Virus record (IMG/VR): IMGVR_UViG_3300027963_000035
Location: 124,001 to 188,000 of that record
Direction: 5' to 3' (one strand)
Length of the DNA: 64,000 nucleotides
In this document: piece after piece, positions 1-64,000 of the stretch
How the letters are laid out: each line of letters opens with the position of its first letter
Position numbering within the stretch: the first letter of the stretch is position 1
Program-made: the position numbers and the translations under genes
Notes under the pieces: generated by a model
Told to the model about the DNA's origin: nothing
Seen by the model: the letters and a program-made list of their open reading frames with translations, nothing else
The model's database searches: none

Positions 1-536
1 AATCCCTCGCCCTCTCCTTTGTGATCGAGGTTATAATCACGGATTTGCTTATCTTTTAAATCATAAAAGAGGGCGTTAATGTTGAGATCTCTGCGTTTTG
101 CATCCAAACCCGGGCTGCTATATGAGACTTTATCGGGTCTTCTTCCATCTCCTTTTTCTGGATCGTAAAACTCGGTCCTGAATGTTGCTATTTCGAATTC
201 TTTTCCATTTATAATGGCGCTTATTACACCAAAACTTTCTCCTTTTGGAAAAACTTTTATTCCATTCTCTACTGCTTCTTTAGAACTCAGTATTTTGATC
301 ACCTGATCCGGTGTTTGATCCGTTGCCAGGTCAACATCTTTCGGATTATACGGAACATGCTTTTGATGAAATATGTGATACAAGTAATCTCTTATTGCGC
401 CACCAACTGCGTATAATTTTGCTCCAAATTTTTTAAATATATCACTTAAAATGTCTACTTCTGATGGCATTGGTATGGAAGCACTCATTGCATGGTACTG
501 TTCTTCCTCTTTTAGTAGCCAATTTTTGAATTTCAT
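1..536 (-). CDS. cca: CCA-adding enzyme / poly(A) polymerase family tRNA nucleotidyltransferase, 3' part beyond window edge
   Basis: Manual translation from ATG at 536: MKFKNWLLKEE...YAVGGAIRD...KDVDLAT...FEIATFRTE...DAKRRDLNINALFYD, the class II nucleotidyltransferase head motifs. Absent from the ORF track because it is truncated. Confidence 0.9.
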   Translation of the reverse strand, partial: MKFKNWLLKEEEQYHAMSASIPMPSEVDILSDIFKKFGAKLYAVGGAIRDYLYHIFHQKHVPYNPKDVDLATDQTPDQVIKILSSKEAVENGIKVFPKGESFGVISAIINGKEFEIATFRTEFYDPEKGDGRRPDKVSYSSPGLDAKRRDLNINALFYDLKDKQIRDYNLDHKGEGEG

Positions 537-687
537 GTTATTTTTGCTCAACATTTGATGGTTTCCAATATATACTATGGAAATAGTAATAAAATTGATC
601 AAAATCACTAAAATCAATTGAATATTAGCTTAAAATATACAAATATAAAAGTAAAATTGCTTTACATAGGCCAAAAAAGGATAAAAA

Positions 688-1317
688 ATGAAAATTTTCA
701 AGAGCTTAGTCTTAATTTTGTTGATTTCTTGTGCAATTTTGTGTTTTTTAAATGAAAATCACACCAAACAGAGCAATATCAAGCAATCTTTTGAGGTAAA
801 TAAGCCCTATCTTAGTGTTTTGAAGGATTTTTCAACAAAAAATTCACTAGAAAAAATAGTTGAGCAAAACAATGCTGTTCTACTGGACAAAAAATGGGAG
901 TATTTAAATCTTGAAGTGGTGAGAATCCGCAAACCAAGACAATGGAACGTTGATGGAAGATTAATTTTTACTATTGAGACCAAGGATAGCGACTTGGGCA
1001 AACAAAAATTAAAGTTTTATCAAGATATTAATCTAAAAAACAACGTTATGATCATAAAAACTAGTCTAGTTTCACCTGGCAAGAACATAATTGTATGTGA
1101 AAGAACTATAAAATTCTTTGAAGAAGACCAAAAAGATAAAACCTTAGTTGAAATCGAGAGTAAACTCTTGGTAAAGAAAATGGTTCCAAAGTTTTTTATT
1201 AAGAATATGGATAAAAAAGTTGATGAAAACAATATGAAAGAAGTCGAGAACTTAAAGAATAATATTTTAGAAGCAACTAAAGGCCAAAATGCCATAATTA
1301 GCATACCAATCAATTGA
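688..1317 (+). CDS. hypothetical protein with N-terminal signal/TM segment
   Basis: 209 aa ORF, hydrophobic N-terminus, AAGGA upstream. Confidence 0.7.
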   Translation: MKIFKSLVLILLISCAILCFLNENHTKQSNIKQSFEVNKPYLSVLKDFSTKNSLEKIVEQNNAVLLDKKWEYLNLEVVRIRKPRQWNVDGRLIFTIETKDSDLGKQKLKFYQDINLKNNVMIIKTSLVSPGKNIIVCERTIKFFEEDQKDKTLVEIESKLLVKKMVPKFFIKNMDKKVDENNMKEVENLKNNILEATKGQNAIISIPIN

Positions 1318-1384
1318 ATATTCTCTAAAATATTACTATATAAGATTAAGCATCTTATACAATCAAAGCAAAATGAGGATAAAA

Positions 1385-2197
1385 ATGTCTTTTTTTCAAA
1401 ATTTATTTAATTCGGAATTCAGGGGAAACTGGACCTTAGACGATAAGAAATATTCACTAACGTTCACATGTCCTGCAAATAAAAATAGCTCTAATTTTCA
1501 ATCAACTTATAATGTTGGTCCATGGGATTTAGACGGTAAAGAAATTTTGACATTAAATTACGCATATGACACCGAATTTAGAAATTACTCAGCTCTTTCA
1601 ATTGATGTGTCGGGAACAAATTCATCGGCTACGACACCAAAAGAAATTTGTGATGCATTGAACTCAAATGTAACATTCTCAAGTATGTTTTATGCCAATG
1701 TGAATGGATCCGCTGTAGTTATTACTGCTAAACAAAACAGAAATACAAGAGAAATAAAGTTATGGATAAGCAATACCGGGGCTGAACAATTGTTGGGCTT
1801 TAATAAAAAGGCTGGGGTTTCTGAATTACCCTCTTATTTTGCAAGACACACAATCGAAAACAGATTTAATTTTCCTGATTCGGCTGGACAACTCGTTCTT
1901 CTTGATGAAAATGATTCGGCAGATCAAGATATCATAGAGAGTGCCGGATTCTCGCCTTCCGATATGAAACAAGACTGGGAATTGATAGCAGGCAGAGCAT
2001 CTGGACTATTTACTTGCCAAAAATTGACTGTGGACGGCAGCGATAGAATAACACAAATAATAGAGTATCCCACCGGTGCTGTTGCCGGTGCCTTCGCCAG
2101 AAAGATAACCTACACATACTCTGGAACCAACGTCAATCCGAATACTGTAACAGAGATTCCATATGTGTTGGCCGATGCCGATTTGGTTACTCCGTAA
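1385..2197 (+). CDS. hypothetical protein, possibly virion-associated
   Basis: Long ORF. Start moved to MSFFQ after GAGGA. Gly/Thr/Asn-rich, beta-strand-like composition. Confidence 0.65.
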   Translation: MSFFQNLFNSEFRGNWTLDDKKYSLTFTCPANKNSSNFQSTYNVGPWDLDGKEILTLNYAYDTEFRNYSALSIDVSGTNSSATTPKEICDALNSNVTFSSMFYANVNGSAVVITAKQNRNTREIKLWISNTGAEQLLGFNKKAGVSELPSYFARHTIENRFNFPDSAGQLVLLDENDSADQDIIESAGFSPSDMKQDWELIAGRASGLFTCQKLTVDGSDRITQIIEYPTGAVAGAFARKITYTYSGTNVNPNTVTEIPYVLADADLVTP

Positions 2198-2233
2198 CGC
2201 CTCCTAAAAATCTTTTCATGGAGGTTTTAAAAT

Positions 2234-3178
2234 ATGTCAAAACAACCAAAATCCATCAGAGCCCTATCAGAATGTAACCATGGTAGCCTTGTATTTGGGG
2301 CCAGTGGTAAGTATATTTCTTATGCCGGTAGTAATGATTGGGCTTTGGGGACAGGGGATTTCTGCATCGAATGGTGGCAATATCAAACACAAGCTTCGCC
2401 CCCAATGTATAGCAGATTATTTCAAGTGGGCGAGTGGAGCACTCATTCAATAGCTGTAAGTATTGAAAGTGGCAATTTTTTACTTTGGGTAAATAACGGG
2501 AGTGCGTATGGTCCAGTAACTTTATCAAATTATTTAAATCAATGGGTCCACTTTGCAGTGGTAAGACAAAGCGGAGTCTCCTCTGTCTATAAAAATGGAA
2601 CTAGAATATTAAATGTCTCAACACCTAACAACGTAACAAATTCAAGTGATCAATTACAAATAGGATACGGTAGCGGAAATTACTGGAATGGTAAAATAAC
2701 CAATTTTAGATGGGTCAAGGGAAACTCGGTATACGACGGAACACAGAGCTCAATAACAGTTCCAACTTCTGAATTACCTGTTGTAACTGGCACCAAACTT
2801 TTATTGCTGACTAATAGTTCTGGGGCTTATCTAGATGATAGTAGCGGACTTGGAAAGATTGCCACTAACAACGGATCGGTTTCTTGGGAAGGTTCAAGTT
2901 TTTTATGTGAAGAGACTATAACAACCACAACCACAACAACCACCACAACTACGGCTTCTCCGTTATCTCAAACCAAAATTATTAGATCTCATGGTCATAA
3001 CAAGCTGACAAAGAACGTGAACCATAGATTTTGGAAAAGACCATTATATAGACTTCCAAAACAAATATTAAATTTAAGATTAAGCACAACACATGTTGGC
3101 AGCCCAGTAACAAGGATTTTGGCCGAGAATAGAGACGTAATCTCCGCCGAAGACGGATCCCCAATAGCAGCTGATTGA
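2234..3178 (+). CDS. LamG/concanavalin A-like lectin domain protein with Thr-rich linker
   Basis: GTGDFCIEWW, NQWVHFAVVR, YKNG, GKITNFR pattern; poly-Thr tract. Confidence 0.8.
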   Translation: MSKQPKSIRALSECNHGSLVFGASGKYISYAGSNDWALGTGDFCIEWWQYQTQASPPMYSRLFQVGEWSTHSIAVSIESGNFLLWVNNGSAYGPVTLSNYLNQWVHFAVVRQSGVSSVYKNGTRILNVSTPNNVTNSSDQLQIGYGSGNYWNGKITNFRWVKGNSVYDGTQSSITVPTSELPVVTGTKLLLLTNSSGAYLDDSSGLGKIATNNGSVSWEGSSFLCEETITTTTTTTTTTTASPLSQTKIIRSHGHNKLTKNVNHRFWKRPLYRLPKQILNLRLSTTHVGSPVTRILAENRDVISAEDGSPIAAD

Positions 3179-3214
3179 ATAGATTGATTGATTGCCGGTG
3201 AGTCACAACTGATT

Positions 3215-3682
3215 CTAAGTAGGTTGGACAGGGATAGCTTCAATTAAAATAGCTCTCCAAAAAATATTTTCAATATTTTCTACTTTACGACCATCTACCA
3301 ATATATTTTCTCCTAAAAATTTTTCTATATTCTTATTAGAAGGTAAAAATTTAGCATCGGTTAAAAAATCATAGTCACTATACTTTATTTTTTTAGTATT
3401 ATAATCTTTAGCTAACTGCTCAGCCTCTGCTCTAGTTTTCCAAGACCCTATTACACGTGAACCTATTGCCCATAAATTGATTTTTTGATTTTGATTATAT
3501 TGTGCAATATATGTTTTAATTTTTATGTATACTTCTTTTGATTTTTCTTCAAAATCCTGAAAATTAAAAACTTCTTTTTTATTCTTTATTACTGGTATTT
3601 TAGATAAATTAAGTTTTTCCATCCAAAAAGGGCCGTAAATATCAAATAATTCTTTTTCGGTATAGTTTTTCCCTATTTCCAT
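3215..3682 (-). CDS. putative minimal nucleotidyltransferase (Pol-beta fold)
   Basis: WAIGSRVIG ... SDYD motif. Confidence 0.55.
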   Translation of the reverse strand: MEIGKNYTEKELFDIYGPFWMEKLNLSKIPVIKNKKEVFNFQDFEEKSKEVYIKIKTYIAQYNQNQKINLWAIGSRVIGSWKTRAEAEQLAKDYNTKKIKYSDYDFLTDAKFLPSNKNIEKFLGENILVDGRKVENIENIFWRAILIEAIPVQPT

Positions 3683-3722
3683 AAATAATCAATACCGTCT
3701 CCGTTCTCTGCTACAGAGAGAC

Positions 3723-6700
3723 TCAAATTCCAGGTTCTTCAGTTGTTGTTGTGGTTGTTGTTCCTGGATATGGCATGGTTATTGTCACCGTTGCCGCCGG
3801 TCCACAATTATATATATCATTATTACATGCCGATACGGTAAAAGTGACTTCTGCCCCAGGTACACAGCAGTTGAAAATAGCATCAGCATCCGCCAGATCA
3901 CTATACGATAATGTTCTACTTGATCCGCCGCCCGGCTGGAGCCCAATTCCCTCGTCCACCAGGCCCCCTCCAAGTACACCTATAGCATATGATGATAATT
4001 CGAAATCTCCTGAATCCAAGGGAGCATCCCAACTAAAATATACGCTACTGCTTTCAAAAGATGGAACTGCGTTGAAGTTTTGTGGGGCGCTTGGTTTAAC
4101 ATAAGAATTGGTTATATCAAGCGAATCTTCTGCAAATTCTCCACATAAATAATATGTATCTTCGGTTGAGCCGTGGCAAGCACTCAATTGAGCGGTAATT
4201 AATCCAGAGATTGGCCCTAAATCATTGGCAGGATTAATATTATATGTGTTGCCCGTAATATCTTCGTCTCCATAAATTAACTCCCCAGAATTATAAATTT
4301 CAAATCTGTATGAGTCTACACTTTGCCCTCCATCTGATGACGGCGGATCCCAAGACAAAGATATTAATCCATCTTCTGGATTTGTTATCGAGAAGTTTGT
4401 TGGGCTTCCAGGTGCTTGTGTCGTGGTTGGCTCCTCTGTTGTTGTAGTTGTGGTGGTGGTTGTAGTTGGGGCTACTGTTGTGGTAGTTGGGGCTACTGTT
4501 GTGGTAGTTGGGGCTACTGTTGTGGTAGTTGGGGCTACTGTTGTGGTAGTTGGGGCTACTGTTGTGGTAGTTGGGGCTACTGTTGTCGAAGATACAACTT
4601 TAGAAGGATATGAATACAATACTTGTGAGCATACCGTTACTGCTGGGATCCACGCTCCTCTTCGGGATGACCCAGATGATAGGGATCCTTTTAACTTTGT
4701 GCCCGGATCTACATATTTCCATGTAGAGCATCCACACGAGTTTAAAGTTGAACCTATTTTCAAATCTTTATTATGTTTTAAACATCTTATATTTGTATCA
4801 CAATTTGTGCTTCCACAAGATTTTGGCTCAACTTCATCGTAGATAACATCTAAGAATTTTTTGGCCACTATGGTAGCATTTTCTGTTGTAAGCTCAGTAT
4901 TATTTCCAAGGCTTACTATTAAATAGTAAATATCCTTCCTATCAGATAAACCCTGTAGACAATGGTCATCAAATTCTGACGTTTCGTCGTATAGTTGAGT
5001 TATTCCATCCGGACTTCCCGGAACTATAATTATATGGCTCAACGAAGGATCATCAAGAGGATTTGATGTGGGCGCATCAAAAGAGCATTTTAGGTAACAT
5101 GAGTAACCCTTCCCCCTAGAACTTACCTCAAACACATCAGCAGATATTGTTCTTTCTCCATTGCCCGCAGCACCAGTTATTGAAAATTCTCCCATGTTTA
5201 TATTTCTTGCAACCAAAACAAATAATCCTGGATACATATTGGTGAAATAACTGCTTCCTTCTCCAAAATAATCTGTTCCACTTTTGACTTCTCCGTCGAA
5301 TACTGTTGGTTTATAACCGTAATAATAAATATTATCAAAATCATAATTAGATTGATAGGCTGCTTGTGTGTGAGTGGAGGGCGTGGCGTAAAAAGTGACC
5401 CCAGGCTCATAGGAATCTTGTCCAAATATTCCTCCCTCTTTTAATTCGCTGTATGGGGGCACAACTTCTTCGTTACCATCGATGACATATAGATGGACGT
5501 CCGTGTTAATGAAATTTCCCCAATCATATAAATCATTTCCCCCATCTTTAATTCCAAGAGTGTTGACTTCTATTGGCAATCCAAAGCTGCCGGGAACACC
5601 TAAATGATTTAATTTTACAATATTTCTTCTGGGTTTAGAGAACAGTCCGGCAGCCCATATGCTATTGTCTCCCAAATATTTTATTTGAGTTACTCCGAAA
5701 TCAAAAGAAGTTGAAGTTGCAAACGAACTATCTAATGTGCCATCTGTGTTTAATCTGCATATATTTCTGCTGGGAATTAATTCCTGGCCGTATAGGAGAT
5801 TATTAAAAAATCCGCCCACTAATATCTTGCCATCGTCTTGGGTGTCTATCGCATATACACCACGAGGCAGCCAGTCAATACCGTCTCCAATTTCAAAACC
5901 GGGCGCAAAATCCATGTCAAATCCTTGGAATCCACCGTTCCCATCAGATTTTAAACGCATTAGATCATAGCGTGAATCGCCGTCTTCTGCATTTAATAAA
6001 TTAAAATATCCTCCGATCAAAACGTCTCCGCTAGATTCTTCGTGAAAACAAAAAATCCCAGGAAAAGGACCATCTGCATTAATAGAAATATCAATTTCAA
6101 CTGCATCGCTTGCGTCCGAGTTCATTAAAATCAAAATTGTCTTTGACAATAATTCTGAGTATGTTGGAACTAGTATTTTCCCGTTACTTAGAACCTTTGC
6201 TATTTCTGTATTATTTTCATTAAATTGATAATTTGAACCTGAGTCATATAAATCCAAAAAGTTACTATTAAAGGTGATATCTAGTTCGCCCGGAACATCT
6301 GCATTTGCATCGCTGAGTATTTTGCAAACAGAGGCAACTGGAGTACTGACAGAATTATTTTCATAATTATTTGTATGCGTATTAAAAGTGTCTGCCCAAC
6401 TATTTACAATTATAGAATCATCCTCTGTTACATTTAATTGATGTATTGAGTAATCAAAAGAAACTGAAAATGTTGGGTCTATAGATCCATCCGTGTTTAA
6501 TCTGACTATATTACGATGCTCAACGTCACCAGATGCAGCGATGAATTCAAAATTGCCTCCTACGAGTATCTTACCATCAGATTGTATCGCTGTTGACAGG
6601 CTTTGTCCCCCGCCACCTCCGCCATTGGATCCTTCTCCAAAGTTGAACCAATCTCCAAATTGCGGAGCTTGAAAAGTTTCATCGACAGTGCCATCTTGGT

Positions 6701-6947
6701 TGATTCTAATAACTCCATACCCATGCTCAAAGAAAAAAGTAGTCCCCCACGCTCCTCTTATATCTTCTCCAAAAACTCCTGCTAAAATTAGTTTGCCATC
6801 AGATTGGACAGATATCGATGAAACATTTGTCGATCCCAAATCACTGACTGCTGGGTCGTCACTGAAATAGAATAAGTTGTCTATACTATTCGTTATTTCG
6901 TGATATTTTGAGTTTAAATTGGATAAATTTTTATTTATACTTGTCAT
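3723..6947 (-). CDS. large delta-60 repeat (DUF5122-like) beta-propeller protein with Thr-rich repeat and two FN3-like domains
   Basis: Repeated (V/I)QSDGKILVGG...RLNxDGsxD units; (VAPTTTT)6; PGSPTNF..LSWDPPSSDGG and PSAPQNF..FSWDAP FN3 patterns. Confidence 0.8.
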   Translation of the reverse strand: MTSINKNLSNLNSKYHEITNSIDNLFYFSDDPAVSDLGSTNVSSISVQSDGKLILAGVFGEDIRGAWGTTFFFEHGYGVIRINQDGTVDETFQAPQFGDWFNFGEGSNGGGGGGQSLSTAIQSDGKILVGGNFEFIAASGDVEHRNIVRLNTDGSIDPTFSVSFDYSIHQLNVTEDDSIIVNSWADTFNTHTNNYENNSVSTPVASVCKILSDANADVPGELDITFNSNFLDLYDSGSNYQFNENNTEIAKVLSNGKILVPTYSELLSKTILILMNSDASDAVEIDISINADGPFPGIFCFHEESSGDVLIGGYFNLLNAEDGDSRYDLMRLKSDGNGGFQGFDMDFAPGFEIGDGIDWLPRGVYAIDTQDDGKILVGGFFNNLLYGQELIPSRNICRLNTDGTLDSSFATSTSFDFGVTQIKYLGDNSIWAAGLFSKPRRNIVKLNHLGVPGSFGLPIEVNTLGIKDGGNDLYDWGNFINTDVHLYVIDGNEEVVPPYSELKEGGIFGQDSYEPGVTFYATPSTHTQAAYQSNYDFDNIYYYGYKPTVFDGEVKSGTDYFGEGSSYFTNMYPGLFVLVARNINMGEFSITGAAGNGERTISADVFEVSSRGKGYSCYLKCSFDAPTSNPLDDPSLSHIIIVPGSPDGITQLYDETSEFDDHCLQGLSDRKDIYYLIVSLGNNTELTTENATIVAKKFLDVIYDEVEPKSCGSTNCDTNIRCLKHNKDLKIGSTLNSCGCSTWKYVDPGTKLKGSLSSGSSRRGAWIPAVTVCSQVLYSYPSKVVSSTTVAPTTTTVAPTTTTVAPTTTTVAPTTTTVAPTTTTVAPTTTTTTTTTTEEPTTTQAPGSPTNFSITNPEDGLISLSWDPPSSDGGQSVDSYRFEIYNSGELIYGDEDITGNTYNINPANDLGPISGLITAQLSACHGSTEDTYYLCGEFAEDSLDITNSYVKPSAPQNFNAVPSFESSSVYFSWDAPLDSGDFELSSYAIGVLGGGLVDEGIGLQPGGGSSRTLSYSDLADADAIFNCCVPGAEVTFTVSACNNDIYNCGPAATVTITMPYPGTTTTTTTEEPGI
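4462..4586. repeat. 21-bp tandem repeat x6 encoding VAPTTTT
   Basis: gtagttggggctactgttgtg units at 4462, 4483, 4504, 4525, 4546, 4567. Confidence 0.95.
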
Positions 6948-6956
6948 ATTTCCTCT

Positions 6957-7499
6957 TTATTTCTTGAATTTGGCGTTTAAAGCTTTTCTCTTATTCAAAA
7001 GCGATGTTTTCTTTCGGCAAAGCCAGAGATTCTCCATTAACTTGCTGCGGGATCTCATTGGACCTATATTCAGTATTTTGTCTATCACTTCTTGTCTAGA
7101 CTCAACTGTTTGATGCCTTATATTAAAACCATTTATTACTGATTCTTGATATGCTCTCTTATTCTCTAAGACAAATATGTCTATTGGCATTTTCTTATAT
7201 GAACCAATATATATTTTGACTTCAGGATGAAGATCAAATTTAACTAATTTTATATGTAAATCTTGATAACTTATCTCGGATGCAAAGTTTCCCTCTTCGT
7301 AGGGTATTCCGCACTTAGACAACAATAATTGATAATCTTGCTTATCTATTTCTAAATCAATATCTTTAAATACACCGAAAAATGAGCCGGCACCAGACAA
7401 ATGTATTCTATCGACCAGACTACCAGCAACCACGCTATTGGGTATAAAATTTATTATTTCTGAGACTATCTCCCAATTTTTAGGTAAAATTAATTTCAT
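6957..7499 (-). CDS. putative nucleotidyltransferase-fold protein
   Basis: VVAGS ... KDIDLEI ... IDIF motif spacing. Confidence 0.5.
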   Translation of the reverse strand: MKLILPKNWEIVSEIINFIPNSVVAGSLVDRIHLSGAGSFFGVFKDIDLEIDKQDYQLLLSKCGIPYEEGNFASEISYQDLHIKLVKFDLHPEVKIYIGSYKKMPIDIFVLENKRAYQESVINGFNIRHQTVESRQEVIDKILNIGPMRSRSKLMENLWLCRKKTSLLNKRKALNAKFKK

Positions 7500-7529
7500 T
7501 TTTTCTCCTGTTATCTACTCAGTTATTTA

Positions 7530-8009
7530 GTGCGCAGTAATAAAAAAATAAATAAAAATTATTGGTCTGTTTCTTTGCCTCATCCATTATCGCCCTCAGA
7601 TGGTGACGTGAAAATATATAGAAGTCATTTGATCCCTGGAAAAATTCTACTTCTCGGCTGCACACATAGACTCATAGAGTTTAGTGATCATCAAATGGAT
7701 ATTGATCCTTGGTATAATTCATCTACTGTAATAGTCGGTAATTGGATTAATAATAAGAAAAAATACAGCAATATTATTGGTGATGGTGTATTAAATTTTA
7801 CAAAAGAACTTTGCGACAATGTTTTAAATATGTGTAGTAAATTTTCTGATGTATTTATAACAAGAAGTTTTAACTATAAGTTGAAACCAATGAAGATAGC
7901 CAATCACTTCCCAAGCGAAAATGATTTTCTTATAAAGCCTAGTGAATATATTAAATTTGACGAATACTCTTTTTATATTTGGAGATTCTGTGAACAAAAC
8001 AATTTATGA
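7530..8009 (+). CDS. hypothetical protein, possible degenerate SAM-methyltransferase fold
   Basis: ILLLGCT ... MDID ... IIGDGVLNF. Confidence 0.45.
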   Translation: MRSNKKINKNYWSVSLPHPLSPSDGDVKIYRSHLIPGKILLLGCTHRLIEFSDHQMDIDPWYNSSTVIVGNWINNKKKYSNIIGDGVLNFTKELCDNVLNMCSKFSDVFITRSFNYKLKPMKIANHFPSENDFLIKPSEYIKFDEYSFYIWRFCEQNNL

Positions 8010-9021
8010 TAATGTGAAAAAATTACTTGATATTTTCGAAGAATCTCAATGGAACCACAAAGTTAATTATGAATATTTAAAAAATTTTAAAGTTATGACC
8101 AGAGAAGATCTAAGAAAAGTGGAGATGAGAAAAGACTTGTCTCGAACAAGAACATCTGGTTCGACCGGCGAGCCTGTTACTATTGCAAAAACTTCATTGG
8201 ATTTTATTTGGTATTTAGCAACCAACATAAGAGAAATTAAATGGAGAAAATGGGATGTGTCAAAGAACATAGCCATTATCAGGCCGGGCTCTAAAACTCT
8301 TGATATGAATTCATGGGGCATACCAAGGAACATAGAAAATACTCAGGGTAAAACTTTTAAAATAGGCTATTCCTCTGTCTCGGAACTACAGAAATGGTTA
8401 GAGGAAAAAAATCCTCATTACTTGCATTGTGCTCCATCCATTGTCGCCCAGTTAGACTTATCAAAAATTTCAAATTTAATCGATTATAAAGGAACAAGTG
8501 AAATGGGAGGGTCCATGTACTCCAGCGAGGAGTGCGGAACAATAAGCATCCAGTGCCCAGACAACCCCTCTGTTCAGCATGTGATGGAGAATCAAATTGT
8601 AGAGGTTGACGAAGATGGTGGAATAATAATAACTACTACCACCAATCCTTACATAAAAAGATATAAGCATGGAGACCATATAGAACTTGGAGAATGCACA
8701 TGCGGCAGAAAACTCCAAACAATCAAAAAAATCCACGGTAGAGTAAGAAATATGTTTGTTCTTCCAAATGGAGACAAAAAATGGCCACTTATAGGAAGCA
8801 GAGACTATTATGAGAAGTTTGGAATTAAAAGGTTTAAGATAATACAAACCACCCTGGGGGATCTTGAAATACAAATAATCTCTGAAAACCTTGGAAACAA
8901 AGAGAGTGAACTCAAAGATTTCATAAAAAGTTGGATTGAATCCCCAATAAATGTGCATGTTAAGTATGTGGACGAATTTCCCAACTATAAATTCGAAGAA
9001 TTTGTATCACTGGTTTCATAA
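7990..9021 (+). CDS. phenylacetate-CoA ligase (PaaK)-like ANL adenylating enzyme
   Basis: TSGSTGEP P-loop, YSSEECG, RYKHGD, C.CGR, HGR. GTG start after GGAG. Confidence 0.85.
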   Translation: MNKTIYDNVKKLLDIFEESQWNHKVNYEYLKNFKVMTREDLRKVEMRKDLSRTRTSGSTGEPVTIAKTSLDFIWYLATNIREIKWRKWDVSKNIAIIRPGSKTLDMNSWGIPRNIENTQGKTFKIGYSSVSELQKWLEEKNPHYLHCAPSIVAQLDLSKISNLIDYKGTSEMGGSMYSSEECGTISIQCPDNPSVQHVMENQIVEVDEDGGIIITTTTNPYIKRYKHGDHIELGECTCGRKLQTIKKIHGRVRNMFVLPNGDKKWPLIGSRDYYEKFGIKRFKIIQTTLGDLEIQIISENLGNKESELKDFIKSWIESPINVHVKYVDEFPNYKFEEFVSLVS

Positions 9022-9029
9022 ATAGTATT

Positions 9030-10313
9030 ATGAGTTTTAAAGTTTGGCTTGAAAGAAGCGAAGTATCCTCACCAGCATTATTTGAAAAAGTTAAACAGTT
9101 AAAAGGACTGTACTCTGGGGTTCATTTTTCAAAAACAGACTTCTTGAGTTTAAATCCAAATCCGAGCCACTTCGACCCAATAGGAGTTTATGTTTTCCCA
9201 AAAGATTATGTCTTGGGTCATGGTTTGTTTAAAAATAATATGTTTGCAAGTTACCCTTATGCGTTTTTAATCGAGCCATCAGAAAGTGCAAGAGTTTTAA
9301 ATCTCGATATGGACAGGATTACCGCCGAGAAGCTTTTAAGTGATATGGGAATAGATAAAAGCCTTTTAGATAGCGATGAGGTTTATCACAAGTCAAACAT
9401 GGATTCTCCTGGTCATCTTTTTTGGGGAGTTCTGGAACGAATAAGAAATCAAAAAGGACTACCCAGAAACTCTTCCTGGAACAGTTTCTTTAAAAAGACT
9501 GGGTATAACGTTTTATATGATCCTGGGTTGGGTGTAATTCATAGCAATGAACCCAATCAAGTTGTTTATTTAGATCCCAAGTCGTATAGAGTTGTAGATT
9601 TAATAACTAATGATGGTAATTATAAAATATTATATTCTATAGCTAAAAACTTTCCTGATTACCAATTATTTAAGAAAAAATCAAGGGGGTGGCAAAGTGA
9701 AGGTAGAACAGAAATAACACTTAGAGATAAAGATAGATATTCAACAATAGAATTATCCAACTCCAAAGAACATCCTAATAATGTTTGGGTTTCAATATAT
9801 GGATATAAAGATGAATTTAAAAAACAATTTGTTATAGAAAATAATGATGACTTAGTTGAAGTTATTGAGGAAATTAAAAGTTTCCTCAAGACAGAAAAAA
9901 ATGAAAGAAAGCCTGTATTATCAAATAATTACAGCAAGATGGAAGCTATATCCAATACTTATGGTCTTAAATACGACAAAGAATATCCTGGGATAATAGA
10001 AAAGAATTATAAAAATAATACAAAGTTCATAATCAATTATTATCCAAGTACTAAAAAAATAGAATTTAAAGTCAAAAAAGGATACGCTCCTGGTTCTTAT
10101 TACACGTTTTTTTATTACGTTGATATGGTGTCTTCTGATCCTAATGACCCAGTAGAAGACATTAAAGATTTGATACAAAAAATTAAAGAAAAGATAAAAG
10201 ATGATATAAAGGTTTTTAGATCATCTTCGAATCCTAGTGCTCAATATCAAGCAGAAGACGCTTTAAAGTTTGTTGAATTTCTCGAGAATAGAGTTTTTAT
10301 TAAAAGAAAATAA
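9030..10313 (+). CDS. hypothetical protein with capsid-targeting-like N-terminus
   Basis: 427 aa, starts MSFKVWLERSE, TAAATA just upstream. Confidence 0.7.
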   Translation: MSFKVWLERSEVSSPALFEKVKQLKGLYSGVHFSKTDFLSLNPNPSHFDPIGVYVFPKDYVLGHGLFKNNMFASYPYAFLIEPSESARVLNLDMDRITAEKLLSDMGIDKSLLDSDEVYHKSNMDSPGHLFWGVLERIRNQKGLPRNSSWNSFFKKTGYNVLYDPGLGVIHSNEPNQVVYLDPKSYRVVDLITNDGNYKILYSIAKNFPDYQLFKKKSRGWQSEGRTEITLRDKDRYSTIELSNSKEHPNNVWVSIYGYKDEFKKQFVIENNDDLVEVIEEIKSFLKTEKNERKPVLSNNYSKMEAISNTYGLKYDKEYPGIIEKNYKNNTKFIINYYPSTKKIEFKVKKGYAPGSYYTFFYYVDMVSSDPNDPVEDIKDLIQKIKEKIKDDIKVFRSSSNPSAQYQAEDALKFVEFLENRVFIKRK

Positions 10314-10316
10314 TTA

Positions 10317-10646
10317 ATGAAAGAAAAATATATCATAAACGAGTTTGATGAGTTTGCAAAAGAAATAAGAGAGATAGTCGCACGCAATATGGGAGCAGAT
10401 GATACCGAGGATATTGATAGTTATATAACTATTAATCAAGTAAAAGGCTTAATAATAGAGCACTCATCGAGCGTAAAGAACAACAAACCAGTAATTGATG
10501 AAGAAGGATTGTTTGATGCATGTGAAGACATACAAGGAATGATAATGGACGCAGGATTATCTAAATTAGCAGCCAAGGGAATAATAGAGTGTTGCTGGAG
10601 TGATGAGGACAACGACTTTGTATTTTGGGTGTCAAAAAATAAATGA
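10317..10646 (+). CDS. hypothetical protein (paralog of 54279..54659)
   Basis: C-termini ECCWSDEDNDFVF vs DCSFDNDTNDFHF. Confidence 0.65.
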   Translation: MKEKYIINEFDEFAKEIREIVARNMGADDTEDIDSYITINQVKGLIIEHSSSVKNNKPVIDEEGLFDACEDIQGMIMDAGLSKLAAKGIIECCWSDEDNDFVFWVSKNK

Positions 10647-11233
10647 TTATTATATCTCTTTTATTCTTAACTCCTTTTTTAATATACATTATACTTTGTT
10701 TTTTTTCTGTATTGTTGCGTTATCCATTTTTTCTAAAGAATGTTAAAGGTAATATAAACCTATTTGTCGTTAAAGATAATATCCATTCAGATTTTGTCTT
10801 TGAATCTAAATATTGGAAAGGATTGTTTGATACCAATAGGAAATATGTAATCATCGGATGGGGAGATCGTAAAATATTTTTAGAAACAAGTTCTTGGGAT
10901 AAATTAAAACCAATTAACTTTATAAAAGCTTTTTTTGGACTTAACCCAAGTATCATTAGAATAGAGTATGTTGATGAATTACCAATAAATAAAAAAATTA
11001 AAAAGTATAAAATAAATAAAAGTCAATTATCAATATTGAGAAACTATGTTTTAGTTTCATTTAAGAGTTTTAAAAAAATTAAAAAACTTAAAACATATTA
11101 TCAAAAAGGAGATTTCTATTCTTCTTCATTAAGGTATAGTTGCATATACACCTGCAATAATTGGGTTAATATTGGTCTCAGAAAAATAGGATTGAGCAAT
11201 AAGGTTTGGTGCCCAATTAGCCTTTGGCTTTAA
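10643..11233 (+). CDS. DUF2459 / TIGR02117-like protein
   Basis: IHSDFV, IGWGDR.IFLET..W, Y....TCNNW motifs. Confidence 0.7.
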   Translation: MIIISLLFLTPFLIYIILCFFSVLLRYPFFLKNVKGNINLFVVKDNIHSDFVFESKYWKGLFDTNRKYVIIGWGDRKIFLETSSWDKLKPINFIKAFFGLNPSIIRIEYVDELPINKKIKKYKINKSQLSILRNYVLVSFKSFKKIKKLKTYYQKGDFYSSSLRYSCIYTCNNWVNIGLRKIGLSNKVWCPISLWL

Positions 11234-11250
11234 TTACTATAATATATTAT

Positions 11251-12435
11251 ATGGAAAAAAACATAGATTTACTTATTGAAAAATTAAAGATTAATTTCAC
11301 AGAAAATATAAACTTCGAGAAACCTGAATTTCGGGAATTATTTAATAAGCCAATAAATGAAATAGTAAGTTTAGACGAATACGAAGTTATAAAACTGCAT
11401 AAAAAATGGAAAGAGTCAAAAAAATGTTACACGCTAGATCAGACCAGATCAAATAAGTTTGACTATCCGTTCAGAAACAATGAAAGTTATTTATCTGTGA
11501 TTAAAAATGGAATATCTTGGAACGATCCATTTCATCCAGTTAATTATTTTAATGGTCAAGAAGGGTTATATGGTGTAACATCCGTAGTTTTAAATGAAAG
11601 AAAACAGATAGTAAAACAATTGTCATCTGGACAGATTAATTTGGCATCCGTGACCATACTGCCAGAACCAATTAAATTAAAGGGAAGAGTGGTCTCGCTT
11701 TGTTCTGAGTGGGGTCATAAAGTTTATTATCACTGGTTCTTTGATAGTATTTGTAGGCTACAACTTGTTAAGGATGCCGGAATAGATCTAAAAGATATTG
11801 ATTATTTTATTGTTCATAATTGTCTGTATGATTATTGCCAACAAACTTTTGAATTATTGAATATACCAAGGGATAAGATAATAATAGCAAACAACACCAA
11901 GATAATACAAGCAGATGAATTAATAGTCCCTTCGCACACACATGACTCAGGATGCAGTGTCGAACATTGGGCTTGCAAATTCATGAGAGAAAACTTCTTA
12001 AATAATAACGATGATGGTAATCATGGAGATAAAATATACATAAGTAGAGAAAATGCTTCTTGGAGAAAAGTTATTAATGAAAAAGAAGTATTAGAGTTTT
12101 TATCTAATTATGGATTTGTAAAAGTAAACTTAGAAAATTTTTTAATATCAGAACAAGCTAGGTGTTTTAACAAAGCTAAAGTTGTCGTGTCACCGCATGG
12201 GTCTGGTTTGACTAATTTAGTTTATTGTGATCCCGGGGCAAAAATATATGAGATATTTTCGAGCAACAACATTCATCATGTTCCTCACATGTATTGGAAA
12301 ATAAGTCAAATATCAGATTTAGAATATTACTATTCTATTCAACAAGATGGCTTGAGTGTACACGATTCTTTTAAAATCGATATGAATAAATTAAAAAAAA
12401 CATTAGAGCTTATTTTAAGTAATCAAATCGCATAG
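11251..12435 (+). CDS. glycosyltransferase family 61 (DUF563)
   Basis: YYHWFFD, KIYISR, R.VINE, SPHGSGLTN. Confidence 0.85.
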   Translation: MEKNIDLLIEKLKINFTENINFEKPEFRELFNKPINEIVSLDEYEVIKLHKKWKESKKCYTLDQTRSNKFDYPFRNNESYLSVIKNGISWNDPFHPVNYFNGQEGLYGVTSVVLNERKQIVKQLSSGQINLASVTILPEPIKLKGRVVSLCSEWGHKVYYHWFFDSICRLQLVKDAGIDLKDIDYFIVHNCLYDYCQQTFELLNIPRDKIIIANNTKIIQADELIVPSHTHDSGCSVEHWACKFMRENFLNNNDDGNHGDKIYISRENASWRKVINEKEVLEFLSNYGFVKVNLENFLISEQARCFNKAKVVVSPHGSGLTNLVYCDPGAKIYEIFSSNNIHHVPHMYWKISQISDLEYYYSIQQDGLSVHDSFKIDMNKLKKTLELILSNQIA

Positions 12436-15400
12436 AACTCGGTCACACTAAGACAGTTCCCAGTTGTGTCAACTATTCTTATATATCTTGCCTTAACATT
12501 GACATTATATGTTTGAATAGGTTGTTCAAAAGTCCCAGTATTGAATAAGAATGTATAATTAATACCATCTGTGGAGTATTCCACATTCTTATTCTCGGTG
12601 TATTCTTTACCCCAGTCGCCAATTAATCCGGGAACACTTGTGTCAAAGTGATCGCTATGATTAGGTCCGAACCAATCACATCCAATAACTACTCCCCTTA
12701 CACTATAGACTCCATTGAGATCTATTTGGATATACTCGAAGCCACCACAAACCGTGCCTGTTGCAAGACTCTCGGCGGCCGAACCATTTATCATGGTTTC
12801 CTTTGTTGCAACAACCATCAAAGGATTATACAAACTACTTTGTGTATAGTTGATAGATTGGCTAACTGGTTTTGGATTATTAAAGAAATTGGAACTAACA
12901 CTAAGAGAGCTTCCATCATCAGCAGAAACTACCTTTTTGTTTCCGCAATTATCAGTGAGTTCCAAGTAAGAGGTTCTCTGTATAGATCTACGTTTCCCAT
13001 TAACCGGATCGATTATTATGGCAGTGTCCATATTGCCTTCTCCATCGTAATTATAATTAGATAATAATTCTGGATGGTCCGGACTCAAATCTAGTTCATA
13101 TGTGGTCGTTATTGGATCGCAAACAGAGGTTAAGCCTATAACATCCAAAAATTTAGTTGCAACGTCTTTTGCCTCTGAGGGTGTCATTGCTACTGCATCT
13201 GCTTTACTCAAACAAAGAAAGAAGAGCTTTGTCTTGCCCTCAAGCCCGGTGATACAATGCTCGTCACCCCTAGAAGTTGGATCGTAAAACTGATCGATTC
13301 CATCTCCATTGCCATCAACGATTATGATGTGGTTTATGGAGGGATCATCTTCGCCATAATTAGTCTTAAAATACGCAGTGTAAGTCAATCCACCAACATT
13401 GATCGGATAGATGTCAACTGCATCAACACCATCACCGTCTGTCCCTATGTTTCCAACTATTGAGAACTGTGTGATATTGATGTTGTTTGCCACAAGGACG
13501 AACATTCCGGGAAACATGGCTGTGAAATAGCTGCTTCCGTCTCCGAAATATCCATCTCCAACCATAACATGGCTATCACAGACAGGAAGATATCGATATT
13601 GATCTAATGCTGGATCATAGAAGTCTTCTTCTGGGTCTTCATCCCATGCTTGAGTATGAGTGGAGGGGACACTCTTGCTAAATCTAGGTCCACAACAGTC
13701 CTCGCCACAGATGTGCGAAGGCGGACAAATACATCCTCCTAAGCCACCACTGATCTCGATATCCTCAGGATTATCGTTGGCATAGCACTTTATATCAAGA
13801 TAAGGTTGGGTGAGATTTGTATTTAAAAAATTTGCTCCGTCATACATATCGTTCGTGCCGTCATTTATACCCATTTGTTTGAATGCAAGTGGGACGCTCC
13901 ATTCCTGCAAAGCCCCGTTTGTATCCAACTTAGCATACTGGAATCTTGCAGCATGGTTGTAATCGGTGAAATTTCCTGCGACATATATGCTGCCCACTTG
14001 GCCTAATTTAATGTCATTTGTTTGTGGTGGCCAATTACGAACGGCAGGAGTGAATCCAAAACCGTTGCTGAAGCTTTCGTCCAAAGAACCATCAGTGTTC
14101 AATCGGACTATTTTGTTTAGACTGCCTCCCTCTAAAATGTCAAAGGCCCCGCCTACAAGCAACTTTCCATTTTCTTGTTGGGCAATGGCAACTACAAATC
14201 CAAAGCCCTCAGACTCGTAAAGGTCTGGGGCGTATGTGTTGTCCAAAGATCCGTCACTGTTCAATCTTACCAACCCACGGTTACAACTAGACCCGTCATA
14301 ATCTGTGCCAGAATGTCCAACCAATATCTTTCCGCTTGATAATGGAAGTATTGCAAAAACCCCATTCACCATCTGGCCGGTGAAGCCGTCCCCGGAATCA
14401 AACGAACTGTCCAGTGATCCATCGCCATTAAGCCTGATGATGCTTTTATCAAATCCGCCCCCAATTAGTATTTTCCCACTATCACCAACAGCAATTGCAG
14501 ACACAGAATCACTCAAACTTATGCCCAAGCCTAAAATATTGGCAGCAAAAACTCCATCTATAACTCCATCGCTATCTATTTTTGCCAAATAAGGGGATTC
14601 CACATCGTCATAATGAGTAAAATGCCCCCCGACCAGAACGCTGTCATCGTCCAGTAACTTTATGGTGTAAATAGATACAGGAATGCCACTTATAGCCCTG
14701 TCTTCAAAGCCAATATCTCCGCCATATCTCTTGCTTATTGATCCGTCCGGATTTAAGCAAACCATTCCCCCAATCATGACTGTATTGTCTAATATGATGT
14801 CGGGATCCCAGCTTGGTTGTGATATTGATGTGCCGTTGGATAGTCCATCAAATCTTTCAAAACTAGTAAAAAAACCGCCCACAACCAACCTTCCGTCACT
14901 CATCTGAACAACGCTACTTAATGGGCCATTGAAAACTGGCGGTGTGAACGATTCATCTTCTTTGCCGGAAACATCTATTCTTCTGATATTTTTTGAATAA
15001 TCATTAGTTCCAGAATATCCAGCGACTACAATTTTGCCATCGTCTTGGATGCATATTTCACTACCAAATCCCAATTCACTAAAATTGTAGTCTATTCCAT
15101 CTCCTGTTGGCGAGCCTTCTCCCATGTTAATGTCCACGTCGGCATCGTCTGAGAAACGGTATAGGTCTTCCACAAGATCTGTGACTTGGGCGTATTCTGT
15201 CTTGAGATTATTGAGTTGATTGTTCAACTCTGTGTCGTCCGATATCCCATTTGTTTCATAGACATTTATCGTGAGGTTCTTGAAATACGCAGGGGAATTG
15301 CCAGGGTCTCCTGGCTCTTCGCTGCCGTCACTATCGGCATCAAATCCAATTCGGTATGGGCCTCCATCCATCAATTTTTCATGCAACACTATGGTGTCAA

Positions 15401-15917
15401 CCACGGTTCCGGAGGTGTCTTCGCCTTCGTAAGTGACGGCAGTGACGGTTCTGGCGGCCGGGTTGTAGGTGACCTTGAATGTGTAGATGCCACTTTCTAG
15501 AACATCGGAGCCGTTTCCGCTGTCCGGATTCCAACCCCCATAATACTCGCCAGAATTGTTTACAAACTTGTTTGTGCCGTAAATATGTGGAACTGGACAA
15601 TTTATTTGAAACGCTATTCTTGAAGGATCTGGATCCCAATGCCAGTTGGGAGATTGCCCATCATTGTAAAAACATATGCCTTGATCTGAGCAAAAATTAG
15701 TGTGATCAGCGGTAAATATCACCTCGCAAGCCTGATGCCCAGATATGTTGAAATTGGTTCTTACGCTATAAGCTGGGATCTCATCCCCAGCATTTCCAGT
15801 AAAAAACATGCCATCGGAATTGAAACCAAAATTGAGACCTATGGTTTTCCCGGTTTGATTACCATATTCTGCGAGCCAAGATGGAATTGAGGTAAGATTG
15901 CTGGTGTATGTTTGCAT
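12423..15917 (-). CDS. large delta-60 repeat beta-propeller protein with C-terminal discoidin-like domain; paralog of 3723..6947
   Basis: QxDGK(I/L)(L/V)VGG / RLNxDGSLD repeats; shared GIxDGxNDxYD and PSTHTQA..YFTxMxPGxFVLVA block; YIQIDL..EYSTDG..ARYIRI. Confidence 0.8.
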   Translation of the reverse strand: MQTYTSNLTSIPSWLAEYGNQTGKTIGLNFGFNSDGMFFTGNAGDEIPAYSVRTNFNISGHQACEVIFTADHTNFCSDQGICFYNDGQSPNWHWDPDPSRIAFQINCPVPHIYGTNKFVNNSGEYYGGWNPDSGNGSDVLESGIYTFKVTYNPAARTVTAVTYEGEDTSGTVVDTIVLHEKLMDGGPYRIGFDADSDGSEEPGDPGNSPAYFKNLTINVYETNGISDDTELNNQLNNLKTEYAQVTDLVEDLYRFSDDADVDINMGEGSPTGDGIDYNFSELGFGSEICIQDDGKIVVAGYSGTNDYSKNIRRIDVSGKEDESFTPPVFNGPLSSVVQMSDGRLVVGGFFTSFERFDGLSNGTSISQPSWDPDIILDNTVMIGGMVCLNPDGSISKRYGGDIGFEDRAISGIPVSIYTIKLLDDDSVLVGGHFTHYDDVESPYLAKIDSDGVIDGVFAANILGLGISLSDSVSAIAVGDSGKILIGGGFDKSIIRLNGDGSLDSSFDSGDGFTGQMVNGVFAILPLSSGKILVGHSGTDYDGSSCNRGLVRLNSDGSLDNTYAPDLYESEGFGFVVAIAQQENGKLLVGGAFDILEGGSLNKIVRLNTDGSLDESFSNGFGFTPAVRNWPPQTNDIKLGQVGSIYVAGNFTDYNHAARFQYAKLDTNGALQEWSVPLAFKQMGINDGTNDMYDGANFLNTNLTQPYLDIKCYANDNPEDIEISGGLGGCICPPSHICGEDCCGPRFSKSVPSTHTQAWDEDPEEDFYDPALDQYRYLPVCDSHVMVGDGYFGDGSSYFTAMFPGMFVLVANNINITQFSIVGNIGTDGDGVDAVDIYPINVGGLTYTAYFKTNYGEDDPSINHIIIVDGNGDGIDQFYDPTSRGDEHCITGLEGKTKLFFLCLSKADAVAMTPSEAKDVATKFLDVIGLTSVCDPITTTYELDLSPDHPELLSNYNYDGEGNMDTAIIIDPVNGKRRSIQRTSYLELTDNCGNKKVVSADDGSSLSVSSNFFNNPKPVSQSINYTQSSLYNPLMVVATKETMINGSAAESLATGTVCGGFEYIQIDLNGVYSVRGVVIGCDWFGPNHSDHFDTSVPGLIGDWGKEYTENKNVEYSTDGINYTFLFNTGTFEQPIQTYNVNVKARYIRIVDTTGNCLSVTEFYAI

Positions 15918-15987
15918 TAATTTCTCCTAAATTATTTTAGTATAAAAATATATACTACACTAGGTCTCTTTTTACTAATATAATATT

Positions 15988-16413
15988 ATGCCCTGGTATA
16001 TCACAGCATTACTTACCGCCGTTTGTTGGGCTCTATCCTACAGTTCCACCGAAGTGGTGCTTAAAAGCATAGACCGAAAAATGTATTTAGCTTTAAGCGG
16101 CACCGCTAATTGTATTTTTTGGATGATCTGGTTATTGACCAGTAAAACTAAAATAGATTGCGACTTTACTCCCAGGTCGATATCTTGGATGATATTGGCC
16201 TTTGTCAGTGCTATAGCAGGTAACTATCTTTGCATAAACGCAATACAAAGTAAAAGCGCTACACACGCAAGTATAATTGAAATCTCTTATCCTTTATTTT
16301 GTATTTTATTTGCGTTTTTAGCAACAGGACAATTTCAATTATCTTTAATTTCAACTATTGGAACTTTACTAGTTGTAATTGGTATGGTAGTTTTTATATT
16401 AGGCTCAAACTGA
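15988..16413 (+). CDS. EamA/DMT-family small membrane transporter
   Basis: About 5 hydrophobic helices; W.I.ALL.AV.W start; IEISYPLF motif. Confidence 0.75.
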   Translation: MPWYITALLTAVCWALSYSSTEVVLKSIDRKMYLALSGTANCIFWMIWLLTSKTKIDCDFTPRSISWMILAFVSAIAGNYLCINAIQSKSATHASIIEISYPLFCILFAFLATGQFQLSLISTIGTLLVVIGMVVFILGSN

Positions 16414-16645
16414 AAGGTTAACTATGAATAAAGTAAAATCATATCCCTTGACAAACGGACCCAGAGTCAAAGAACCAGAAAAGAGAAAATTATAATGATT
16501 GTTTTAGTTATAATTCTATCATTATTTGTTTTGGGCGTTCTATCTTTGATTCTTGATTCTGTTTTCACGCCCAAGGAAACAAAGATTATTCGAAGAGATA
16601 TTCCAAAAAATAATTATTACAATAAATATGAGACAAATATTATTT

Positions 16646-17065
16646 TTACCGATGATGACCTTTAATAAGTTTATCTTTGATATTTCCTATTGTTATGTGA
16701 TAACAATTTCTTTTTACTCCGCCAAAGTAAGTATCATCACGATATTCGTTTAAACCAAGTTCTTTTCTTATGCTTCCTATCTCACTACAAACTGAGTCCA
16801 GCCAAAAATAAGTATTATCACTTTGAATAATTGGACTATAATTAAAAGTTAGAATCTCTCCAGAGTATTTCCCCCAAGATTCATAAGATTCTACTTTTTC
16901 TTTTCCTTTTCGCACTATTGTGATGTGCGCTTTTTTCATCTGAGGCTTAACATAAAAGCTTTTAGGTATCAGGCTTCTATAATAGTCGCTAATTCCCTGG
17001 TCTATATTTAGTACGCAATAATCCTCAAAGTATTCAACAATACCTGTAGAGGAGAAAGGGTACAC
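16646..17065 (-). CDS. 2H phosphoesterase superfamily protein
   Basis: Two HxT motifs (AHITIV, YHITIG) about 75 aa apart. Confidence 0.7.
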   Translation of the reverse strand: MYPFSSTGIVEYFEDYCVLNIDQGISDYYRSLIPKSFYVKPQMKKAHITIVRKGKEKVESYESWGKYSGEILTFNYSPIIQSDNTYFWLDSVCSEIGSIRKELGLNEYRDDTYFGGVKRNCYHITIGNIKDKLIKGHHR

Positions 17066-17432
17066 GATAGTTGGCCACTAGTTATCTTTGTCTTTTCCCA
17101 ACAAAACCATCATCATACCACAGGTGAGGCAAAAGCAACCCACACTGAAGACTGTTGTAAAAGAAACTATCAGTACTGTTGCGCAAATTTGTATTATGTC
17201 CATAGCGAATCTCCTTCGCTATTAGATATTAATTATTTTATAATTTTTCTCTTAAATTCCATTGAATGTTATTTGCCCATATTGCAATAAAAACACTTGC
17301 TGCCATCCAAAATCCATCTAATAAGTATAAATTATAATATGCCCATAGTGCCATACCAAAACTAAAAACATACAAATATAGATTTAGATTTTTTTTATTG
17401 TTTTTCATAGTTAAATATTATATAATAAAAAC

Positions 17433-17642
17433 ATGAGTAAATCAAATACCATACACAGATTCTTTCTTGTATTGGCAAGAACAATAGATCATAGAGTGGG
17501 AAAAACAGATTCAGATACCCCAGATATTCCCATACTCACAATGCAAGAAGCACTAATCAGCTTCTTTATTAAGTTCTTTATAGTCCTTGTGAATTTTATA
17601 ACCTGTGCTTTTGTTATAGCAAACGTTATTCATCACTGGTGA
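17433..17642 (+). CDS. small membrane protein
   Basis: 69 aa, C-terminal hydrophobic helix. Confidence 0.55.
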   Translation: MSKSNTIHRFFLVLARTIDHRVGKTDSDTPDIPILTMQEALISFFIKFFIVLVNFITCAFVIANVIHHW

Positions 17643-17643
17643 A

Positions 17644-18009
17644 CTATCTAACGCCAATGTGGGCAAGTAATTTATCTAGTGTATGAGGTTGCATAACAAC
17701 GACCTCATTCTCACTACTTTGAGTGACTAAATGATTAAAGACTGATATGAATTCATTGTAGTAATTCATAGCCACGCTTTTGTTTGGACTCAGATAAGCT
17801 TTAGCCTCACCATGCTGATTTTTGATTAATAACCCAAAATCAGAACTTCTCTCTCCGTAGCTCGGACTATGTTCAAAATCAATTGGAACTAGACTAACAA
17901 CTGTCGAAGCAATTTGCTGAGTTGCTATGGGATGATTTTTAAAACTAAACCCATCAGCACTTTGATTTTCTTCTAACTTACCGGAGAGCCATTCATTAAA
18001 TGTTTTCAT
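17644..18009 (-). CDS. hypothetical protein with capsid-targeting-like N-terminus
   Basis: MKTFNEWLSGKLEE. Confidence 0.7.
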   Translation of the reverse strand: MKTFNEWLSGKLEENQSADGFSFKNHPIATQQIASTVVSLVPIDFEHSPSYGERSSDFGLLIKNQHGEAKAYLSPNKSVAMNYYNEFISVFNHLVTQSSENEVVVMQPHTLDKLLAHIGVR

Positions 18010-18025
18010 AGTAATTTATATATTA

Positions 18026-18232
18026 CTAGCTTTGTATATTTTCACTAATTTTTACCTCGGCTCCATCGAAAACAAAATTATAATCCCCCTCTTTCTCCGA
18101 GAACTCCCGGGCGACTTTAAACTTTATATTAAATATTCCGCTAAGACCTTGAGAGTGATATAAACCTTTAATAATTAAGTTTTCAACATCTTCTGCTGAT
18201 AAAACTATTTCTTTACTTGTTTTGATTTCCAT
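18026..18232 (-). CDS. hypothetical protein
   Basis: 68 aa ORF with GAGG upstream. Confidence 0.55.
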   Translation of the reverse strand: MEIKTSKEIVLSAEDVENLIIKGLYHSQGLSGIFNIKFKVAREFSEKEGDYNFVFDGAEVKISENIQS

Positions 18233-18358
18233 AAAATACCTCAGGTTAAGAAACCATAATAATAAAAAATAGAGAAAAAGTCAAGAAAAACAAAAACCGA
18301 AAACTTTTGTCTTTCGAATGGAAATTAAAATCTAACTATTTGATTCATATATAAAAAC

Positions 18359-18652
18359 ATGAAAACATTTAATGAATGGCTAGAAATTAAAGAAAATAAT
18401 AATGATGGTTGGGCCGAAGATGAAGCATACGGGGAAGCCATGTATGTATTGGAGCAAATTGAATGGTGCAAAGAAAATGACCCACAAGGATTAGAAGATC
18501 TAAAAAAAGATGTGAAGCAATTAGTTCCAAAGTGGAGAAAAATATTTAATAGTCATACCAATGGTGAACACGACGCAGAAGAAGACTTGAAGCTCTTTGT
18601 TAATAAATACAACAGCATGGTCAAAGACCCAGAATATCAAATAGAAATATAA
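18359..18652 (+). CDS. hypothetical protein with capsid-targeting-like N-terminus
   Basis: MKTFNEWLEIKE; CATATATA upstream. Confidence 0.7.
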   Translation: MKTFNEWLEIKENNNDGWAEDEAYGEAMYVLEQIEWCKENDPQGLEDLKKDVKQLVPKWRKIFNSHTNGEHDAEEDLKLFVNKYNSMVKDPEYQIEI

Positions 18653-18655
18653 AAC

Positions 18656-19222
18656 ATGAAAACATTTAAAGATTACTTAATCGATAATCACCCAGAGATA
18701 ATGGATGAAGGAATCTTAGACTCATTAGGAAAGAATAAACTATTAAGAAATGCATTGGTGGCAGGAAGTATTGCCGGAATGGGTTTGGGAATATCAAATA
18801 AAGCAAGTGCAGCTCCTCCCGTTAAAAAACCCGTAGCTTCCAAACTTACAGATGAAGAACAAGATATTGAAGATGAAAAAGCAGAAATGTTGGATATGGC
18901 TAAAAAAGTTCCCATGAAAACAAGTACGCAAAAAGTAAATGGAAAAGATGTGGTTGTTTCAAGGGGAAAAGCTCAAATAATAGGGGGCAAGGTAGTTGCC
19001 AATCCTTCTCAAATAAATAAAAGTGTCCAAAAAGCAACTAAAGCTCCCACTAATAAGTTTGATCCAACAAAAAGACAACTACCACAATTGCCATCAGGAG
19101 TAAAATCAAGTCCAGACTTTGGAAGAGCAGTGGAATCATTTAATAGTTGGTTAATCAACAATCACCCAGAGATCATGGAAGAAAGAATACGCCGAAAAGG
19201 TCTTTCTTTCGAACGGAAATAA
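18656..19222 (+). CDS. hypothetical protein with capsid-targeting-like N-terminus and hydrophobic segment
   Basis: MKTFKDYLIDNHPEIMDE, motif repeated near the C-terminus (SFNSWLINNHPEIMEE). Confidence 0.7.
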   Translation: MKTFKDYLIDNHPEIMDEGILDSLGKNKLLRNALVAGSIAGMGLGISNKASAAPPVKKPVASKLTDEEQDIEDEKAEMLDMAKKVPMKTSTQKVNGKDVVVSRGKAQIIGGKVVANPSQINKSVQKATKAPTNKFDPTKRQLPQLPSGVKSSPDFGRAVESFNSWLINNHPEIMEERIRRKGLSFERK

Positions 19223-19621
19223 AGAATCAACTATTTGAAAATTTTTGATTATCAAGACTCTTTAATATACCAAATACCTCCATTAACTCTTCGGTATTAA
19301 ATTCTTTTTCAAAAGGAAGAAACACCCACTCAGATTCATTCTTTCTAAATAAAAAGTATCCATAAAGGCTTTTGTAATGAAAGTCACTGATTTTTTCTAG
19401 GTTAAGCATAAATTGCCCTCATCGCCCTCCATGGCGAAAACGTTATTCTCTCGAACGGAAATTAAAAATGAAGATTTTAATTTCTCAATACAGATTACTC
19501 AACTAGCATCAGCCTCCGAGAACATATTATAGCAAAGATTAAAGATAAAAAAAGAGTGGGATTTTTAAATGGTAGAACAATATATAATCGTATAAGTTAT
19601 TCTACCATTTAGGATTCATTA

Positions 19622-20305
19622 ATGCAAAAGAAAAGAAAAAAAAGAAGTATTGTATGGTCTATCCCGTCAGAAGAATTTCAAGATTTAGTTAAAAATTCTT
19701 CAACTATAGGTCAAATTTTAAAGTATTTTGGATTAACAAACAAGGGAGGCAACAGCGATACAGTTAAACGTAGAATAAAATATGAAAATATTGATATGTC
19801 TCACATTACATTAGGCAAAGGATCTAATAAAGGAAAAAGATTTAATTATAAAAAATCTGATGATGAGTTCTTTTGTGAAAACTCCACAACTCAAAGAAAT
19901 CATATTAAAAAAAGAATCATCAGAAATAATTTAATCAAACATGAATGCTCTGAGTGCGGATTAGTCGATACATGGAATAATAAGAAAATTATTCTGCAAC
20001 TTGAACATAAAAACGGAATAAATAATGACAATCGTCTAGAAAATCTTACATTTTTATGTCCTAATTGTCATAGCCAAACAGATACTTTTTCTGGAAGAAA
20101 GAAGAACAAACCTGTAAAAATTAAAAAAGGTAGAGGTGGGCCTAAGTTGTGGTTGAGAAAAGTAGAAAGACCAACAAAAGAAAAATTAGATGAATTAATT
20201 AAAAAATATCCCATAACTCAGGTCGGAAAGATGCATGGTGTAAGCGACACAGCTGTTCACAAGTGGATTAAATATTATAATTCCGGGGCTACGACTCGAA
20301 CGTAG
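19622..20305 (+). CDS. HNH homing endonuclease with C-terminal HTH
   Basis: CSECG..LQLEHKNG.NNDNRLENL.FLCPNCH; C-terminal VGKMHGVSDTAVHKW. Confidence 0.9.
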   Translation: MQKKRKKRSIVWSIPSEEFQDLVKNSSTIGQILKYFGLTNKGGNSDTVKRRIKYENIDMSHITLGKGSNKGKRFNYKKSDDEFFCENSTTQRNHIKKRIIRNNLIKHECSECGLVDTWNNKKIILQLEHKNGINNDNRLENLTFLCPNCHSQTDTFSGRKKNKPVKIKKGRGGPKLWLRKVERPTKEKLDELIKKYPITQVGKMHGVSDTAVHKWIKYYNSGATTRT

Positions 20306-20554
20306 AAAAGCAGATCCACTTACCACTATAGTTTTCACTACCATTACTGTTTGTAGTCTGGACTTTATCTTCACCATAGCTTGGCTTTAGGTGTCGCCTG
20401 TTAAGTCTCTACACCTTCCTAAAAATAAATTCTAGGCTTGGCTCGGTATTAGCATTTTAAAGCTTTCACCGAATTTAAGCGATTCTACATTAAAGATTTC
20501 TCTTTAAGCACTCCAGTTTGAAGTCTGCTGTTATACCAATTTAACTACCTCGGA
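20281..20554 (-). tRNA. trnQ: tRNA-Gln(UUG) interrupted by a group I intron; CCA not encoded
   Basis: 5' exon 20554-20521 TCCGAGG..GCAGACTT plus 3' exon 20318-20281 TGGATCTGC..GTTCGAGTC..CCCCGGAA reconstitutes GCAGA CT TTG GA TCTGC. Confidence 0.9.
20319..20520 (-). ncRNA. group I self-splicing intron (IC3-like, 202 nt, no ORF)
   Basis: P1 with U.G at the 5' splice site; P AAATTCGGTGAAA, Q AATACCGAGCCAAG, R GGTGTAGAGACT, S AAGATAAAGTCC; terminal G. Confidence 0.9.
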
Positions 20555-20566
20555 CCATTAAATCTA

Positions 20567-20637
20567 AGCCCACATCTGGAATCGCACCAGAATTTGATGA
20601 TTACAAGTCAACTGTAATGCTTTTATACTATGCGGGC
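20567..20637 (-). tRNA. trnT: tRNA-Thr(UGU)
   Basis: GCCCGCA/TGTGGGC acceptor stem, CT TGT AA loop, T arm TCTGG TGCGATT CCAGA; no CCA. Confidence 0.8.
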
Positions 20638-20696
20638 CAATCATTCAAAAAAACCGAAAACTTTTGCCTCTCGAACGGAAATTAAAAGGGAAGGTT

Positions 20697-22001
20697 TTAA
20701 GTCAAATCTTTCATCAATCGGGCTGCTTTATCGAAAGCAGCCACATTATTTTTTCGAAGAGCTACGAGTTGTTCCATCAAGTTAAAAACAGTGTCACCGA
20801 AAACAACATTCTCAGAAAGATTACTTAAAGTCTTTGGTTCATTACTCAAATTTTTAGCAATCGAATCCTGAATATCACTTCTGCTCCCGGAAGGAGTCTT
20901 TTTTGTTGACTTTTTATTGGGATCAAACTTATTCTCAATGAACGTAACCATAGACTTCAATACATCCTCAGATTCCATTGATTTTTTTACCCAATCACGA
21001 ACCGTTGGTGATTGAAGTTCAATATACTTGATCGATGAATCTGAGCTATCCATTCGCTTGGATACTATCCCATATTTTTGTCTGTTCAAAAAAAATACTT
21101 TGTCATACTCTCGCAAAATACCGTCAGATATATGCCCTGCACCTTCATCGCTATAGATATAGTCTTTGACTAAACTAAATCTATCATCTCCTTCTTTATT
21201 TTCACAAGTATTCCCATGAATGGACAAGTATAAATTAAAAGTCTTGTCTCTGATAGATTTGATCAGAGCGTCATCACTCAAAGATTTTTCGGCCATTTCC
21301 TTGTCGTGCTGGTCTTCTTGTTGGCCATTAGAATCCTTCTTTTTATTTTCACGTTTGTTTTTTGTGCGCTTAATGTACTTAATCTTATCCAAATTCACAA
21401 AGTAAAGTATATACTCTGCAACACTTTTCTTATTCTTTAGAATCCATTGATCAGCAGAAAGTTCCTCTGTTTCTTTCGACATATTAACCTTTCCTTTATT
21501 GTTTAGATTTAAATTGTTTAATCTACCGTTCATTGCATTATAAATAATGTCTTTAATCTTGTCAACATCTTTCAATAAAGAAAATTCTTTAGAATGTTTG
21601 GTGTTTACCTGGCGAGCATAATAAGGCTCGCCAGGGCCATTTCTTTTTTCAATTTCATAGTTTTCAATCACGTCATGCGAATATATCAAAGATCTATTGC
21701 ATGGGTCATTTAACACAATCTCCAAGCAGTTTTTCCTTATGGTTCTTCTTCCATAAAAATCAACAGTCTCATAAGGGAATTTATTTTTCCACTTTTCTAT
21801 TTTTCTTCTTTCAACTTCTATAAGAATATCCTTCTCGGATTCTGGATCGCTTACAATGAAATCCACTTTATTTACTCCATGTGGATGCCTCACAACATTG
21901 AGATTCATTTCCTTGCATATTCGTTTCAAGAATTCATGAAATCTTCTTTCCCCCACATTACCATATGCTAATCTTTTTTTGTTTATTTTTTTATTTCTCA
22001 T
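20697..22001 (-). CDS. protein with N-terminal PD-(D/E)xK-like nuclease domain
   Basis: G..GE..F...L, KVDFIV ... LIEVERR. Confidence 0.55.
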   Translation of the reverse strand: MRNKKINKKRLAYGNVGERRFHEFLKRICKEMNLNVVRHPHGVNKVDFIVSDPESEKDILIEVERRKIEKWKNKFPYETVDFYGRRTIRKNCLEIVLNDPCNRSLIYSHDVIENYEIEKRNGPGEPYYARQVNTKHSKEFSLLKDVDKIKDIIYNAMNGRLNNLNLNNKGKVNMSKETEELSADQWILKNKKSVAEYILYFVNLDKIKYIKRTKNKRENKKKDSNGQQEDQHDKEMAEKSLSDDALIKSIRDKTFNLYLSIHGNTCENKEGDDRFSLVKDYIYSDEGAGHISDGILREYDKVFFLNRQKYGIVSKRMDSSDSSIKYIELQSPTVRDWVKKSMESEDVLKSMVTFIENKFDPNKKSTKKTPSGSRSDIQDSIAKNLSNEPKTLSNLSENVVFGDTVFNLMEQLVALRKNNVAAFDKAARLMKDLT

Positions 22002-22048
22002 AACATATGAGAGTAAATTATCATAGATATTAGATACTGGAGAAACAT

Positions 22049-22142
22049 ATGCTATACGTTAAAACAAAATTAAATGAAAGCTGGGGAAGAGTTAACATAT
22101 GACTATAATGTATTCCAGCCTTCTCCTGATGGGGAATTGTAA
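22049..22142 (+). pseudogene. internally deleted SET-domain gene remnant
   Basis: GGAGA RBS then MLYVKTKLNES, joined out of frame to KAGEELTYDYN (SET C-terminal signature). Confidence 0.55.
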
Positions 22143-22516
22143 AAAACCCTACAGTATCTCAAAAATTATACCCGCCGGATTTTTTTAGAAACCGTTTTTA
22201 GAAAATTATAGGTTTAGTGGGGCGGGTTTAAAGTTAACTCTCATATACTTTGAAAAAATATAGAAACCCCCTTTAAAGTTCATTAAAAAGTTCATGGGTT
22301 GGGAAAAAGAAATATAAAGGGAAAAGAAAAAGGGCGTAATGGCGTTGAACCGGTACCCGTACCAAACCCTACCCCCAGGGTTTTTCAGTTTTAGTTTTTC
22401 AGTTTTTAACTTTGTAAAAATATACCGTACCGAAAACTGTTTTCATTTTTCAAAGAACCGTACCGGATTCTTTCTCACATACCACGAATCCGTACCAGAA
22501 TCCTACCCGCCAGTAA

Positions 22517-22548
22517 TAAGGGGGGAGAGTTTAGCCCCTCCCCCCTTA
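22517..22548 (-). terminator. GC-rich hairpin after gene 22555..23028
   Basis: taaggggggag ... ctcccccctta inverted repeat. Confidence 0.6.
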
Positions 22549-22554
22549 GACAAC

Positions 22555-23028
22555 CTAGACTATCTGCCAATCGCAGACTACCTTGGTTGCCCCCTTGCAA
22601 CTTTGCTTGGGGAGTTGTTTCACCAACTCCCGCTTCACGTTCTCGACGCCCTCTTTGACTTCTGTGACACGATCAAGGATAGACCCTACCGCAGACTCCC
22701 CCTTGACCAACGCCGTTCTAATGCAATCTACGAGCACCCCAGTGGCAAGTGGGCCAGTCTTACGCATGGCAACCAGATCACTACGGGTGATAGTCTCTCC
22801 CTTATCCATGCGACTGATAAGGCTATCCCAAGCAGCACTAGCGGTTTCCTGCCACAGAGCCACCGATTCCAGCCAAGGGATGCTAGTGGTAGCGTCCCTT
22901 TCATAATCGTCGCCAACCTTGACCGTTCCACTGACCCGAACCGTGAAATCAACCGTATGATCCCCAACCGGAATGTTATCCCGGTCGAACTTCACTTTGC
23001 TCAGAGCCAGCATTTGAATGTCGTTCAT
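22555..23028 (-). CDS. hypothetical protein
   Basis: 157 aa, GGAG RBS, promoter motif at about 23070. Confidence 0.75.
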   Translation of the reverse strand: MNDIQMLALSKVKFDRDNIPVGDHTVDFTVRVSGTVKVGDDYERDATTSIPWLESVALWQETASAAWDSLISRMDKGETITRSDLVAMRKTGPLATGVLVDCIRTALVKGESAVGSILDRVTEVKEGVENVKRELVKQLPKQSCKGATKVVCDWQIV

Positions 23029-23085
23029 CTTCTAAACTCCAGAGGGTTGAAGGTTCCTTACACTCAGTAATCGTACCAGATACTA

Positions 23086-23271
23086 TCACCCTGCCATCTT
23101 GATTAGACACTTCAAGGACAGACCATAAAGAAACATCCCCGCACCCGATTCGGGATCAATACCACAAGAAACCATGCTGGCTTCTAATGCGTCTTGGATC
23201 ATTCTCTCTGAAGGATACTTTTTACCCTTCAAGAAGTCTTTGGCCTTAATGGCAATCTCAACAGGAGTCAT
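23086..23271 (-). CDS. hypothetical protein
   Basis: Start MTPVEIA after GGAGA; motif at 23307. Confidence 0.6.
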   Translation of the reverse strand: MTPVEIAIKAKDFLKGKKYPSERMIQDALEASMVSCGIDPESGAGMFLYGLSLKCLIKMAG

Positions 23272-23475
23272 CTGTTTTCTCCAGAGGTTGAAGTTCCTTA
23301 CACTCAACCGTACCAGATTAGAACTTTTCCCGGCGGGTTGCCTTGTTAGCGACCCGCTTGCCAAACTTGCGAAGATGCTTGCAATAACTCATTCCAACCG
23401 CCTTGCCAGCACAACGAGTCTTACGCATTTGAAACTTCCTTTTGGTTAAGGTTACAAACATTAACCGTACCAGAA

Positions 23476-23511
23476 GGAGAGGGGGGAGTTTTTTGTTTCT
23501 CCCCCCTCTCC
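23476..23511 (-). terminator. GC-rich hairpin after HTH paralog
   Basis: ggagaggggggag / ctcccccctctcc. Confidence 0.65.
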
Positions 23512-23516
23512 CCTTT

Positions 23517-23762
23517 TCACTTCCAACCCTTCATTTCCTTGTTGGCAGCGGCCACGATACTTGCCTTGTTCCGGCGAGACTTCAACTCTTTCTTAGTCTT
23601 GGGAACACAAGCACCGTTCTGACGGAGATACTTGAGACGGAGGCAAACCGCTGCCGGAGTGATTCCCAACTCCTTAGCAACACTGGTTTGGTTCCCACCA
23701 TTGTTGAGATGCCGCATGATGACATTGACGAACGTTTCAACGCTAACAGTCTGACGCTTCAT
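23517..23762 (-). CDS. small sigma-region-4-like HTH protein (paralog 1)
   Basis: VSVETFV..GGNQTSVAKELGITPAAVCLRLKYLR; motif at 23811. Confidence 0.75.
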   Translation of the reverse strand: MKRQTVSVETFVNVIMRHLNNGGNQTSVAKELGITPAAVCLRLKYLRQNGACVPKTKKELKSRRNKASIVAAANKEMKGWK

Positions 23763-23935
23763 GGTTTTGGTTCCTTATGGTTATGGTTATGGTTCAATCA
23801 ACGATAATCTACCGTACTAGTTTTCTTCTTCCGTTGGATCATAGTTACATTCATCCTCTGCATCTTCATTGTCATAACTTGGATCGTCAATCCAAGGCCA
23901 GAGGACTGTTTCTTGCATCATATCAAAGTCATCCA

Positions 23936-24124
23936 TTAGACTCTCCTTTGAGTGTTGGGTTCACAACCATCCACCGTACTGAATACTTCAACAGCGACCA
24001 GATGGGGAAGGTATCCTTTCAGAATCTCTTTGAACTCAACCTTGCCGAACTTTTCGACCGCCTCTTTATGAGTCAAGACTATTGTTTTACCCGTGTCACA
24101 ACAGGTTACTTCATACTTCTTCAT
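23936..24124 (-). CDS. hypothetical protein
   Basis: RBS and motif at 24157; reads through the motif at 23973. Confidence 0.6.
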   Translation of the reverse strand: MKKYEVTCCDTGKTIVLTHKEAVEKFGKVEFKEILKGYLPHLVAVEVFSTVDGCEPNTQRRV

Positions 24125-24171
24125 GATGAAACTCCCAGAGTTATCGGCAAGAGTTTACCGTACCGAAAGCC

Positions 24172-24384
24172 TCAGATGACCCCCTCCAAGTAGGATTCAA
24201 ACTGGACAAGCAGTTCAATCTTATTATTCTTAGGCTTGATTCCCTTTTCCTGAAGGATTCTTTTCACAATCTGGCTGACGTTGAACCTTGAGTGCTTGAG
24301 TCCCTTAGTCTCCAACTTCAATGCACTCTTGAGACTGAGCAGACGATACTTTTCAACATTCAGGCCAGTGATAACGGTAGTCAT
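24172..24384 (-). CDS. hypothetical protein
   Basis: Start MTTVITG after GAGGA; motif at 24418. Confidence 0.65.
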   Translation of the reverse strand: MTTVITGLNVEKYRLLSLKSALKLETKGLKHSRFNVSQIVKRILQEKGIKPKNNKIELLVQFESYLEGVI

Positions 24385-24434
24385 TTTTAGTCCTCTTTGT
24401 TGATGGAACAAGAGTTTACCGTACCTGATTCATT

Positions 24435-24656
24435 TCAACCAAGATAACGATACTTAGCGTCCTCAACCTTTTCATCAATATTGTAGACGGTCAAACCGAT
24501 GATGTTATGGTCGTTCCACAAAGTTTCAAAAAGATGACTAATCTTTTTGCGGTCAGTATTCTTGATATAACCCTTTTTACCGTCCTTGAACATGATCTCC
24601 AGAATATAACCACTGACCCAAGACAAACCATCGAACCACTTGATGTTCTTGAACAT
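24435..24656 (-). CDS. hypothetical protein
   Basis: Start MFKNIK after AAGGA; motif at 24694. Confidence 0.6.
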   Translation of the reverse strand: MFKNIKWFDGLSWVSGYILEIMFKDGKKGYIKNTDRKKISHLFETLWNDHNIIGLTVYNIDEKVEDAKYRYLG

Positions 24657-24691
24657 TGTTTTTTCCTTTGGGCTAGGGTTAAGACAAGAGT

Positions 24692-24901
24692 TTACCGTAC
24701 TGGATTCCAAAGATTATCTTCCCTGAGTTCCTTACGGAGCAGGGTTGCTTCCTCCAGCAACTTCCTCTGTTCAATGAGGAAGTTCTTTACTGCGGAGTCA
24801 TACTCCCCACTATTTTGGGTATCCAGAATATTCTTCTTAGTCTCCCAAATAAGAGTGCTAAGAGCCCGGTCGATGATGTTTTTTTGCTCTGGGGTCATCA
24901 C
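24692..24901 (-). CDS. hypothetical protein
   Basis: AGGAG RBS, motif at 24922; ends VR-stop inside the next motif. Confidence 0.6.
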   Translation of the reverse strand: MMTPEQKNIIDRALSTLIWETKKNILDTQNSGEYDSAVKNFLIEQRKLLEEATLLRKELREDNLWNPVR

Positions 24902-25219
24902 TTTTCTCCTTTTGGTTTTTTACCGTACCAAAAACATAAAGTTTAACCCTAGATTTAACTAGGGTTGTTGCTTTTAACACTAGCCAGTTCACCGTATAGG
25001 TTAACTGCAAGATACAGTGCTTCTCTCTTGTTAGCAGCCCATACATACCCGACAACGCCGACTCGCCAGTAAACTTCCCATTCAGTAAGCATGGTATTGG
25101 CTCCGTGGTTAATGGTTCACACCCAATCTACGTACCAAAAACTAAAAAGAAAAATCCCCCGATCATAATGAAAACTCTACGCTTAGCGTGGAATCACCAA
25201 TATGATCGGGGGAGAGTCT

Positions 25220-25624
25220 TTATTCTGCCCCTAGTGCCACTTTCACGGCATTGACCATTTGACCATAGAAACTACCGGCAAAGTTGCCCCCACACATTTC
25301 TGCTAGTTCCCGCTGAAATGCGGTTGGGGTCATTCCGCCCTTACGATTACCCTCTCTGTAGACCGTAGCCTTAGCCTTTACTTTCACAAAGTCCAGTTTG
25401 TGATTCTGACGCTCTACGGTGCGATCTGGAGCCGTAATACTAAAAGTGCCTCTTCCGGCCCGATTAGTATAAACAACCCGCCAGACTTGATCCTCGCTCG
25501 CCTTGGAGTGTCGGATGGTTCCCTTTACCATCAAGCCACCAACACGGCGAAACTCTGTGCCGTTTTCTGTCTCAAAAGGATAGAACTTGATTGGCTTGGG
25601 TTCATCAACGATTTGCCACGGCAT
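25220..25624 (-). CDS. hypothetical protein
   Basis: 134 aa, AAGGA RBS, motif at 25661, long hairpin downstream (25155-25213). Confidence 0.7.
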   Translation of the reverse strand: MPWQIVDEPKPIKFYPFETENGTEFRRVGGLMVKGTIRHSKASEDQVWRVVYTNRAGRGTFSITAPDRTVERQNHKLDFVKVKAKATVYREGNRKGGMTPTAFQRELAEMCGGNFAGSFYGQMVNAVKVALGAE

Positions 25625-25691
25625 TGTCTGATTCCTTAGTGGTGTTGGTTACAACTATAACCCGTACTAGATACTATCCCCGTAGGGATCA

Positions 25692-25907
25692 TCAACCCGT
25701 GATGACACTCAGCACTTCATCGTTGAGCGGGTTGATTACCGGATCGAACTCGACCGGAACTTCAACTTCACGCTGATTCTGGATGATGTTGACAATCGCA
25801 TTGACCAGAACCCGCTCGTTGACAGTGTAGTGACCCCGATTGTGAATCTCCTTTGAGGCTTCCATGTCCTTGAGCAACTTCAGGCGACGAGTCTTAGTAA
25901 CTTTCAT
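25692..25907 (-). CDS. hypothetical protein
   Basis: AGGAG RBS, motif at about 25943. Confidence 0.65.
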   Translation of the reverse strand: MKVTKTRRLKLLKDMEASKEIHNRGHYTVNERVLVNAIVNIIQNQREVEVPVEFDPVINPLNDEVLSVITG

Positions 25908-25955
25908 CTCTAACTCCTGAGAAGTGGAGGGAACAACACTAACCCGTACCGGATT

Positions 25956-26234
25956 CTAGTCATGCCTCTTGATTCGATAGTTCATGCCGCCCTCGACCAG
26001 CAGATTCCATCCGTAGGAATCCAATGAATCAATCAACTCCTCAAATACAAGACGATCCGGCAGGAGTGATAACATGATCTTCGGTCCATTGACCTTGCCG
26101 ATGAGCCAGTGTACCGCCCGTTCACGGTCGAATGCCGCCACCCTTTCGGGGTCGAACCGATGGATGAAGGTGCATGGGAACGGCTCTTCTCCGAACCGCT
26201 GAACCAGATCATCAATAGTGGTTTCTAACGCCAT
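25956..26234 (-). CDS. hypothetical protein
   Basis: AAGGA RBS, motif at 26266. Confidence 0.65.
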   Translation of the reverse strand: MALETTIDDLVQRFGEEPFPCTFIHRFDPERVAAFDRERAVHWLIGKVNGPKIMLSLLPDRLVFEELIDSLDSYGWNLLVEGGMNYRIKRHD

Positions 26235-26278
26235 GATTTCCTTTCGTTTCGGGTAACAACTCCCGACCGTACCGGATT

Positions 26279-26479
26279 CTAGTTGATTTCTAGAATATCT
26301 ACCCTCAAACCATCCTTATGGTAACTCTCACCCCTAGAATATCGGGGGAGGGTTGAATGAGTTACTGACGGGTCAAACTTAATAATCCAATCGTCCGCAC
26401 AACCCACTGCATCATAGTAGTTGTCGAAACTGGTAACACTCTCAGGAACACTGTCACGAATGACCATTGCAAGCCACAT
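26279..26479 (-). CDS. hypothetical protein
   Basis: AGGAG RBS, motif at 26502. Confidence 0.65.
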   Translation of the reverse strand: MWLAMVIRDSVPESVTSFDNYYDAVGCADDWIIKFDPSVTHSTLPRYSRGESYHKDGLRVDILEIN

Positions 26480-26515
26480 TTGGATTCTCCTTTGAAGTTT
26501 TACCGTACCAAATCT

Positions 26516-26722
26516 TTATGATTTGAACTGTCGGTCTTTGCTCATAATCCTGTTAACGGCAGCCCAACTCCACTGAAAACTCTTTGGGCCGTTCAACTGA
26601 GCCACAGTAGGAAACTTCTCAAGGAAGCCCACGATTTTAGCGGGCTCCCCATCAAGCCAGCAAGCATTGTCGTTCTTCCACTGTTCAACAGCAAACTCAT
26701 GATCCTCGATTGTGCTTCTCAT
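26516..26722 (-). CDS. hypothetical protein
   Basis: AGGA RBS, motif at 26769. Confidence 0.65.
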   Translation of the reverse strand: MRSTIEDHEFAVEQWKNDNACWLDGEPAKIVGFLEKFPTVAQLNGPKSFQWSWAAVNRIMSKDRQFKS

Positions 26723-26780
26723 TTTTAATCCTAGTTATTAAAAGTAAAAGTAAGGCTCACAAGTCTTTACCGTACCAAAA

Positions 26781-26827
26781 TCGACCGCTAGGATTGAACC
26801 TAGTGAATCCCCAAACGGGACGGTCGA
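26781..26827 (-). ncRNA. truncated tRNA-like element (acceptor stem, one hairpin, T arm)
   Basis: TCGACCG TCCC GTTTG GGGA TTCA CTAGG TTCAAT CCTAG CGGTCGA. Confidence 0.45.
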
Positions 26828-26990
26828 AGATTGTTTAGCGTGGGTTGTTATTATCAATGATAATAGAAATAATACCGCTACACAATCCAAGGAAGCACAT
26901 CATTTGAAGACTCTTCAGGTATTCACAACCAGTCAGATTCCCGGCTTCGACCAGGAACCAGAAACCGTACCCATGGGAAACCCCGTGGGC

Positions 26991-27026
26991 CTCACCCCCC
27001 GGCCTATTGTTTGGCCGGGGGGTGAG
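26991..27026 (-). terminator. 14-bp GC hairpin after HTH paralog
   Basis: ctcaccccccggcc / ggccggggggtgag. Confidence 0.65.
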
Positions 27027-27037
27027 TGTGACTAACT

Positions 27038-27298
27038 TCAGAGCATCTCGACGCCAAGGCTGGCGAGAATCTCCGTCGCACGCTCCTTGGTATTGCTGGT
27101 GCGACCACCACCCTCAAACTTCGGGATATTCAGCCCGTGCTTCTTCCGCAACTGGCTCAGACGCACCGACACCGAACCCGGAACGATGCCCAACTTGCTT
27201 GCAACGTCCTCGACGCTGCCACCAGCCCGCTGCACTTCGATAACCGTGGTGAGAAACGTCTCAAGATCAACACCCTTCTGACCAACTTGGCGACCCAT
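27038..27298 (-). CDS. small sigma-region-4-like HTH protein (paralog 2)
   Basis: MGRQVGQKG..GGSVEDVASKLGIVPGSVSVRLSQLRKK; AGGAG RBS; motif at 27377. Confidence 0.8.
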   Translation of the reverse strand: MGRQVGQKGVDLETFLTTVIEVQRAGGSVEDVASKLGIVPGSVSVRLSQLRKKHGLNIPKFEGGGRTSNTKERATEILASLGVEML

Positions 27299-27396
27299 AG
27301 TAATCATCTCCTGCTTATAGTTACCAACCCTTTGGTTCCCGCTTGCCTCATTGGCTTGCTGTCGGAACAAACCCTAACCGTACCGAATCTTATCCT

Positions 27397-27660
27397 TTAC
27401 CGATTATGACAACGGAAACCGTCTCTCCGTGTCATATTTGCTTCAATCTCCCTAAAAAGATCCCTCATAGCCAGATAGTTCTTAAACTCTGGCTCCTTTT
27501 CAAACTGTGTAGCGGCTTCGATAAGGCTTGAAACCGGCTTCACAGTCTCCCTTGCGTAATAATCTTCAAGGAAACCAAGAGTGTATCGGTCAAGACCACT
27601 ACTGGTTTTTGTATCGTCTGGCATTTTTTCTCTCCAGAAACCGTAAAAACTGTTTTCCAT
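27397..27660 (-). CDS. hypothetical protein (predicted leaderless)
   Basis: ATG 8 nt after TACGGA. Confidence 0.65.
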   Translation of the reverse strand: MENSFYGFWREKMPDDTKTSSGLDRYTLGFLEDYYARETVKPVSSLIEAATQFEKEPEFKNYLAMRDLFREIEANMTRRDGFRCHNR

Positions 27661-27871
27661 ATCTCTGCTCCGTACTAAAAACTAATCTTCGGGGTGAGGG
27701 CCGGGAACACCGTTGAAAAACGGGTTTGGCATCCAAACATCATAATCAGTTAAAATCCATTGACGTTCTGGATGTTCGGCCCCAACATGAAGTGCGTATT
27801 CCCGCATTGCATCAATAGGTTTTGCAAGTTCATCTGGCATCAATCGTCTCCTTTTTTATTGGAACGATAGT

Positions 27872-28078
27872 CTACCGTACCGAAAAGTCACTCTCACACC
27901 AGCCCATAGCCTCCGCCATGTCCTTCTTTATTCCCGGGATCGTCCAAACATTGGCTTCCTGCCTTGATGCTTGCCAACCCTTGAAGGGAACATATCGGAG
28001 TTGATACACAATATCTCCCTCTTTTGCTTCGTAATACGGCTTTGTATTATACCGATTCTTTTTCTTTTGCCAAAGCAT
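27872..28078 (-). CDS. hypothetical protein
   Basis: GAGGAG RBS; ends SVR-stop inside the motif. Confidence 0.6.
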   Translation of the reverse strand: MLWQKKKNRYNTKPYYEAKEGDIVYQLRYVPFKGWQASRQEANVWTIPGIKKDMAEAMGWCESDFSVR

Positions 28079-28123
28079 TGTTATTCTCCTCTGGTTGATA
28101 ACTGTACCTGATCTTACCTGATC

Positions 28124-28444
28124 TTACCTCTTGTAGAGATAACTACCATAGGGATCACAAACTTCGACCAACCTTTGAATATCGTTCACAACATTAAATC
28201 TTGCTCCATTTTTGGCCGGAGCCTTCCAACTTGCTGCCTTATAAATATCCCCATTTTCGTCTATAAAGGCATGGACACTTTTGTTAGCACCCCACAGCGG
28301 TTCCCCGTTACTATCCAGCCAACGCTCTTGACGAACCACTCTAGTATACTTTCGCCCCGGTTCAAGAATGTATTTAGTCTCAGCCCCAGTGGTGTTAGAC
28401 TTCTCAGTCAAAGCAGCGAGCCAAAGTTCGACTTGTTCTTGCAT
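28124..28444 (-). CDS. conserved phage protein
   Basis: GRKY..V...SVHAFID..GD.YKAASWKAPAK pattern common in large phages. Confidence 0.75.
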   Translation of the reverse strand: MQEQVELWLAALTEKSNTTGAETKYILEPGRKYTRVVRQERWLDSNGEPLWGANKSVHAFIDENGDIYKAASWKAPAKNGARFNVVNDIQRLVEVCDPYGSYLYKR

Positions 28445-28476
28445 TGTTATTTCTCCTCTGTTGCCTATTCACCGTA

Positions 28477-28785
28477 CTAAATCAGATTCCGGCCCTTCAG
28501 CCATTCATAGACAACACCGCTGGCGTTGTTGATCTTCATATTATCATTCTGGCAGTCGTTAATAAGGTTGATTAACAATACCCTATTGATATTAACGCCC
28601 TTAACGGGAAGATGCCACCAATCCCCAATATCACAAAACTCCAGTCTAAGGTATTCTAATACCTTGTCCCGATAGTTTTTCCTTGAGGCAAGATCGTGTT
28701 TATTGTATCCCTTGTGGGCGTCGTGACCCTTCACGTTCTTAGTCCCCCACCAATCTTCATAGAATCCATCGTAGAAGTCGTTCAT
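28477..28785 (-). CDS. hypothetical protein
   Basis: AGGAG RBS; TAG stop overlaps the motif at 28471. Confidence 0.65.
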   Translation of the reverse strand: MNDFYDGFYEDWWGTKNVKGHDAHKGYNKHDLASRKNYRDKVLEYLRLEFCDIGDWWHLPVKGVNINRVLLINLINDCQNDNMKINNASGVVYEWLKGRNLI

Positions 28786-28812
28786 TGTGTTTCTCCTTGA
28801 TGATTGATCGTA

Positions 28813-29025
28813 CTAGAAAAGTTCTCTATAGCCGGGGAACTCGTCAATATATCCCACCTGCCATTCAGTACCATCCTCAGCAATCATGGTTTTAATCTTA
28901 GAGGTTGGCTTGTAAAGTGCATTGACCAAAGTATCAATCGCCCAAAAGAAACTCGCTACGATCACAACCATACCAACAAGACTAGTCAGATACATACCGA
29001 TGATGAAAATGTCTGTTGTTGTCAT
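28813..29025 (-). CDS. small membrane protein
   Basis: N-terminal TM helix; motif at 29062. Confidence 0.6.
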   Translation of the reverse strand: MTTTDIFIIGMYLTSLVGMVVIVASFFWAIDTLVNALYKPTSKIKTMIAEDGTEWQVGYIDEFPGYRELF

Positions 29026-29059
29026 CTTTATTACTCTTTAGTGATGTTAGGACAAATCT

Positions 29060-29242
29060 TTACCGTACCAAAATCTGACGGAGTTCATCAGAGAGAGTTT
29101 TTTCTCGCTCCAGAGTTTCAACAATACTACCCAGCCTCATGCTAATGAAGTTGAGAGTATCAGGCTCAACCATACCCTGACTATTCAGGGGAGCAGTATC
29201 CACAAAAATCCTGAGCATCTTGAGAGTATCAATGGTATCCAT
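29060..29242 (-). CDS. hypothetical protein
   Basis: AAGGA RBS; ends LVR-stop in the motif. Confidence 0.55.
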   Translation of the reverse strand: MDTIDTLKMLRIFVDTAPLNSQGMVEPDTLNFISMRLGSIVETLEREKTLSDELRQILVR

Positions 29243-29575
29243 TAGTTCAATCCTTTAGCGACAGAAATAAAGAGGAATATAGATAAAAAGATAACTAGTC
29301 CAGAAAATCAAGAAAGCCAAAATGCCTAGACCACTAACCATACCAAACGTGTCAACATCATCTGGATGTTCACCAAACAGATTGTAGCAAATCCAGTTTT
29401 TCATTGTGAAAACTTTCCTGCGAGAAATCCAAGACAAAATACAATATTCAGAATCGGTAGAATGAACACAAAAAAGATAAAACAAGCACGATACATTTTC
29501 TTTTCCTTAGAAGTATCCATACTGGTCTAACGTCCAGTGGCGTTTTTGACTTCCACCGCTTATAGGATACCTGTA

Positions 29576-29749
29576 CTAGAAACTTTCAAATGCGTCCCAG
29601 AATCCCACCTTATTGCCGTTAGAGTCTTTGAGAACCCCATCATCCCCTGCTTTAATGTTAGAGGGGATTTGAGTTAGAATCTCACCCAGTTCGTTGGGGT
29701 TATCATTAAAACTAGCGTTGTCCATGTTCACTTCAATAATGATTTTCAT
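29576..29749 (-). CDS. hypothetical protein (predicted leaderless)
   Basis: MKIIIEVNMDNASF..DSNGNKVG, 57 aa, ATG 8 nt after TACGGT at 29758; below ORF-track cutoff. Confidence 0.6.
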   Translation of the reverse strand: MKIIIEVNMDNASFNDNPNELGEILTQIPSNIKAGDDGVLKDSNGNKVGFWDAFESF

Positions 29750-29763
29750 ATTTATTCACCGTA

Positions 29764-29988
29764 CTAAAAAGGATAATCTTCGGGCCACTCTTGACTCTGA
29801 CTATATATTTCCATTTCATCATAGTGGGCATTGAGTTCTGGATCATTAGTAAGTTCAACATAATGACCCCGTTCACAAACGATGTTACGCTTCTCCAGAA
29901 TCTTATAGATGATTCTTTCGGCGTTAGTAAGATCGGCAACGCTAATGCCGATGATAGCCCGTGCGATTTGTTCCAGTTCAGTGTTCAT
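29764..29988 (-). CDS. hypothetical protein
   Basis: AGGAG RBS, motif at 30013. Confidence 0.65.
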   Translation of the reverse strand: MNTELEQIARAIIGISVADLTNAERIIYKILEKRNIVCERGHYVELTNDPELNAHYDEMEIYSQSQEWPEDYPF

Positions 29989-30228
29989 CTTTTGCTCCTT
30001 GGGTAAGGTGGAACCGTACTAGATGTTATTGAACTCTGTGCTAAGATACTTCATATCTTCACCGCACTTTTCGCATACCGGGGTTCCGGCATCTTCATAC
30101 CACCACGGAGTAACATGAGTAACACAATCACAATCTGCACAACGCCAAACGTGACGGAGTTTAGTATCGTCGATAACAGTCCAGTTTTCCATTTTATTCT
30201 CCTTGAGTAAGTTGGAACCGTACCAGAA

Positions 30229-30531
30229 TCAACGAATCGTGTTGTTGGGCGTCTGACAAATCATAATCTGCTGCTGAGATTGTGAGGACTGATTTACCAC
30301 AGCAATCTCCATAGAGCCTTGCTGATTGACCCTGCACCAATATGTTCCGGTAGAATCACTCCAATACCGGTAGTTATTATCATAGCCCCTATAGACATTG
30401 TATTGGGGTTCAACACGATGATACTTCCTTGCCTCCACAATCGTATGAACAACAGGGGCGGCTTCCTTACCACACTGGAGACAAGCAACAAGTAATCCAA
30501 CAACTAAACTGGCAATCTGAAGGTAAAACAT
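30229..30531 (-). CDS. hypothetical protein with signal/TM segment
   Basis: Hydrophobic N-terminus, motif at 30574. Confidence 0.65.
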   Translation of the reverse strand: MFYLQIASLVVGLLVACLQCGKEAAPVVHTIVEARKYHRVEPQYNVYRGYDNNYRYWSDSTGTYWCRVNQQGSMEIAVVNQSSQSQQQIMICQTPNNTIR

Positions 30532-30595
30532 TTTCTAATCCTTTGAAGAATGTTTGTTTCGGAACAACCCACAACCGTACCAAAATCAACTATCT

Positions 30596-30898
30596 TTAAC
30601 AAGCCAAATCTTCATTTTTATCTGCGAGGTAGTTTTTGTTTTCTTCACAATCTTCTACCAAGCGAGAATACAAAAATCTTTGTTCAGGGGTATTTTTGTT
30701 TTTGTATACTAAGCCCTGCCCCCGATTCCAGTTGGGTGCAAGGAATATGGCAGAGGCTAAGAGGTCTAACTCCTCATGCAAGAAGTCAATCGTAAAACCA
30801 TTGTTCCTCAGATCATTCGCAGCATTTTCAATGTTTTGATAAACCTTGAAGTTAGTGTATGGATGAACTGGGTCAAAAACAACAAATACAGTTTTCAT
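30596..30898 (-). CDS. hypothetical protein
   Basis: AAGGA RBS, motif at 30927. Confidence 0.65.
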   Translation of the reverse strand: MKTVFVVFDPVHPYTNFKVYQNIENAANDLRNNGFTIDFLHEELDLLASAIFLAPNWNRGQGLVYKNKNTPEQRFLYSRLVEDCEENKNYLADKNEDLAC

Positions 30899-30938
30899 GT
30901 TATCTTCCTTTATTGTCTTTCACACAACCGTACCAAAA

Positions 30939-31142
30939 TCAACTATCCTTTAGACATTCCCTGATCATTTGGATTAGATTAGAAGCGTCACCCAAAGCCG
31001 CAGATTCAAAATCATTTTCAAGATTTTCAGCGACATTATCAAGGATTGTCTCGATATTTCGTAGTGCAATAGCAGTATCCTTTGACGATACAGGCCAGTC
31101 AATACCAAGAGCCTCTGCTATTTGTTTCTTGGTTATTCTCAT
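30939..31142 (-). CDS. hypothetical protein
   Basis: AAGGA RBS. Confidence 0.6.
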   Translation of the reverse strand: MRITKKQIAEALGIDWPVSSKDTAIALRNIETILDNVAENLENDFESAALGDASNLIQMIRECLKDS

Positions 31143-31187
31143 TATTTTCCTTTTGTATTGATATACCGGCTGAGAATGGATCGACTT

Positions 31188-31266
31188 ATGGAACGATGGG
31201 ATTTGAACCCATAACTCCTCTTGCTTTTAAAGCAAGTGGAACTCTATCCAGTTGAGTTACGCTCCA
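31188..31266 (-). tRNA. atypical tRNA-like RNA with elongated anticodon arm (loop UU UAA AA)
   Basis: TGGAGCG/CGTTCCA acceptor, ACTC/GAGT D stem, ATGGG TTCAAAT CCCAT T arm; anticodon arm 23 nt instead of 17. Confidence 0.7.
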
Positions 31267-31516
31267 CGATAGTTTCACAAATAGTGTCCGGTATCACGCA
31301 CTATTCAACCTTATTTAGGTTTCTATCCGACCCCTGACGCATTTATATTGAATCTGTGCCGGGAATCCAACCCGGATAGAGAGCAGCATAAGCCTCACCA
31401 TAGCCTAGTTCGGCAACCCCATACACCCATTAGATGCAGACGCTGTTTGCTGGGCTATCTCTCTACTGTCGGCAGACACACAGTTTGTATCTCGTTGACT
31501 CCACACCGTACCAAAA

Positions 31517-31795
31517 TCAATCGTTCTCGTATATGCCCTTAGTATATTCTTTTGGAATGATTGGACACCAACCTTTAGCCTTTTCATTATCATAAGGCAT
31601 CCAGAATGGAGCATCACAAGCGTCTACTACTCCGAACTTATTATTCACAAAGATATGAGGACAAAGTTTAGTCCCCTTTATTTCACGTTCTTCATAATGG
31701 TATTTGCCAATACCGATCCCAATATTAGGGCCGAAGTAATAAACTTCCTGATCCTTTTCTGGAGGGAAGTTATGACTGCTTTTCCATGTGTTCAT
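31517..31795 (-). CDS. hypothetical protein (predicted leaderless)
   Basis: ATG 8 nt after TACGGT at 31804. Confidence 0.65.
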   Translation of the reverse strand: MNTWKSSHNFPPEKDQEVYYFGPNIGIGIGKYHYEEREIKGTKLCPHIFVNNKFGVVDACDAPFWMPYDNEKAKGWCPIIPKEYTKGIYEND

Positions 31796-31801
31796 GTTTT
31801 T

Positions 31802-32011
31802 CTACCGTACCGAATACAGACTGGCGATTGTTTCACCGTCAAAGTTTTTGTTTAATTCTTTTATATACTTCTCGGCTGATTCTTTATTCTGCCATTTAAC
31901 TACAAATGGCTTTTGGTGAATATCACCTTTATCGGTAACTGGCTTGTGATCCTTATAAACCACAAACCAGCGGCCTTCTTCTTTCACAGAATAGTTATTT
32001 GATCGTTTCAT
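31802..32011 (-). CDS. hypothetical protein
   Basis: Follows tRNA-Glu; ends SVR-stop in the motif. Confidence 0.55.
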   Translation of the reverse strand: MKRSNNYSVKEEGRWFVVYKDHKPVTDKGDIHQKPFVVKWQNKESAEKYIKELNKNFDGETIASLYSVR

Positions 32012-32023
32012 GTTGTTTAAAAG

Positions 32024-32095
32024 TACCCCGTGCCGGTAACGCTCCGGCGTCCCTGAGATGAAAGCCCAGTATACTAACTTCTATACGAACGGGGC
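32024..32095 (-). tRNA. trnE: tRNA-Glu(UUC)
   Basis: GCCCCGT/ACGGGGT acceptor, CTGGG CT TTC AT CTCAG anticodon arm, T loop AGCGTTA; motif 10 nt upstream. Confidence 0.85.
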
Positions 32096-32136
32096 ATGGT
32101 TGTTTACCGTACCAAAAACAATATAGTCTATAACAA

Positions 32137-32174
32137 ATAAAAAATAAACCCCCTCCGTTTTACGGGAGGGGGTT
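32137..32174 (-). terminator. intrinsic terminator after HTH paralog
   Basis: aaccccctccg / cgggagggggtt hairpin with T-rich tail on the minus strand. Confidence 0.7.
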
Positions 32175-32206
32175 CGTATGGCCGATTATTATATCAGCCT
32201 TTAACT

Positions 32207-32461
32207 TCAACCAACCCCAAGGCTGGCGAGAATCTCAGCCGCCCGCTCTGCGGTGTTGCTGGTGCGGCCCGACCCCTCGAACCGGGGGACGTTCACACCG
32301 TGCTTCTTCCGCAGTTGCGAGAGACGCACCGACACCGAACCGGCCGTGATGCCCAGAGCATCGGCAACGTCCTGCACCGAACCGCCGGCCCGCTGCGTCT
32401 CGACCACCGTGGTCAGGAACTTCTCCAGAGCGACACCCTTCTGTCCAACTTGACGACCCAT
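32207..32461 (-). CDS. small sigma-region-4-like HTH protein (paralog 3)
   Basis: GGSVQDVADALGITAGSVSVRLSQLRKK; very GC-rich codons; motif at 32535. Confidence 0.8.
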   Translation of the reverse strand: MGRQVGQKGVALEKFLTTVVETQRAGGSVQDVADALGITAGSVSVRLSQLRKKHGVNVPRFEGSGRTSNTAERAAEILASLGVG

Positions 32462-32571
32462 AGTAGTAATCTCCTGCGTTATTCAACCCTTTGTTGCCGT
32501 TTGCCGAAGTGGCTCACCGTCGCAACGTCCATCAACCGTACCAAAAGACAAGTTTCTCTGTTTATTTCTTT

Positions 32572-32895
32572 TTATTTCTGGAATGAGTTCAGAGTTATAT
32601 TCGTTAACTCAGTTGAAACTTCTTCAAGTTCCTTCTGTATTTCCTTCTTCCTTCTCGCTAGTCTCTTAACCTTTTCGGCTTCTTTAATCTTCACACTATT
32701 GTCAAACTGTTTAATGCAATCAAGCATTAAAGTTTCAACATCATTGCCTGTACTAAAAGTTACTTCGCCATAATCGCCATCTCTAACCGTAACCCTAAAT
32801 CCACGGACATGATTACCGATTATAAAGTTTCTTCCGAAACCTTTTGATAAGAAAAGTTTTACTTTAGGGTGTAGCATACTCATATTATTCTGCAA
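32572..32895 (-). CDS. hypothetical protein
   Basis: 107 aa, C-terminal coiled coil. Confidence 0.6.
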   Translation of the reverse strand: MQNNMSMLHPKVKLFLSKGFGRNFIIGNHVRGFRVTVRDGDYGEVTFSTGNDVETLMLDCIKQFDNSVKIKEAEKVKRLARRKKEIQKELEEVSTELTNITLNSFQK

Positions 32896-33247
32896 ACCTT
32901 AGTGGACTATTGTTATTATTTTCGTCTACAGGGTTCGCAGAAGAAACAATTTCATTCACAGAAGGTTTGAAACTAACCGTCACAGAACTAGCATCACGGC
33001 GGGTCATGCCAGTCGCTAGGCAGAAACTAAGTTTAGCATCACTTTCTTCCTTCCTAAATTCCTCTAGGATTTGATCCTGAGTTACAGGTTCACCCATAAG
33101 GTTACTAACCGTACCTCCAAAGATTTCCATAACTTCACAGATTCCGCCGTACCACATAGTGGCATCACCGGGATCGCAGTTATAAATATTGAGCCTGTCC
33201 TCAATGTTGTTGAGTTTAACAGTGCAATAATAACGATAATGTTCCAT
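32885..33247 (-). CDS. hypothetical protein
   Basis: AAGGA RBS, motif at 33274. Confidence 0.65.
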   Translation of the reverse strand: MEHYRYYCTVKLNNIEDRLNIYNCDPGDATMWYGGICEVMEIFGGTVSNLMGEPVTQDQILEEFRKEESDAKLSFCLATGMTRRDASSVTVSFKPSVNEIVSSANPVDENNNNSPLRFAE

Positions 33248-33441
33248 TTTTTCTATCCTTTCGTTACTACTCTACCGTACCAAAAACTATCGGGCCGTTT
33301 CTTCCTTAACTGTTTCCATGACAATTAAATTTTCATCATAAGGAAGATTATCCAAAAAATTATGTAATTTTTCTGGATTTTCATATGGGTCGTATTTGAT
33401 TTGCCCTTGTTCATAGTAAATGTGAACGTAAAACATTACTA

Positions 33442-33654
33442 TTATTTAGCAGACCTGTATTCAACCTGAATAGTAGAATTTCTACTAACCATCTTCACAA
33501 AATTTGAAACACTTTCCCAATCAGGACTAGAGTCAATATACAACTCTTTTTCAGACCCGGGGAAGGCACTCAGTAAATATATTTCAAAACCACCGGAAGG
33601 ATACTCACCATCAACATATGGTTTATTTGTATTGATTACAATGTATTGTTTCAT
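33442..33654 (-). CDS. hypothetical protein
   Basis: ATGA overlap with the upstream gene. Confidence 0.6.
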   Translation of the reverse strand: MKQYIVINTNKPYVDGEYPSGGFEIYLLSAFPGSEKELYIDSSPDWESVSNFVKMVSRNSTIQVEYRSAK

Positions 33655-34004
33655 TCAAAACTTTTCAACAGTACCACATTTGGAAAGTAGTTCCAAACAT
33701 TACTGGGGTATTCTGAACTATTGTTTAATATGGGCTCGCCACTAATATACCAGTTGAAATCTTTCTGGTAAATATTTCTACCTTCACAAAATTTACGAAG
33801 GATACAATTAAGCCGGCTCTTGGTAACATATGTAGTGTATCCCTGATTATTAATCCCTACAGTCTTGTTGGTAATTTTAGCAATCAGGTTATTAAACAAA
33901 AAGACAAGAATCACATCATCGGCAACTTCAACCCTAGTGTTGCCACAAGAATGATTCTTCTTGTTCAAGATGCTATCAATCATCTCTTGTTCAATCTTAC
34001 GCAT
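33651..34004 (-). CDS. conserved phage protein
   Basis: MRKIEQEM...GNT.V...G..T..TKSRLN pattern; motif at 34038. Confidence 0.7.
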   Translation of the reverse strand: MRKIEQEMIDSILNKKNHSCGNTRVEVADDVILVFLFNNLIAKITNKTVGINNQGYTTYVTKSRLNCILRKFCEGRNIYQKDFNWYISGEPILNNSSEYPSNVWNYFPNVVLLKSFE

Positions 34005-34127
34005 CTTCTTCCTCAAGAGGGAGGTCGGGAAACTCCAACCGTACCAGAAACTATGTGGTTGAGAGAATGATTTAATGCGTTGATTGGTATATATAATACA
34101 TATAACCAAAAATCAAAAGGAGTATAT

Positions 34128-34595
34128 ATGAATAGCTGTAAATATTGCAATAGAACTATAAACAATAAAGGCTCTCTTGCATCTCATGAATTATGTTGTC
34201 AAAATAATCCCAAAAGAGTCAAAAGAATAAAATCACCAAAAGCAGGTGTTCAAAAAGGTTGCATACCTTGGAACAAAGGCAAAAAATTTGATGAAATAAC
34301 CTCCGCCAGTTTAAAAGAAAAAATAGAAAGTGGACAATATAAAACGTTTTGTGAATATCATGCTCGTAAATTAATAAAAAAATACTTAATACAAACACAT
34401 GGACATAAGTGTATAATGTGCGGATTATCGGAATGGCTAGGAGTCAGAATTCCCTTAGTTTGTGATCATATAGATGGTAATGCTGAAAATCATGATTTAT
34501 CTAACATGAGAATTATATGTAATAATTGCGATTCAATAACTGCAACTTTTAAAGGAAGAAACAGAGGCAAAGGAAGGAAAAATAGATATAAATAA
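34128..34595 (+). CDS. HNH endonuclease
   Basis: CIMCG..W....PL..DHIDGN..N....N.R.ICNNCD. Confidence 0.85.
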   Translation: MNSCKYCNRTINNKGSLASHELCCQNNPKRVKRIKSPKAGVQKGCIPWNKGKKFDEITSASLKEKIESGQYKTFCEYHARKLIKKYLIQTHGHKCIMCGLSEWLGVRIPLVCDHIDGNAENHDLSNMRIICNNCDSITATFKGRNRGKGRKNRYK

Positions 34596-34664
34596 AGTTT
34601 AGAATAGTATATACCTATAGATTAACAATGACGTTAATCATGTTTTTTTAAAAGGAGTTTTATT

Positions 34665-35120
34665 ATGAGTGCAACAACATCACAAGGCACAGGTTTAGGA
34701 ATGGCCCCTAACCAAGTTTGTTTAACAGCCGCTGGCCCTCACATTGTCGCTGCTGGCATTGCCAGAACAGGAACTGTAGGATCAGACGGACAAACTAACA
34801 ATTGGTGGATCACAGTTGATTTAGAAGAAGTATTACCTTTAAATCCAGATATGTATAGTGTTATACTAACACAATGCGACGAAGAAGGTGCTTTACAAGG
34901 CGAGAATGGTCAAAGACCAAACCACGGCCCTCACGTTGAAAAATACGTTAAGGTCAATGGAACTCGTTATAACAAGTATGGTATTGACGATGAGTTCGAT
35001 AACTATGATAACTGGAAGAACAATGGTTTAGCTGGTTTCGTTATTCACTCAGGTGACGGCGATCCACACACCATGCAATACGTTGTAGTAAGAAATGGTT
35101 TCTTAAGACTAAGTAACTAA
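34665..35120 (+). CDS. hypothetical protein, possibly structural
   Basis: AAGGAG RBS, followed by a terminator. Confidence 0.7.
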   Translation: MSATTSQGTGLGMAPNQVCLTAAGPHIVAAGIARTGTVGSDGQTNNWWITVDLEEVLPLNPDMYSVILTQCDEEGALQGENGQRPNHGPHVEKYVKVNGTRYNKYGIDDEFDNYDNWKNNGLAGFVIHSGDGDPHTMQYVVVRNGFLRLSN

Positions 35121-35148
35121 TAATTTAACTAAAAACACATTCGGTGTT

Positions 35149-35178
35149 AACCCCAAGACTAACCTCTTGGGGTTTTTT
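35149..35178 (+). terminator. intrinsic terminator between convergent genes
   Basis: aaccccaag / cttggggtt followed by a T run. Confidence 0.75.
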
Positions 35179-35407
35179 ATTGTACCAAACCCTTTTGTAT
35201 CTGCCAATTCTTATGCTCCATAACAACGTCGATATTATTACGAAGTAGATTATCAGGAGCAGTATCACAATACAAACTAATCATCTCGAGAATATCGTCT
35301 AAACTATTCTTGAGAATATTATCTTGAGTTAAACTCTTTGAATAAGAAAGTTTACTGGCGATCTTGCAAAAGAGTATGGCCTGTTCCTTATCCATAAGAT
35401 TCACCAT
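35177..35407 (-). CDS. hypothetical protein
   Basis: 76 aa, coupled to HTH paralog 4. Confidence 0.55.
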   Translation of the reverse strand: MVNLMDKEQAILFCKIASKLSYSKSLTQDNILKNSLDDILEMISLYCDTAPDNLLRNNIDVVMEHKNWQIQKGLVQ

Positions 35408-35631
35408 TGTGGCACAGGGGCTCCCTTAGCCCGGAGTTTATGACAACGCTGCCTTACTGCTTGAGGAGAGATCCCCAATTCATTTGCAACACTAATACTG
35501 TTTCCGCCATTCTTAACGGCTTCTACAATACTCTTGAGGAAAACGTCAAGGGGGATTCTCTTATTCTTCTTCTGAGTGGCTTCAGTTTCACCACCAAGAA
35601 TGAAATCACTAAAGTCAATATCGTCTAGCAT
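35401..35631 (-). CDS. small sigma-region-4-like HTH protein (paralog 4)
   Basis: IPLDVFL..GGNSISVANELGISPQAVRQRCHKLR; motif at 35659. Confidence 0.75.
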   Translation of the reverse strand: MLDDIDFSDFILGGETEATQKKNKRIPLDVFLKSIVEAVKNGGNSISVANELGISPQAVRQRCHKLRAKGAPVPQW

Positions 35632-35847
35632 CTAGAGTTCTCCGTGTGACACCCTCACACCGTACCAGATTCTACCGTTCTCTCTACCCAGATTTCACAA
35701 CCAAACTTCATTCTGGCGAATCTATTTGCGTCCCATTCGCTATAAGCAGATACATACCCTGCTATTCGGTTGTTCTTCCAAACAATCCAAGTATATTTTT
35801 CCATAATACCTCTATTATAATCTAATAGAGGATATTGGTCAATACAT

Positions 35848-36201
35848 TTAAACACCACTCTTAAGAGCCCGATTAGTAGCAATCTTCACACCCAGTTTAC
35901 GATTAAACATTCCGCCTGCTGGAACATTAAACTTACCCCTCAGATCACGACCATCAGGAGTAGTAATCTCCACAATAGTAAAGCCGCCCTTGCAACTGAG
36001 TTCCCAGTTCACACTTTGAACTAAGTTGTTAAATTGTTCATATTCACGCTTGCTCATATATTCGTGAATAATTTCTGGAGAGTTAGCATGATCCGGAGTA
36101 ACACAACGGAGATAAACCCGTCCGTGATAAACACGAACCTTATAACCAGTCTTACGAAGAACTTCTACGTTTGGCATTTCAATTTTAGTCAAGGTAGTCA
36201 T
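35848..36201 (-). CDS. hypothetical protein
   Basis: 117 aa, AAGGA RBS. Confidence 0.65.
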   Translation of the reverse strand: MTTLTKIEMPNVEVLRKTGYKVRVYHGRVYLRCVTPDHANSPEIIHEYMSKREYEQFNNLVQSVNWELSCKGGFTIVEITTPDGRDLRGKFNVPAGGMFNRKLGVKIATNRALKSGV

Positions 36202-36216
36202 AATTAAATTTCCTTT

Positions 36217-36441
36217 TTACCAGGGGCGGGCAGGGTCACGACGAAGAATTTTTTTCTTCTTCTTATAAAAAGCCTTAGTCTCTGATTCAACTTGTTCTTT
36301 GAACTCTTTGATTCTAGATCGTAAATCTGCGACTTTTTCACTAAATGTAAGTGTCGAAGTTTCAAAGTCCTTGCTAATCTTGTTAAGTGGAGGCATACCA
36401 CTAACAAATTTGTGCCACCAATTAGAATGTTGATCACTCAT
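36217..36441 (-). CDS. hypothetical protein
   Basis: TAATG overlap with the upstream gene. Confidence 0.55.
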   Translation of the reverse strand: MSDQHSNWWHKFVSGMPPLNKISKDFETSTLTFSEKVADLRSRIKEFKEQVESETKAFYKKKKKILRRDPARPW

Positions 36442-36761
36442 TAAAGATCCCTCTTTCTTTTAACATCCTCAACAGTATGATTATACTCTATTCCACTTTC
36501 TCGGCAATATCTGCTGATGGGATAGTATCCACTAAAACGTCCATAACCATTATCAACAAGCCACTTACCGGCATTGTATGACCATTGATCCCCATACCCA
36601 TAAGTGAAAGGAATCTTATGAACCAAATGGTCATTTACCCAAATTTCAACGGTATGGTAGGTATTACCATAAGAGCGTTGAAACCATCGACGAGCATGAA
36701 GATAAATTTTCTTAACTTCAACAAAACTGGTGAGGAGTTTTTCTTTTTGGATTGTTTCCAT
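36441..36761 (-). CDS. conserved phage protein (predicted leaderless)
   Basis: RWF....GNTYH.V....YGYG; ATG 8 nt after TACGGT at 36770. Confidence 0.7.
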   Translation of the reverse strand: METIQKEKLLTSFVEVKKIYLHARRWFQRSYGNTYHTVEIWVNDHLVHKIPFTYGYGDQWSYNAGKWLVDNGYGRFSGYYPISRYCRESGIEYNHTVEDVKRKRDL

Positions 36762-36809
36762 GCTCACTCACCGTACCAGAGGGAAAGAAAATTTTTACTA
36801 TTTTAGGAT

Positions 36810-37421
36810 ATGGATCCTGCTTCAAAATACCCAAATCAATATGATTTATGTTCCTGTGGTAAACACAAAACAATCTTGTCTAAACATTGTATCAAATGCT
36901 GCAATAATGGTCAAATAAAATATCTAACAATCAAAGATGCGATGGTATCAGCACTGCATGGACAAAGTGCAAAATTTAATGTTGTCAGAAACAGAGCCAG
37001 GGTTCAATATAGGAATATAAAGTGTCAATTTTGCGGATACGATAAACACGTTGAAGTTTGTCACATTAAACCAATCCACTCATTCCCAGAAGAAACTTTA
37101 ATATCTGAGGTGAATGACCAGTCTAATATTTTAATTCTTTGTCCCAATTGTCATTGGGAGTTTGACAAAAAGAATCAAAAACCTAGAAAAGAAAAAATAA
37201 AAAAACAAAGACCAAGGAAGGTTGAATGGCCCACAAAAGAATTACTAAAAAAACTTGTATGGGAAATGCCAACCATTCAAATTGCTAAACAATATGGAGT
37301 ATCTGATAAAGCTGTTGGTAAATGGGTAAAGAAATATAATCTAACCAAACCACCAAGAGGATATTGGAGAAAAAACAAAGAGTGCGACCCCTGGGAATCG
37401 AACCCAGAACCCCAAAATTAA
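36810..37421 (+). CDS. HNH endonuclease with C-terminal HTH
   Basis: CQFCGY...VEVCHIKPI...N...LCPNCHWEFD; IAKQYGVSDKAVGKW. Confidence 0.9.
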   Translation: MDPASKYPNQYDLCSCGKHKTILSKHCIKCCNNGQIKYLTIKDAMVSALHGQSAKFNVVRNRARVQYRNIKCQFCGYDKHVEVCHIKPIHSFPEETLISEVNDQSNILILCPNCHWEFDKKNQKPRKEKIKKQRPRKVEWPTKELLKKLVWEMPTIQIAKQYGVSDKAVGKWVKKYNLTKPPRGYWRKNKECDPWESNPEPQN

Positions 37422-37455
37422 AAGTTTCGTGCTCTGCCAATTGAGCTAGGGTCGC
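37383..37455 (-). tRNA. trnK: tRNA-Lys(UUU)
   Basis: GCGACCC/GGGTCGC acceptor, GCTC/GAGC D stem, CT TTT AA loop, CTGGG TTCGATT CCCAG. Confidence 0.92.
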
Positions 37456-37511
37456 CCGACTTAATCAACAACAAAACACTACCGTACCAGAAACAAACTT
37501 TTCGTCAACCC

Positions 37512-37543
37512 CTCCCCTCCCCCACATTAAAGGGGGAGGGGAG
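37512..37543 (-). terminator. GC hairpin after HTH paralog
   Basis: ctcccctccccc / gggggaggggag. Confidence 0.65.
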
Positions 37544-37556
37544 AAGATTAAATCCT

Positions 37557-37811
37557 TCACTCAACCCCAAGCGAGGCAAGGATAGCCGCTGCCCGTTCAG
37601 CGGTGTTGCTAGTCCGACCACCACCCTCAAAGCGGGGGATATTCAGACCATGCTTCTTCCGCAACTGCGAAAGACGCACCGAAACCGAACCGGCCACAAT
37701 GCCCAGTTCGTTCGCAACATCTTCAACACTACCGCCAGCCCGCTGCGTCTCGATGACACAGGTGAGGAAACGCTCCAGCGACACACCAGCCTGACCCTTA
37801 GCACGACCCAT
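37557..37811 (-). CDS. small sigma-region-4-like HTH protein (paralog 5)
   Basis: MGRAKGQAG..GGSVEDVANELGIVAGSVSVRLSQLRKK; motif at 37877. Confidence 0.8.
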   Translation of the reverse strand: MGRAKGQAGVSLERFLTCVIETQRAGGSVEDVANELGIVAGSVSVRLSQLRKKHGLNIPRFEGGGRTSNTAERAAAILASLGVE

Positions 37812-37894
37812 AGTATTAAACTCCCTCTTTAACAACCCTTTCTTCCAGACTCACGTTGAATCGGGAACAACCACCAACCGTACCAAAAGGAAAC

Positions 37895-38380
37895 TTACTT
37901 CTTTCTTAAACTACCTAAAAACCTGTCTTTGACACTATAAAGAACTTTTTCGTAATCTTTAATGAAAACTTCAATTTGATCGTGTTCACCTGGTGCTGAT
38001 ACATCCATACTCACATAATCCTCGCCCTGCATACCCTGTTCACTATAGTCTACTGCGTTGAGTCCCTTTTTACTGAAACCTAAATCAATAAGACTTTTCT
38101 TAAAGGTAGTCAGCCAAAGTTTATCGGTATAAATCAAACCATGCTTTTCAACATTCCAAGTTTTCTTGGAAAAATACGCCCTTAATTCAAAACAATCATC
38201 GTGTCCTTCGTAAGTGTTCAAATCAAGTTCGATTATCTTCACAAAGTCTTTAACTACACCACTCCAATAACCGCTACCTTCAGTAGAGGTGACTAGACTC
38301 ACTTTACGAATATAATGATAACAATCTGGACGCACTTTAAGGCCAGTTTCAATCCAGTCAGGACGAGGATTAATCTTCAT
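37895..38380 (-). CDS. conserved phage protein
   Basis: G.GYWS...EL..YF...W....HGLIYTD...DYSEQGMQG..YVS. Confidence 0.7.
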   Translation of the reverse strand: MKINPRPDWIETGLKVRPDCYHYIRKVSLVTSTEGSGYWSGVVKDFVKIIELDLNTYEGHDDCFELRAYFSKKTWNVEKHGLIYTDKLWLTTFKKSLIDLGFSKKGLNAVDYSEQGMQGEDYVSMDVSAPGEHDQIEVFIKDYEKVLYSVKDRFLGSLRKK

Positions 38381-38585
38381 CGTAATCATTCTCCGGTGGA
38401 AACAAGTTGTCGAAACAGGTTCCACAAGTCTGACTAATCATCAATTCCCGATCATCTGCACTAAGATGGGGAAACAAGTCTTGAATAAAACCTTGTCCCA
38501 TACTCCACTTCACATATGTGGAGGGATCAACACTAATAAGTTTCTTCACACCGCAGAGTCGGCAGGAGATACTAATGTTTTGCAT
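38370..38585 (-). CDS. small zinc-ribbon protein (predicted leaderless)
   Basis: CxxC ... IQD.FP.LS...RE..IS..CxxC; ATG 8 nt after TACGCT. Confidence 0.7.
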   Translation of the reverse strand: MQNISISCRLCGVKKLISVDPSTYVKWSMGQGFIQDLFPHLSADDRELMISQTCGTCFDNLFPPENDYDED

Positions 38586-38612
38586 GGTCAAAAAGCGTAC
38601 CAGAGGGAAACT

Positions 38613-38903
38613 CTAGACTTTAAAAGGAGGAGTTGAACAAGAGGGATTACCAGTGTGTGAAAAACTAGTCTTAAAACACCCCTCATTAAAATGCTTCTGG
38701 TATTCCTCGTTAAACAGGATCTGGTAAGCCAAACCACCAAACTCTGCAATTTCTTTCAGACGCTTGAGGTTCTGTTCACCATTACGCCAGACCCTATTAT
38801 CGTCGCTCCAACTGTAATACCAGTCGTGATTCTCTAGGAGAGTCTTGTATTCAGCGAGTTTCTGGTCGAAACTGGCAAGCATACTGTTTTTACTAGTTTC
38901 CAT
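38613..38903 (-). CDS. hypothetical protein (predicted leaderless)
   Basis: HDWYY..SDD..VW..G pattern; ATG 8 nt after TACGGT at 38912. Confidence 0.7.
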   Translation of the reverse strand: METSKNSMLASFDQKLAEYKTLLENHDWYYSWSDDNRVWRNGEQNLKRLKEIAEFGGLAYQILFNEEYQKHFNEGCFKTSFSHTGNPSCSTPPFKV

Positions 38904-38939
38904 GACAAGAGACCGTACCAAAAAGAAAAGAAGAAACCT

Positions 38940-39230
38940 TCAAAACTTGACTCCAAGATTAGCTAGTTCTGTCAAATAATTGTCTAATAGTTTCACAATT
39001 TGATCATTATTATAAAATCCGCTCAATGCTTCACTTCCTATTAAAACATCATTCAGAATTGAATTCTTCATTTTTGAAAGATAGTCTTGAACTTTTTTTT
39101 CATCTGGTTTGAAACTGTATCTGTCAAAGTTCTTTGGATGATATTCACCATGAGGTATTTTGTTATGACTAAGGAATCCTGATCTGCTCATCACATCTTC
39201 ACTAATTTTCCATTCTTTATATGTTTTCAT
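38940..39230 (-). CDS. hypothetical protein with capsid-targeting-like N-terminus
   Basis: MKTYKEWKISE after GAGGA. Confidence 0.65.
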   Translation of the reverse strand: MKTYKEWKISEDVMSRSGFLSHNKIPHGEYHPKNFDRYSFKPDEKKVQDYLSKMKNSILNDVLIGSEALSGFYNNDQIVKLLDNYLTELANLGVKF

Positions 39231-39338
39231 ATTATTCCTCACTTTCGTCAGGCATGTCAACAAAGTCTATAAATGTTATATAATACATCATAAGTTTATA
39301 TAGAACGTGCAAAACATTTTTTCAAGCAGAAACCAAGA

Positions 39339-39430
39339 AATTCTCCTAAATGCTTGTGAAATAAGGACTTAGGGAAAATAGGAAAAAGCCAATTCTCCTA
39401 AGTCCTTGTGAACAAAAGACTTAGGGAAAA
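39339..39430. repeat. two 40-bp direct repeats, each an imperfect palindrome
   Basis: aattctcctaaatgcttgtgaaataaggacttagggaaaa (39339-39378) and aattctcctaagtccttgtgaacaaaagacttagggaaaa (39391-39430). Confidence 0.9.
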
Positions 39431-39631
39431 ATTCAAAAAACTATGAACACTATAGTCATCATCATGTCCGGCAAAGTTGAGACTTGCAGGTATGAAACAT
39501 TTATAAATTATATTTTTAATACAAAAAAAATAAAATAACTCAAATGTGGTACCTTGACTAGGGGGTTTGGACAGCATAGAGTGTTTATGCGGAGGATGGT
39601 TTCACAAGGAAGTGAGAAGAGGAACTAAAGA

Positions 39632-40021
39632 ATGAAAACTCAAGGTGAAGCAGAAGAACTGATGTGTAAGGATTTTTCAAGGTTCTACATTGTGTTCTTA
39701 GGCAGAGGACCCAAAGACATTAAAGTCCATTCAGTTGATAACAATATACTAGTGGTCACACAGAATAATTTTACAAATTGTGAAAAACTTCTCCTAAGCA
39801 CAGAAAGAGGTAATATAATCGCAAAAGAGATGCGAAAGAGCTTAATTGAATCTGGTGAGTGTGAACTATTGAAAATAGTAACTAAAGCCACAAATGAGAA
39901 AGTAAACAATTTCCACCATGACTTTTCAACAAAGAATGGTGAAGAAGCACTCCTATTCAGTTTATGTGGTGTTCCGGGATATCGTTTGAAAAATAATAAA
40001 TATACTAAGTTAGGAGCATGA
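39632..40021 (+). CDS. DUF2294 (MpsC-like) protein
   Basis: MKTQGE.E...SRF....LGRGPKDI....HHD.ST..GEE pattern. Confidence 0.75.
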   Translation: MKTQGEAEELMCKDFSRFYIVFLGRGPKDIKVHSVDNNILVVTQNNFTNCEKLLLSTERGNIIAKEMRKSLIESGECELLKIVTKATNEKVNNFHHDFSTKNGEEALLFSLCGVPGYRLKNNKYTKLGA

Positions 40022-40746
40022 GTCTCAAGTTCAACCAGAGTTCAAGAATTAATTATATAAATTTAAAAGAAAGCAAGGATCGCTTTCTGTTTATGGAGAA
40101 TCAATTCAAAGAATATAATATCACAAATTATAAAAGATTCTCTACAGAAAGATTTGAAGAATACAAGGAACTGGTCAAAATAACTGGCCCTTATATTGAA
40201 AGTGTCAATCATCATGGCACAAACATAACGTTTTTAAGGTGCATTAAGAATTGGCTAGATGAAACAAGTGAGGAATACGGAATATTCCTAGAAGATGATA
40301 CCAGTTTCATTACTAGTCATTATTGGAATTTTACTTGGAATGAATTCCTCTATAGTTTACCAAAAGATTGGGAAGTTGTTCAATTAATCAGAATTAATAG
40401 TATTAACGCAAATAAGCCAGAATTAAACATTCGTACCCGAGATAGTTATGATTGGGGTGCAAGTTGTATGATGAAGAGGACCTATGCAGAAAAACTATTA
40501 AAGAGTTATATGGTGAATCACAATGAATTTTTGTTTGATATCAAGGGTACAGATCTTATGCCCATAGTTGAAAATCTTTTATTCACTAGTGGAGTTTGTT
40601 TAAACGTACCTTTATTCATTGAAACATGTCTCCCTAGCACATACAACAGGGGATATGATCCAATACATGAATATAGCAGATTAAAGTATATGGAACTCTG
40701 GGAAAAACAGGGATTAAGCAAGAGTATAAAAGAGTTTCTTGTTTAA
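40018..40746 (+). CDS. glycosyltransferase family 25-like protein
   Basis: YINL....DR...M..QF, IFLEDD, LP.DWE.VQL. Confidence 0.75.
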   Translation: MSLKFNQSSRINYINLKESKDRFLFMENQFKEYNITNYKRFSTERFEEYKELVKITGPYIESVNHHGTNITFLRCIKNWLDETSEEYGIFLEDDTSFITSHYWNFTWNEFLYSLPKDWEVVQLIRINSINANKPELNIRTRDSYDWGASCMMKRTYAEKLLKSYMVNHNEFLFDIKGTDLMPIVENLLFTSGVCLNVPLFIETCLPSTYNRGYDPIHEYSRLKYMELWEKQGLSKSIKEFLV

Positions 40747-41328
40747 AGCCTATTAGAGGCTGTTTAAAGCCTTATTAAAAATCAGGCTATGGGATGATTA
40801 AAAAAGATTAAAAAGCCGTCAAAAGCTAAAAATGGAGATAATAGAGGGAATAAAGAGCGGCTATAAAGCGGAGGGGCCACGCCAACCCTTTTTCATCTTT
40901 TTATTTTCTTTTTATTTTCTTTCTATATGCCCATAAAAAAAGGCACTTTAAACAAACATGAAAAAATCTTTTTTTTGATTTTGGGCCTATAACCCACAAA
41001 GTTATTCATTATATTTCTGACTTTGGGTCTATAACCCACAAAGAAGTCTTTTGTTAAAGTCTATCACGCTTCACAGTTTAGTTTTTATGAAAGAAAAAGA
41101 CAAAATTCTGGAGATAATTAAACTCTGTGAGAGTGCAATAAACAAACAAACTGAGAAGAATAAAAAAGGTGGCTATGGTTTGGATGATTATACAGACGGC
41201 CGAATGATAGGAAGTGCTAGTCTAGCCAGAAATATACTGAGGATTATTAAAAAATCAGTTTGAGAAATAGTGAAGGGTCAAGCCTTTTAAAACTTGACCC
41301 TTCATGTTCTTTAATCCATCTTCCAATT

Positions 41329-42210
41329 CTACTGATTTTTTAATTTTTCTAATTCTTCTTTTAGTTTTAGATTTTCTTTTAAAAGAAAATCTAATTCTTT
41401 TTGCTTTTTTTGTTCTTCTATTTGTTTCCTAAGATCTTCGTTTTCTTTTTCTATTTTTATTTTGATATTTTCTTTATCTGATGTAACATGCACAGGATAA
41501 GATCCATTGATACGCTTTGTTCCTTGTAAAAATAATTTTAAAGTAACAAAATCAGATTCTAAATCAATTGAGACTTCATAAAAATTTTGCTGCGTTGGTT
41601 TGCCTTCAACTGTAGCCCCGTCCTTGATATCGCTATTAAGAATTAGATCATGGGTTGGATATGAATTTTGGATTCCAGAGTGATCTGAATTATTATTTCT
41701 GTGTAGGGATCGAGGAGCGTGTTTATTGTATGTGTGTGAATCACAAGTAGCATTCCAACTACATGGGGTAGTTGATGACATCCAATAGGTATTTGAGGTA
41801 TTTGGCCACTTATTGTTATTCCAAATTGAAGGATTGTATGTATAAGTAACAGGAAGTTGCTTTTCTAAATAAAAAACAGATTCAATCAAACCTTTTACTT
41901 TATCATCATTATTTCCGTTTTTTCCAAAATCTATTGCTTCTTCACTGTCTAAAGAAACAAACTTGAATGCACAATCTTTATGGGCATATCTTTTTATGTC
42001 TATAAAACTGTTGGCGTTTATAACATAACCATCAGCACTTGCATTTTCACCGTCTATTTTAAATTTAACGACTGCTCTGCGGTCGTTTTTATTTCTAAAC
42101 CTGATTGTGTATTCACTTCCAAAGGGTATGATGACGGTTCCATTTGCTAATTCTTTTTGAATTTTACCGTCAATAATAATACACATTACAAACTTGTTTG
42201 AATAAACCAT
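41329..42210 (-). CDS. hypothetical protein
   Basis: 293 aa, GGAGG RBS, hairpin at 41271-41305 downstream. Confidence 0.75.
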   Translation of the reverse strand: MVYSNKFVMCIIIDGKIQKELANGTVIIPFGSEYTIRFRNKNDRRAVVKFKIDGENASADGYVINANSFIDIKRYAHKDCAFKFVSLDSEEAIDFGKNGNNDDKVKGLIESVFYLEKQLPVTYTYNPSIWNNNKWPNTSNTYWMSSTTPCSWNATCDSHTYNKHAPRSLHRNNNSDHSGIQNSYPTHDLILNSDIKDGATVEGKPTQQNFYEVSIDLESDFVTLKLFLQGTKRINGSYPVHVTSDKENIKIKIEKENEDLRKQIEEQKKQKELDFLLKENLKLKEELEKLKNQ

Positions 42211-42248
42211 ACGAACCTCCTTTAAACCTAAAAATTATACTCAATTCC

Positions 42249-42525
42249 TCATCTTGAGCGATGGTTCTTTGTTCGCATAAAGAACCTAGACAATAGGTCA
42301 TTTGTCGAGGATATGTTATTTATAGTTAAATTATAGATTTTTTCAATAGGTCTTTGACAAAATTCAAATATTCTGCAATAATAGACTCTATGAAAAACAG
42401 GTTTGATTTTACCAGCGGCTCCTAATCCTGCCATTCCTATTAGTCCAGCCGTTATTAAGTTTTTGCCCCATCCTTCTTCAATAGTTTCTGGATGATTCTC
42501 TTCTAAATTGTTGGAATGTTTTCAT
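42249..42525 (-). pseudogene. frameshifted paralog of 18656..19222
   Basis: MKTFQQ, frameshift, then LEENHPETIEEGWGKNLITAGLIGMAGLG; 3' part overlaps a duplicated promoter. Confidence 0.6.
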
Positions 42526-43040
42526 CTGATTGCAACCCTTACTATAGGACTTTTCTGTAGAGCTTCCTGCATTTTACTTATTTTTTGTTTTATTATTTCG
42601 TTTACTAGTTCTTGTGCAAAGCCAGGAACTATCGTATTATTGTTAACAGCTTGAATTATTGAGTTTATAACTCCCTGTTTTTCTTCTGCGGTTAAACAAG
42701 CTTGAGATTCAGGGGTTGAGCCAGTTCTAGATTCTATTTCAGCTTCAAGATGTCCTGGTCTGAGTGCTTTATTGCCTGCTTTACCACTACGAATATCTTG
42801 TTCTATATTTTGTCTTATTGTTTGTTTTGCTTTATTTAAAGCGTTGCTGTTCTGCATATTTTGAGATACTACATCTTTTCCACCCCAAACAGCTGTTATT
42901 ATAGACTTGGCTAAACCACCATATGGAACGGCGTTTGCCACAATTTCCGTTCCTATTTCCTTGGCGGCAGATTTAACTATATCGCCAACTGGTTTTTGAT
43001 CTAGCATATTATCTTCTAAATATTGTTGAAATGTTTTCAT
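42522..43040 (-). CDS. hypothetical protein with capsid-targeting-like N-terminus
   Basis: MKTFQQYLEDN. Confidence 0.7.
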   Translation of the reverse strand: MKTFQQYLEDNMLDQKPVGDIVKSAAKEIGTEIVANAVPYGGLAKSIITAVWGGKDVVSQNMQNSNALNKAKQTIRQNIEQDIRSGKAGNKALRPGHLEAEIESRTGSTPESQACLTAEEKQGVINSIIQAVNNNTIVPGFAQELVNEIIKQKISKMQEALQKSPIVRVAIR

Positions 43041-43272
43041 AAAAATATATAAGCATGAAAAGTATTTTCTATATTAATATGTGCTAGAACTACATATTAA
43101 AAGTATTAGTCTACTGGGATCAGGAATATCCTGATAAAAGAATAGGTGATAATCTATTTGAAGTCTATGAAAATAAAGCCCTCAGAAAATCAATAGAAGA
43201 ATGCTGTGACTTTGGATTAAATGTCCAGAATTGCTGTGGGGAGATAAACAGAACGTTTTTTTAAATATGAAT

Positions 43273-43301
43273 TGACAAAAGTATAGAGTTCTGCAATAAT
43301 A
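43273..43301 (+). promoter_or_regulatory. sigma70-like promoter, duplicated at 42355-42383
   Basis: TTGACA-17 nt-AATAAT, 6 nt before ATG 43308. Confidence 0.55.
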
Positions 43302-43307
43302 GACTCT

Positions 43308-43535
43308 ATGAAAAACAATAACGCACATTTAATTCTAATATTAATATCCTATCTTGCTATAGGATCTATTCTTGCTAGTAACAGTGTTCATGATAAGACC
43401 TTAAAATTAACTCAAGACTCTATTGAAACTCTATTAAAGATAGAAATCATAACAGAAAAGCAGTTTAATAATCTTCAAAATAGAGTTGAACATCTAGAGA
43501 GAGGGGAGAGAATAATTGCTAGAGTTAACTATTAG
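43308..43535 (+). CDS. small membrane-anchored protein
   Basis: TM helix plus coiled coil. Confidence 0.6.
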   Translation: MKNNNAHLILILISYLAIGSILASNSVHDKTLKLTQDSIETLLKIEIITEKQFNNLQNRVEHLERGERIIARVNY

Positions 43536-43566
43536 GTAATTTTTTTGAATTTACTATAATAGTGTA

Positions 43567-44388
43567 ATGAAAAAACCATCTATTGCTCCTGATAAATCAT
43601 TACCAACTCCTTGGGAAGGATCAGTTATTAAAAAGCCCTGGGAATATAAGGTCACAGCGGTCATACCTTGTATCAATGCTATGGATAGTTTACCATTAGT
43701 GATTGAAACTCTCAGACTACAAACTGAAAGACCTTATATTGTGATCGTTGATACTGGGAGCGAGGATACTAGTAGTATTGAAGATTTAAGGGATGAGGAT
43801 GTTGAGATTCATTTTATTCGTTCCAATAGTTGGCGGCATCCAAGTGAACCAGTAACAGCAGCAATGGATTTAAGTTTATCATTCGTTCACACTAGGTTCT
43901 TGTTTTGCACCCATTCAGACTGTTTTCTTAAAAGAAAAGAATTATTAGCTGAAATGGTTGAACTGTGCGAATTGCATAAAGCAGTTGGCTATCAACTTAG
44001 TCCTAGGCCACATCCAGATTGGGAATGGATGCTAGGACATACTTGCACTATGTTTGATGTAATGACACTAGACAAAATTGATGCAACTTGGGGTCTCCGA
44101 AGATTATGTAATAATCGTGGAGTAGAACTCAAACCAGCAGTATGTGGTCCAAATTGGCCTGATACAGAACTATTAATTAACTATCAACTTAAACAAAACG
44201 GTATAAATTCTCTACTAATAGGTTCAGAGCAGAACTATGAGAGAACAAATGATAATAACATTGATCATTGTCGCTCACTTCCTAGTTCTATGATTTATTT
44301 TGAACAATACGCTCAAAATGCTAAATTATGGATGAATGATGCTATAGAACAAGCAAAGAAAAGAATTGAAGAGTGGTCAGAGAAATGA
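43567..44388 (+). CDS. glycosyltransferase family 2
   Basis: TAVIP, IVIVDTGS, THSD. Confidence 0.8.
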   Translation: MKKPSIAPDKSLPTPWEGSVIKKPWEYKVTAVIPCINAMDSLPLVIETLRLQTERPYIVIVDTGSEDTSSIEDLRDEDVEIHFIRSNSWRHPSEPVTAAMDLSLSFVHTRFLFCTHSDCFLKRKELLAEMVELCELHKAVGYQLSPRPHPDWEWMLGHTCTMFDVMTLDKIDATWGLRRLCNNRGVELKPAVCGPNWPDTELLINYQLKQNGINSLLIGSEQNYERTNDNNIDHCRSLPSSMIYFEQYAQNAKLWMNDAIEQAKKRIEEWSEK

Positions 44389-45509
44389 GTAGATTTTCAA
44401 AAGACGAAGAAGTATATTTTTACAATAAAGAAACCAACGAAATACTAGCGGGCAAAATATTCGACATTAAAGATAAAAATGAATATCAAATAATTTGTTA
44501 TATTGATATGAAATCTAGAGTGACGCCCTATACGCCAATAGTATCAGAATCAGAAATCAGTCACAATAAAGATGAACTTGAGTATTTAGTAAAAAACACT
44601 CAAATATACAAACGCTATAAACTATTACTTAGAAACATATCAAAAACAGATAAAGGATTGGAAATTGGACCTTTTTATCATCCAATTGCACCAAAAAAAG
44701 ACGGATGGCAAACAACAATAGTCGATATATGTTCTAAAGAAGATTTAATCAAAAAACTATCGCCAGAAATCATGTCGCATGGATTGTCTAAAAATATAGA
44801 AGATATAGACATTTTGTGGGATTGGAAAAATGAGTCTTTAGAGGAAGCGGTAAAAAATAAAGTTGGTAACAATTTAGATTATATAATAAGTAGTCATTCA
44901 ATAGAACATGTGGTTGATATTCTTGATTTTTTAAAATCTTGCTCTAACCTGCTTAAAGAGAGTGGAGTATTTAACTTGGCAGTCCCAGATTTAAGATATA
45001 ACTTTGATTTTTTTAGAAATCCTTCCTCTCTTGGTCAAGTATTATCGGTATATAACAATAAAACCAAAAGACATTCTTCTGAAGTCTACTTAGATTCCAT
45101 AAATCATCAATCTTGGGCTGACAAACAAAGTGCTTGGAGGCCACATTCTTCTCAAGAAGTTGTTCTTTATCCTCAAAAACTTGAAGTTTCATGGAAGTTA
45201 TACCAAGATAATTTGATTTCTGAAAATCATACTGATTGTCACAATTGGGCTTTCACACCCAGCAGTTTCAAGCTTTTATTTTTTGAGTTGTTGGTTTTAG
45301 GTTTTATTGATCTAATGGTAAATAAAATAGTTCAAGATGACTCCGAAAATGGTTCAGAGTTTATTGTTCAACTCATAAAAATAGACAAAACAAGCATAGA
45401 AATGAAATCTGAAGAAATACATGAACATCGTTTAAAATTATTGTCTAATATCGTAATTGAACTTGCACAAAGAGTAGAAATAGGAAAGTTAAAATACCAT
45501 TATCTTTAA
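44385..45509 (+). CDS. class I SAM-dependent methyltransferase
   Basis: GLEIGP, DYIISSHSIEH, LK..G....AVPD. Confidence 0.8.
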   Translation: MSRFSKDEEVYFYNKETNEILAGKIFDIKDKNEYQIICYIDMKSRVTPYTPIVSESEISHNKDELEYLVKNTQIYKRYKLLLRNISKTDKGLEIGPFYHPIAPKKDGWQTTIVDICSKEDLIKKLSPEIMSHGLSKNIEDIDILWDWKNESLEEAVKNKVGNNLDYIISSHSIEHVVDILDFLKSCSNLLKESGVFNLAVPDLRYNFDFFRNPSSLGQVLSVYNNKTKRHSSEVYLDSINHQSWADKQSAWRPHSSQEVVLYPQKLEVSWKLYQDNLISENHTDCHNWAFTPSSFKLLFFELLVLGFIDLMVNKIVQDDSENGSEFIVQLIKIDKTSIEMKSEEIHEHRLKLLSNIVIELAQRVEIGKLKYHYL

Positions 45510-45862
45510 TATCCACAATATAATATTCTATTAGCGTCAAAATATATAGAATAAACTGTTGGGGGGTGAATTCACAATTTCCATTAATACTATTTATAAG
45601 CTCTTTTTCTGTTATACAACCAATTAGTATGGGTGTAAACTTGGTTTAATAGGGACATCAAAAGGTCTTTTTGCAATCCTCAATGGTTTTCTTACGGAGC
45701 AACTCACAATCCTCTCAGGACAGCAGTTATTATCCCCGCATCCATGATTTTCAAGATCAGAATATATTAAATTTAAATCATTATAATCTTTGGCAATTAC
45801 AGCATATTCTCTTTGGCCGATTTGTTCGTTGGTGGTCATATACCTATATAGGATTATCTAAT

Positions 45863-46534
45863 TTATTTTACAAGTTCCATTAGGTAATCAACACTATCTC
45901 TGAATTCTTTTTCTGGTATATAACCAATTGTTTCAGTGTAATAATTAATTGGGATCTTATTTTTAATTTTTAAATCAATTGATTTTTCTGGGTCTGCATC
46001 GAGTATCTTTTTGGCCCTAGAGTGTTCAAACATTCTATTCTCAAGCAGTTCATCGCTTAATGACTCTAGTATCATATACCAGGCATCAACTTCTTTGCTT
46101 TTATCTTCAATTACTTTTGGGGTTTTGTAGATGTCTGAGTATGTATCATTGACTAGTTTTCGGTATTTAAATTTTTCTCTTTTATGTTCTACTGAAAATA
46201 TCTCAAAACTAATAGAATTTACAAGACTTTCGAATACAGAATATATTGCACTGTCACTCCATTGATGAGGATGAAGAATTTCTTCGTCTGTTAATAGTGC
46301 CTTAGAAACTTTGGCAACACTGTATAGTTTTTCTTTGGTATTTATATCATTAAAAGGTCTATGATATATCGGACACTTATTAAGATAAAATGTGTCCCTC
46401 TCTTTTATTATTTCTTTTAAATATTCTTCACTATAATCTAAAAAGAAATATTCAAAGTTCTCATACACCCCTATTATATAAAGATTTTTGAGTTTACCCT
46501 CTAATTTAATATCTTGATGATCATGACTCCACAT
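45863..46534 (-). CDS. hypothetical protein
   Basis: 223 aa, AGGAGG RBS. Confidence 0.7.
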   Translation of the reverse strand: MWSHDHQDIKLEGKLKNLYIIGVYENFEYFFLDYSEEYLKEIIKERDTFYLNKCPIYHRPFNDINTKEKLYSVAKVSKALLTDEEILHPHQWSDSAIYSVFESLVNSISFEIFSVEHKREKFKYRKLVNDTYSDIYKTPKVIEDKSKEVDAWYMILESLSDELLENRMFEHSRAKKILDADPEKSIDLKIKNKIPINYYTETIGYIPEKEFRDSVDYLMELVK

Positions 46535-46550
46535 TATCCTCCTAGTGTAT

Positions 46551-46578
46551 AAAAAAACCCTGCCTTTTGGGCAGGGTT
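46551..46578 (-). terminator. intrinsic terminator
   Basis: aaccctgcc / ggcagggtt hairpin with an A7 run on the plus strand. Confidence 0.75.
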
Positions 46579-46584
46579 AGTAAT

Positions 46585-46800
46585 TTACTTTTTTGTGTTG
46601 TCGTGGTTTTTCCACTTCATTTCACCATGATCTACTTCATCATCATCTAATTTCGGCCCCATTTTCTGAATAGCGTCAGCGGCAACTGGGGTGAAATAAC
46701 TTGCGGGGTAATGCGAGCGAATATAACTATCGGGATATGCCCAGTGCATAGTCCCTGCTCTTGTTGTTTTTTCGCTTAATAGCCATTCCTTAAAATTCAT
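46585..46800 (-). CDS. hypothetical protein with capsid-targeting-like N-terminus
   Basis: MNFKEWLLSE; CATATATA upstream. Confidence 0.65.
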   Translation of the reverse strand: MNFKEWLLSEKTTRAGTMHWAYPDSYIRSHYPASYFTPVAADAIQKMGPKLDDDEVDHGEMKWKNHDNTKK

Positions 46801-46827
46801 ACATTATATATGAACCAAACTCTTTTT

Positions 46828-47499
46828 TTATGGCATTAAAGTATCTTTTGTATGATGATCAAAAGATACATTTTTCATATCTCTAAACTTCTTTTTAACT
46901 TCAGCCAGAGATATTGGATATGGGCAATTCTCTACACCAACATCAATAATTTTGGCTTTATAGAGAATCTTGCCAATTTCGCTTTTGTATAGATTTGCGT
47001 GACAATGACTGTGGATCATAAATGAACCTTTGCTTTGGCGGTTCCAACTTGCCAAAGGATAATGGCTCATTACAATTTCTTGTCCACCTATGGTTGCTTC
47101 AAGATAATTAGGAACAAAGATCACCTTTTTATCTTCTTCTGGAAGATAAACATTTTCTTCAATGCTTTCAAAGATCTGCTTATATCCGCCCTGATGATTT
47201 CCAGGCATAACATAGAGTTTCTTAAAACTTATGTCTTTTAGAAACTTAATGAATTTTTCTTCGGCATTATGTCCGAAGATACTATCGCCAAGAAGAAATC
47301 CGATAGTATTATGGTTTGCCTTATTGTTCCAGTTGTTGACTAGGCCAAGATTATATTCTTCAATGCTATTATAGCCTCTGTGCTTCCAAATTGGAATTGT
47401 CCAATGTTCTGATAGATGGTCAAGATGAACACATCCCCAAAAAAGAACATTATTTTCTTTTTCGTTTTCTTTTATTGCTTTGTAGAAATAATCTTTCAT
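46828..47499 (-). CDS. calcineurin-like metallophosphoesterase
   Basis: (G)CVHLDH, LLGD, PGNH, MSHYP, HSHCH, DVGV. Confidence 0.85.
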   Translation of the reverse strand: MKDYFYKAIKENEKENNVLFWGCVHLDHLSEHWTIPIWKHRGYNSIEEYNLGLVNNWNNKANHNTIGFLLGDSIFGHNAEEKFIKFLKDISFKKLYVMPGNHQGGYKQIFESIEENVYLPEEDKKVIFVPNYLEATIGGQEIVMSHYPLASWNRQSKGSFMIHSHCHANLYKSEIGKILYKAKIIDVGVENCPYPISLAEVKKKFRDMKNVSFDHHTKDTLMP

Positions 47500-47667
47500 G
47501 ACAGTGATGAATAATCCTAGTTTAGATCTATTCCTTAATAGTTTCCTCTAGTAGACCAATAGCCGTTTCCAAAAATATCGGCCAATCCCATAAATCTACT
47601 TCGTAATCTATAGTATTATTCCAACTAGAGATAAAGTCCTTAATTCTATTCTTGAGTTCATTAGTCA

Positions 47668-47928
47668 TTATTTTTCTCCCTTTTCGGCAGTTAGTGTGAA
47701 ACAAGGACAATCAGGATGATGAATAATATCATGCCCATCTCTTATAAAAAGATGGTTGTCGTGCTTCACAGTAACAAAGTTATACATCCGACCATCTGGC
47801 GTAGACTTCTCACCATTCTCTATGCGTTTATTGTTGATAGATTGAATTGCCGGGACTAATAGTCCAATAAGAGTTAAAACAATAAACAAACAAACCAAAG
47901 CCTCTACAAGTGTAAATCCTTTTTTCAT
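47668..47928 (-). CDS. prepilin-type N-terminal cleavage/methylation domain protein
   Basis: MKKGFTLVEALVCLFIVLTLIGLLVPAIQ. Confidence 0.8.
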   Translation of the reverse strand: MKKGFTLVEALVCLFIVLTLIGLLVPAIQSINNKRIENGEKSTPDGRMYNFVTVKHDNHLFIRDGHDIIHHPDCPCFTLTAEKGEK

Positions 47929-47954
47929 TTTAATATAAGAGTAATTATCTCCCA

Positions 47955-48191
47955 TTAGTTATTCTCCAAATAGTTATCATGTTTAATAGCCTTTAAAGGA
48001 TAAGGAACAAATACTATTTCTGTTAGAAGTTTTCCCTCTATAGTTCGAGGTGGTTTACCAGACCCATCTAATACATATCTTTCTATTTGACCAGTTTCCG
48101 TATCCGCCCTAACAACATAGTCTAATCTGTTACCATTTGCATCAAATAGTTCATAATTATAATGGTCAAAGATATTAACGTCTAGTATCAT
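47955..48191 (-). CDS. hypothetical protein
   Basis: GGAGA RBS, part of a coupled small-gene run. Confidence 0.6.
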   Translation of the reverse strand: MILDVNIFDHYNYELFDANGNRLDYVVRADTETGQIERYVLDGSGKPPRTIEGKLLTEIVFVPYPLKAIKHDNYLENN

Positions 48192-48410
48192 TATTTTTCT
48201 CCAAAGTATTATTCACTTCAATTACCTCGTTAGTATATTGATAGTGAATATTTGTCCAAAACTCGCCCTGTTCAATAATTAGTTCATAATTATGAAACTT
48301 ACCTTCGTGAAACATAGGAACAACAGAGGGTATTCTACCATCTTTAGCAGTTAAACTATTTCCACACGATGGGCCACCGACTAAGGAGATTATTGTGTTG
48401 TACTCTTTAT

Positions 48411-49690
48411 CCATAAGTTTTATCAATATAATGTTTTGATTCATTTTTGACAATCATTATTTATTCTCCAATAAATTCACTATTAATCCAATGATTGTAC
48501 CTACCACAATACAAGCGTTGTTTTACGGTTACCATAGTTAACCATCTTGTTTCACGAATATCTTCTTCTATGATACTAACTGGAAACCATGCAAAAAACG
48601 TATGTATCCTAGTATCACCATCACGATAATTGGGGCTGATCCATCTCATCATTTATTCTCCATACCTAAGTTTCCACTCTGATAAATCAACATCAATACC
48701 AGCGGCCTCTTTAATTTTATTTACTATGTCTAGCCCACTATTTACAATCACATTCATTCTATCTCGACCTATTTGGGGAGATAACCCTAGTTCTAACATG
48801 GCAATATCATTTACAATATGCCGAATAATAGATTCCCACTGGTCTTTAGTAAGAGATAATGTTGCTGTAATCATATTTTGTTCGTTAGTCATTATTTTTC
48901 TCCTCAGTATCATACCACAAAATTACTTTGGTTCCATAGTCTGTACTAATCATTATTTTTCTAGGATTATATTCAACTCCTAGTTCTTCACAATAATCTT
49001 CTGCTTCTCTCGTCAAGTCCTTGAGAGAAACGGGTGCGGACAATTCTATAAGATTATCTTCGTTCATTTCTTTTCTCCAATATAATAATAACTTTAATCT
49101 ACGATACAACTTTCAATAGTCATATCTTCATAACCACCTTTATAGTAAGAAGTATCTCCATATCGCTCTTTTTTAGGTTTGGCTAATTTGGCATTTTCAA
49201 CAAAGTTTTTGGCTTTATTTTCGTCAGAGAATATTTTTACAATTTCTTTGTCTGGATGGGGTTCAAATGGCCCCCCAATAGTATCTTGATAAACATTTTG
49301 TTTTGTTCCAACAACAACATGAACATTCATTAGTTTTTTCTCCAAATTTTGCAAAATAAAAACAGCAACACTCAAAAGATAACTACATTGACCATGACTC
49401 ATTGGTCTAATAATAGGAAGTTCATTAGCCATTTCATAAGTGGTCAAAAAAGTTTGTATAGTTTCTTTAAGTTCGTTAGTCATTATTATTCTCCAATGGT
49501 CTTATAAAGAAAATCGGCCAACCTCTTGATTCCCTCATTGTCTACGCTAAATGACACGTTAGATTCTTTCTTGTCATTGTATAAGGAAACATGGTGAAGA
49601 TCATCATTAGAAAAAATTTCCATATAAATTCCATAAGTTTTATCAATATAATGTTTTGATTCATTTTTGACAATCATTAGTTATTCTCCA
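48411..49690. repeat. 60-bp direct duplication (48411-48470 and 49631-49690, one mismatch)
   Basis: ccataagttttatcaatataatgttttgattcatttttgacaatcatta(t/g)ttattctcca. Confidence 0.9.
49094..49483 (-). CDS. hypothetical protein
   Basis: 129 aa, GGAGA RBS. Confidence 0.6.
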   Translation of the reverse strand: MTNELKETIQTFLTTYEMANELPIIRPMSHGQCSYLLSVAVFILQNLEKKLMNVHVVVGTKQNVYQDTIGGPFEPHPDKEIVKIFSDENKAKNFVENAKLAKPKKERYGDTSYYKGGYEDMTIESCIVD

Positions 49691-49951
49691 TATTGGAATT
49701 AGTTTACTTTATAATCATCTACAAGTAAAGATACATCCCTGACATAATCATGGCTACAACGCACAACATCAACAAAATGGTTTGCACTTGACGCCCGAGT
49801 AATAAATCTGCCGTTACCGCAACGGATTAAGACCATATGATCGGGTAAAAAATCAGATAATCGCTCAATATCGCCAGAGGTTAAAAACCCATGCTGTTCT
49901 TCTATTTTACTAGCAAGGTGATGATCATATTTTTTGATTTTGTTTATCTGG

Positions 49952-50455
49952 CTAGTCATAATACATGAATCCTTGTTCAAATCCCCAATCTACAGTCACA
50001 TTTCTATCTTCTACTTGAACTGTAAAGAACTGATTCTTTTGGTGAAGTTTTTCAAATACTTTAAATGTATTTGAAAAACACACCAATAGATTTGACATGT
50101 GATTACGGTCATGTAAGTCAAAGTCTGATTCATCCCAACTAAAATCAAATACGAATCCATCATTATCAATAACTATTTCTTTCGCTACAGAAATCAAATC
50201 TCTTGCAATACCGGGAAATTGTCCTGTAGTATCAACATTGTTTACTTCGATAATATCGGTTATATCTGGGTTGGCCTTAACGAATTTATTGTATATCTTA
50301 TAAAAATCATTTGATAGTTTTTCACTATCTTTTTTCTTTTGGAGAATATACTTTAGATCTTTTTTAGCAGCATCTTCTAACTGAATTTCTAATGGAAGAA
50401 AACTATTGAGAAGTTTGGATTTAGACATGGCAATAAGTGCAATTTGGATCTTCAC
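49952..50455 (-). CDS. hypothetical protein
   Basis: 167 aa ORF. Confidence 0.6.
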   Translation of the reverse strand: MKIQIALIAMSKSKLLNSFLPLEIQLEDAAKKDLKYILQKKKDSEKLSNDFYKIYNKFVKANPDITDIIEVNNVDTTGQFPGIARDLISVAKEIVIDNDGFVFDFSWDESDFDLHDRNHMSNLLVCFSNTFKVFEKLHQKNQFFTVQVEDRNVTVDWGFEQGFMYYD

Positions 50456-50656
50456 AAGGAAGAATTCCAGTCCCTATTTGATCTTTAAGAATCTTATATG
50501 TCTTTTCAACATCTTCATACAATGGAGCATCTGCCAAATGAAGATAACTAGCATCAAATACATTTCCGATTGGCGGATATGCTACTATAGATTTTTTGCC
50601 TTTATAGATTGATATTCCAAATATCTCAGAAAGTTTTTCTACACTCTCTTGATATG

Positions 50657-51043
50657 TCATTTGATATGGATAGGTGGGTTAATTTGGATAGGTGGGCTTG
50701 GACGACCGATTGGCCTATCAGGAAACTTTATTTCAATAAAAAGCGGGAAAGGCCGAGTAGGCGTAGGTGGAATATAATTTATAATCTGACCAGACTTGGT
50801 GATTATTATTTGTGACTGATTTGGATTTTTAATATTATAATTATTTTGAAAGTAATTGCCATGCTCTTTCCACAAGCAATTATGCAATTGAGAAGAAAAT
50901 TTCGTTTCCTTTATATGTTTTTGCTGTAAGTGATAAACTTCTTGCTTTTCTGGCCGACTATGAGTAGAGGCGGAAACAGAAAGATTAATAGAACTCAGAG
51001 TAATCTTATTTTCAAGTTTTTCAAAAGAAAGTTTAGTTTTCAT
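50657..51043 (-). CDS. protein with planctomycete LEPR-XLL-like N-terminal signal and Pro-rich tail
   Basis: MKTKLSFEKLENKITLS. Confidence 0.55.
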   Translation of the reverse strand: MKTKLSFEKLENKITLSSINLSVSASTHSRPEKQEVYHLQQKHIKETKFSSQLHNCLWKEHGNYFQNNYNIKNPNQSQIIITKSGQIINYIPPTPTRPFPLFIEIKFPDRPIGRPSPPIQINPPIHIK

Positions 51044-51267
51044 GTTACTTTGTGAGGCGTTTGAGGTCTTTTGCGAAAAGTTCTGCATCTTCCCTGTTGA
51101 GGAATTTTACGGTGACGCAGTTGTTGTTGTCAACTGATATTTGTCGGCATCTGGCCCTAGCGATCATATTTTCTACATCATCTGTATTATTATCGAAATT
51201 AACCACACCCATCGTCCAAAGATAAAAAGTGAAAAGTAGATACAACATAGCAGACTCCTTTGAGGAA

Positions 51268-51285
51268 ACCGTACCGGAAGGAAAC
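51268..51285 (-). promoter_or_regulatory. outlying promoter motif with GTTTCC extension
   Basis: Minus strand GTTTCCTTCCGGTACGGT. Confidence 0.75.
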
Positions 51286-51984
51286 AACATCACTTTAGTT
51301 TCTGTTCTTCTTGATAATCAATAAATTTGTTATCCGTTATTTTATTGAAAATCTTGCGAGCCATTTCATTCAAGTCATCATCGGTGTTCTTTTCATCTGT
51401 GCCTTCTTTATTCCATTCATAGCCAACACCCTTTACAGTTTTGACTATGTAGCCATTCTTCTTCGCCCAGGATTTAATTTCGCTGACTAACATTTGGATT
51501 TCTCAGGGAAGAATATCATCAATATTTTCTCCGGATAGAATCCGGTCAAAATAAAATCTAACATACCAATCTTTGGCATTAATCATACCGTGTAATGTCA
51601 TTGCATCGTGCAAATCTTTTGGCAATTTGCCTTTTGATTTTTGAAACGAGTATTTGCACAAAAGATACGGGGAATCTTTGATTTGTTCGATTGTATAAGA
51701 TTCCATTGAATTGGTTTCAACCATAGGGAATCTAGGTGCTAGTATCTCGCTCATAGATAATATCCCACCAAGCAGGCCAGTAAGAAACCAAGTATAGCAC
51801 CTAATGATAGAGAGGCAATACCAGAGGCAATGCCACTATTTTTTTCAACTATCTCCCAAGATTCATTTCTTTTCAACAAAATATAGAGATTCCATTCCCA
51901 CATATTCCTCCTTAAATTTTAAATATTAGATTTTGCTCTCCATAAAGTTATTTATTCATCACGCTGTGATATATGTTATTATAT

Positions 51985-52515
51985 TTAAAATAACCAACGA
52001 GACTTGATAAACTTAAGCCGGTCTATAAATAAATTTACTGCTATCATGGTATCAATTGGTGTTGCAATTATTATTCTTTTTCCCAAAATAACTTGCTCAA
52101 CAGCCCAACAAGGATATTCTCGAAAAGCATATCTGTATTCGTGTTCTTGGATTATTGGATATATTCTGATGAATTCATTGCCAATTTCGGCTTTATTATA
52201 GTCGATATTAATTTTGTTGATTGGGTCACTTAGATTAATCACAAGAATCTTAAAATCTTTTTTAAATTCTTCTAGTTTAGGTTTATTTCCATTGTCATCA
52301 ACCATCAAAGGTTCAAAAACTTTCACCAAATCTTTGTTTACTGCTAGTTCTTTTCCATCTATTTCAACTAGGATAGTTTTATTATCTGAAAAACTACCCA
52401 GCATTTCAAATTTTTTGGGAGTTTCTAATTTTTTACCAACTAGCCACTCTCCATTTATGTTGGCTTTTACTGGTGTGCCAGCCGCCAAGTATGGGTAATG
52501 CAAGTATGTGCTCAT
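51985..52515 (-). CDS. hypothetical protein
   Basis: 176 aa ORF. Confidence 0.65.
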   Translation of the reverse strand: MSTYLHYPYLAAGTPVKANINGEWLVGKKLETPKKFEMLGSFSDNKTILVEIDGKELAVNKDLVKVFEPLMVDDNGNKPKLEEFKKDFKILVINLSDPINKINIDYNKAEIGNEFIRIYPIIQEHEYRYAFREYPCWAVEQVILGKRIIIATPIDTMIAVNLFIDRLKFIKSRWLF

Positions 52516-52952
52516 TATATTGGCAAATCTAGCATTTCGTTGCCATTTTTGTCTGGATAACCGTATGTCATATTCTCTACAATTTCGTGAACACGATCAC
52601 GATATTCATTGTCATCAACATTCTCAAGCCAAGAATCCAAAAGTGATTCTGCTATTTCTTTGTGAATCCAGTTCTTAAATGGTTCGGGCCAATCACTAAT
52701 GGGACTTGCGTATATTTGCCTTAATTCATATGCACTATATTTATCGAAGATATTCATGGTCATACGTCAATAAGATTGAATTCTCTAACAATAAGATAAT
52801 CTTCAAGAACTTCAACGAGTTCTGGATCAACCCCGCAGTAAACCACCTTGCCGCTTGGGCCGCAAAGATCATAGCCATTTCCACAGGCGACAATGCTAAG
52901 TTTATGCTCATTCCTATCGTCAAAAATCCTCATGAAATTATTAGAATCCATT

Positions 52953-53156
52953 TCAGCCTCTCCCTATTTCCTTTGAAGATAAAATGCTAATAATGGCGTT
53001 AATTGTGTCTTTATTCCAATCGTAAAGTCTAGCGTCCAACTCCAAATTAGATTGAGCCTCACTACTAAGACTTTCATAGCCCATAGTAAAGTTCTCTACG
53101 GCGATTCTTTTCGCTTTCGGGAAACGAACGAGGGCTTTTTCAATCAAGTCGTTCAT
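52953..53156 (-). CDS. hypothetical protein
   Basis: Start MNDLIEK after GAGGA; motif at 53199. Confidence 0.65.
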   Translation of the reverse strand: MNDLIEKALVRFPKAKRIAVENFTMGYESLSSEAQSNLELDARLYDWNKDTINAIISILSSKEIGRG

Positions 53157-53198
53157 ATTAAATAGTTTCCTCTGGGGCTTCTCTCTCAACACCCCTAG

Positions 53199-53216
53199 AC
53201 CGTACCGGAGGGAAAC
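53199..53216 (-). promoter_or_regulatory. outlying promoter motif
   Basis: Minus strand GTTTCCCTCCGGTACGGT. Confidence 0.75.
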
Positions 53217-53358
53217 TATTTGTCAAGATATTCTTCTATATAAATTTCTGCTAATTTATTATTAATTTCTTCCAATTCATAACAATACATTATTTCCGAC
53301 ATTGCAACGTATTCGCTATACAGATCTTGTTCTTCAATGTGAATCTCGTCTTTCATTT

Positions 53359-54282
53359 TTACTCCTTTAAATGCTGTTTGAATAGAGAGGTGAATCTTGA
53401 ATTTTGCAAAAATTGTGGTGCTAACGCATGAATTTCATTCTTATCATCTTTGTCTATGAATTTATTTACGATATCTTCTGTTGTTTTTTCTAAGTCAAAA
53501 TCTATAATTTTATCAAAAGTGTTTGCGAATTCTTGATGTGCAAAACATTTTACTTTTGTGTTATTATCTGAGTGACAAGACATAGATGATACATGCCAAC
53601 CAATTGGTGAGTAAATAATGCTAATGTCTTGGATAGGGGCCCTGTATGAATTATACACCATGTGATTTTGATCTTGATCATCGAATCTAAAATCTGCCGG
53701 GGTGATATGACTTAAGTAAAAATAATCATCATGCTTATTTATATTCCTGTAGTCGTGTATATTGATTTTTTGTAAATTTTCAAAAGAAGTTACAAAGCCT
53801 TTGTGCCATGAATTCGATAACGGATCATCTAAAATAGTGAATCTAAAATCATAGTATGATAAATAATTTATGCAATTTAGATTGTCGATTTTGTTTAAAG
53901 AATCTATATTTTGAATCTCATCAATATCCTGGGTGCAAATTAAATCTCCTTCTTTGGCAATCTGCAGTATTGCATTTTGTAAATAGTTTCTATGGTAAAA
54001 TTCAACTATCCAACGATTTTCTTTTGCCTTGAAATTATTATGTCCTAAAAAATTACCCTTGTATGGTTTTGGTAAATTTTCGAGTTTAACATATAAGATC
54101 CTATCTTCATATTTTTTAAATATGTCTTTATATTTTTCATAGAAAAAGGGCTTACTTAAACCGCTAAAAGTAGAATTTGCTTCGGCTAAAATTATAAAAT
54201 CAAAGTATTTTAAGTCATACTCCAGTCTAGCCTCCAGGAGCCAGACCTCATTATTCATTATTAAGCAATTATATTTTTTCAT
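53359..54282 (-). CDS. glycosyltransferase family 17-like
   Basis: NE..LLE.RL, AEAN.TFSG..KP, E..HRN, DIDEI, GWH.S. Confidence 0.8.
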   Translation of the reverse strand: MKKYNCLIMNNEVWLLEARLEYDLKYFDFIILAEANSTFSGLSKPFFYEKYKDIFKKYEDRILYVKLENLPKPYKGNFLGHNNFKAKENRWIVEFYHRNYLQNAILQIAKEGDLICTQDIDEIQNIDSLNKIDNLNCINYLSYYDFRFTILDDPLSNSWHKGFVTSFENLQKINIHDYRNINKHDDYFYLSHITPADFRFDDQDQNHMVYNSYRAPIQDISIIYSPIGWHVSSMSCHSDNNTKVKCFAHQEFANTFDKIIDFDLEKTTEDIVNKFIDKDDKNEIHALAPQFLQNSRFTSLFKQHLKE

Positions 54283-54659
54283 TGTTTCATATTGAAATGA
54301 AAATCATTAGTATCATTGTCGAAACTGCAGTCTAACACATCTTCTCTTGCCATAATATTCAATATATTATTTACACCTCTTTGGAAAAGATCATTAGCTA
54401 TTTTCTCTGCTGTTTTTTCATCATCGCTTATGATTAGTAGATCATTTTTCTTTTTGCAGAAGGCTCTCATAATTAGAACAGTTTCTTCAAGCATTAAAAA
54501 CGAGTCTAATTTGCTTTTTTCAAGATATTCTTGAACCTTTCCAACTAAATCCTTAGCCTTTCTTCCTGATTTTATTTGTTTTATCATATTTCTATGAATA
54601 TTTTTTCTTATTTTATTTGCCGCTAGCACTAAATCATCTTCTGTCATTTCTATTTTCAT
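54279..54659 (-). CDS. hypothetical protein (paralog of 10317..10646)
   Basis: Shared C-terminal motif. Confidence 0.65.
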   Translation of the reverse strand: MKIEMTEDDLVLAANKIRKNIHRNMIKQIKSGRKAKDLVGKVQEYLEKSKLDSFLMLEETVLIMRAFCKKKNDLLIISDDEKTAEKIANDLFQRGVNNILNIMAREDVLDCSFDNDTNDFHFNMKQ

Positions 54660-54755
54660 GATTCTTGGTTATATCATGGATCATAAAAAAAGAAAACACC
54701 CACAGGATTTTACTCCCATGGGTGCATTTATAATCTAAATTATAAATTAAAAATA

Positions 54756-54968
54756 TCAGTCAGCGATAAAACCTGGGGTAACTGTTAGTGCATCATTTGT
54801 TGAAAAACCGGCTCCGTCCTTAACAACAACAACGATTTCTTCTTGTGTTGAAATCATGTTGAGTGTTCTTTGTAGACTAACGCCTCCATAAACACTGGAA
54901 TCTAAGCAACCTTCGGTTGTGTATCCGTCATTTGGAGTAACATAGAGCTTAGCAATGTAATCGTTCAT
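54756..54968 (-). CDS. hypothetical protein
   Basis: AGGAGG RBS, downstream hairpin. Confidence 0.65.
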   Translation of the reverse strand: MNDYIAKLYVTPNDGYTTEGCLDSSVYGGVSLQRTLNMISTQEEIVVVVKDGAGFSTNDALTVTPGFIAD

Positions 54969-55068
54969 AAATAAACCTCCTTGTAATTGGATGGATTATT
55001 CCATCCAATATTATATATGCTTGCTATAAATGATTTTTATTCCTTACTAGTTGAAACTATATTATTTC

Positions 55069-55761
55069 ATGTCAAATCTGGCATTTCATCATATTTACGC
55101 ACCGTCAGAGAGAAGTCTAGGGGTGATAAAGCCTATACTAGAAAGAACTGTTAATTCTGGGATTTTAGATAGACTTGATTATTTTAATATAATCATAACT
55201 GGCGTTTCTAGAGAGTTTGTAGCAAACAATATCAGAGGAATTTCTCCCAAGTTCACTATAAACCTAACAGATGAAAACCTAGCAGAAAGAACCACCCTTC
55301 ATAAACTATATTTGACGGCTAAGCCCGAGGATAAAGTATTATACTTTCACTCAAAAGGAACAAGTAAGATCAACAATCCCTTTTTAAAGTCATGGACTGA
55401 CAAACTGATATATTTCGTTATAGATAAACACCAAGAATGCCTAGATTTTTTAAATGAATACGACTTAGTTGGCCCAAATTATTGGGGAGAGTTCACTCCG
55501 GATAGTTGTAGAATAAGTTGTGATTTAGACGATAATCCACCGCCCCATTATTCTGGAAATTTCTGGTGGGCTAAAGGATCCCATATTAAGAGATTAGATA
55601 TACCAATAGGACCAGATTATAACGACCCAGAGTTTTGGGTTTTTACAAAGAGGCCTTTAAAGGCAGTTGCCATGAGCGTTATAGTAACTAATCCCTATAC
55701 CGATAGGCATGATTTTGAAAGTTATAAGGATGAGAAACCTAGATTTTCTTTGTTAAATTAA
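55069..55761 (+). CDS. putative glycan-modifying protein (GT-A-like)
   Basis: E..TL, LYFHSKG, HYSGNFWWA motifs. Confidence 0.6.
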   Translation: MSNLAFHHIYAPSERSLGVIKPILERTVNSGILDRLDYFNIIITGVSREFVANNIRGISPKFTINLTDENLAERTTLHKLYLTAKPEDKVLYFHSKGTSKINNPFLKSWTDKLIYFVIDKHQECLDFLNEYDLVGPNYWGEFTPDSCRISCDLDDNPPPHYSGNFWWAKGSHIKRLDIPIGPDYNDPEFWVFTKRPLKAVAMSVIVTNPYTDRHDFESYKDEKPRFSLLN

Positions 55762-55764
55762 CAA

Positions 55765-56352
55765 TTAAAATGGATGCTTGTCATACCAATTTCTTCCAAC
55801 ATATTTAAATTCTTTTTTCTCGCAACATTCAATATACTTTTTAAGACCATATTTATCTCCAGATTCTTCAAAACTTGAAAGGATAAGCATTCTGTGAATA
55901 CTATCTGGGAATTTGTCCCCGATTATCTCGCAAGCATAGCGATATGCAAAGTCGTAATTTTTGAGGAAAACGCCTTCATGTTCTTCTGGTATTCTGGACT
56001 TTAGAACACTACGAGCATAGCAGTATGATAGGCGGGGATCATTGTAGATCTTCTTATCAAGTCTTTTCTGCAACTTTTCGTCTTGAACTTTATGATTTCC
56101 GGTGTGCTGAAAATAAGAAAAAAGATAATGAATGTTTTTGCTCAGAACCTTCTCAATCTCAGGAGAGGCTTTATCCCCTTTTTCAAGAAACACTTTTAGA
56201 TACTTATAGGCAAGTGCTGGACTGGTGCAGAAATAATCATCAAGTTCTTTGGTTCTGTCGATATTATCTTTAAAATACCAAAGAACATTCCTTACCAAAT
56301 GATTGCGAAGGTGCTTATTATCCGTCAAATCAAGATCAAATTTAAGTTTCAT
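55765..56352 (-). CDS. helical repeat protein
   Basis: About 24-aa P..(A/S)Y.YA..(V/I)...R/K.P..E repeats. Confidence 0.7.
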   Translation of the reverse strand: MKLKFDLDLTDNKHLRNHLVRNVLWYFKDNIDRTKELDDYFCTSPALAYKYLKVFLEKGDKASPEIEKVLSKNIHYLFSYFQHTGNHKVQDEKLQKRLDKKIYNDPRLSYCYARSVLKSRIPEEHEGVFLKNYDFAYRYACEIIGDKFPDSIHRMLILSSFEESGDKYGLKKYIECCEKKEFKYVGRNWYDKHPF

Positions 56353-56355
56353 TTT

Positions 56356-56946
56356 TTATTCAACAAAAGAAAGAACTGGGATTTGAAGTTTAATCATTTC
56401 TTGGGCATATTTTCTTGAAAGTTCACCGTATTCTACCAACTTACTCTCTGCCTCATGCCAGCGGCCCTTAATAACTTCACTGGCATAAGGAAGAATGAGT
56501 GTTGGAACCTGCATTATAAAGGGCTCTGCTTCTTCCCACCTGCCCCCAATTATAGATGCGGCATAAAGAGCGGCCAGTTTAACATCTTTTCCTCTACGAG
56601 CAGAATCTAAGATTGCTTGCTCTCCCATTTTAAATCGACCACCAATAATGTCTAGAGCATACTCATAAGAACTTTTGGCATCTTTTGAAATTACAGGTTC
56701 GCCAAGTTTAAAACGGCCCTCTAATACTTTTTTAGCATAGTTCAAAGAGCAAACAGGGTCTTTGGAAATACTTTCCTCTCCTTCTTTAAAACTATCGCCT
56801 TGCGAGGCTTTAAGATGGATGGCATAAGACACACTCGATTCTGGTGAAATCGCTATCAGTTTTTCAAGTTCGGGATGCCTTCCCTTCTTAATTGCAATAT
56901 CATATGCTTCAAAGGCAAATACCCTATCAATTTGATCGCACATCAC
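56356..56946 (-). CDS. helical repeat protein
   Basis: YA..(V/I)(L/I).GR(F/W)..(G/A)E..I repeats. Confidence 0.75.
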   Translation of the reverse strand: MMCDQIDRVFAFEAYDIAIKKGRHPELEKLIAISPESSVSYAIHLKASQGDSFKEGEESISKDPVCSLNYAKKVLEGRFKLGEPVISKDAKSSYEYALDIIGGRFKMGEQAILDSARRGKDVKLAALYAASIIGGRWEEAEPFIMQVPTLILPYASEVIKGRWHEAESKLVEYGELSRKYAQEMIKLQIPVLSFVE

Positions 56947-57404
56947 TTGTTCCTTTCATACTGACGCTTGCTATCGTGCCAATCATATATTTGCTTTTCA
57001 CTAACCTCCATCCCATAGGCCATAAGTAAGCCCTTCAACTTCTTGCTGATACTGTTCTTTTTATTGATCATTTGATAATAATTGGCTTCCCCATCGCAAC
57101 TCAAATTTTCGGGACTAAGTTCTCCATAGCAACAAAGAACAGCCTCAAGAATCAAATTATCAACATGGGTGAATGGATTATATTTAATTTCCTTCTCAAC
57201 AACCGTCCCATTATCATCGACCATTTGGAGCAGAGGATAAGGAACAGTCCAAATCGTACCTGCATCATGCTTATATCCACGACTTTCGGTTGTTCTAACC
57301 TTGGCTTTAGTTGGATTTACTTTAACTACTACTCCACGAGTTTTCTCGCCATTGCCACTACCGAAAATAACATTCATACCAACACGACATTCTTCACGAT
57401 TCAT
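56943..57404 (-). CDS. conserved phage protein, SH3-like N-terminal domain
   Basis: G.VVKVN.TKAKV...W.VP; LSPENLSCDGE. Confidence 0.7.
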   Translation of the reverse strand: MNREECRVGMNVIFGSGNGEKTRGVVVKVNPTKAKVRTTESRGYKHDAGTIWTVPYPLLQMVDDNGTVVEKEIKYNPFTHVDNLILEAVLCCYGELSPENLSCDGEANYYQMINKKNSISKKLKGLLMAYGMEVSEKQIYDWHDSKRQYERNK

Positions 57405-57636
57405 TTTATATCCCCTTATAGTGTATAATCAGATCGAAAACTATTATGAAAATAAAACGCAGCATTAGGGATCGGAGTATTATTAGTCCAAAGATGCAAG
57501 AAGCATTTTTTCATAGGCTCTGTCATCTCTGTGTATTCTGTCATATATTCCATTCGGATATAAGACAAGAGATTAGAATAATAATCTTCCAACATATAAG
57601 ACGGAATCTTATCTTCCATGATATATCTCCCTATTA

Positions 57637-57969
57637 TTACTGGTTGATGCCGAGTTTAGCGAGAATAGCAGCCGCCTCAACAGCAGTATCGCTAGAACGG
57701 TTATCAATCTTAGGAAGCGTTGGGACTGTTTCCCTCAACTTATTGACCCTGCTATAGACGGCACTATTGGTGACGCCAAGTTCCTTGGCAACATCAGAAT
57801 AGTCGCCGCCGTTACCAAAAACTGCATTGATGGTATGAATAAACTGATTCAGACTAACCTTGTAATTACGGCCGCTGGTCTTAGCCTTGGGGCTATAGAA
57901 GTTAGATTCAGGCTTAAAATCAACGTCACGACAGCCAGTAGAAAGATTCAGACCATACTGGATTTCCAT
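57637..57969 (-). CDS. small sigma-region-4-like HTH protein (paralog 6)
   Basis: VSLNQFI..GGDYSDVAKELGVTNSAVYSRVNKLR..EAAAILAKLG; motif at 58036. Confidence 0.75.
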   Translation of the reverse strand: MEIQYGLNLSTGCRDVDFKPESNFYSPKAKTSGRNYKVSLNQFIHTINAVFGNGGDYSDVAKELGVTNSAVYSRVNKLRETVPTLPKIDNRSSDTAVEAAAILAKLGINQ

Positions 57970-58035
57970 TTCGATTCCTCCGGTAGAGATTTGTGTTGCG
58001 GCAACCTAAACGATTGCTAATCGCAACACCAGAGA

Positions 58036-58053
58036 ACCGTACCGGAGGGAAAC
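58036..58053 (-). promoter_or_regulatory. outlying promoter motif
   Basis: Minus strand GTTTCCCTCCGGTACGGT. Confidence 0.75.
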
Positions 58054-58371
58054 GGAGTGTCTACATTTCCTTTTCTCTATTTTGTCTCTTCTTTATCTTG
58101 ACTACGTTTCTCTCGCAGTCATTGCAAAAAGTATTCATGCGTCTTTCAATCCCAATATCATCTAATGGGAAGTTTACCACGTGAGTTCGGTCGCAAAAAC
58201 CACAGTGTTTTTTAACTCTGGCTATGCCGTTATTTACTGCCAATAATTTGTGATAAGGGCCTGGCTTTTTATTTTTCATTTACCCTCCCAGTTGATAAAA
58301 AGTTATTATATCAACTAGAAGAGATTTGGCAATAGATGTTTTATATATCTTTTATTTTATAATTCAAGATT

Positions 58372-58863
58372 CTAGGAACTCTTTTTTCCTTTTCTAATAT
58401 CATCTACTGTTAATCCTGGTTGAAATTTACCAATCATTCTTTCAACAACTTCTCTTGGAAGAGCTTTGTTTATATTTTTTCTACTTTCTTGACGTTTCAT
58501 TAATTCATCAATATCCGGAATTGGAAGTTCTTCTATTCTAACCGAATAACCGTACTTATCGGCAAGCCTGACATACTCTGAACCTTCCCATGCTTGAGTC
58601 ATAGTATTATCAACAACTATTGGAGATAAACCATTCTTCATGGCCTCTTCAGTTCTTTCTTGATTTAGTTTATGATAATGACCTATTTTAGTCACATCAA
58701 AATTATATTTTCCATCCTGCATAAAGAAATCATCGGTGGAAAATATCTTGCCATTTCCAACTAATTTTTTAGCAACCGTACTTTTTCCGGAACCTGATAT
58801 TCCCCTCATAAGTATTAGTTGTTTATTTTCTTTATTTTCTAGCCAATTTGTGAATTTTTTCAT
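58372..58863 (-). CDS. P-loop kinase (AAA_33 / N4BP2-like, polynucleotide kinase family) with capsid-targeting-like N-terminus
   Basis: MKKFTNWLENKE; MRGISGSGKST, STDDFF, VVDNT. Confidence 0.85.
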   Translation of the reverse strand: MKKFTNWLENKENKQLILMRGISGSGKSTVAKKLVGNGKIFSTDDFFMQDGKYNFDVTKIGHYHKLNQERTEEAMKNGLSPIVVDNTMTQAWEGSEYVRLADKYGYSVRIEELPIPDIDELMKRQESRKNINKALPREVVERMIGKFQPGLTVDDIRKGKKSS

Positions 58864-58893
58864 AGTAAAAATATGTAGAATTGAGCGATTGAA

Positions 58894-59763
58894 TTATTGT
58901 TTAAGTTTTTCTATGTTTTCTAGCAACTCTTTGTCATCTGCAATAGTTGCTTCTTTTATAAAATCACCTAGATTTAATACTTTTTGACTTAATGAGAACA
59001 CATTTGCTTTTCTTTTATTTTGATTCTCGGTATCTTTGATATCTATAAAAACTTCTGGGTCTTCCCCTAAAAATTTCATAATATCTTTATAAAAAACAAC
59101 ATGATCATCGCCAATTAAATTTTCATAGGCCACACGATGATATTCTATATTGTTTAATAAACAAAAACAAACCGCATCAGCTTCTTCTTTTAATAAATTT
59201 ATTTTATATTTAGTGTATTTATCATACGATACATTTACGCTAACTATGTTATTTTTATCGCTGTTGATCTTATTACCCCACGAACAAGAACTAACTCTTG
59301 TGACTTGACTTGTCAACCATGAAATATATTTTAATAAAATATTATCACGAGTCAAATGTATTATTTTTATATTATTTTTTTTTATATATTTTAAAAAATC
59401 ATCAAGTTTGATAGAATCCTCTGGCGGTAGCCAATAATTCTTAAGATGATATTCAAAAAATGCTTTAAATCCAAAGTATTTTGACGGAACAACATCTTCC
59501 CATAGTTTTAAGTATTCTTCAAAATTTCTATTTCTATTGATTACGAATTTAGATGGATCGTTTCCAAGTATATTGGCCAATTTTTTTTGAATCTCTATAT
59601 TATTAAATAGTTCTGCTTTTTTTTGTAGTGATGTGTATTTTATCTCTTTATCCGGCTGTAACAACTCATATTCGCATATTATATTTTTTTGATTTGTTAA
59701 AAACTCACATAACATTTGCGATCCACTTCGATGTGTCGTGATAATTATAAATTTTTTTGCCAT
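58894..59763 (-). CDS. sulfotransferase (Stf0-like)
   Basis: HRSGS PAPS-binding loop, GFK, IIHLTR.N.L..Y.S, V.YE.L. Confidence 0.8.
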   Translation of the reverse strand: MAKKFIIITTHRSGSQMLCEFLTNQKNIICEYELLQPDKEIKYTSLQKKAELFNNIEIQKKLANILGNDPSKFVINRNRNFEEYLKLWEDVVPSKYFGFKAFFEYHLKNYWLPPEDSIKLDDFLKYIKKNNIKIIHLTRDNILLKYISWLTSQVTRVSSCSWGNKINSDKNNIVSVNVSYDKYTKYKINLLKEEADAVCFCLLNNIEYHRVAYENLIGDDHVVFYKDIMKFLGEDPEVFIDIKDTENQNKRKANVFSLSQKVLNLGDFIKEATIADDKELLENIEKLKQ

Positions 59764-59806
59764 AATTTTAAATCTATTAATAAAAATTAGCAAATATATA
59801 TATCAT

Positions 59807-60388
59807 ATGATCAAAACAAAAAATAGAGATGAATTTTTAGAAACAATTTCACATCACATGCCCAAAAATCCTCAATGTATAGAATTGGGTGTTTATAAGG
59901 GAGAGTTCTCAAGAAAGATTTTAAATATACTCAAGCCAAGTAAACTTTATTTGGTTGATCCATGGTTATCCGGAAGTGATAAAAATGGAAAAAATGAAAC
60001 ATATGGGTCTGCTTTAGGCAATATGAACACAGCATATTCGGGTGAAGGAGAATATCAACAAGTAATTCAAGGCTTCTCCGATGAAATAAAGTCAGAACAA
60101 GTTATCATAGATAGAAATTTTTCATATGATGCGGTTAAAAATTTCCCAGATAATTTTTTTGATTTAATTTACATAGACTCTTGTCATTTATATGATTGCG
60201 TAAAATCTGATCTGAATGATTATCTTTGTAAACTAAAAAAAGAAGGAATAATGGCTGGGCACGACTATTCAAGGTTTGATGATTTTGGAGTCATAGAGGC
60301 TGTAGATGAATTTGTGATCAAAAATAATTTCAATTTTTTTGTATTAAACGAAGAAGATCATGATTGGGCATTAAAAAGATTGACTTGA
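59807..60388 (+). CDS. class I SAM-dependent methyltransferase (Methyltransf_24-like)
   Basis: IELGVYKG, LVDPW, DLIYID..H.Y, GHDY. Confidence 0.85.
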   Translation: MIKTKNRDEFLETISHHMPKNPQCIELGVYKGEFSRKILNILKPSKLYLVDPWLSGSDKNGKNETYGSALGNMNTAYSGEGEYQQVIQGFSDEIKSEQVIIDRNFSYDAVKNFPDNFFDLIYIDSCHLYDCVKSDLNDYLCKLKKEGIMAGHDYSRFDDFGVIEAVDEFVIKNNFNFFVLNEEDHDWALKRLT

Positions 60389-60391
60389 TTT

Positions 60392-61084
60392 ATGATATCT
60401 GTTTTAACTTTAACTTATCAAAGAAAAAATCTATTAGAAGAAGCAATCTCCTCCTACTTACAGCAGGATTATAAACAAGAATCTGAGATGGTTGTGGTCA
60501 ACGATAGCCCTGATGTTGAATATGAATATGATCACCCAAGAATAAGAATAATCAACTCTAAAGAGAGATTTGGTTCAATAGGAAATAAACTAAAGTATTC
60601 GTACCAAAAATGCAGGGGAGATTACATCTTTCGATTAGATGATGATGATTTGATGATGAACTTTGCGTTATCGAACACTATGGAAACAATAAACAAAAAT
60701 CCTGATTATGAGTTATACAGACCAATTTATAATTATCTGTTTTTTAACAATGAGTTTGAAAAAATTAACTCAGGAACCAATACAGGTAATGTTTATAGTA
60801 AGAAATACTTAGACAGAATAGTATTTCCAGATAAGATGGTCGGTGAAGATATTGATATCACGTTTGGTAACAACGTAAAATCTTTCAAGATGGAAAAGAT
60901 ACATCTAATATACAGATGGTTTAAAAGAGAGAATAAAAACTATTATCATGCTTCAAGAGAAAACAATCAGGAGGAAATTGATAAGAGATTGGTTTTTGAA
61001 AAAGGCAAGATATTCTTAAATCCACACTTTGAAAAAGACTATCAAAATAGTCTTTTGATTAGCTCAGAGGATTCTCCCCAATAA
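60392..61084 (+). CDS. glycosyltransferase family 2
   Basis: ISVLT.TY.R, VVVND, RLDDDD, GED. Confidence 0.85.
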   Translation: MISVLTLTYQRKNLLEEAISSYLQQDYKQESEMVVVNDSPDVEYEYDHPRIRIINSKERFGSIGNKLKYSYQKCRGDYIFRLDDDDLMMNFALSNTMETINKNPDYELYRPIYNYLFFNNEFEKINSGTNTGNVYSKKYLDRIVFPDKMVGEDIDITFGNNVKSFKMEKIHLIYRWFKRENKNYYHASRENNQEEIDKRLVFEKGKIFLNPHFEKDYQNSLLISSEDSPQ

Positions 61085-61878
61085 GCGTCCACATCGTATG
61101 TGTCTCTGCTGTATATGCTAAAATGTGACGTGAAGTGCTTTCCGTGGTTCACATGAATGGCCGGGTTACGGCAAACCCATTTCTGTCTGTTTCTTCCTGG
61201 TTCAAGTAGAACTCCACCGTTTCTGATTGCTTCTTTAAATAAGCTTTCAAAGTGGTCTACTGCTTGACTAAATATCATGGTCATTTGATGAAGTGGCTCA
61301 TGATCGGCTGTCTTTTTTTGAAAACCTCTATCGCATATCCCCATATAGTTCATATTTGTGGTTACACCATTGTCGAAATCTGGGTAATCAAAATAACCAT
61401 CTGGGTATAGGACATCATGCTCCAAAAAACTTACATATTTATAATTTCCTGTTTGCTTGGCAACATAAAGAAGTTGTAGAATTTGGATTATGATATTCAA
61501 ATGACTGCTGCTTTTTGTTAAAGCCTGAGTCTCATAAAATTTGTTGCCCATTATTGGCTGCCAAACACAAGTTAATATGTCAACATTTTCAAATTTTTCC
61601 AGGGATTTTAAACTTTGACTTACAACTTTGTTTACATTATTATTTGTGTAAAAAATACCTAATTTTTCATTATTGGTATCAGGTAAAGATAGGTAAGCAT
61701 TTTCGGGAATTTTTCTAGATCCATGGCTAGACTCTACTTCTAAATGTTTGAACACACCAGGTCTTGGATCTCCAAATAAATCATTACTAACCTTTACTTT
61801 CAAAGTTCCATTGGCTATCTTTGAATCAAGTATTGATTTTACGTCTTTTCCGCCATAAGTGGCCTTGTATATTATCAT
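61042..61878 (-). CDS. putative glycosyltransferase with N-terminal lectin-like domain
   Basis: KATYG..VSNDLFGDP.PG..K.L; FLEHDVLYP. Confidence 0.65.
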   Translation of the reverse strand: MIIYKATYGGKDVKSILDSKIANGTLKVKVSNDLFGDPRPGVFKHLEVESSHGSRKIPENAYLSLPDTNNEKLGIFYTNNNVNKVVSQSLKSLEKFENVDILTCVWQPIMGNKFYETQALTKSSSHLNIIIQILQLLYVAKQTGNYKYVSFLEHDVLYPDGYFDYPDFDNGVTTNMNYMGICDRGFQKKTADHEPLHQMTMIFSQAVDHFESLFKEAIRNGGVLLEPGRNRQKWVCRNPAIHVNHGKHFTSHFSIYSRDTYDVDAYWGESSELIKRLF

Positions 61879-61913
61879 TCAAATATATAGTAGTATAAAA
61901 CTAAATATAAATT

Positions 61914-62165
61914 ATGATATCATTAGCTGTTTTAGCGTGTGCCGTATTACTTTTCACACTATTGTGCGGACCTGTTGTTTATCTTATTTCCAAAATTGAA
62001 TTTATTCCTCAAGTAATTAGAAATATACTGGGGTTTGTTTGTCTTTTATTTTCTGGTTATTTATTGGTGACTGTACCGATACCGATAATCCAACTTTTTT
62101 GTTTTATTTCAATTATTTTTTCATACGCATCTATAAAAATAAAAAAACCCACTAGGCTCAATTAA
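61914..62165 (+). CDS. small membrane protein
   Basis: Three hydrophobic segments. Confidence 0.6.
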   Translation: MISLAVLACAVLLFTLLCGPVVYLISKIEFIPQVIRNILGFVCLLFSGYLLVTVPIPIIQLFCFISIIFSYASIKIKKPTRLN

Positions 62166-62180
62166 GAACCTAGTGGGTTT
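62141..62180 (-). terminator. intrinsic (probably bidirectional) terminator
   Basis: aaacccactagg / cctagtgggttt with an A run. Confidence 0.75.
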
Positions 62181-62205
62181 GAAATGAGGATACTAGTTCC
62201 GTTTT

Positions 62206-62898
62206 TTAACGGAAGATGCCACTCTTGTTCACAATATCGCAAATTGCGAACTTGCTTGCGGTGGGATCATCGCCAAGGCTAGGGTTGGCAATAGCAATCG
62301 TGCTAACCTTCTCCAAATAACGATTAACAACAACCGGATCACTCACCTTGCGGAAAAGATCATCAAGGGTTCGCTCACCGGCCGTATACTTAACCGTACG
62401 ATCAAGAAGATCACCAACATTGAATCCACCATGCTCTTGAAGAACTTCAATAATATTCTGGACTGTTTCCTCATTATCAAGAACGCTTTTCTTGAAACTA
62501 ACAGTCTCCTTGCACTCAACATCAATGCCCATTGATTCAAGATCACTAACCGTGCCTTGATCCAAAGTGCTAACGCTACGGCGGCAATCACATCGTGCAG
62601 TAGCAATATCACCATGACCCTCAATACTTTCAGGCTTGGCTCCATCACGAATACCAATCTCGGCAAACTTGGCCCGAATCTGCTCCTTGAGTTCATCCTC
62701 AAAAATCTTGAGTTCATTTTCAAGCATGGCCTTAGCCTGCTTCAAAGCACTGACCTTATCGAAAAGATTTACACCATCAACACTACTGGTAGTATTGAAA
62801 TCAATCTTTTCGTAATCCTTCTTCTTACTAGCGGCACTGGTCGCCTTAGTATCAACAACGCCACCGAAACCACTACCGGAAGTCTTAGCCTTAGCCAT
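62206..62898 (-). CDS. hypothetical protein
   Basis: 230 aa, motif at 62954, own terminator. Confidence 0.75.
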   Translation of the reverse strand: MAKAKTSGSGFGGVVDTKATSAASKKKDYEKIDFNTTSSVDGVNLFDKVSALKQAKAMLENELKIFEDELKEQIRAKFAEIGIRDGAKPESIEGHGDIATARCDCRRSVSTLDQGTVSDLESMGIDVECKETVSFKKSVLDNEETVQNIIEVLQEHGGFNVGDLLDRTVKYTAGERTLDDLFRKVSDPVVVNRYLEKVSTIAIANPSLGDDPTASKFAICDIVNKSGIFR

Positions 62899-62953
62899 TG
62901 TATTTTTATCCCTATATGATTTATCTTGCTACACGGAACACCCGCATAGCACC

Positions 62954-62971
62954 ACCGTACCAGAAAGAAAC
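62954..62971 (-). promoter_or_regulatory. outlying promoter motif
   Basis: Minus strand GTTTCTTTCTGGTACGGT. Confidence 0.75.
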
Positions 62972-63243
62972 TACTTCGAGTTAATAGTCAAACTACCAAT
63001 AAAAGGCTTCAGTTTAAGTTTAGCCAATTTTGTAGTAGAACCAAGTTTAATATCAGAATCTTCTGAATGAACCACAATACCAACATTTTTCTTATCTGTA
63101 ATCATCCACAATACTTGTTTAGGATGATCTTCCCATTCAACAATCTTAGATTGTTCCAATAGCAATTGAACTTTAGCTTCTTTGCTTAATTCGATCACAG
63201 ATGGAATATCTGGTTGAACATCTGGATTATGAGGATCAGTCAT
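62971..63243 (-). CDS. hypothetical protein
   Basis: AAGGA RBS. Confidence 0.6.
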   Translation of the reverse strand: MTDPHNPDVQPDIPSVIELSKEAKVQLLLEQSKIVEWEDHPKQVLWMITDKKNVGIVVHSEDSDIKLGSTTKLAKLKLKPFIGSLTINSK

Positions 63244-63252
63244 TTTGTTTCC

Positions 63253-64000
63253 TTACTGTAAGTCATTGTATCGAATAACATCACCAAAAGGAGGCTTAAC
63301 ATCACTGGTCAATACCCACAATGTATTGAACTTTTTAGGATCTTCTCCAAATTCCCCATAACCATCTGTGAAAAATACACAATAATCAGGGCGAATCTTT
63401 TTGTCAACAAGATGCTTGAACACCGGAACGAAATCAGTCCCGCCACCACCCTGCAAACAAGGCAGGGGTTGATTGCTATTAATCCAACGACCAGTGTAAA
63501 CATCTGCATCGCAGTCCATAAAGTAAATATTAGCATTCAATTGCTTTCGGATACCATCAAGTTCCGAAATAGCATTTTTGAGATCTTCTTCACTCATGCT
63601 GCCACTTGTATCAATGGCGTATGCAATCTTAGGCTGATTAGGCCCGTGATAACTCGGGAACACGAAATCACGATCAAGGAATCGCTTGTTAGGCATACTC
63701 CAATTAGTATCGGCCTTGGCAAGACGGTCAGTTCCAAACCTGAGTTTCTCACGCAACTTACTAAGCCAATCAATCTTGGGACGAAGATGACTGACAATCA
63801 TACGCTCCATACCAGCAGGAAGCAAACCCTGACTCTTACTGATGTTGAAGGCGTCCGAAACTGCTCGACGTACATAGTCTTTCATTTCACGACTAATTTG
63901 TTCCTTATTCTTACCGTTCTTCTTAGGAAGAGGAACTCGTCGCTCACGAATATCTACATACTTCTTGCCATCACCATCACCATCTTGATTATCTTCGCCT
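63253..64000 (-). CDS. DUF2201-type VWA-domain protein (putative metallopeptidase), 5' part beyond window edge
   Basis: IDW...LR, AIDTSGSM MIDAS motif, GGGGTDF, FTDGYG; frame stays open to the window end. Confidence 0.85.
   Translation of the reverse strand, partial: GEDNQDGDGDGKKYVDIRERRVPLPKKNGKNKEQISREMKDYVRRAVSDAFNISKSQGLLPAGMERMIVSHLRPKIDWLSKLREKLRFGTDRLAKADTNWSMPNKRFLDRDFVFPSYHGPNQPKIAYAIDTSGSMSEEDLKNAISELDGIRKQLNANIYFMDCDADVYTGRWINSNQPLPCLQGGGGTDFVPVFKHLVDKKIRPDYCVFFTDGYGEFGEDPKKFNTLWVLTSDVKPPFGDVIRYNDLQ

What the first reader, a model, noticed from the sequence alone, without database searches (positions are those of the whole stretch)
23035..35670. Cassette-like architecture: the motif supplies the stop codon of upstream genes and leaders are duplicated
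Seen: unrelated genes end in VR-stop encoded by GTACGGTA(A/G) (24692, 27872, 29060, 31802). Others have a TAG stop that forms the first bases of the motif (near 23817, 28477, 28813, 29576, 29764, 30019), and one ORF (23936) reads through a motif. Neighbouring unrelated genes share near-identical leaders: a ~45-bp repeat at 23035-23080 and 23278-23317, caagagtttaccgtac three times at about 24148, 24409 and 24685, and acaaccgtaccaaaatcaactatc at 30571 and 30924. Inference: the motif doubles as a recombination joint for gaining, losing and shuffling promoter-gene cassettes, similar in concept to PeSL regulatory cassettes of T4-type phages.
Basis: partly seen in the sequence, partly recalled or inferred. 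Interest (0 to 1): 0.7.

Follow-up and report, generated by a model that had tools for sequence, protein, structure and literature searches.

The report
Promoter-like motif bounding phage gene cassettes
In a huge T4-related freshwater phage, nearly every small gene and tRNA gene in a 17-kb stretch is preceded by the same short signal (GGTACGGT), and related strains differ by whole signal-plus-gene units cut exactly at that signal, which is a new-looking version of the known "PeSL" cassette shuffling of T4-type phages.

Summary
On the minus strand, GTACGG occurs 48 times in the window and never on the plus strand. GGTACGGT is the most over-represented 8-mer of the 251-kb phage contig. It lies 27-55 nt upstream of the start codons of small genes and 4-32 nt upstream of tRNA genes. 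About ten upstream ORFs end inside it, either as VR-stop or as a TAG fused to the core.

The contig has a T4-type portal and terminase and is about 50% complete. Two close strains (G001, L014) and two Logan runs differ from the window by 23 indels or replacements in the array. In 8-10 of them both ends lie in motif copies, and in 7-9 one end does. Eight of 18 pure indels are flanked by exact repeats of 10-38 nt, mostly containing the core. One strain-specific cassette carries a leader hairpin typical of another lineage.

Reordering was barely seen. The element is not a canonical PeSL, because it has no sigma-70 consensus and no general stem-loop. Promoter function is inferred from position, strand, class restriction and the RNA genes, not shown. 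The start site is unresolved. New variant of a known kind; moderate interest.

The parts
22362..38923 (-). Hyperplastic array of about 45 small genes, 3 tRNA genes and 1 structured RNA gene, with 41 exact GTACGG cores plus at least 5 degenerate ones. It is a GC island (41-48% against 30-34% in the flanks).
23308..38918 (-). Single motif copies. The first base of GTACGG on the minus strand is at 38918, 37883, 37487, 36776, 35665, 34044, 33280, 32541, 32112, 31810, 31511, 30933, 30580, 30223, 30019, 29764, 29068, 28477, 27880, 27675, 27383, 26970, 26775, 26508, 26272, 25949, 25667, 24928, 24700, 24424, 24163, 23979, 23817, 23470 and 23313. Two copies inside a gene are at 33152 and 33114. Degenerate copies lie near 35180, 29576, 28813, 25131 and 23070. 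Consensus: T-W-G-W-W-T-Y-Y-G/A-GTACGG-T, then TTGT at +13 to +16.
22357..22495 (-). Four motif copies in tandem (22495, 22463, 22430, 22362; the first three are 32-33 nt apart). They lie after a terminator-like hairpin and ahead of the 434-aa gene.
27676..27880 (-). Motif-to-motif cassette (one small ORF) absent from G001, X8 and X9. The junction there is a hybrid of the two motif copies.
26509..26775 (-). Motif-to-motif cassette (68-aa ORF 26516-26722) absent from G001 and L014. G001 carries a duplicated partial motif as a scar.
27676..28477 (-). 802-nt block of cassettes absent from L014. The crossover lies in the shared TTTAGTACGG.
25668..25949 (-). Cassette (ORF 25692-25907) absent from L014, with both ends in motif copies.
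24929..25135 (-). Cassette between a degenerate copy (GGTACGTAG) and the copy at 24928. It is absent from G001 and L014, with a 12-nt exact flank repeat.
23071..23313 (-). It is absent from L014.
32023..32095 (-). tRNA-Glu, 17 nt downstream of the motif at 32112 and just after a strong terminator hairpin (32146-32175). G001 has a different tRNA-Glu cassette at this place.
37382..37455 (-). tRNA-Lys, 32 nt downstream of the motif at 37487.
31187..31267 (-). tRNA-Leu, in the same cassette as the structured RNA behind the motif at 31511. The whole block 30589-31464 is missing from G001 and X8.
31350..31490 (-). tRNA-shaped structured RNA of about 135 nt, conserved in other phage lineages.
34080..34595 (+). 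HNH homing-endonuclease gene on the opposite strand. Together with ORF 34665-35120 it replaces a tRNA-Ser cassette of G001 between two motif copies.
36810..37421 (+). Second HNH endonuclease gene, inside a replacement bounded by the motif copies at 37487 and 36776.
27038..27298 (-). One of five paralogous small helix-turn-helix proteins. The others are at 32207-32461, 37557-37811, 23517-23762 and 35401-35631. Each lies behind a motif, with a long leader in the three closest paralogs (72-85 nt).

Best explanation
GGTACGGT, with its T-rich upstream half, is the core of a class-specific transcription start signal (promoter). It precedes almost every small gene, tRNA gene and one structured-RNA gene in a hyperplastic, probably early, region of a huge T4-related freshwater phage. 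The genes are packed so tightly that upstream ORFs run up to or into the signal, which happens to carry stop codons in two frames (TAG at -2, TAR at +6). Because the signal and parts of the leaders are repeated about every 400 bp in one orientation, they act as short-homology substrates for recombination within and between co-infecting relatives. That recombination deletes, inserts and replaces promoter-plus-gene units in register. This is how PeSL elements work in T4-type phages.

Shown: the motif statistics, its geometry, its conservation in relatives, and the in-register junctions. Inferred: promoter function, the position of the start site, and homology-driven rather than enzyme-directed recombination.
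For: Strand and class restriction. The contig has 75 minus and 6 plus copies. All are in 140-250 kb, and only 3 lie in the 0-140 kb structural half, even where genes there are on the minus strand. G001 has 61 forward and 1 reverse.

Geometry. Stops lie at -29 to +8 and starts at +27 to +55 relative to the core.

Action at the RNA-synthesis level rather than translation. Six of the seven RNA genes in the arrays of W and G001 lie 4-32 nt behind a copy. One of these lies directly after a strong terminator hairpin.

Positional analogy. In other phages the same structured RNA is preceded by textbook promoters (TTGACA-N16-TAGAAT in L033, TACAAT in L032). These sit at the same distance from the conserved ACAAUACAAAC block as TACGGT does in the window.

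Conservation. The core is kept in relatives with only 70-84% nt identity: G002 21/2, L015 24/1, L016 13/0 and L005 20/3.

Recombination. There are 23 events, with the junction sequences shown. Eight of 18 pure indels have exact flank repeats of 10-38 nt, against a null 95th percentile of 10. The uniform-null p is 7e-10. The same joints recur in independent runs of 2019 and 2025. The G001-only cassette carries a leader hairpin that is absent from the 251-kb contig but present 7 times in L005 and 4 times in L016.

T4-type portal and terminase are present. PeSL properties are taken from PMC4122927.
Against: No transcription start site was observed. The only RNA run gave three contigs over one gene.

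The motif matches no known promoter consensus. Sigma-70-like sites are not enriched (47 against 37.6 +/- 7.1) and do not coincide with it.

No RNA polymerase, sigma region 2, integrase or RecA/UvsX family was detected in the 251- and 323-kb fragments.

The two ways of reading the start site conflict. If TGG-TACGGT is an extended -10, the start lies near +13. But two G001 tRNAs begin at +4 and +6.

The enrichment of breakpoints is not significant against an 'any intergenic position' null. Six events use other sites.

Homologs of one cassette gene sit in arrays that carry other motifs. Genes therefore also move, or persist, without this motif.
Confidence: 0.62

Rival explanations
1. The motif is the target of a site-specific recombinase, as in an integron-like cassette system. 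Cassettes are cut and pasted at a fixed point in GTACGG, and any regulatory role is secondary.
For: In every motif-bounded event the crossover interval includes the core. One insertion starts exactly at the first G of GTACGG (event at 23313). In G001 a foreign tRNA-Glu cassette starts inside the core, at GTAC|GG.
Against: No tyrosine integrase was found in 574 kb of two genomes, though both are incomplete. The motif has no inverted repeat or hairpin like attC. The flank repeats extend to 27-54 nt of leader. There are slippage-type scars (the duplicated tcgattttGGTACG in G001) and events at Shine-Dalgarno or 3-nt microhomology. The motif is also kept in front of conserved genes that do not vary.
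Confidence: 0.08
2. The motif acts in RNA. It may be a processing site that cuts long early transcripts into single-gene mRNAs and tRNA precursors, or a sequence-specific pause or terminator together with the T-run upstream.
For: The motif is strictly strand-specific. A T-rich tract lies directly upstream of the core. It lies between almost all genes, and tRNAs begin at variable distances after it, some at +4 to +6.
Against: It follows strong intrinsic terminators, where a new start is needed. It stands where bona fide promoters stand in front of the same RNA gene in other phages. Four tandem copies ahead of one gene fit starts or binding sites better than cleavage sites. No conserved structure accompanies it.
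Confidence: 0.15
3. The motif is an operator. It would be an asymmetric binding site for a phage DNA-binding protein, such as the five HTH paralogs in the array, that switches the whole gene class on or off. Stoperators of cluster A mycobacteriophages, or a MotA-box-like activator site, would be the comparison.
For: The site is asymmetric, lies in one orientation relative to transcription, and overlaps stop codons in short intergenic spaces. This matches what I recall of L5 stoperators (my own knowledge, not checked here). Five HTH paralogs are encoded in the array. The CGG inside a TAnnnT frame is invariant, which a sigma-70 -10 element would not require.
Against: The motif is restricted to one region and one strand rather than being genome-wide. 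No test of binding was possible. The HTH family shows only generic similarity. This reading is compatible with, rather than exclusive of, a promoter role.
Confidence: 0.1
4. The coincidence of breakpoints and motif is only a filter effect. Indels arise anywhere, and only those with intergenic ends survive. Since the motif fills most of each short intergenic space, breakpoints appear to sit at it.
For: Against a null in which each end has a 0.6 chance of lying near the motif, 8 of 23 is not significant (p = 0.63). Non-motif events exist, including an in-frame gene fusion.
Against: The junctions are in register and leave exactly one hybrid copy. The exact flank repeats of 10-38 nt are far above the null, which random end-joining would not give.
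Confidence: 0.05

Closest known systems
PeSL / PmSL elements of T4-type phages (Arbiol et al. 2010, PMC2839356; Comeau et al. 2014, PMC4122927)
   Same: Both occur in a T4-type genome, in a hyperplastic region of small ORFans and tRNAs. A conserved regulatory element lies in nearly every intergenic space, followed by a Shine-Dalgarno sequence and a start codon. Closely related phages differ by insertions, deletions and replacements whose ends lie in these elements. Degraded or duplicated copies are found at the joints. Homing endonucleases also contribute.
   Different: The conserved part is a GC-containing 8-mer with a T-rich 5' half, not TTGACA-N17-TATAAT or a Mot box. There is no general stem-loop or terminator component. 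Copies are much denser, at 41 in 17 kb. The element often overlaps the upstream stop codon. The host genome is a huge phage of about 0.5 Mb, related only distantly to cultured T4-likes (terminase at most 32% identical; 52% to the 595-kb LR756511). Mini-circles were not tested.
Integron gene cassettes (attC / attI / IntI)
   Same: Both are arrays of short single-gene units in one orientation, bounded by a repeated site at which units are gained and lost.
   Different: No integrase was found. The site is a short linear motif without the imperfect inverted repeats of attC. Every unit appears to carry its own start signal rather than sharing one Pc promoter.
Stoperators of cluster A mycobacteriophages (from my own knowledge; not checked in a paper here)
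   Same: Both are asymmetric 13-nt-scale sites in one orientation relative to transcription, lying in short intergenic spaces and often overlapping stop or start codons.
   Different: Here the sites are confined to one gene class on one strand. No repressor or lysogeny functions are seen, and the site precedes RNA genes and follows terminators.
Other small-gene arrays found here (L029, L030, L032-L036)
   Same: The layout is the same: a lineage-specific repeated element about 40 nt upstream of nearly every small gene. L029 even shares the format, with GTAC at 0 and GTKKTYC at +12 to +18. They also share homologous cassette contents (the 68-aa protein and the tRNA-shaped RNA).
   Different: The repeated sequences differ: TAATTGTACCC in L029, AAAACGATTTT-N6-GGTTGGTTA in L030, and GCTTGACA-type sigma-70 -35 boxes in L032 and L036.

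Membership tests
PeSL (promoter-early stem-loop) elements | Host genome is a T4-type myovirus | tested here: met
   Portal_T4 (gp20) at E = 3e-75, and T4-type terminase N and C domains. tblastn of the terminase hits T4-like cyanophages and Flavobacterium phages.
PeSL (promoter-early stem-loop) elements | Located between small variable ORFs of a hyperplastic region, followed by a Shine-Dalgarno sequence and a start codon | tested here: met
   Starts lie 27-55 nt downstream, with AAGGAG-type Shine-Dalgarno sequences.
PeSL (promoter-early stem-loop) elements | Contains a sigma-70-like early promoter (-35 and -10 boxes, N17 spacing) | tested here: not met
   Sigma-70-type sites are not enriched and do not coincide with the motif. 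The position-weight matrix shows no -35 box at the right distance. TACGGT fits only the TAnnnT skeleton.
PeSL (promoter-early stem-loop) elements | Stem-loop (terminator) just upstream of the promoter | tested here: not met
   Hairpins precede only a few copies (23470, 26970, 32112, 37487, 22495). Regions upstream and downstream of the motif fold no better than coding controls.
PeSL (promoter-early stem-loop) elements | Indels and replacements between close relatives have their ends in the elements | tested here: met
PeSL (promoter-early stem-loop) elements | Excised mini-circles formed between tandem elements | not testable with these tools
   This needs outward-facing PCR or raw read pairs. 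The Logan contigs showed no such joint. An apparent deletion joint at 26782 was an artefact.
Integron | IntI-type tyrosine recombinase next to the array | tested here: not met
   PF00589 is absent from G000 and G001. Both records are incomplete (50% and 64%).
Integron | attC sites with paired inverted repeats that fold as hairpins | tested here: not met
   The motif is linear and asymmetric, with no excess structure around it.
Sigma-54 promoter (TGGCACG-N4-TTGC) | GG and GC elements exactly one helical turn apart | tested here: not met
   The motif reads TGGTACGG-N7-TTGT. The spacing is 4 nt too long, and the L029 variant lacks GG.

The most novel reading that the evidence does not exclude
The motif is not read by the host's housekeeping transcription machinery. 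It would instead be the start signal of a dedicated, still unidentified phage transcription system. That system could be a specificity factor such as the five-member HTH family encoded in the array, or a polymerase in the missing half of the genome. Every early RNA would then begin with, or directly after, GGUACGGU. Related huge-phage lineages would carry co-evolving variants (TAATTGTACCC, TCTTCTAGTACGGTCT). The same signal would define the units of gene exchange among these phages.
Probability: 0.2. Interest if true: 0.75.

Novelty: new variant of a known kind. Interest (0 to 1): 0.5.

Why it matters
Huge phages are known almost only from metagenomes, and how they are transcribed and how they acquire their hundreds of ORFan genes is largely unknown. 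This locus offers three things:

- a concrete candidate start signal that marks a whole gene class;
- natural strain variants showing that promoter-plus-gene units are the currency of gain and loss;
- evidence that the PeSL principle, described for cultured T4-type coliphages and vibriophages, extends to a distant half-megabase lineage using a quite different signal.

The motif could be used to annotate early genes and small RNA genes in these genomes, and to look for the factor that reads it.

Tried and rejected
1. Deletion joint. A loose end at 26782 in runs X5 and X6 looked like a 2.3-kb motif-to-motif deletion. One search, which covered both sides, shows no joint. The loose end was a 19-nt second-place match of a contig lying at 28597-29329. 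I retracted it.
2. Leader hairpins. Leaders at +4 to +44 fold no better than the upstream or coding controls (mean z = -0.39 against -0.75 and -0.27). There is therefore no general stem-loop in this genome, although the L005 lineage has a conserved one.
3. Sigma-54 reading. Rejected on spacing.
4. Bacteroidetes-type promoter (TTTG ... TAnnTTTG). Rejected on spacing, and because the array uses strong Shine-Dalgarno sequences.
5. Phage-encoded polymerase or sigma. PF00940, PF00562, PF00623 and PF04542 gave nothing in G000 or G001. For PF00940 the control genomes did not ring either, so that search is uninformative.
6. Megablast and tblastn against the phage collection with the array and with the 434-aa gene found nothing.
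7. The 595-kb relative LR756511 does not carry the motif.
8. PHROG, Pfam and PDB searches on the HTH paralogs gave only generic helix-turn-helix similarity.
9. My crude whole-genome gene calls were too noisy to classify copies as intergenic or coding. I used only the regional distribution from that call.
10. No protein-DNA complex prediction was run, because that tool gives no verdict for DNA partners.

Full report
WHAT THE WINDOW IS

The window is bases 124001-188000 of a single 251,265-bp virus contig with 35.7% GC. CheckV estimates it at about 50% complete. It was assembled from a freshwater metagenome and recurs in many lake samples.

It encodes a T4-type portal (gp20 family, interrupted by an intein) and a T4-type large terminase. 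The nearest record by terminase is a 595-kb uncultured huge phage, LR756511, at 52% identity. Cultured relatives are at most 32% identical. It is therefore a distant, very large member of the T4 superfamily.

THE OBSERVATION

The genes in 22.3-39 kb run on the minus strand. There the hexamer GTACGG occurs 48 times in the window and never on the plus strand. In the contig it occurs 75 times on the minus strand and 6 times on the plus strand, and GGTACGGT is the most over-represented 8-mer.

From 187 non-identical copies in seven related genomes, the consensus is T(-9) W G W W T(-4) Y Y G/A | GTACGG | T, with a weaker TTGT at +13 to +16.

In the array, the upstream ORF stops between -29 and +8 relative to the core. 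The next start codon, preceded by an AAGGAG-type ribosome-binding site, lies at +27 to +55, and at +72 to +85 for three paralogous genes.

- Four ORFs end in VR-stop read from GTA-CGG-TAR.
- Six ORFs end in a TAG fused to the core. Two of those cores are degenerate.
- One ORF contains a copy of the motif.
- The three leader repeats exist.

Extended leader similarity is limited to a few neighbouring pairs.

WHAT THE MOTIF IS LIKELY TO DO

It is class-specific. All but three copies lie in the 140-250 kb half of the contig, which is full of small minus-strand genes. The structural half has almost none, even where its genes are on the minus strand. G001 shows the same pattern, with 61 forward and 1 reverse.

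It is not a translation signal, because RNA genes have it too:
- tRNA-Glu, tRNA-Lys and a structured RNA in the window;
- tRNA-Lys, tRNA-Ser and a different tRNA-Glu in G001.

These begin 4-32 nt after the core. The tRNA-Glu copy lies about 25 nt after a strong terminator hairpin, where a new start is needed.

The structured RNA gives a useful comparison. In other phage lineages the same RNA is preceded by textbook promoters, TTGACA-N16-TAGAAT in L033 and TACAAT in L032. Their -10 hexamers lie 8-11 nt from the conserved ACAAUACAAAC block. TACGGT in the window is 11 nt from that block.

I therefore read the motif as the core of a promoter. It is not a canonical one. Sigma-70-type sites are neither enriched in the array nor coincident with the motif. 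No -35 box appears at the proper distance. The CGG inside the TAnnnT frame is invariant.

Two readings of the start site remain:
- T-n-T-G-n-TACGGT as an extended -10 element, with the start near +13.
- The T-rich hexamer at -9 to -4 as the -10 element, with the start at about 0 to +4.

The second reading is favoured by two G001 tRNAs that begin at +4 and +6. The first is favoured by the comparison with L033 and L032. Sequence alone cannot decide between them.

The one RNA library that holds this DNA gave only three contigs, over the HTH gene at 26847-27335. No polymerase or sigma family was detected in the two large fragments.

ARE THE CASSETTES REALLY UNITS OF GAIN AND LOSS?

Four close relatives were compared:
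- G001, a 323-kb IMG/VR contig that is 92-97% identical across the array.
- L014, a third strain on a 23.9-kb contig.
- Logan contigs of two later samples, X8 (2019) and X9 (2025).

Chaining the alignments gave 23 distinct indels or replacements inside the array.

- Both ends near a copy. In 8 events both ends lie within 20 nt of a motif copy. Two more have ends inside 37- and 54-nt leader repeats that contain the motif.
- One end near a copy. This holds for 7-9 events.
- Neither end near a copy. This holds for 6 events.

The junction sequences are the strongest evidence. Where the window has an extra cassette (27880 to 27675, 26775 to 26508, 28477 to 27675, 25949 to 25667, about 25131 to 24928), the relative carries a single hybrid copy. 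That copy has the upstream flank of the first motif copy and the downstream flank of the second. The converse holds for cassettes found only in G001 or L014.

Eight of 18 pure indels are flanked by exact direct repeats of 10-38 nt, and six of those repeats contain the core. The 95th percentile for random segments, searched in the same way, is 10 nt.

G001 also shows a slippage-like scar, a duplicated tcgattttGGTACG.

Several events are replacements between the same two motif copies:
- HNH endonuclease genes in the window where G001 has a tRNA-Ser cassette.
- Two different tRNA-Glu cassettes at the same place.
- A different segment ending in a tRNA-Lys gene in G001 where the window has its own tRNA-Lys and an HNH gene.

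The G001-type joints recur in X8 and X9, and an L014-type insertion recurs in X9. The variants are therefore real and persistent, not assembly errors.

The cassette found only in G001 has a leader hairpin, GTCAGCGATTGAGACTGAC. This hairpin is absent from the whole 251-kb contig but occurs 7 times in L005 and 4 times in L016. That points to import from another lineage.

LIMITS

Against uniform placement the enrichment is overwhelming, at p about 7e-10. Against a conservative null in which any intergenic breakpoint survives, it is not significant, at p = 0.63. The argument for motif-mediated recombination therefore rests on the in-register junctions and the flank repeats.

Other short homologies are used as well. 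In L014 a 77-nt piece of another cassette's leader and 5' coding end was inserted at AAAGGAA of a ribosome-binding site. An 819-nt deletion with 3-nt microhomology fused two genes in frame. This looks like general short-homology recombination in which the motif is simply the commonest repeat.

No integrase was found, and the motif has no attC-like structure.

Gene order is collinear in all relatives. Reordering, which would be 'shuffling' in the strict sense, was seen only for the 77-nt fragment.

An apparent 2.3-kb deletion joint was an artefact.

THE STOP-CODON OVERLAP

Close relatives keep the VR tails. A G002 homolog of the gene ending at 29060 (45% identical) ends in ...MINM-stop, five bases before the motif. 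Homologs of other genes stop 3-6 nt before it. The overlap is therefore a variable by-product of tight packing next to a signal that carries stops in two frames. It is not a conserved part of the proteins.

COMPARISON WITH KNOWN SYSTEMS

PeSL elements are described in PMC4122927 (read) and PMC2839356. They are composite stem-loop plus sigma-70-like early promoter plus Shine-Dalgarno units. They lie in the hyperplastic regions of T4-type phages, and indels and replacements between close relatives occur at them.

The present array works like that and lies in a T4-type genome. It fails two defining features, the sigma-70 consensus and the stem-loop. It is also much denser. I file it as a new variant of that kind, not as a member in the strict sense.

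The same layout with other repeated elements exists in unrelated-looking arrays that share cassette contents with this one: TAATTGTACCC in L029, AAAACGATTTT-N6-GGTTGGTTA in L030, and GCTTGACA in L032 and L036. L029 even shares the spacing between GTAC and a GTKKTYC box. This suggests a family of lineage-specific start signals.

VERDICT

Promoter function is probable but unproven. Novelty: a new variant of a known kind. Interest: 0.5.

Noticed in passing
window 31350-31490 (minus strand); also L030:8625-8815, L032, L033, L034, L035: A conserved structured RNA of about 135 nt with a tRNA-like outline: a closing stem, a D-like hairpin, an insert of about 90 nt and a T-arm (GGGTTGGATTCCCG). It is 96% identical between the window and an otherwise unrelated contig. 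Of 45 predicted pairs, 10 show compensatory changes. There is no Rfam match at E <= 0.1, and ARAGORN does not call it. G001 retains only its first roughly 47 nt.
   Followed up: partly
window 27038-27298, 32207-32461, 37557-37811, 23517-23762, 35401-35631 (all minus strand): Five paralogous small helix-turn-helix proteins inside the array. Three are 81-83% identical, with long conserved leaders and terminator-like hairpins after them. The only metatranscriptome contigs laid on 23000-29000 cover the first of these genes (26847-27335). They are candidates for a factor that reads the motif.
   Followed up: partly
window 22000-34000: The cassette array is a GC island, at 41-48% GC against 30-34% in the flanking DNA and 35.7% for the contig.
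   Followed up: no
window 22362-22495 and 20697-22001 (minus strand): Four motif copies stand in tandem, the first three 32-33 nt apart. They precede a 434-aa gene whose C-terminal two thirds are replaced between the window and G001 (53% aa identity overall), although the flanks are 92-97% identical at the DNA level. G001 also has a SET-domain gene inserted on the opposite strand between the two.
   Followed up: partly
window 34080-34595 and 36810-37421 (plus strand): Two low-GC HNH homing-endonuclease genes are inserted against the direction of the array. G001 has tRNA cassettes at these places.
   Followed up: partly
L017:11459-13969 (contig 11459-13969): The T4-type portal gene carries an intein (Intein_splicing domain at residues 115-331).
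   Followed up: no
L014:5480-5570 compared with window 29944 and 29125: In strain L014 an 819-nt deletion with 3-nt microhomology fuses genes 29764-29988 and 29060-29242 in frame, giving a chimeric small protein.
   Followed up: partly
L029 (Logan contig, 25.8 kb), L030, L005/L006: Other small-gene arrays carry their own repeated upstream elements. L029 has TAAAWTAATTGTACCC-N6-GTGTTCGA (31 GTACC on the coding strand in 9 kb). L030 has AAAACGATTTT-N6-GGTTGGTTA. L005 has TCTTCTAGTACGGTCT followed by a conserved hairpin GTCAGC-N7-GACTGAC, in cassettes about 330 nt apart.
   Followed up: partly

What the first reader, a model, noticed from the sequence alone, without database searches (positions are those of the whole stretch)
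23517..57969. Six stand-alone sigma-region-4-like HTH paralogs, each under the motif: candidate cognate regulator or RNAP-hijacking family
Seen: genes 23517-23762, 27038-27298, 32207-32461, 35401-35631, 37557-37811 and 57637-57969 share (V/I)xLxxF...GG(S/N/D)xxxVAxxLG(I/V)xxx(S/A)VxxRxxxLR. Three are highly similar and spaced about 5.2 kb apart. Each is the first gene after a motif copy, four are followed by their own strong GC hairpin, and the three close copies are far more GC-rich than the genome. Established: the pattern resembles sigma region 4.2 / ECF HTH (S..EIA..LG...GTV.SRL.R.R), and phages redirect host RNAP through sigma4-targeting factors (T4 AsiA/MotA). Inference: these are highly expressed sigma4 mimics that bind the motif, occupy the beta-flap or block host -35 elements. 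Planctomycetes are rich in ECF sigmas, so divergent paralogs could target different sigma or anti-sigma partners.
Basis: partly seen in the sequence, partly recalled or inferred. Interest (0 to 1): 0.85.

Follow-up and report, generated by a model that had tools for sequence, protein, structure and literature searches.

The report
Six early phage HTH DNA-binding paralogs
An uncultured jumbo phage carries six real, selection-maintained copies of a small, undescribed helix-turn-helix DNA-binding protein, each built as a strongly expressed early gene cassette, but nothing tested links them specifically to sigma factor region 4, to RNA polymerase hijacking or to the promoter motif.

Summary
Six minus-strand genes form one protein family. 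Three share 81% identity, have 58-65% GC against 36% for the window, and sit 5.2-5.35 kb apart. All six follow a copy of the GGTACGGT motif, and four are followed by strong GC hairpins. They are true coding genes (dN/dS about 0.2).

The proteins are a basic arm, a three-helix HTH, a conserved G-x-x-P turn and a C-terminal helix. Sigma region 4 matches are sub-threshold and no better than about 15 other HTH families. The best sequence match to a solved structure is an AsnC/Lrp-type HTH, and no sigma factor is among the top 50 fold matches.

The motif is the phage's general early promoter, by inference. There are 48 GTACGG cores on one strand and none on the other. A pyrimidine-purine start signature lies 8-9 nt downstream, and eight ATGs sit exactly there. 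It precedes 63% of neighbouring genes and two tRNAs, so lying under it is not special.

The distinctive features are long leaders with 5' hairpins, rare strong 3' hairpins, and avoidance of the codons read by the phage's own tRNAs. Four orthogroups are conserved across related phages. Relatives exist in which 5-13 modules are fused in one protein.

Most likely these are abundant immediate-early DNA-binding regulators. It is an undescribed family of a known kind.

The parts
23517..23762 (-). HTH paralog of orthogroup II, 81 aa, 50% GC
   Evidence: Translation and alignment. Profile hit E 1e-36. Orthologs L003_13406, P0044, P0120.
27038..27298 (-). HTH paralog of orthogroup I, copy 1, 86 aa, 58% GC
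   Evidence: dN/dS 0.17-0.18 against the other two copies. Positional ortholog L003_11137. The Shine-Dalgarno spacing favours the ATG at 27298 over the one at 27307.
32207..32461 (-). HTH paralog of orthogroup I, copy 2, 84 aa, 65% GC; this protein was modelled
   Evidence: AlphaFold2 pLDDT 75: helices 12-24, 29-36, 40-54 and 70-81, disordered 55-69.
35401..35631 (-). HTH paralog of orthogroup III, 76 aa, acidic D-x-D-F N-terminus, no C-terminal helix
   Evidence: Orthologs in L003, L006 and L010. Its stop overlaps the start of the next gene, and there is no terminator hairpin.
37557..37811 (-). HTH paralog of orthogroup I, copy 3, 84 aa, 59% GC
   Evidence: Positional ortholog L003_1543.
57637..57969 (-). 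HTH paralog of orthogroup IV, 110 aa, long N-terminal extension
   Evidence: Orthologs P0037, P0042, L006_5744.
23811..23818 (-). promoter core (variant AGTACGGT) of gene 23517; predicted start at 23802
27377..27384 (-). promoter core GGTACGGT of gene 27038; predicted start at 27368
32535..32542 (-). promoter core of gene 32207; predicted start at 32526
35659..35666 (-). promoter core of gene 35401; predicted start at 35650
37877..37884 (-). promoter core of gene 37557; predicted start at 37868
58036..58043 (-). promoter core of gene 57637; predicted start at 58027
32493..32526 (-). 5'-terminal leader stem-loop that begins at the predicted +1. Equivalent elements lie at about 27335-27368, 37843-37867 and 57995-58027. 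In the three orthogroup I leaders it is followed by a conserved A(A/G)GGGTTG and the Shine-Dalgarno sequence.
   Evidence: In the alignment of eight orthogroup I leaders the stem starts at column 17, the ninth nt after the motif. One pair switches CG to GC in 4 of 8 sequences. Single-sequence folds.
23474..23513 (-). GC-rich 3' hairpin after gene 23517
   Evidence: -31 to -37 kcal/mol.
26969..27026 (-). double GC-rich 3' hairpin after gene 27038, with no T-run
   Evidence: -48 kcal/mol.
32146..32199 (-). two 3' hairpins after gene 32207, the second followed by a T-run; then a motif copy and tRNA-Glu
   Evidence: -32 kcal/mol.
37505..37552 (-). GC-rich 3' hairpin after gene 37557; then a motif copy and tRNA-Lys
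   Evidence: -35 kcal/mol.

Best explanation
The six genes encode an undescribed family of small (76-110 aa), mostly basic, stand-alone DNA-binding proteins. Their parts are a short basic arm (often G-R-x-x-G), a three-helix HTH closest to winged-helix AsnC/HTH_24/HTH_11-like domains, an invariant G-x-x-P turn and, in most members, a C-terminal amphipathic helix.

Five of the six are autonomous early cassettes; the orthogroup III gene (35401) has only the promoter. A full cassette has the clade's general early promoter (tttY-GGTACGGT-N8-purine start), a 5'-terminal stem-loop and long leader (four of the six; the 23517 leader is unstructured), a Shine-Dalgarno site, a GC3-rich reading frame that avoids the codons served by the phage's own tRNAs, and a strong 3' hairpin (four of the six).

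I infer that they are made in large amounts immediately after infection from host-type codons. I also infer that they bind DNA through the arm and recognition helix. The four conserved orthogroups would have different target sequences. They would act as early regulators or organisers of transcription on phage or host DNA, not as sigma region 4 mimics.

Shown: family membership, coding selection, the HTH fold, the cassette anatomy, the codon bias and conservation across related phages. Inferred: promoter function and start site, high early expression, DNA binding, and distinct specificities.
For: - **Family and selection:** the family is real and under purifying selection.
- **Fold:** the model is a three-helix HTH plus a C-terminal helix at pLDDT 75, and a deeper alignment gives the same model. 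The best profile match to a solved structure is the LrpA HTH, E 2e-4.
- **N-terminal arm:** a basic G-R-x-x-G arm recurs in distant members.
- **Orthogroups:** four orthogroups have 95-100% support and are each conserved across phages. They differ at recognition-helix positions: GSVSVRLSQ, AAVCLRLKY, QAVRQRCHK and SAVYSRVNK.
- **Promoter reading of the motif:**
  - GTACGG occurs 48 times on the minus strand and never on the plus strand.
  - Position +8 after the motif is a pyrimidine in 42 of 47 copies, and +9 is a purine in 42 of 47 (p 4.5e-8). An ATG sits exactly at +9 in eight copies.
  - The motif also precedes tRNA-Glu and tRNA-Lys.
  - The layout matches AR9/phiKZ early promoters, motif-(6N)-G+1 (PMC5312081).
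- **Expression signals:**
  - Family leaders are longer than those of other early genes (27-73 nt against a median of 28; Mann-Whitney p 0.002).
  - Four of about ten strong hairpins follow family genes (Fisher p 3e-4, using an estimated, not counted, figure of about 100 other genes).
  - The leader stem begins at the predicted +1.
  - Orthogroup I uses AAA 0 of 13, TTA 0 of 24, ACA 0 of 16 and AGA 0 of 21. Large ORFs prefer exactly these codons, and the phage tRNAs read AAA, UUA, ACA and GAA.
- **Conservation:** the same cassette design and two to six paralogs occur in each divergent relative.
Against: - No DNA-binding data exist, and no operator candidate was found. The only over-represented non-coding word in the window is the promoter itself.
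- All domain-library matches are below curated thresholds, and all fold matches have E above 0.07. The HTH subclass is therefore not fixed.
- The C-terminal helix and the acidic N-termini of orthogroups III and IV could be protein-interaction surfaces.
- The host, the expression timing and the polymerase that reads the motif are all unknown.
Confidence: 0.45

Rival explanations
1. Cognate motif binders. One or more paralogs bind the GGTACGGT core or the variable element just upstream of it (GAWTCY, GTTTCCYTYY, or TTACAACAT in a relative). They would act as feedback repressors that shut off early promoters, or as promoter-class specificity adaptors for the polymerase.
For: - The motif is the only over-represented non-coding word in the window.
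- Family and motif co-occur in every related locus inspected.
- At least two upstream flavours exist and they segregate along the genome.
- The relative L008 has a different upstream element and a paralog set dominated by a group absent from the window.
- The genes are early products, so feedback repression is logically possible.
Against: - The motif precedes 63% of the other early genes and two tRNAs, so the family's position is not special.
- The core is invariant while the orthogroups differ in the recognition helix.
- An activator made from the promoters it activates is circular unless it is packaged in the virion.
- The co-occurrence is confounded, because all these loci belong to one clade.
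- A distant member lies in an operon with no motif.
- The upstream-element and paralog correlation rests on three or four phages.
Confidence: 0.15
2. Abundant architectural proteins. The proteins assemble head-to-tail along DNA, imitating the tandem-array relatives. They would coat or organise phage or host DNA, for host shut-off, genome protection or compaction, rather than act at a few operators.
For: - Exhaustive profile search: the top hits are single proteins with 5-13 tandem copies of the same module.
- hhalign of the family against one array module gives 98% probability (E 3e-13). The alignment runs through the G-V-x-x-P linker and pairs the stand-alone C-terminal helix with helix 1 of the next module.
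- The gene triplication, high-expression design and codon bias suggest a need for dosage.
Against: - Four orthogroups with distinct recognition helices, conserved across phages, point to specific rather than generic binding.
- Orthogroup III lacks the C-terminal helix.
- No oligomer prediction or data are available.
- The array proteins themselves are uncharacterised.
Confidence: 0.2
3. One reading: sigma region 4 mimics or appropriators. The proteins occupy the beta-flap, titrate anti-sigma or sigma partners, or block host -35 elements, in the manner of T4 AsiA and MotA.
For: - Weak sub-threshold matches to the sigma 4.2 HTH in most paralogs: Sigma70_r4_2 E 0.002-0.26 in five of six, and TIGR02937 E 0.003-0.08 in four of six.
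- Two sigma-like entries appear among weak viral fold matches, at ranks 8 and 27, with E about 0.2-0.4.
- Early expression fits a takeover role.
Against: - All sigma matches are below threshold and no better than many unrelated HTH families.
- The best match to a solved structure is AsnC-type, and no sigma factor is in the top 50 PDB fold matches.
- No PHROG match to MotA, AsiA or any appropriator was found.
- The module also occurs in long tandem arrays on mobile elements, which is hard to reconcile with flap binding.
Confidence: 0.08

Closest known systems
Winged-helix HTH of the AsnC/Lrp, BirA and HTH_24/HTH_11 type
   Same: The best sequence match to a solved structure is the LrpA HTH (E 2e-4), over the segment A-x-x-L-G-I-x-x-x-A-V-x-x-R-x-x-x-L-x-x-x-G-(V/I). 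Fold matches include AsnC/Lrp, DeoR and LysR DNA-binding domains, the last being an HTH plus a following helix. The tandem-array relatives score strongly on HTH_24, HTH_11 and HTH_AsnC-type.
   Different: The window proteins stay below every curated cut-off. No wing beta-hairpin is predicted; instead there is a G-x-x-P turn and a disordered linker. There is no ligand-binding or oligomerisation domain. The proteins are stand-alone and 76-110 aa long.
Sigma-70 region 4 / ECF sigma 4.2
   Same: Both are short HTHs with a similar A-x-x-L-G-(I/V)-x-x-x-(S/T)-V-x-x-R pattern. Weak profile matches align to the 4.2 HTH.
   Different: Scores are below threshold. No region 2 or 4.1 is present. No structural preference for sigma is seen. 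Flap binding could not be tested.
T4 MotA/AsiA sigma appropriation
   Same: These are also early phage proteins that retarget transcription.
   Different: No sequence or profile similarity was found. T4 middle promoters keep a host -10 element plus a MotA box at -30. Here the conserved element lies at -16 to -9, and the variable element abuts it.
Uncharacterised tandem-HTH array proteins on mobile elements (for example P0074, 740 aa, 12 modules), and by analogy Sulfolobus Cbp1
   Same: The module is the same, including the R-x-x-G-V-x-(I/V)-P linker (hhalign 98%, E 3e-13). There are 1493 profile hits in all, and arrays of 5-13 modules top the list. One array also weakly matches the NCBIfam Cbp1 model, a multi-HTH protein that binds repeated DNA.
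   Different: In the phage the modules are separate genes, each with its own promoter and terminator. The arrays are lysine/glutamate-rich and sit in about 28% GC DNA next to a resolvase, Mob_Pre and TnpV. Their function is unknown.
Early promoters of jumbo phages AR9 and phiKZ, read by the virion RNA polymerase (comparison for the motif, not for the proteins)
   Same: A highly conserved, strand-specific element repeated dozens of times before early genes, with a fixed short spacer to a purine start. AR9 has AAATATATATTAT-(6N)-G+1 at 41 start sites (PMC5312081). Here it is tttY-GGTACGGT-(8N)-R, with 47 copies in 64 kb.
   Different: The core here is GC-rich rather than AT-rich. No RNA polymerase gene was found in the window or in the other sampled genome stretches. 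A host sigma reading TACGGT as a -10-like element is not excluded.

Membership tests
Sigma-70 region 4 (PF04545, PF08281, TIGR02937) | Profile score at or above the curated cut-off | tested here: not met
   Best Sigma70_r4_2 score is 18.0 bits against 25.7. Sigma70_r4 scores 12.1 against 24.1. TIGR02937 scores 17.1 against 42.9.
Sigma-70 region 4 (PF04545, PF08281, TIGR02937) | Part of a sigma architecture (regions 2 and 4.1-4.2), or a four-helix region 4 fold as the best structural match | tested here: not met
   The proteins are 76-110 aa with a three-helix HTH plus one C-terminal helix. No sigma factor is in the top 50 PDB fold matches. Sigma chains score E 0.05-0.17 against 2e-4 for LrpA.
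Sigma-70 region 4 (PF04545, PF08281, TIGR02937) | Binds the RNAP beta-flap tip and a -35 element | not testable with these tools
   No multimer modelling or binding assay was available.
T4 AsiA/MotA-type sigma appropriators | Homology to AsiA, MotA or another described appropriator | tested here: not met
   The PHROGs scan of all six proteins at E up to 1 lists only generic HTH, regulator, transposase and sigma families, all weak.
AsnC/Lrp-type or HTH_24/HTH_11 winged helix | Profile score at or above the curated cut-off | tested here: not met
   HTH_24 scores at most 17.1 bits against 21.9. HTH_11 scores 19.0 against 25. HTH_AsnC-type scores 18.4 against 27. The family profile does hit the LrpA HTH at E 2e-4 over 26 residues.
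AsnC/Lrp-type or HTH_24/HTH_11 winged helix | Beta-hairpin wing after the recognition helix | tested here: inconclusive
   The model has no strands. Residues 55-69 have low confidence (pLDDT about 52).
Fis/NtrC HTH_8 | Profile score at or above the curated cut-off | tested here: not met
   The best score is 20.6 bits against 22, in one of the six proteins. The others score 15 bits or less.
Protein-coding gene family under selection (as opposed to GC-rich RNA or a chance ORF) | Excess of synonymous change between paralogs | tested here: met
   dN/dS is 0.17-0.22 and dS is 0.87-1.2. There are 34-43 third-position differences against 11-17 at positions 1 and 2. No Rfam family lies under the genes.
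Phage early promoter (for the motif) | Over-represented, strand-specific, upstream of genes and tRNAs, with a fixed distance to a start signature | tested here: met
   There are 33 exact copies against 0.4 expected, all on one strand. GTACGG occurs 48 times against 0. The pyrimidine-purine signature lies at +8/+9 in 42 of 47 copies, with eight ATGs at +9.
Phage early promoter (for the motif) | Mapped transcription start and an identified polymerase | not testable with these tools
   No RNA data are available. No RNA polymerase or sigma gene was found in the window or the sampled loci.

The most novel reading that the evidence does not exclude
The paralogs could be minimal, HTH-only promoter-class adaptors. 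Each orthogroup would read one flavour of the variable element that abuts the invariant GGTACGGT core (GAWTCY, GTTTCCYTYY, TTACAACAT). It would then hand the polymerase on to, or shut it out from, that promoter class. A family of about 80-aa factors would thus set the temporal programme of a jumbo phage, a role normally played by full sigma factors or MotA-like activators.
Probability: 0.1. Interest if true: 0.75.

Novelty: new member of a known kind. Interest (0 to 1): 0.38.

Why it matters
The family has no model in Pfam, NCBIfam or PHROGs and no representative in any cultured phage. Yet it has about 1500 relatives in metagenomic proteins, and it is kept in four orthogroups and two to six copies per sampled locus (six in this genome) in a clade of 250-330 kb phages. 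Its members are built as the most expression-optimised genes of the early region. They are therefore good first candidates for the proteins that set up this clade's infection programme.

The work also defines a compact early promoter with a predicted start site and leaderless genes. It gives a mechanistic reason for the odd GC content: early genes use host-type codons, and late genes use codons served by phage tRNAs. If the adaptor or head-to-tail polymer readings proved right, this would be a new way of building promoter specificity or DNA coating from single HTH modules.

Tried and rejected
- **GC-rich units as RNA genes or chance ORFs.** Rejected on dN/dS and third-position changes, and no Rfam hit lies under them.
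- **Segmental 5.2-kb duplications.** Rejected, because only the 277-nt gene unit repeats.
- **Relatives in cultured phages.** Megablast of 18 kb and tblastn of three paralog types against 50,697 GenBank phage records gave nothing beyond chance-level HTH hits.
- **Host identification through bacterial genomes.**
  - The protein scan found no relative.
  - The 18-nt promoter pattern gave 80 single matches spread over unrelated taxa, consistent with chance (I estimate roughly 140 chance matches in a collection of that size). None of these loci carried more than three core copies, and none showed the dense one-strand clustering seen in the phage.
  - The Planctomycetes assignment could not be checked.
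- **A polymerase or sigma gene.** I scanned 60 window ORFs and 82 ORFs of loci fetched by the promoter pattern, mostly from other parts of the same and a sister genome. None was found. RNA_pol_L and poly(A) polymerase hits turned up in this pooled scan. It also included two unrelated single-hit contigs (L022, a giant-virus contig, and L025). I attribute the two hits to L022, but the per-ORF source was not checked.
- **A second over-represented motif that could be an operator.** The only other enriched word is a 21-nt coding tandem repeat.
- **A deeper alignment to sharpen the model.** It gave the same model and the same confidence.
- **Profile-based locus search with the six-sequence alignment.** It failed because no conserved stretch was long enough.
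- **ESM Atlas.** The nearest clusters are unnamed viral proteins.
- **Literature search for the motif string.** It returned only unrelated aptamer and primer sequences.

Full report
**What is there**

The six ORFs lie on the minus strand at the stated coordinates and translate without stops. They align over an HTH core with 13 invariant columns. A profile built from them, run against all six-frame ORFs of the window, recovers exactly these six (E 1e-28 to 1e-40; the next ORF scores E 0.4).

The three close copies (27038, 32207, 37557) are 81% identical in protein and only 72-75% identical in DNA. Differences concentrate at third codon positions (34-43, against 11-17 at positions 1 and 2). dN/dS is 0.17-0.22 and dS is about 0.9-1.2. 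They are therefore old duplicates kept by purifying selection, not RNA genes or recent copies. Only the roughly 277-nt gene unit is repeated, so the 5163 and 5350 nt spacing does not reflect segmental duplication.

**Source of the window**

The window is part of a 251-kb IMG/VR contig, and a 323-kb sister contig exists. No GenBank phage matches in DNA or carries the family. No bacterial genome or MAG carries it either. The host remains unknown.

**The motif**

- GGTACGGT occurs 33 times, all on the minus strand, against 0.4 expected. The core GTACGG occurs 48 times on the minus strand and never on the plus strand.
- It precedes genes by 8-94 nt, and it also precedes tRNA-Glu and tRNA-Lys.
- Position +8 after the motif is a pyrimidine in 42 of 47 copies, and +9 is a purine in 42 of 47 (p 4.5e-8). 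An ATG sits exactly at +9 in eight copies.
- I infer a promoter of the form tttY-GGTACGGT-N8-R(+1), with several leaderless mRNAs.
- The layout parallels the AR9/phiKZ early promoters, a conserved element followed by 6 nt and a G start (PMC5312081).
- In the early region, 27 of 43 non-family genes have their own copy. The family's position under the motif is therefore expected by chance at about 0.1 (0.63 to the fifth power).
- The element just upstream of the core comes in at least two flavours that segregate along the genome: GAWTCY or GATTTT at 22-31 kb, and GTTTCCYTYY at 34-63 kb. A divergent relative uses TTACAACAT.
- An 18-nt version of one flavour clusters in IMG/VR only in the window's contig and its sister contig; four other contigs gave single hits, probably by chance.

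**What distinguishes the family genes**

- Their leaders are long: 27-73 nt between motif and ATG, against a median of 28 for the other early genes (p 0.002).
- In four of the six, the leader opens with a stem-loop that starts at the predicted +1. In an alignment of eight orthogroup I leaders the stem begins at column 17, the ninth nt after the motif, and one pair switches CG to GC.
- Four of the six are followed by hairpins of -32 to -48 kcal/mol. Only nine regions that strong exist on this strand in 64 kb.
- The GC excess is largely a codon effect. The three orthogroup I genes use AAA 0 of 13, TTA 0 of 24, ACA 0 of 16 and AGA 0 of 21 times. Large, probably late, ORFs prefer exactly those codons, and other early genes are intermediate.
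- The phage tRNAs read AAA, UUA, ACA and GAA. The simplest reading is that these genes are tuned to be translated from the host tRNA pool at once and at high level.

**The proteins**

- **Structure model.** AlphaFold2 with 51 or 62 homologs gives the same model (pLDDT 75). It has helices at 12-24, 29-36 and 40-54, a low-confidence linker holding the invariant G-x-x-P, and a helix at 70-81.
- **Domain libraries.** Pfam, NCBIfam and PHROGs give only sub-threshold hits spread over many HTH families. Sigma70_r4_2 (at most 18.0 bits against 25.7) and TIGR02937 (at most 17.1 against 42.9) are among them but are not the best.
- **Solved structures by sequence.** The family profile hits AsnC-type LrpA (2e-4), P22 Cro (5e-3) and KorA (7e-3) ahead of sigma factors (0.05-0.17).
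- **Fold comparison.** Foldseek finds nothing below E 0.1 in the PDB. The top 50 are LysR, DeoR, AsnC/Lrp and LuxR-type DNA-binding domains, with no sigma factor. The viral library gives an equally generic mix.
- **Conclusion.** RNAP binding could not be tested.

**Relatives**

- A word-indexed search finds 58 clusters, all metagenomic, on contigs of up to 330 kb.
- Divergent relatives (L003, L006, L008, L010) each carry two to six paralogs. Almost all have a motif copy 15-73 nt upstream and a GC-rich hairpin downstream, and most (all but the orthogroup III members) have raised GC.
- A tree resolves four orthogroups with 95-100% support. Each is conserved across phages, and a fifth group is absent from the window. 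The three close copies have positional orthologs in L003.
- The orthogroups differ at recognition-helix positions while V43, R46, L50 and R51 stay fixed. This argues for different DNA targets, and against all of them reading one invariant 8-mer.
- The exhaustive profile search gives 1493 hits. Many are stand-alone 70-125 aa proteins with the same layout, often with a G-R-x-x-G arm.
- One such distant member lies in an operon with no motif.
- The top hits are single proteins with 5-13 tandem copies of the module. One of these sits on a mobile element with a resolvase, Mob_Pre and TnpV.
- hhalign of the family against one such module gives 98% probability. The alignment runs through the G-V-x-x-P linker and pairs the family's C-terminal helix with helix 1 of the next module. 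This is a lead for head-to-tail assembly, not a demonstration.

**Mechanism**

Most likely (0.45), these are abundant immediate-early DNA-binding proteins with four specificity classes that regulate or organise transcription. The rivals are:

- architectural head-to-tail DNA coating (0.2);
- cognate binding of the promoter core or its upstream flavours, as repressors or adaptors (0.15);
- sigma region 4 mimicry (0.08).

An activator role at the very promoters that express these genes is circular unless the proteins are packaged in the virion. Feedback repression is not excluded. No operator candidate other than the promoter is over-represented.

**Verdict**

This is an undescribed family within a well-known kind, the small phage HTH proteins. 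Its cassette design and array-forming relatives are noteworthy. Interest is moderate.

Noticed in passing
window 22363-62961, minus strand (47 copies): Promoter anatomy: tttY-GGTACGGT-N6-(T)Y-R. Position +8 is a pyrimidine and +9 a purine in 42 of 47 copies. An ATG lies exactly at +9 in eight copies (motif 5' ends at 22496, 27676, 29765, 31811, 32113, 36777, 38601, 38919), most of which imply leaderless mRNAs. The ATG after the 32113 copy lies just upstream of tRNA-Glu, so that one is probably not a start codon.
   Followed up: partly
window 22.4-31.5 kb against 34-63 kb; L008: The element abutting the promoter core comes in flavours that segregate along the genome: GAWTCY or GATTTT, and GTTTCCYTYY. 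Some of the first kind contain GANTC. A divergent relative uses TTACAACAT instead. These may be temporal promoter classes.
   Followed up: partly
window-wide; tRNAs at 20566-20638, 31187-31267, 32023-32095, 37382-37455 (all minus strand): Codon-usage gradient. The orthogroup I HTH genes avoid AAA, TTA, ACA and AGA completely. Other early genes are intermediate, and large ORFs prefer these codons. The four phage tRNAs read ACA, UUA, GAA and AAA. This suggests a host with higher GC, and early genes tuned to host tRNAs.
   Followed up: partly
window 20338-20530 (-): A group I intron (Rfam RF00028, 68.6 bits) lies just downstream of tRNA-Thr (20566-20638). An ORF with a weak HTH_23 match lies at 19622-20305 (+).
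   Followed up: no
window 36810-37421 (+): An HNH_2 endonuclease ORF lies on the opposite strand within the early region. It overlaps the tRNA-Lys locus and sits next to HTH copy 37557, so it is probably a free-standing homing endonuclease. A second low-GC plus-strand island lies at 34080-35120.
   Followed up: partly
window 4465-4582 (-), inside ORF 3723-6947: Six exact copies of a 21-nt tandem repeat lie inside a 1074-aa protein with DUF5122 beta-propeller and fibronectin type III domains. It is a probable tail fibre or surface protein with a variable repeat.
   Followed up: no
window 22555-23028 (-) and 22501-22548: A 157-aa ORF with about 54% GC and no Pfam match is followed by one of the few strong GC hairpins (-28 kcal/mol). 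It is built like the HTH cassettes but is not a family member.
   Followed up: partly
L032 8001-10223 (P0074) and one search hits: Single proteins carry 5-13 tandem copies of the same HTH module plus a conserved C-terminal domain. One is encoded on a low-GC mobile element next to a resolvase, Mob_Pre and TnpV. This is an uncharacterised multi-HTH family.
   Followed up: partly
window 33651-34004 (-): A homolog of Pfam Kyano_Gp96 (E 4e-26), a family named from T4-like cyanophages. It is also present in the relative L010. It is the only hint at wider phage kinship found here.
   Followed up: no
window 35401-35631 and 57637-57969 (N-termini): Orthogroups III and IV share an acidic-hydrophobic D-(I/V)-D-F segment ahead of the basic arm. 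It is conserved in their orthologs and could be a short protein-interaction motif.
   Followed up: no

What the first reader, a model, noticed from the sequence alone, without database searches (positions are those of the whole stretch)
27397..38912. Six leaderless genes and a tRNA fix the start site of the motif
Seen: ATGs at 27660, 29749, 31795, 36761, 38585 and 38903 each lie exactly 8 nt after the hexamer (TACGGA GCAGAGAT ATG; TACGGT GAATAAAT ATG; TACGGT AGAAAAAC ATG; TACGGT GAGTGAGC ATG; TACGCT TTTTGACC ATG; TACGGT CTCTTGTC ATG) with no convincing Shine-Dalgarno. The same offset puts +1 two nt before mature tRNA-Glu. Inference: these are leaderless mRNAs, the strongest internal evidence that the motif is a promoter.
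Basis: partly seen in the sequence, partly recalled or inferred. Interest (0 to 1): 0.6.

Follow-up and report, generated by a model that had tools for sequence, protein, structure and literature searches.

The report
Leaderless genes behind a megaphage promoter
In a huge uncultured phage, several small genes begin exactly where a phage-specific promoter is predicted to start transcription, so their messages probably have no leader; this is a real example of a known trick, not a new mechanism.

Summary
All six ATGs lie exactly 8 nt after a TACGGT-type hexamer on the minus strand. The hexamer is the core of a ~28-bp motif found about 66 times on one strand of this 251-kb phage contig. ATG at that offset occurs 9 times against about 1.2 at any other offset.

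- **Start site:** that position is a purine preceded by a pyrimidine in nearly all sites, as expected of a transcription start.
- **Conserved spacing:** relatives at 70-95% identity keep the 8-nt distance although the spacer letters change.
- **Same N-terminus:** distant homologues of two of the genes start at the same methionine but carry a classical Shine-Dalgarno.

Leaderless mRNA from an extended -10-like promoter (TGG-TAnnnT) is therefore the best reading, at confidence about 0.7.

Three reservations:
- No RNA data could be obtained, so no start site is mapped.
- Gene 27660 has an in-frame, Shine-Dalgarno-led ATG 36 nt downstream.
- The tRNA argument is unsound. The ATG before tRNA-Glu is a relic of a leaderless gene split by a tRNA insertion. 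In the sister genome two tRNAs begin inside or right after the hexamer.

The polymerase or sigma factor was not found. I rate it a new member of a known kind.

The parts
38904..38929 (-). Promoter motif (T-rich upstream box, TGG, hexamer TACGGT at 38917..38912, 8-nt spacer) directly abutting the ATG at 38903
   Evidence: PWM score 25.3. The G001 orthologue keeps the offset with 3 spacer changes.
38613..38903 (-). Candidate leaderless gene, 96 aa (METSKNS...)
   Evidence: Homologues at 94% and 73% identity cover 100% of the query. The only upstream in-frame start is a TTG inside the motif itself.
38586..38611 (-). Promoter motif with variant hexamer TACGCT (38599..38594), abutting the ATG at 38585. 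The stop codon of the preceding gene lies just before its upstream box.
   Evidence: PWM 20.9. G001 has TACGGT here at the same offset.
38370..38585 (-). Candidate leaderless gene, 71 aa, with CxxC...CxxC cysteine pairs (a zinc-ribbon guess from the sequence)
   Evidence: phrog_20898. A 56%-identical orthologue in L150 starts at the same Met but behind a GGAAGGTG Shine-Dalgarno and without the motif.
36762..36787 (-). Promoter motif (hexamer 36775..36770) abutting the ATG at 36761
   Evidence: PWM 26.0. Four different spacers in orthologues, all 8 nt long.
36441..36761 (-). Candidate leaderless gene, 106 aa (phrog_6246 family)
   Evidence: Nine close homologues all start ME/DTI...; no other in-frame start within 40 codons.
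31796..31821 (-). Promoter motif (hexamer 31809..31804) abutting the ATG at 31795
   Evidence: PWM 23.4. Three spacer versions in G000, G001 and L195, always 8 nt.
31517..31795 (-). Candidate leaderless gene, 92 aa, member of a widespread phage protein family
   Evidence: 96 homologues. In the 21 aligned, Met1 is invariant. Distant homologues in L193 and L194 carry AAAGGAG or GAGGGA before the same Met.
29750..29775 (-). Promoter motif (hexamer 29763..29758, with TAG in place of TGG) abutting the ATG at 29749; from the coordinates, that TAG looks like the stop codon of the upstream gene
   Evidence: PWM 16.4. The upstream ORF ends at 29764.
29576..29749 (-). Candidate leaderless gene, 57 aa
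   Evidence: A PHROG match reaches residue 6-7. The G001 orthologue has GTG instead of ATG at the same position.
27661..27686 (-). Promoter motif with variant hexamer TACGGA (27674..27669) abutting the ATG at 27660
   Evidence: PWM 17.4. The G001 orthologue has a different upstream half and TACGGT at the same offset.
27397..27660 (-). 87-aa ORF; the weakest leaderless candidate, because an in-frame ATG at 27624 is preceded by GGAGAG
   Evidence: An in-frame 6-nt indel between Met1 and Met13 relative to G001 is compatible with coding from Met1. The Shine-Dalgarno before Met13 is kept in both genomes.
32098..32123 (-). Promoter motif (hexamer 32111..32106) ahead of tRNA-Glu, preceded by a strong terminator hairpin (32175..32146)
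32023..32095 (-). tRNA-Glu(UUC), beginning 2 nt after the proposed +1. It is flanked by a direct repeat AAACAAC(C)ATG.
31802..32011 (-). 69-aa gene (MKRSNN...) 12 nt after the tRNA, without a Shine-Dalgarno. Its orthologue in L195/L196 sits leaderless directly at the same promoter.
37382..37455 (-). tRNA-Lys(UUU), 17 nt downstream of the proposed +1 of the promoter at 37486
22361..38929 (-). Promoter-dense arm: 42 motif sites in 16.6 kb, all co-oriented with many small genes. Most genes have 11-35-nt leaders with AGGAG-type Shine-Dalgarno sequences.

Best explanation
**Setting.** The window lies in a 251-kb fragment of a huge uncultured phage, roughly 0.45-0.5 Mb when complete. One arm of the genome is transcribed from a single class of phage-specific promoter.

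**The promoter.** The motif reads G-T-T-T-[C/G]-n-T-T-Y-Y-G-G-TACGGT, then an 8-nt, often G-rich spacer ending in a pyrimidine, then a purine. I read TGG-TAnnnT as an extended -10-like element of a multisubunit RNA polymerase holoenzyme. The GTTTCC box would be an extra upstream contact for an unidentified sigma or activator. The purine would be +1. These assignments are inferred.

**The leaderless genes.** More such sites occur in relatives. The transcript would begin pppAUG and be translated without a Shine-Dalgarno, by ribosomes that recognise a 5'-terminal AUG (inferred from established knowledge of leaderless translation). The other roughly 85% of these promoters give short leaders with strong Shine-Dalgarno sequences.

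**Switching between modes.** Promoter cassettes recombine between relatives, so the same gene can be leaderless in one phage and Shine-Dalgarno-led in another (shown by comparison).
For: **The motif behaves as a promoter**
- There are 66 sites on one strand against 4 on the other, all co-oriented with the genes and lying just upstream of them. Some examples are preceded by terminator hairpins.
- The sister genome G001 has 76 against 5.

**Evidence for the start site**
- Offset 14 is a purine in 62 of 69 sites and offset 13 a pyrimidine in 57 of 69.
- The purine is kept in all of the ~20 sites I read off in relatives at 70-85% identity.
- ATGs are almost absent at offsets 15-24 and resume at 25.
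- Shine-Dalgarno cores linked to starts begin at offset 13-14 and not before.

**ATG at +1**
- It occurs 9 times against 1.2 expected. Every A-T at +1/+2 is followed by G. Seven of the nine open 57-170 codons.

**Conservation of spacing but not of sequence**
- The 36761 family has four different spacers. The 31795 family has three. Genome position 194234 has two, with 5 of 8 letters changed and an indel just after the ATG. The gene at G001 45314 has three. All spacers are exactly 8 nt.

**True N-termini**
- Alignment A1 and alignment A2 (Met1 invariant across the query and 21 homologues).
- Upstream in-frame stops.

**Mode switching**
- Homologues in L193, L194 and L150 start at the same Met behind AAAGGAG, GAGGGA or GGAAGGTG.
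- G000 gene 34018 is Shine-Dalgarno-led, while its G001 orthologue sits 1 nt after the proposed +1.

**Hexamer variants fit TAnnnT**
- TACAGT and TATAGT occur at orthologous promoters in relatives.
- The same layout, a TANNNT -10 motif 6-7 bp before the ORF, is experimentally shown to give leaderless mRNAs in Deinococcus-Thermus (PMC12340547).
Against: - No transcription start is mapped. No RNA run was listed for this sequence.
- In G001, tRNA-Glu (Rfam 59 bits) begins at hexamer position 3 and tRNA-Ser (50 bits) at position 6. Each follows a terminator-like hairpin. If they are made from the adjacent motif, +1 must lie at or before position 3.
- No sigma factor, single-subunit RNA polymerase, beta subunit, MotA or AsiA was found in the ~326 kb available from G000 plus G001. 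The enzyme is therefore unknown.
- An 8-nt discriminator is at the long end for sigma-70-type promoters.
- Gene 27660 has a conserved internal Shine-Dalgarno-led start.
- The G001 orthologue of 29749 has GTG, which is a poor leaderless start codon (my own knowledge).
- Three of eight spacers, read together with the end of the hexamer, give GGAG or GGTG at Shine-Dalgarno distance.
Confidence: 0.7

Rival explanations
1. The motif is a promoter, but transcription starts at or near the first G of TACGGT. This is a T7-like layout: about 15 conserved bp followed by a GG start. The ATG genes would then carry an 11-nt leader without a Shine-Dalgarno and would not be truly leaderless.
For: In G001 tRNA-Glu nt 1 is hexamer position 3 and tRNA-Ser nt 1 is position 6, each after a terminator-like hairpin. 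All five promoter-proximal tRNAs start at position 3 or later. The conserved block is contiguous and about 18 bp long, like single-subunit polymerase promoters.
Against: No PF00940 polymerase was found in G000, G001 or the complete 595-kb relative. This model does not explain the conserved pyrimidine-purine at offsets 13/14 or the strict ATG offset. Orthologous hexamers TATAGT and TACAGT look like -10 elements. The tRNA positions can be explained by insertion: G000 tRNA-Glu carries flanking direct repeats and split a leaderless gene, and the G001 tRNA-Ser replaces a 1.1-kb cassette.
Confidence: 0.12
2. The genes are translated mainly from read-through polycistronic transcripts. The 8-nt distance would reflect use of the hexamer's GG(T/A)G as a weak Shine-Dalgarno, or translational coupling, rather than a 5'-terminal AUG.
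For: GGAG lies 7 nt before 27660, and GGTG before 29749 and 36761. Promoters are only 200-700 bp apart and many lack an intervening terminator.
Against: Five of the eight leaderless-candidate families have no such match: GGTA, GGTC, GGTT and CGCT follow-ons. Shine-Dalgarno spacing tolerates about 5-10 nt, yet the offset is exactly 8 in every orthologue. Genuine Shine-Dalgarno sequences in this phage are strong AGGAG-type.
Confidence: 0.1
3. The motif is an RNA-level signal, a processing or cleavage site on long transcripts. Cleavage before offset 14 would create AUG-terminal mRNAs with 5'-monophosphate ends.
For: Nothing specific supports this. Strand specificity and position before genes would also fit an RNA signal.
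Against: The fit to TGnTAnnnT with pyrimidine-purine 8 nt downstream is what a promoter predicts. Terminator-then-motif units at some sites argue for new initiation. I saw no obvious inverted repeat in the motif by eye; no folding was run.
Confidence: 0.05
4. The ATGs at this offset are chance.
For: The motif itself prefers A or G at offset 14 and T at 15. That raises the naive expectation to about 4 sites.
Against: All 9 A-T sites continue with G. Seven open long ORFs. Orthologues keep the arrangement despite spacer turnover.
Confidence: 0.01

Closest known systems
-10 motif (TANNNT, most often TACACT) placed 6-7 bp before ORFs in Deinococcus-Thermus, giving leaderless mRNAs (PMC12340547). 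From my own memory, leaderless middle/late transcripts of Thermus phage phiYS40 (Sevostyanova et al. 2007; I could not open the paper).
   Same: A TAnnnT-type hexamer without a -35 element at a fixed short distance from the start codon. Shine-Dalgarno-led and leaderless genes are mixed in one genome. The start codon serves as +1.
   Different: Here the hexamer is embedded in a much longer, nearly invariant 28-bp motif, used by a phage and not known to belong to the host. The spacing is 8 bp, not 6-7. Only about 12% of the sites are leaderless. The phage DNA is about 35% G+C, far below the high-G+C Deinococcus-Thermus hosts (G+C of those hosts from memory). Nothing here is experimentally mapped.
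Classical leaderless phage and bacterial mRNAs: lambda cI from PRM, and actinobacterial leaderless genes (named from my own knowledge; reference-list entries for Shean & Gottesman 1992, Brock et al. 2008 and Shell et al. 2015 were seen)
   Same: A 5'-terminal AUG with no Shine-Dalgarno.
   Different: Those use host sigma-70/SigA promoters. Here a dedicated phage motif is used, and there are several unrelated genes rather than one regulator.
PeSL promoter-terminator cassettes that mediate modular shuffling in T4-like phages (PMC2839356, PMC4122927)
   Same: Small ORFs each have their own conserved promoter, at some sites preceded by a stem-loop. Differences between close relatives are bounded by the motif, for example the different upstream halves at 27674 and G001 178500, and the cassette swaps at 34-35 kb and 36.8-37.4 kb.
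   Different: The promoter sequence is unrelated to T4 early promoters. Recombination at the motif is inferred from two genomes only.
Jumbo phages with mapped start sites (phiKZ, AR9)
   Same: Large phages with their own promoter classes.
   Different: phiKZ showed no leaderless transcript. AR9 5' UTRs are 26-491 nt (PMC8244752, PMC5312081). Both encode multisubunit polymerases that were not found here.

Membership tests
Leaderless mRNA genes | The primary transcript 5' end coincides with the A of the start codon | not testable with these tools
   No RNA run was listed. The start is inferred only from pyrimidine-purine conservation at offsets 13/14.
Leaderless mRNA genes | The start codon is the real N-terminus and cannot be extended upstream | tested here: met
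   In-frame stops, or only motif-internal GTG/TTG, lie upstream. Homologue N-termini coincide. Shine-Dalgarno-led homologues use the same Met.
Leaderless mRNA genes | No Shine-Dalgarno is available on the transcript; AUG rather than GUG/UUG | tested here: met
   All six are ATG and nothing lies upstream of +1 in the model. GTG/TTG at +1 never opens a long ORF in G000. Caveats: 27660 has an internal Shine-Dalgarno-led ATG, and the G001 orthologue of 29749 is GTG.
Leaderless mRNA genes | The promoter-to-start-codon distance is fixed and under selection | tested here: met
   The spacer is exactly 8 nt in all orthologues although its sequence turns over.
Sigma-70-family extended -10 promoter (TGnTAnnnT) | TAnnnT hexamer with TG one base upstream | tested here: met
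   T0, A1 and T5 are near-invariant. G at -2 in 55 of 69 sites and T at -3 in 34 of 69. Variants TATAGT and TACAGT occur in relatives.
Sigma-70-family extended -10 promoter (TGnTAnnnT) | A purine start 6-9 nt after the hexamer | tested here: inconclusive
   A purine sits 9 nt after T5 in 62 of 69 sites, but the start is unmapped. The G001 tRNAs conflict with it.
Sigma-70-family extended -10 promoter (TGnTAnnnT) | A cognate sigma factor is present | tested here: not met
   No Sigma70_r2 in G000 or G001 and only weak generic HTH hits. About a third of the genome is missing. The 595-kb relative has three sigma-like ORFs with no homologue here.
T7-like single-subunit RNA polymerase promoter | A PF00940 polymerase gene in the phage | tested here: not met
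   covering G000, G001 and LR756511.1. The control genomes did not ring, and the genome is incomplete, so this is weak negative evidence.
T4 middle promoter (MotA box plus TAnnnT, sigma appropriation) | MotA and AsiA homologues; box centred at -30 | tested here: not met
   No MotCF and no significant AsiA hit. The upstream box is centred near -24.
PeSL-type mobile promoter cassettes | Insertions, deletions and replacements between close relatives are bounded by the promoter motif, with stem-loops next to it | tested here: met
   G000/G001 block boundaries fall at motif sites. Terminator-like hairpins lie just upstream at 32175, 29092 and 23469. Only a few junctions were inspected.

The most novel reading that the evidence does not exclude
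The megaphage lineage may carry its own, still unidentified promoter-recognition factor. Its 28-bp promoter would serve as both the transcription and the translation start signal. Because the promoter is also a recombination cassette, genes would flip between Shine-Dalgarno-led and leaderless expression. tRNA genes would insert into leaderless 5' ends, so that tRNA processing, as in mitochondrial 'punctuation', would release near-leaderless mRNAs such as the gene at 32011.
Probability: 0.2. Interest if true: 0.65.

Novelty: new member of a known kind. Interest (0 to 1): 0.45.

Why it matters
**Annotation.** Gene callers that rely on Shine-Dalgarno sequences can mis-start such genes, and the motif gives an anchor for exact start codons.

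**Transcription map.** The motif offers a ready-made, testable map for an uncultured roughly half-megabase phage: about 66 promoters with single-base start predictions. It also gives a defined DNA target for finding the unknown sigma or polymerase.

**Gene expression.** Leaderless and Shine-Dalgarno-led genes share one promoter class here, and homologues differ in mode between phages. That makes the system a natural experiment on when leaderless translation is tolerated or favoured during infection.

**Limit.** Leaderless mRNAs themselves are well known, so the general significance is moderate.

Tried and rejected
**Searches that came back empty**
- RNA evidence: the look-up of sequencing runs listed no RNA run.
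- Near-identical DNA in the phage collection: none.
- Polymerase or factor in G000 and G001: PF00940, Sigma70_r2, Rpb2_6, MotCF and AsiA all absent or insignificant.
- Large ORFs scanned with PHROGs and Pfam gave structural proteins, a helicase, a ligase, RCC1 and beta-propeller proteins, but no polymerase.
- tblastn with the three sigma-like ORFs of LR756511.1 found nothing.
- A 272-aa HTH protein at G001 46186-47004 gave only generic HTH hits.

**Leads that did not hold up**
- The 595-kb relative LR756511.1 (portal 51% identical) does not share the motif, with 2+2 copies. Its apparent enrichment of the reversed word TGGCATGG is dispersed over the genome, and I dropped it as probably compositional.
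- Other IMG/VR loci with a single exact motif copy (L028, L030-L032) look like chance matches.
- The 191-kb contig from the same metagenome could not be searched whole.
- Sigma-70 consensus promoters are not enriched in the region: 47 against 37.6 +/- 7.1.
- Sigma-54 and ECF geometries were considered by eye and rejected because the spacing does not fit.
- Codon-position counts between G000 and G001 are too few to show purifying selection: 14 synonymous against 25 non-synonymous codons.
- The phiYS40 paper could not be opened.

- No alternative genetic code was used.

Full report
**Where the window lies**

The window is bases 124001-188000 of a 251,265-bp IMG/VR virus record that CheckV rates about 50% complete. 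The portal is T4-like, and its best match (51% identity) is the 595-kb uncultured phage LR756511.1. A second contig, G001 (323,267 bp), is about 95% identical over nearly the whole record. It lies in reverse orientation and extends 70 kb further. A 191-kb contig from the same metagenome matches that extension at 96% and is probably the rest of this genome.

**The motif**

TACGGT occurs 56 times in the window against 13 expected, 50 of them on the minus strand. Aligning the sites gives a motif of about 28 bp:
- G-T-T-T-[C/G]-n-T-T-Y-Y-G-G, then TACGGT;
- five weakly constrained, often G-rich bases;
- then G-T-Y-R-T.

A weight matrix finds 66 sites on the minus strand and 4 on the plus strand. 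All lie between genome positions 146,361 and 247,559, and 42 of them fall within window 22,361-38,917. G001 has 76 against 5. The sites lie just upstream of co-oriented genes. Several are directly preceded by terminator-like hairpins. In some sites A replaces G at position -2, giving TAG; at 29763 this TAG appears, from the ORF end at 29764, to be the stop codon of the upstream gene.

**The observation**

They open ORFs of 57-106 codons.

Count the T of the hexamer as 0.
- ATG at offset 14 occurs at 9 of 66 sites, against a mean of 1.2 at other offsets.
- Offsets 15-24 are almost empty, and ATGs resume from offset 25, where Shine-Dalgarno-led starts lie.
- All nine A-T dinucleotides at offsets 14-15 are followed by G.
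- Seven of the nine open 57-170 codons, whereas GTG/TTG at the same place never does in this genome.

The other two sites are the tRNA-Glu promoter and an ATG-TGA at 22494. A seventh gene of this type lies at genome position 194,234, outside the window.

**Where transcription probably starts**

- Offset 14 is a purine in 62 of 69 sites and offset 13 a pyrimidine in 57 of 69. The purine persists in all of the ~20 sites I read off in relatives at 70-85% identity.
- Shine-Dalgarno cores tied to starts begin at offsets 13-14 and never earlier. A separate peak of GAGG at offsets 7-8 belongs to the G-rich spacer and is too close to any ATG to act as a Shine-Dalgarno.
- The hexamer conforms to TAnnnT, with G-G and often T before it. 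That is the extended -10 pattern TGnTAnnnT. Orthologous promoters in relatives carry TACAGT and TATAGT.

I therefore read the motif as an extended -10-like promoter with an extra upstream box, and the purine 9 nt after the hexamer's last T as +1. This is inference. No RNA run was listed for the sequence.

**Comparative tests of the leaderless reading**

The 8-nt distance survives although the spacer letters change:

| Gene family | Spacer versions | Sources |
|---|---|---|
| 36761 | 4 | G000, L192, L189/L190, L191 |
| 31795 | 3 | G000, G001, L195/L196 |
| genome 194,234 | 2 (5 of 8 letters differ, plus an indel just after the ATG) | G000, L097 |
| G001 45314 | 3 | G001, L114, L068 |

- Genes 38903, 38585 and 27660 also keep the distance in G001.
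- The methionines are real N-termini. Nine close homologues of 36761 start ME/DTI. Met1 is invariant across the query and 21 homologues of 31795.
- Upstream extension is blocked by stops or would start inside the motif.
- Distant homologues of 31795 (L193, L194) and a 56%-identical orthologue of 38585 (L150) begin at the same methionine. Each has a classical Shine-Dalgarno and no motif.
- Conversely, G000 gene 34018 is Shine-Dalgarno-led, while its G001 orthologue sits one base after the proposed +1.

The eight leaderless candidates are unrelated to one another, so the common offset is convergent.

**Weak points**

- Gene 27660 has the variant hexamer TACGGA, which with the next base spells GGAG 7 nt before the ATG. 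It also has an in-frame ATG at 27624 preceded by GGAGAG, and this is kept in G001. An in-frame 6-nt indel between the two methionines is compatible with coding from the first but does not prove it.
- The G001 orthologue of 29749 has GTG.

**The tRNA argument does not hold**

- G000 tRNA-Glu is flanked by the direct repeat AAACAAC(C)ATG.
- In L195/L196 there is no tRNA at this place. The gene that follows the tRNA in G000 (32011, MKR...) sits leaderless at this very promoter. The ATG in front of the tRNA is therefore a relic.
- In G001, tRNA-Glu starts at hexamer position 3 and tRNA-Ser at position 6, both with good Rfam scores and both behind hairpins.
- If those tRNAs are transcribed from the adjacent motif, +1 would have to lie at or before position 3. 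That is the main rival: a T7-like layout giving 11-nt leaders.
- I rate this rival low. It leaves the pyrimidine-purine pair and the strict ATG offset unexplained. No single-subunit polymerase was found. The tRNAs look like inserted cassettes. It cannot be excluded.

**The enzyme**

No sigma factor, polymerase subunit, MotA or AsiA was detected in the roughly 326 kb available. The 595-kb relative encodes three sigma-70-family ORFs but does not use this motif. About a third of the genome is missing, so absence proves little.

**Comparison with what is known**

- The closest described arrangement is the TANNNT -10 motif 6-7 bp before ORFs in Deinococcus-Thermus, which has been shown to give leaderless mRNAs (PMC12340547).
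- From memory, the middle and late transcripts of Thermus phage phiYS40 are similar, but I could not open that paper.
- phiKZ and AR9, the jumbo phages with mapped start sites, show no leaderless transcripts.
- The cassette-like turnover around the motif resembles the PeSL elements of T4-like phages.

**Verdict**

The finding is a new member of a known kind, well supported by comparison and unverified by RNA data.

- Confidence in the leaderless reading: about 0.7.
- Interest: 0.45.

Noticed in passing
window 20338-20530 (-), next to tRNA-Thr 20567-20637 (-): A group I intron match (Rfam RF00028, 68.6 bits, full length) lies 36 nt downstream of tRNA-Thr. I did not work out which gene it interrupts.
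   Followed up: no
window 32009-32105 (-); L195:690-850: tRNA-Glu is flanked by the direct repeat AAACAAC(C)ATG. A relative without the tRNA has the downstream gene (MKR...) leaderless at the same promoter. This suggests the tRNA inserted into a leaderless 5' end. The gene at 32011 now sits 12 nt after the tRNA without a Shine-Dalgarno.
   Followed up: partly
L043:12321-12414 and L043:14361-14438 (G001 172321-172414 and 174361-174438): In the sister genome tRNA-Ser (odd anticodon ACT) and a canonical tRNA-Glu begin at position 6 and position 3 of the promoter hexamer, each after a terminator-like hairpin. G000's own tRNA-Glu has a non-canonical T-loop and a lower Rfam score (41.6 against 59.1 bits).
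   Followed up: partly
window 36810-37421 (+): An HNH endonuclease ORF (PF13391, 1.2e-9) lies on the opposite strand, between tRNA-Lys and the promoter of gene 36761. In G001 the tRNA is directly followed by that promoter. It looks like a homing-endonuclease insertion.
   Followed up: partly
window 34080-35120 (+): Two plus-strand ORFs (171 and 151 aa, no Pfam hit) sit inside the minus-strand gene array. In G001 the 1.1-kb segment is replaced by about 150 bp carrying the motif plus tRNA-Ser.
   Followed up: partly
window 22361-22494 (-): Four motif copies occur within 135 bp at the downstream end of the promoter cluster. One has ATG followed directly by TGA at +1. They lie ahead of a 434-aa gene (20697-22001) that has no family match.
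   Followed up: no
window 22000-34000: The promoter-dense arm has 41-48% G+C, against about 33% in most of the rest of the window.
   Followed up: no
L102, L114 (contig Ga0209400_1000011, 191,131 bp): A contig from the same metagenome as the window matches the part of G001 that extends beyond this record (96% identity). It overlaps the record's end at 85% identity. It is probably the rest of this phage genome and could hold the missing polymerase or sigma gene.
   Followed up: partly
window 27176 and 37689 (-): Two weak motif hits with TTCGGT sit in near-identical sequence of about 60 nt. These look like paralogous gene segments rather than promoters.
   Followed up: no
window 3723-6947 (-), 12423-15917 (-): Two very large proteins (1074 and 1164 aa) carry DUF5122 beta-propeller repeats with fn3 or F5/8 type C domains. 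They have no PHROG match.
   Followed up: no
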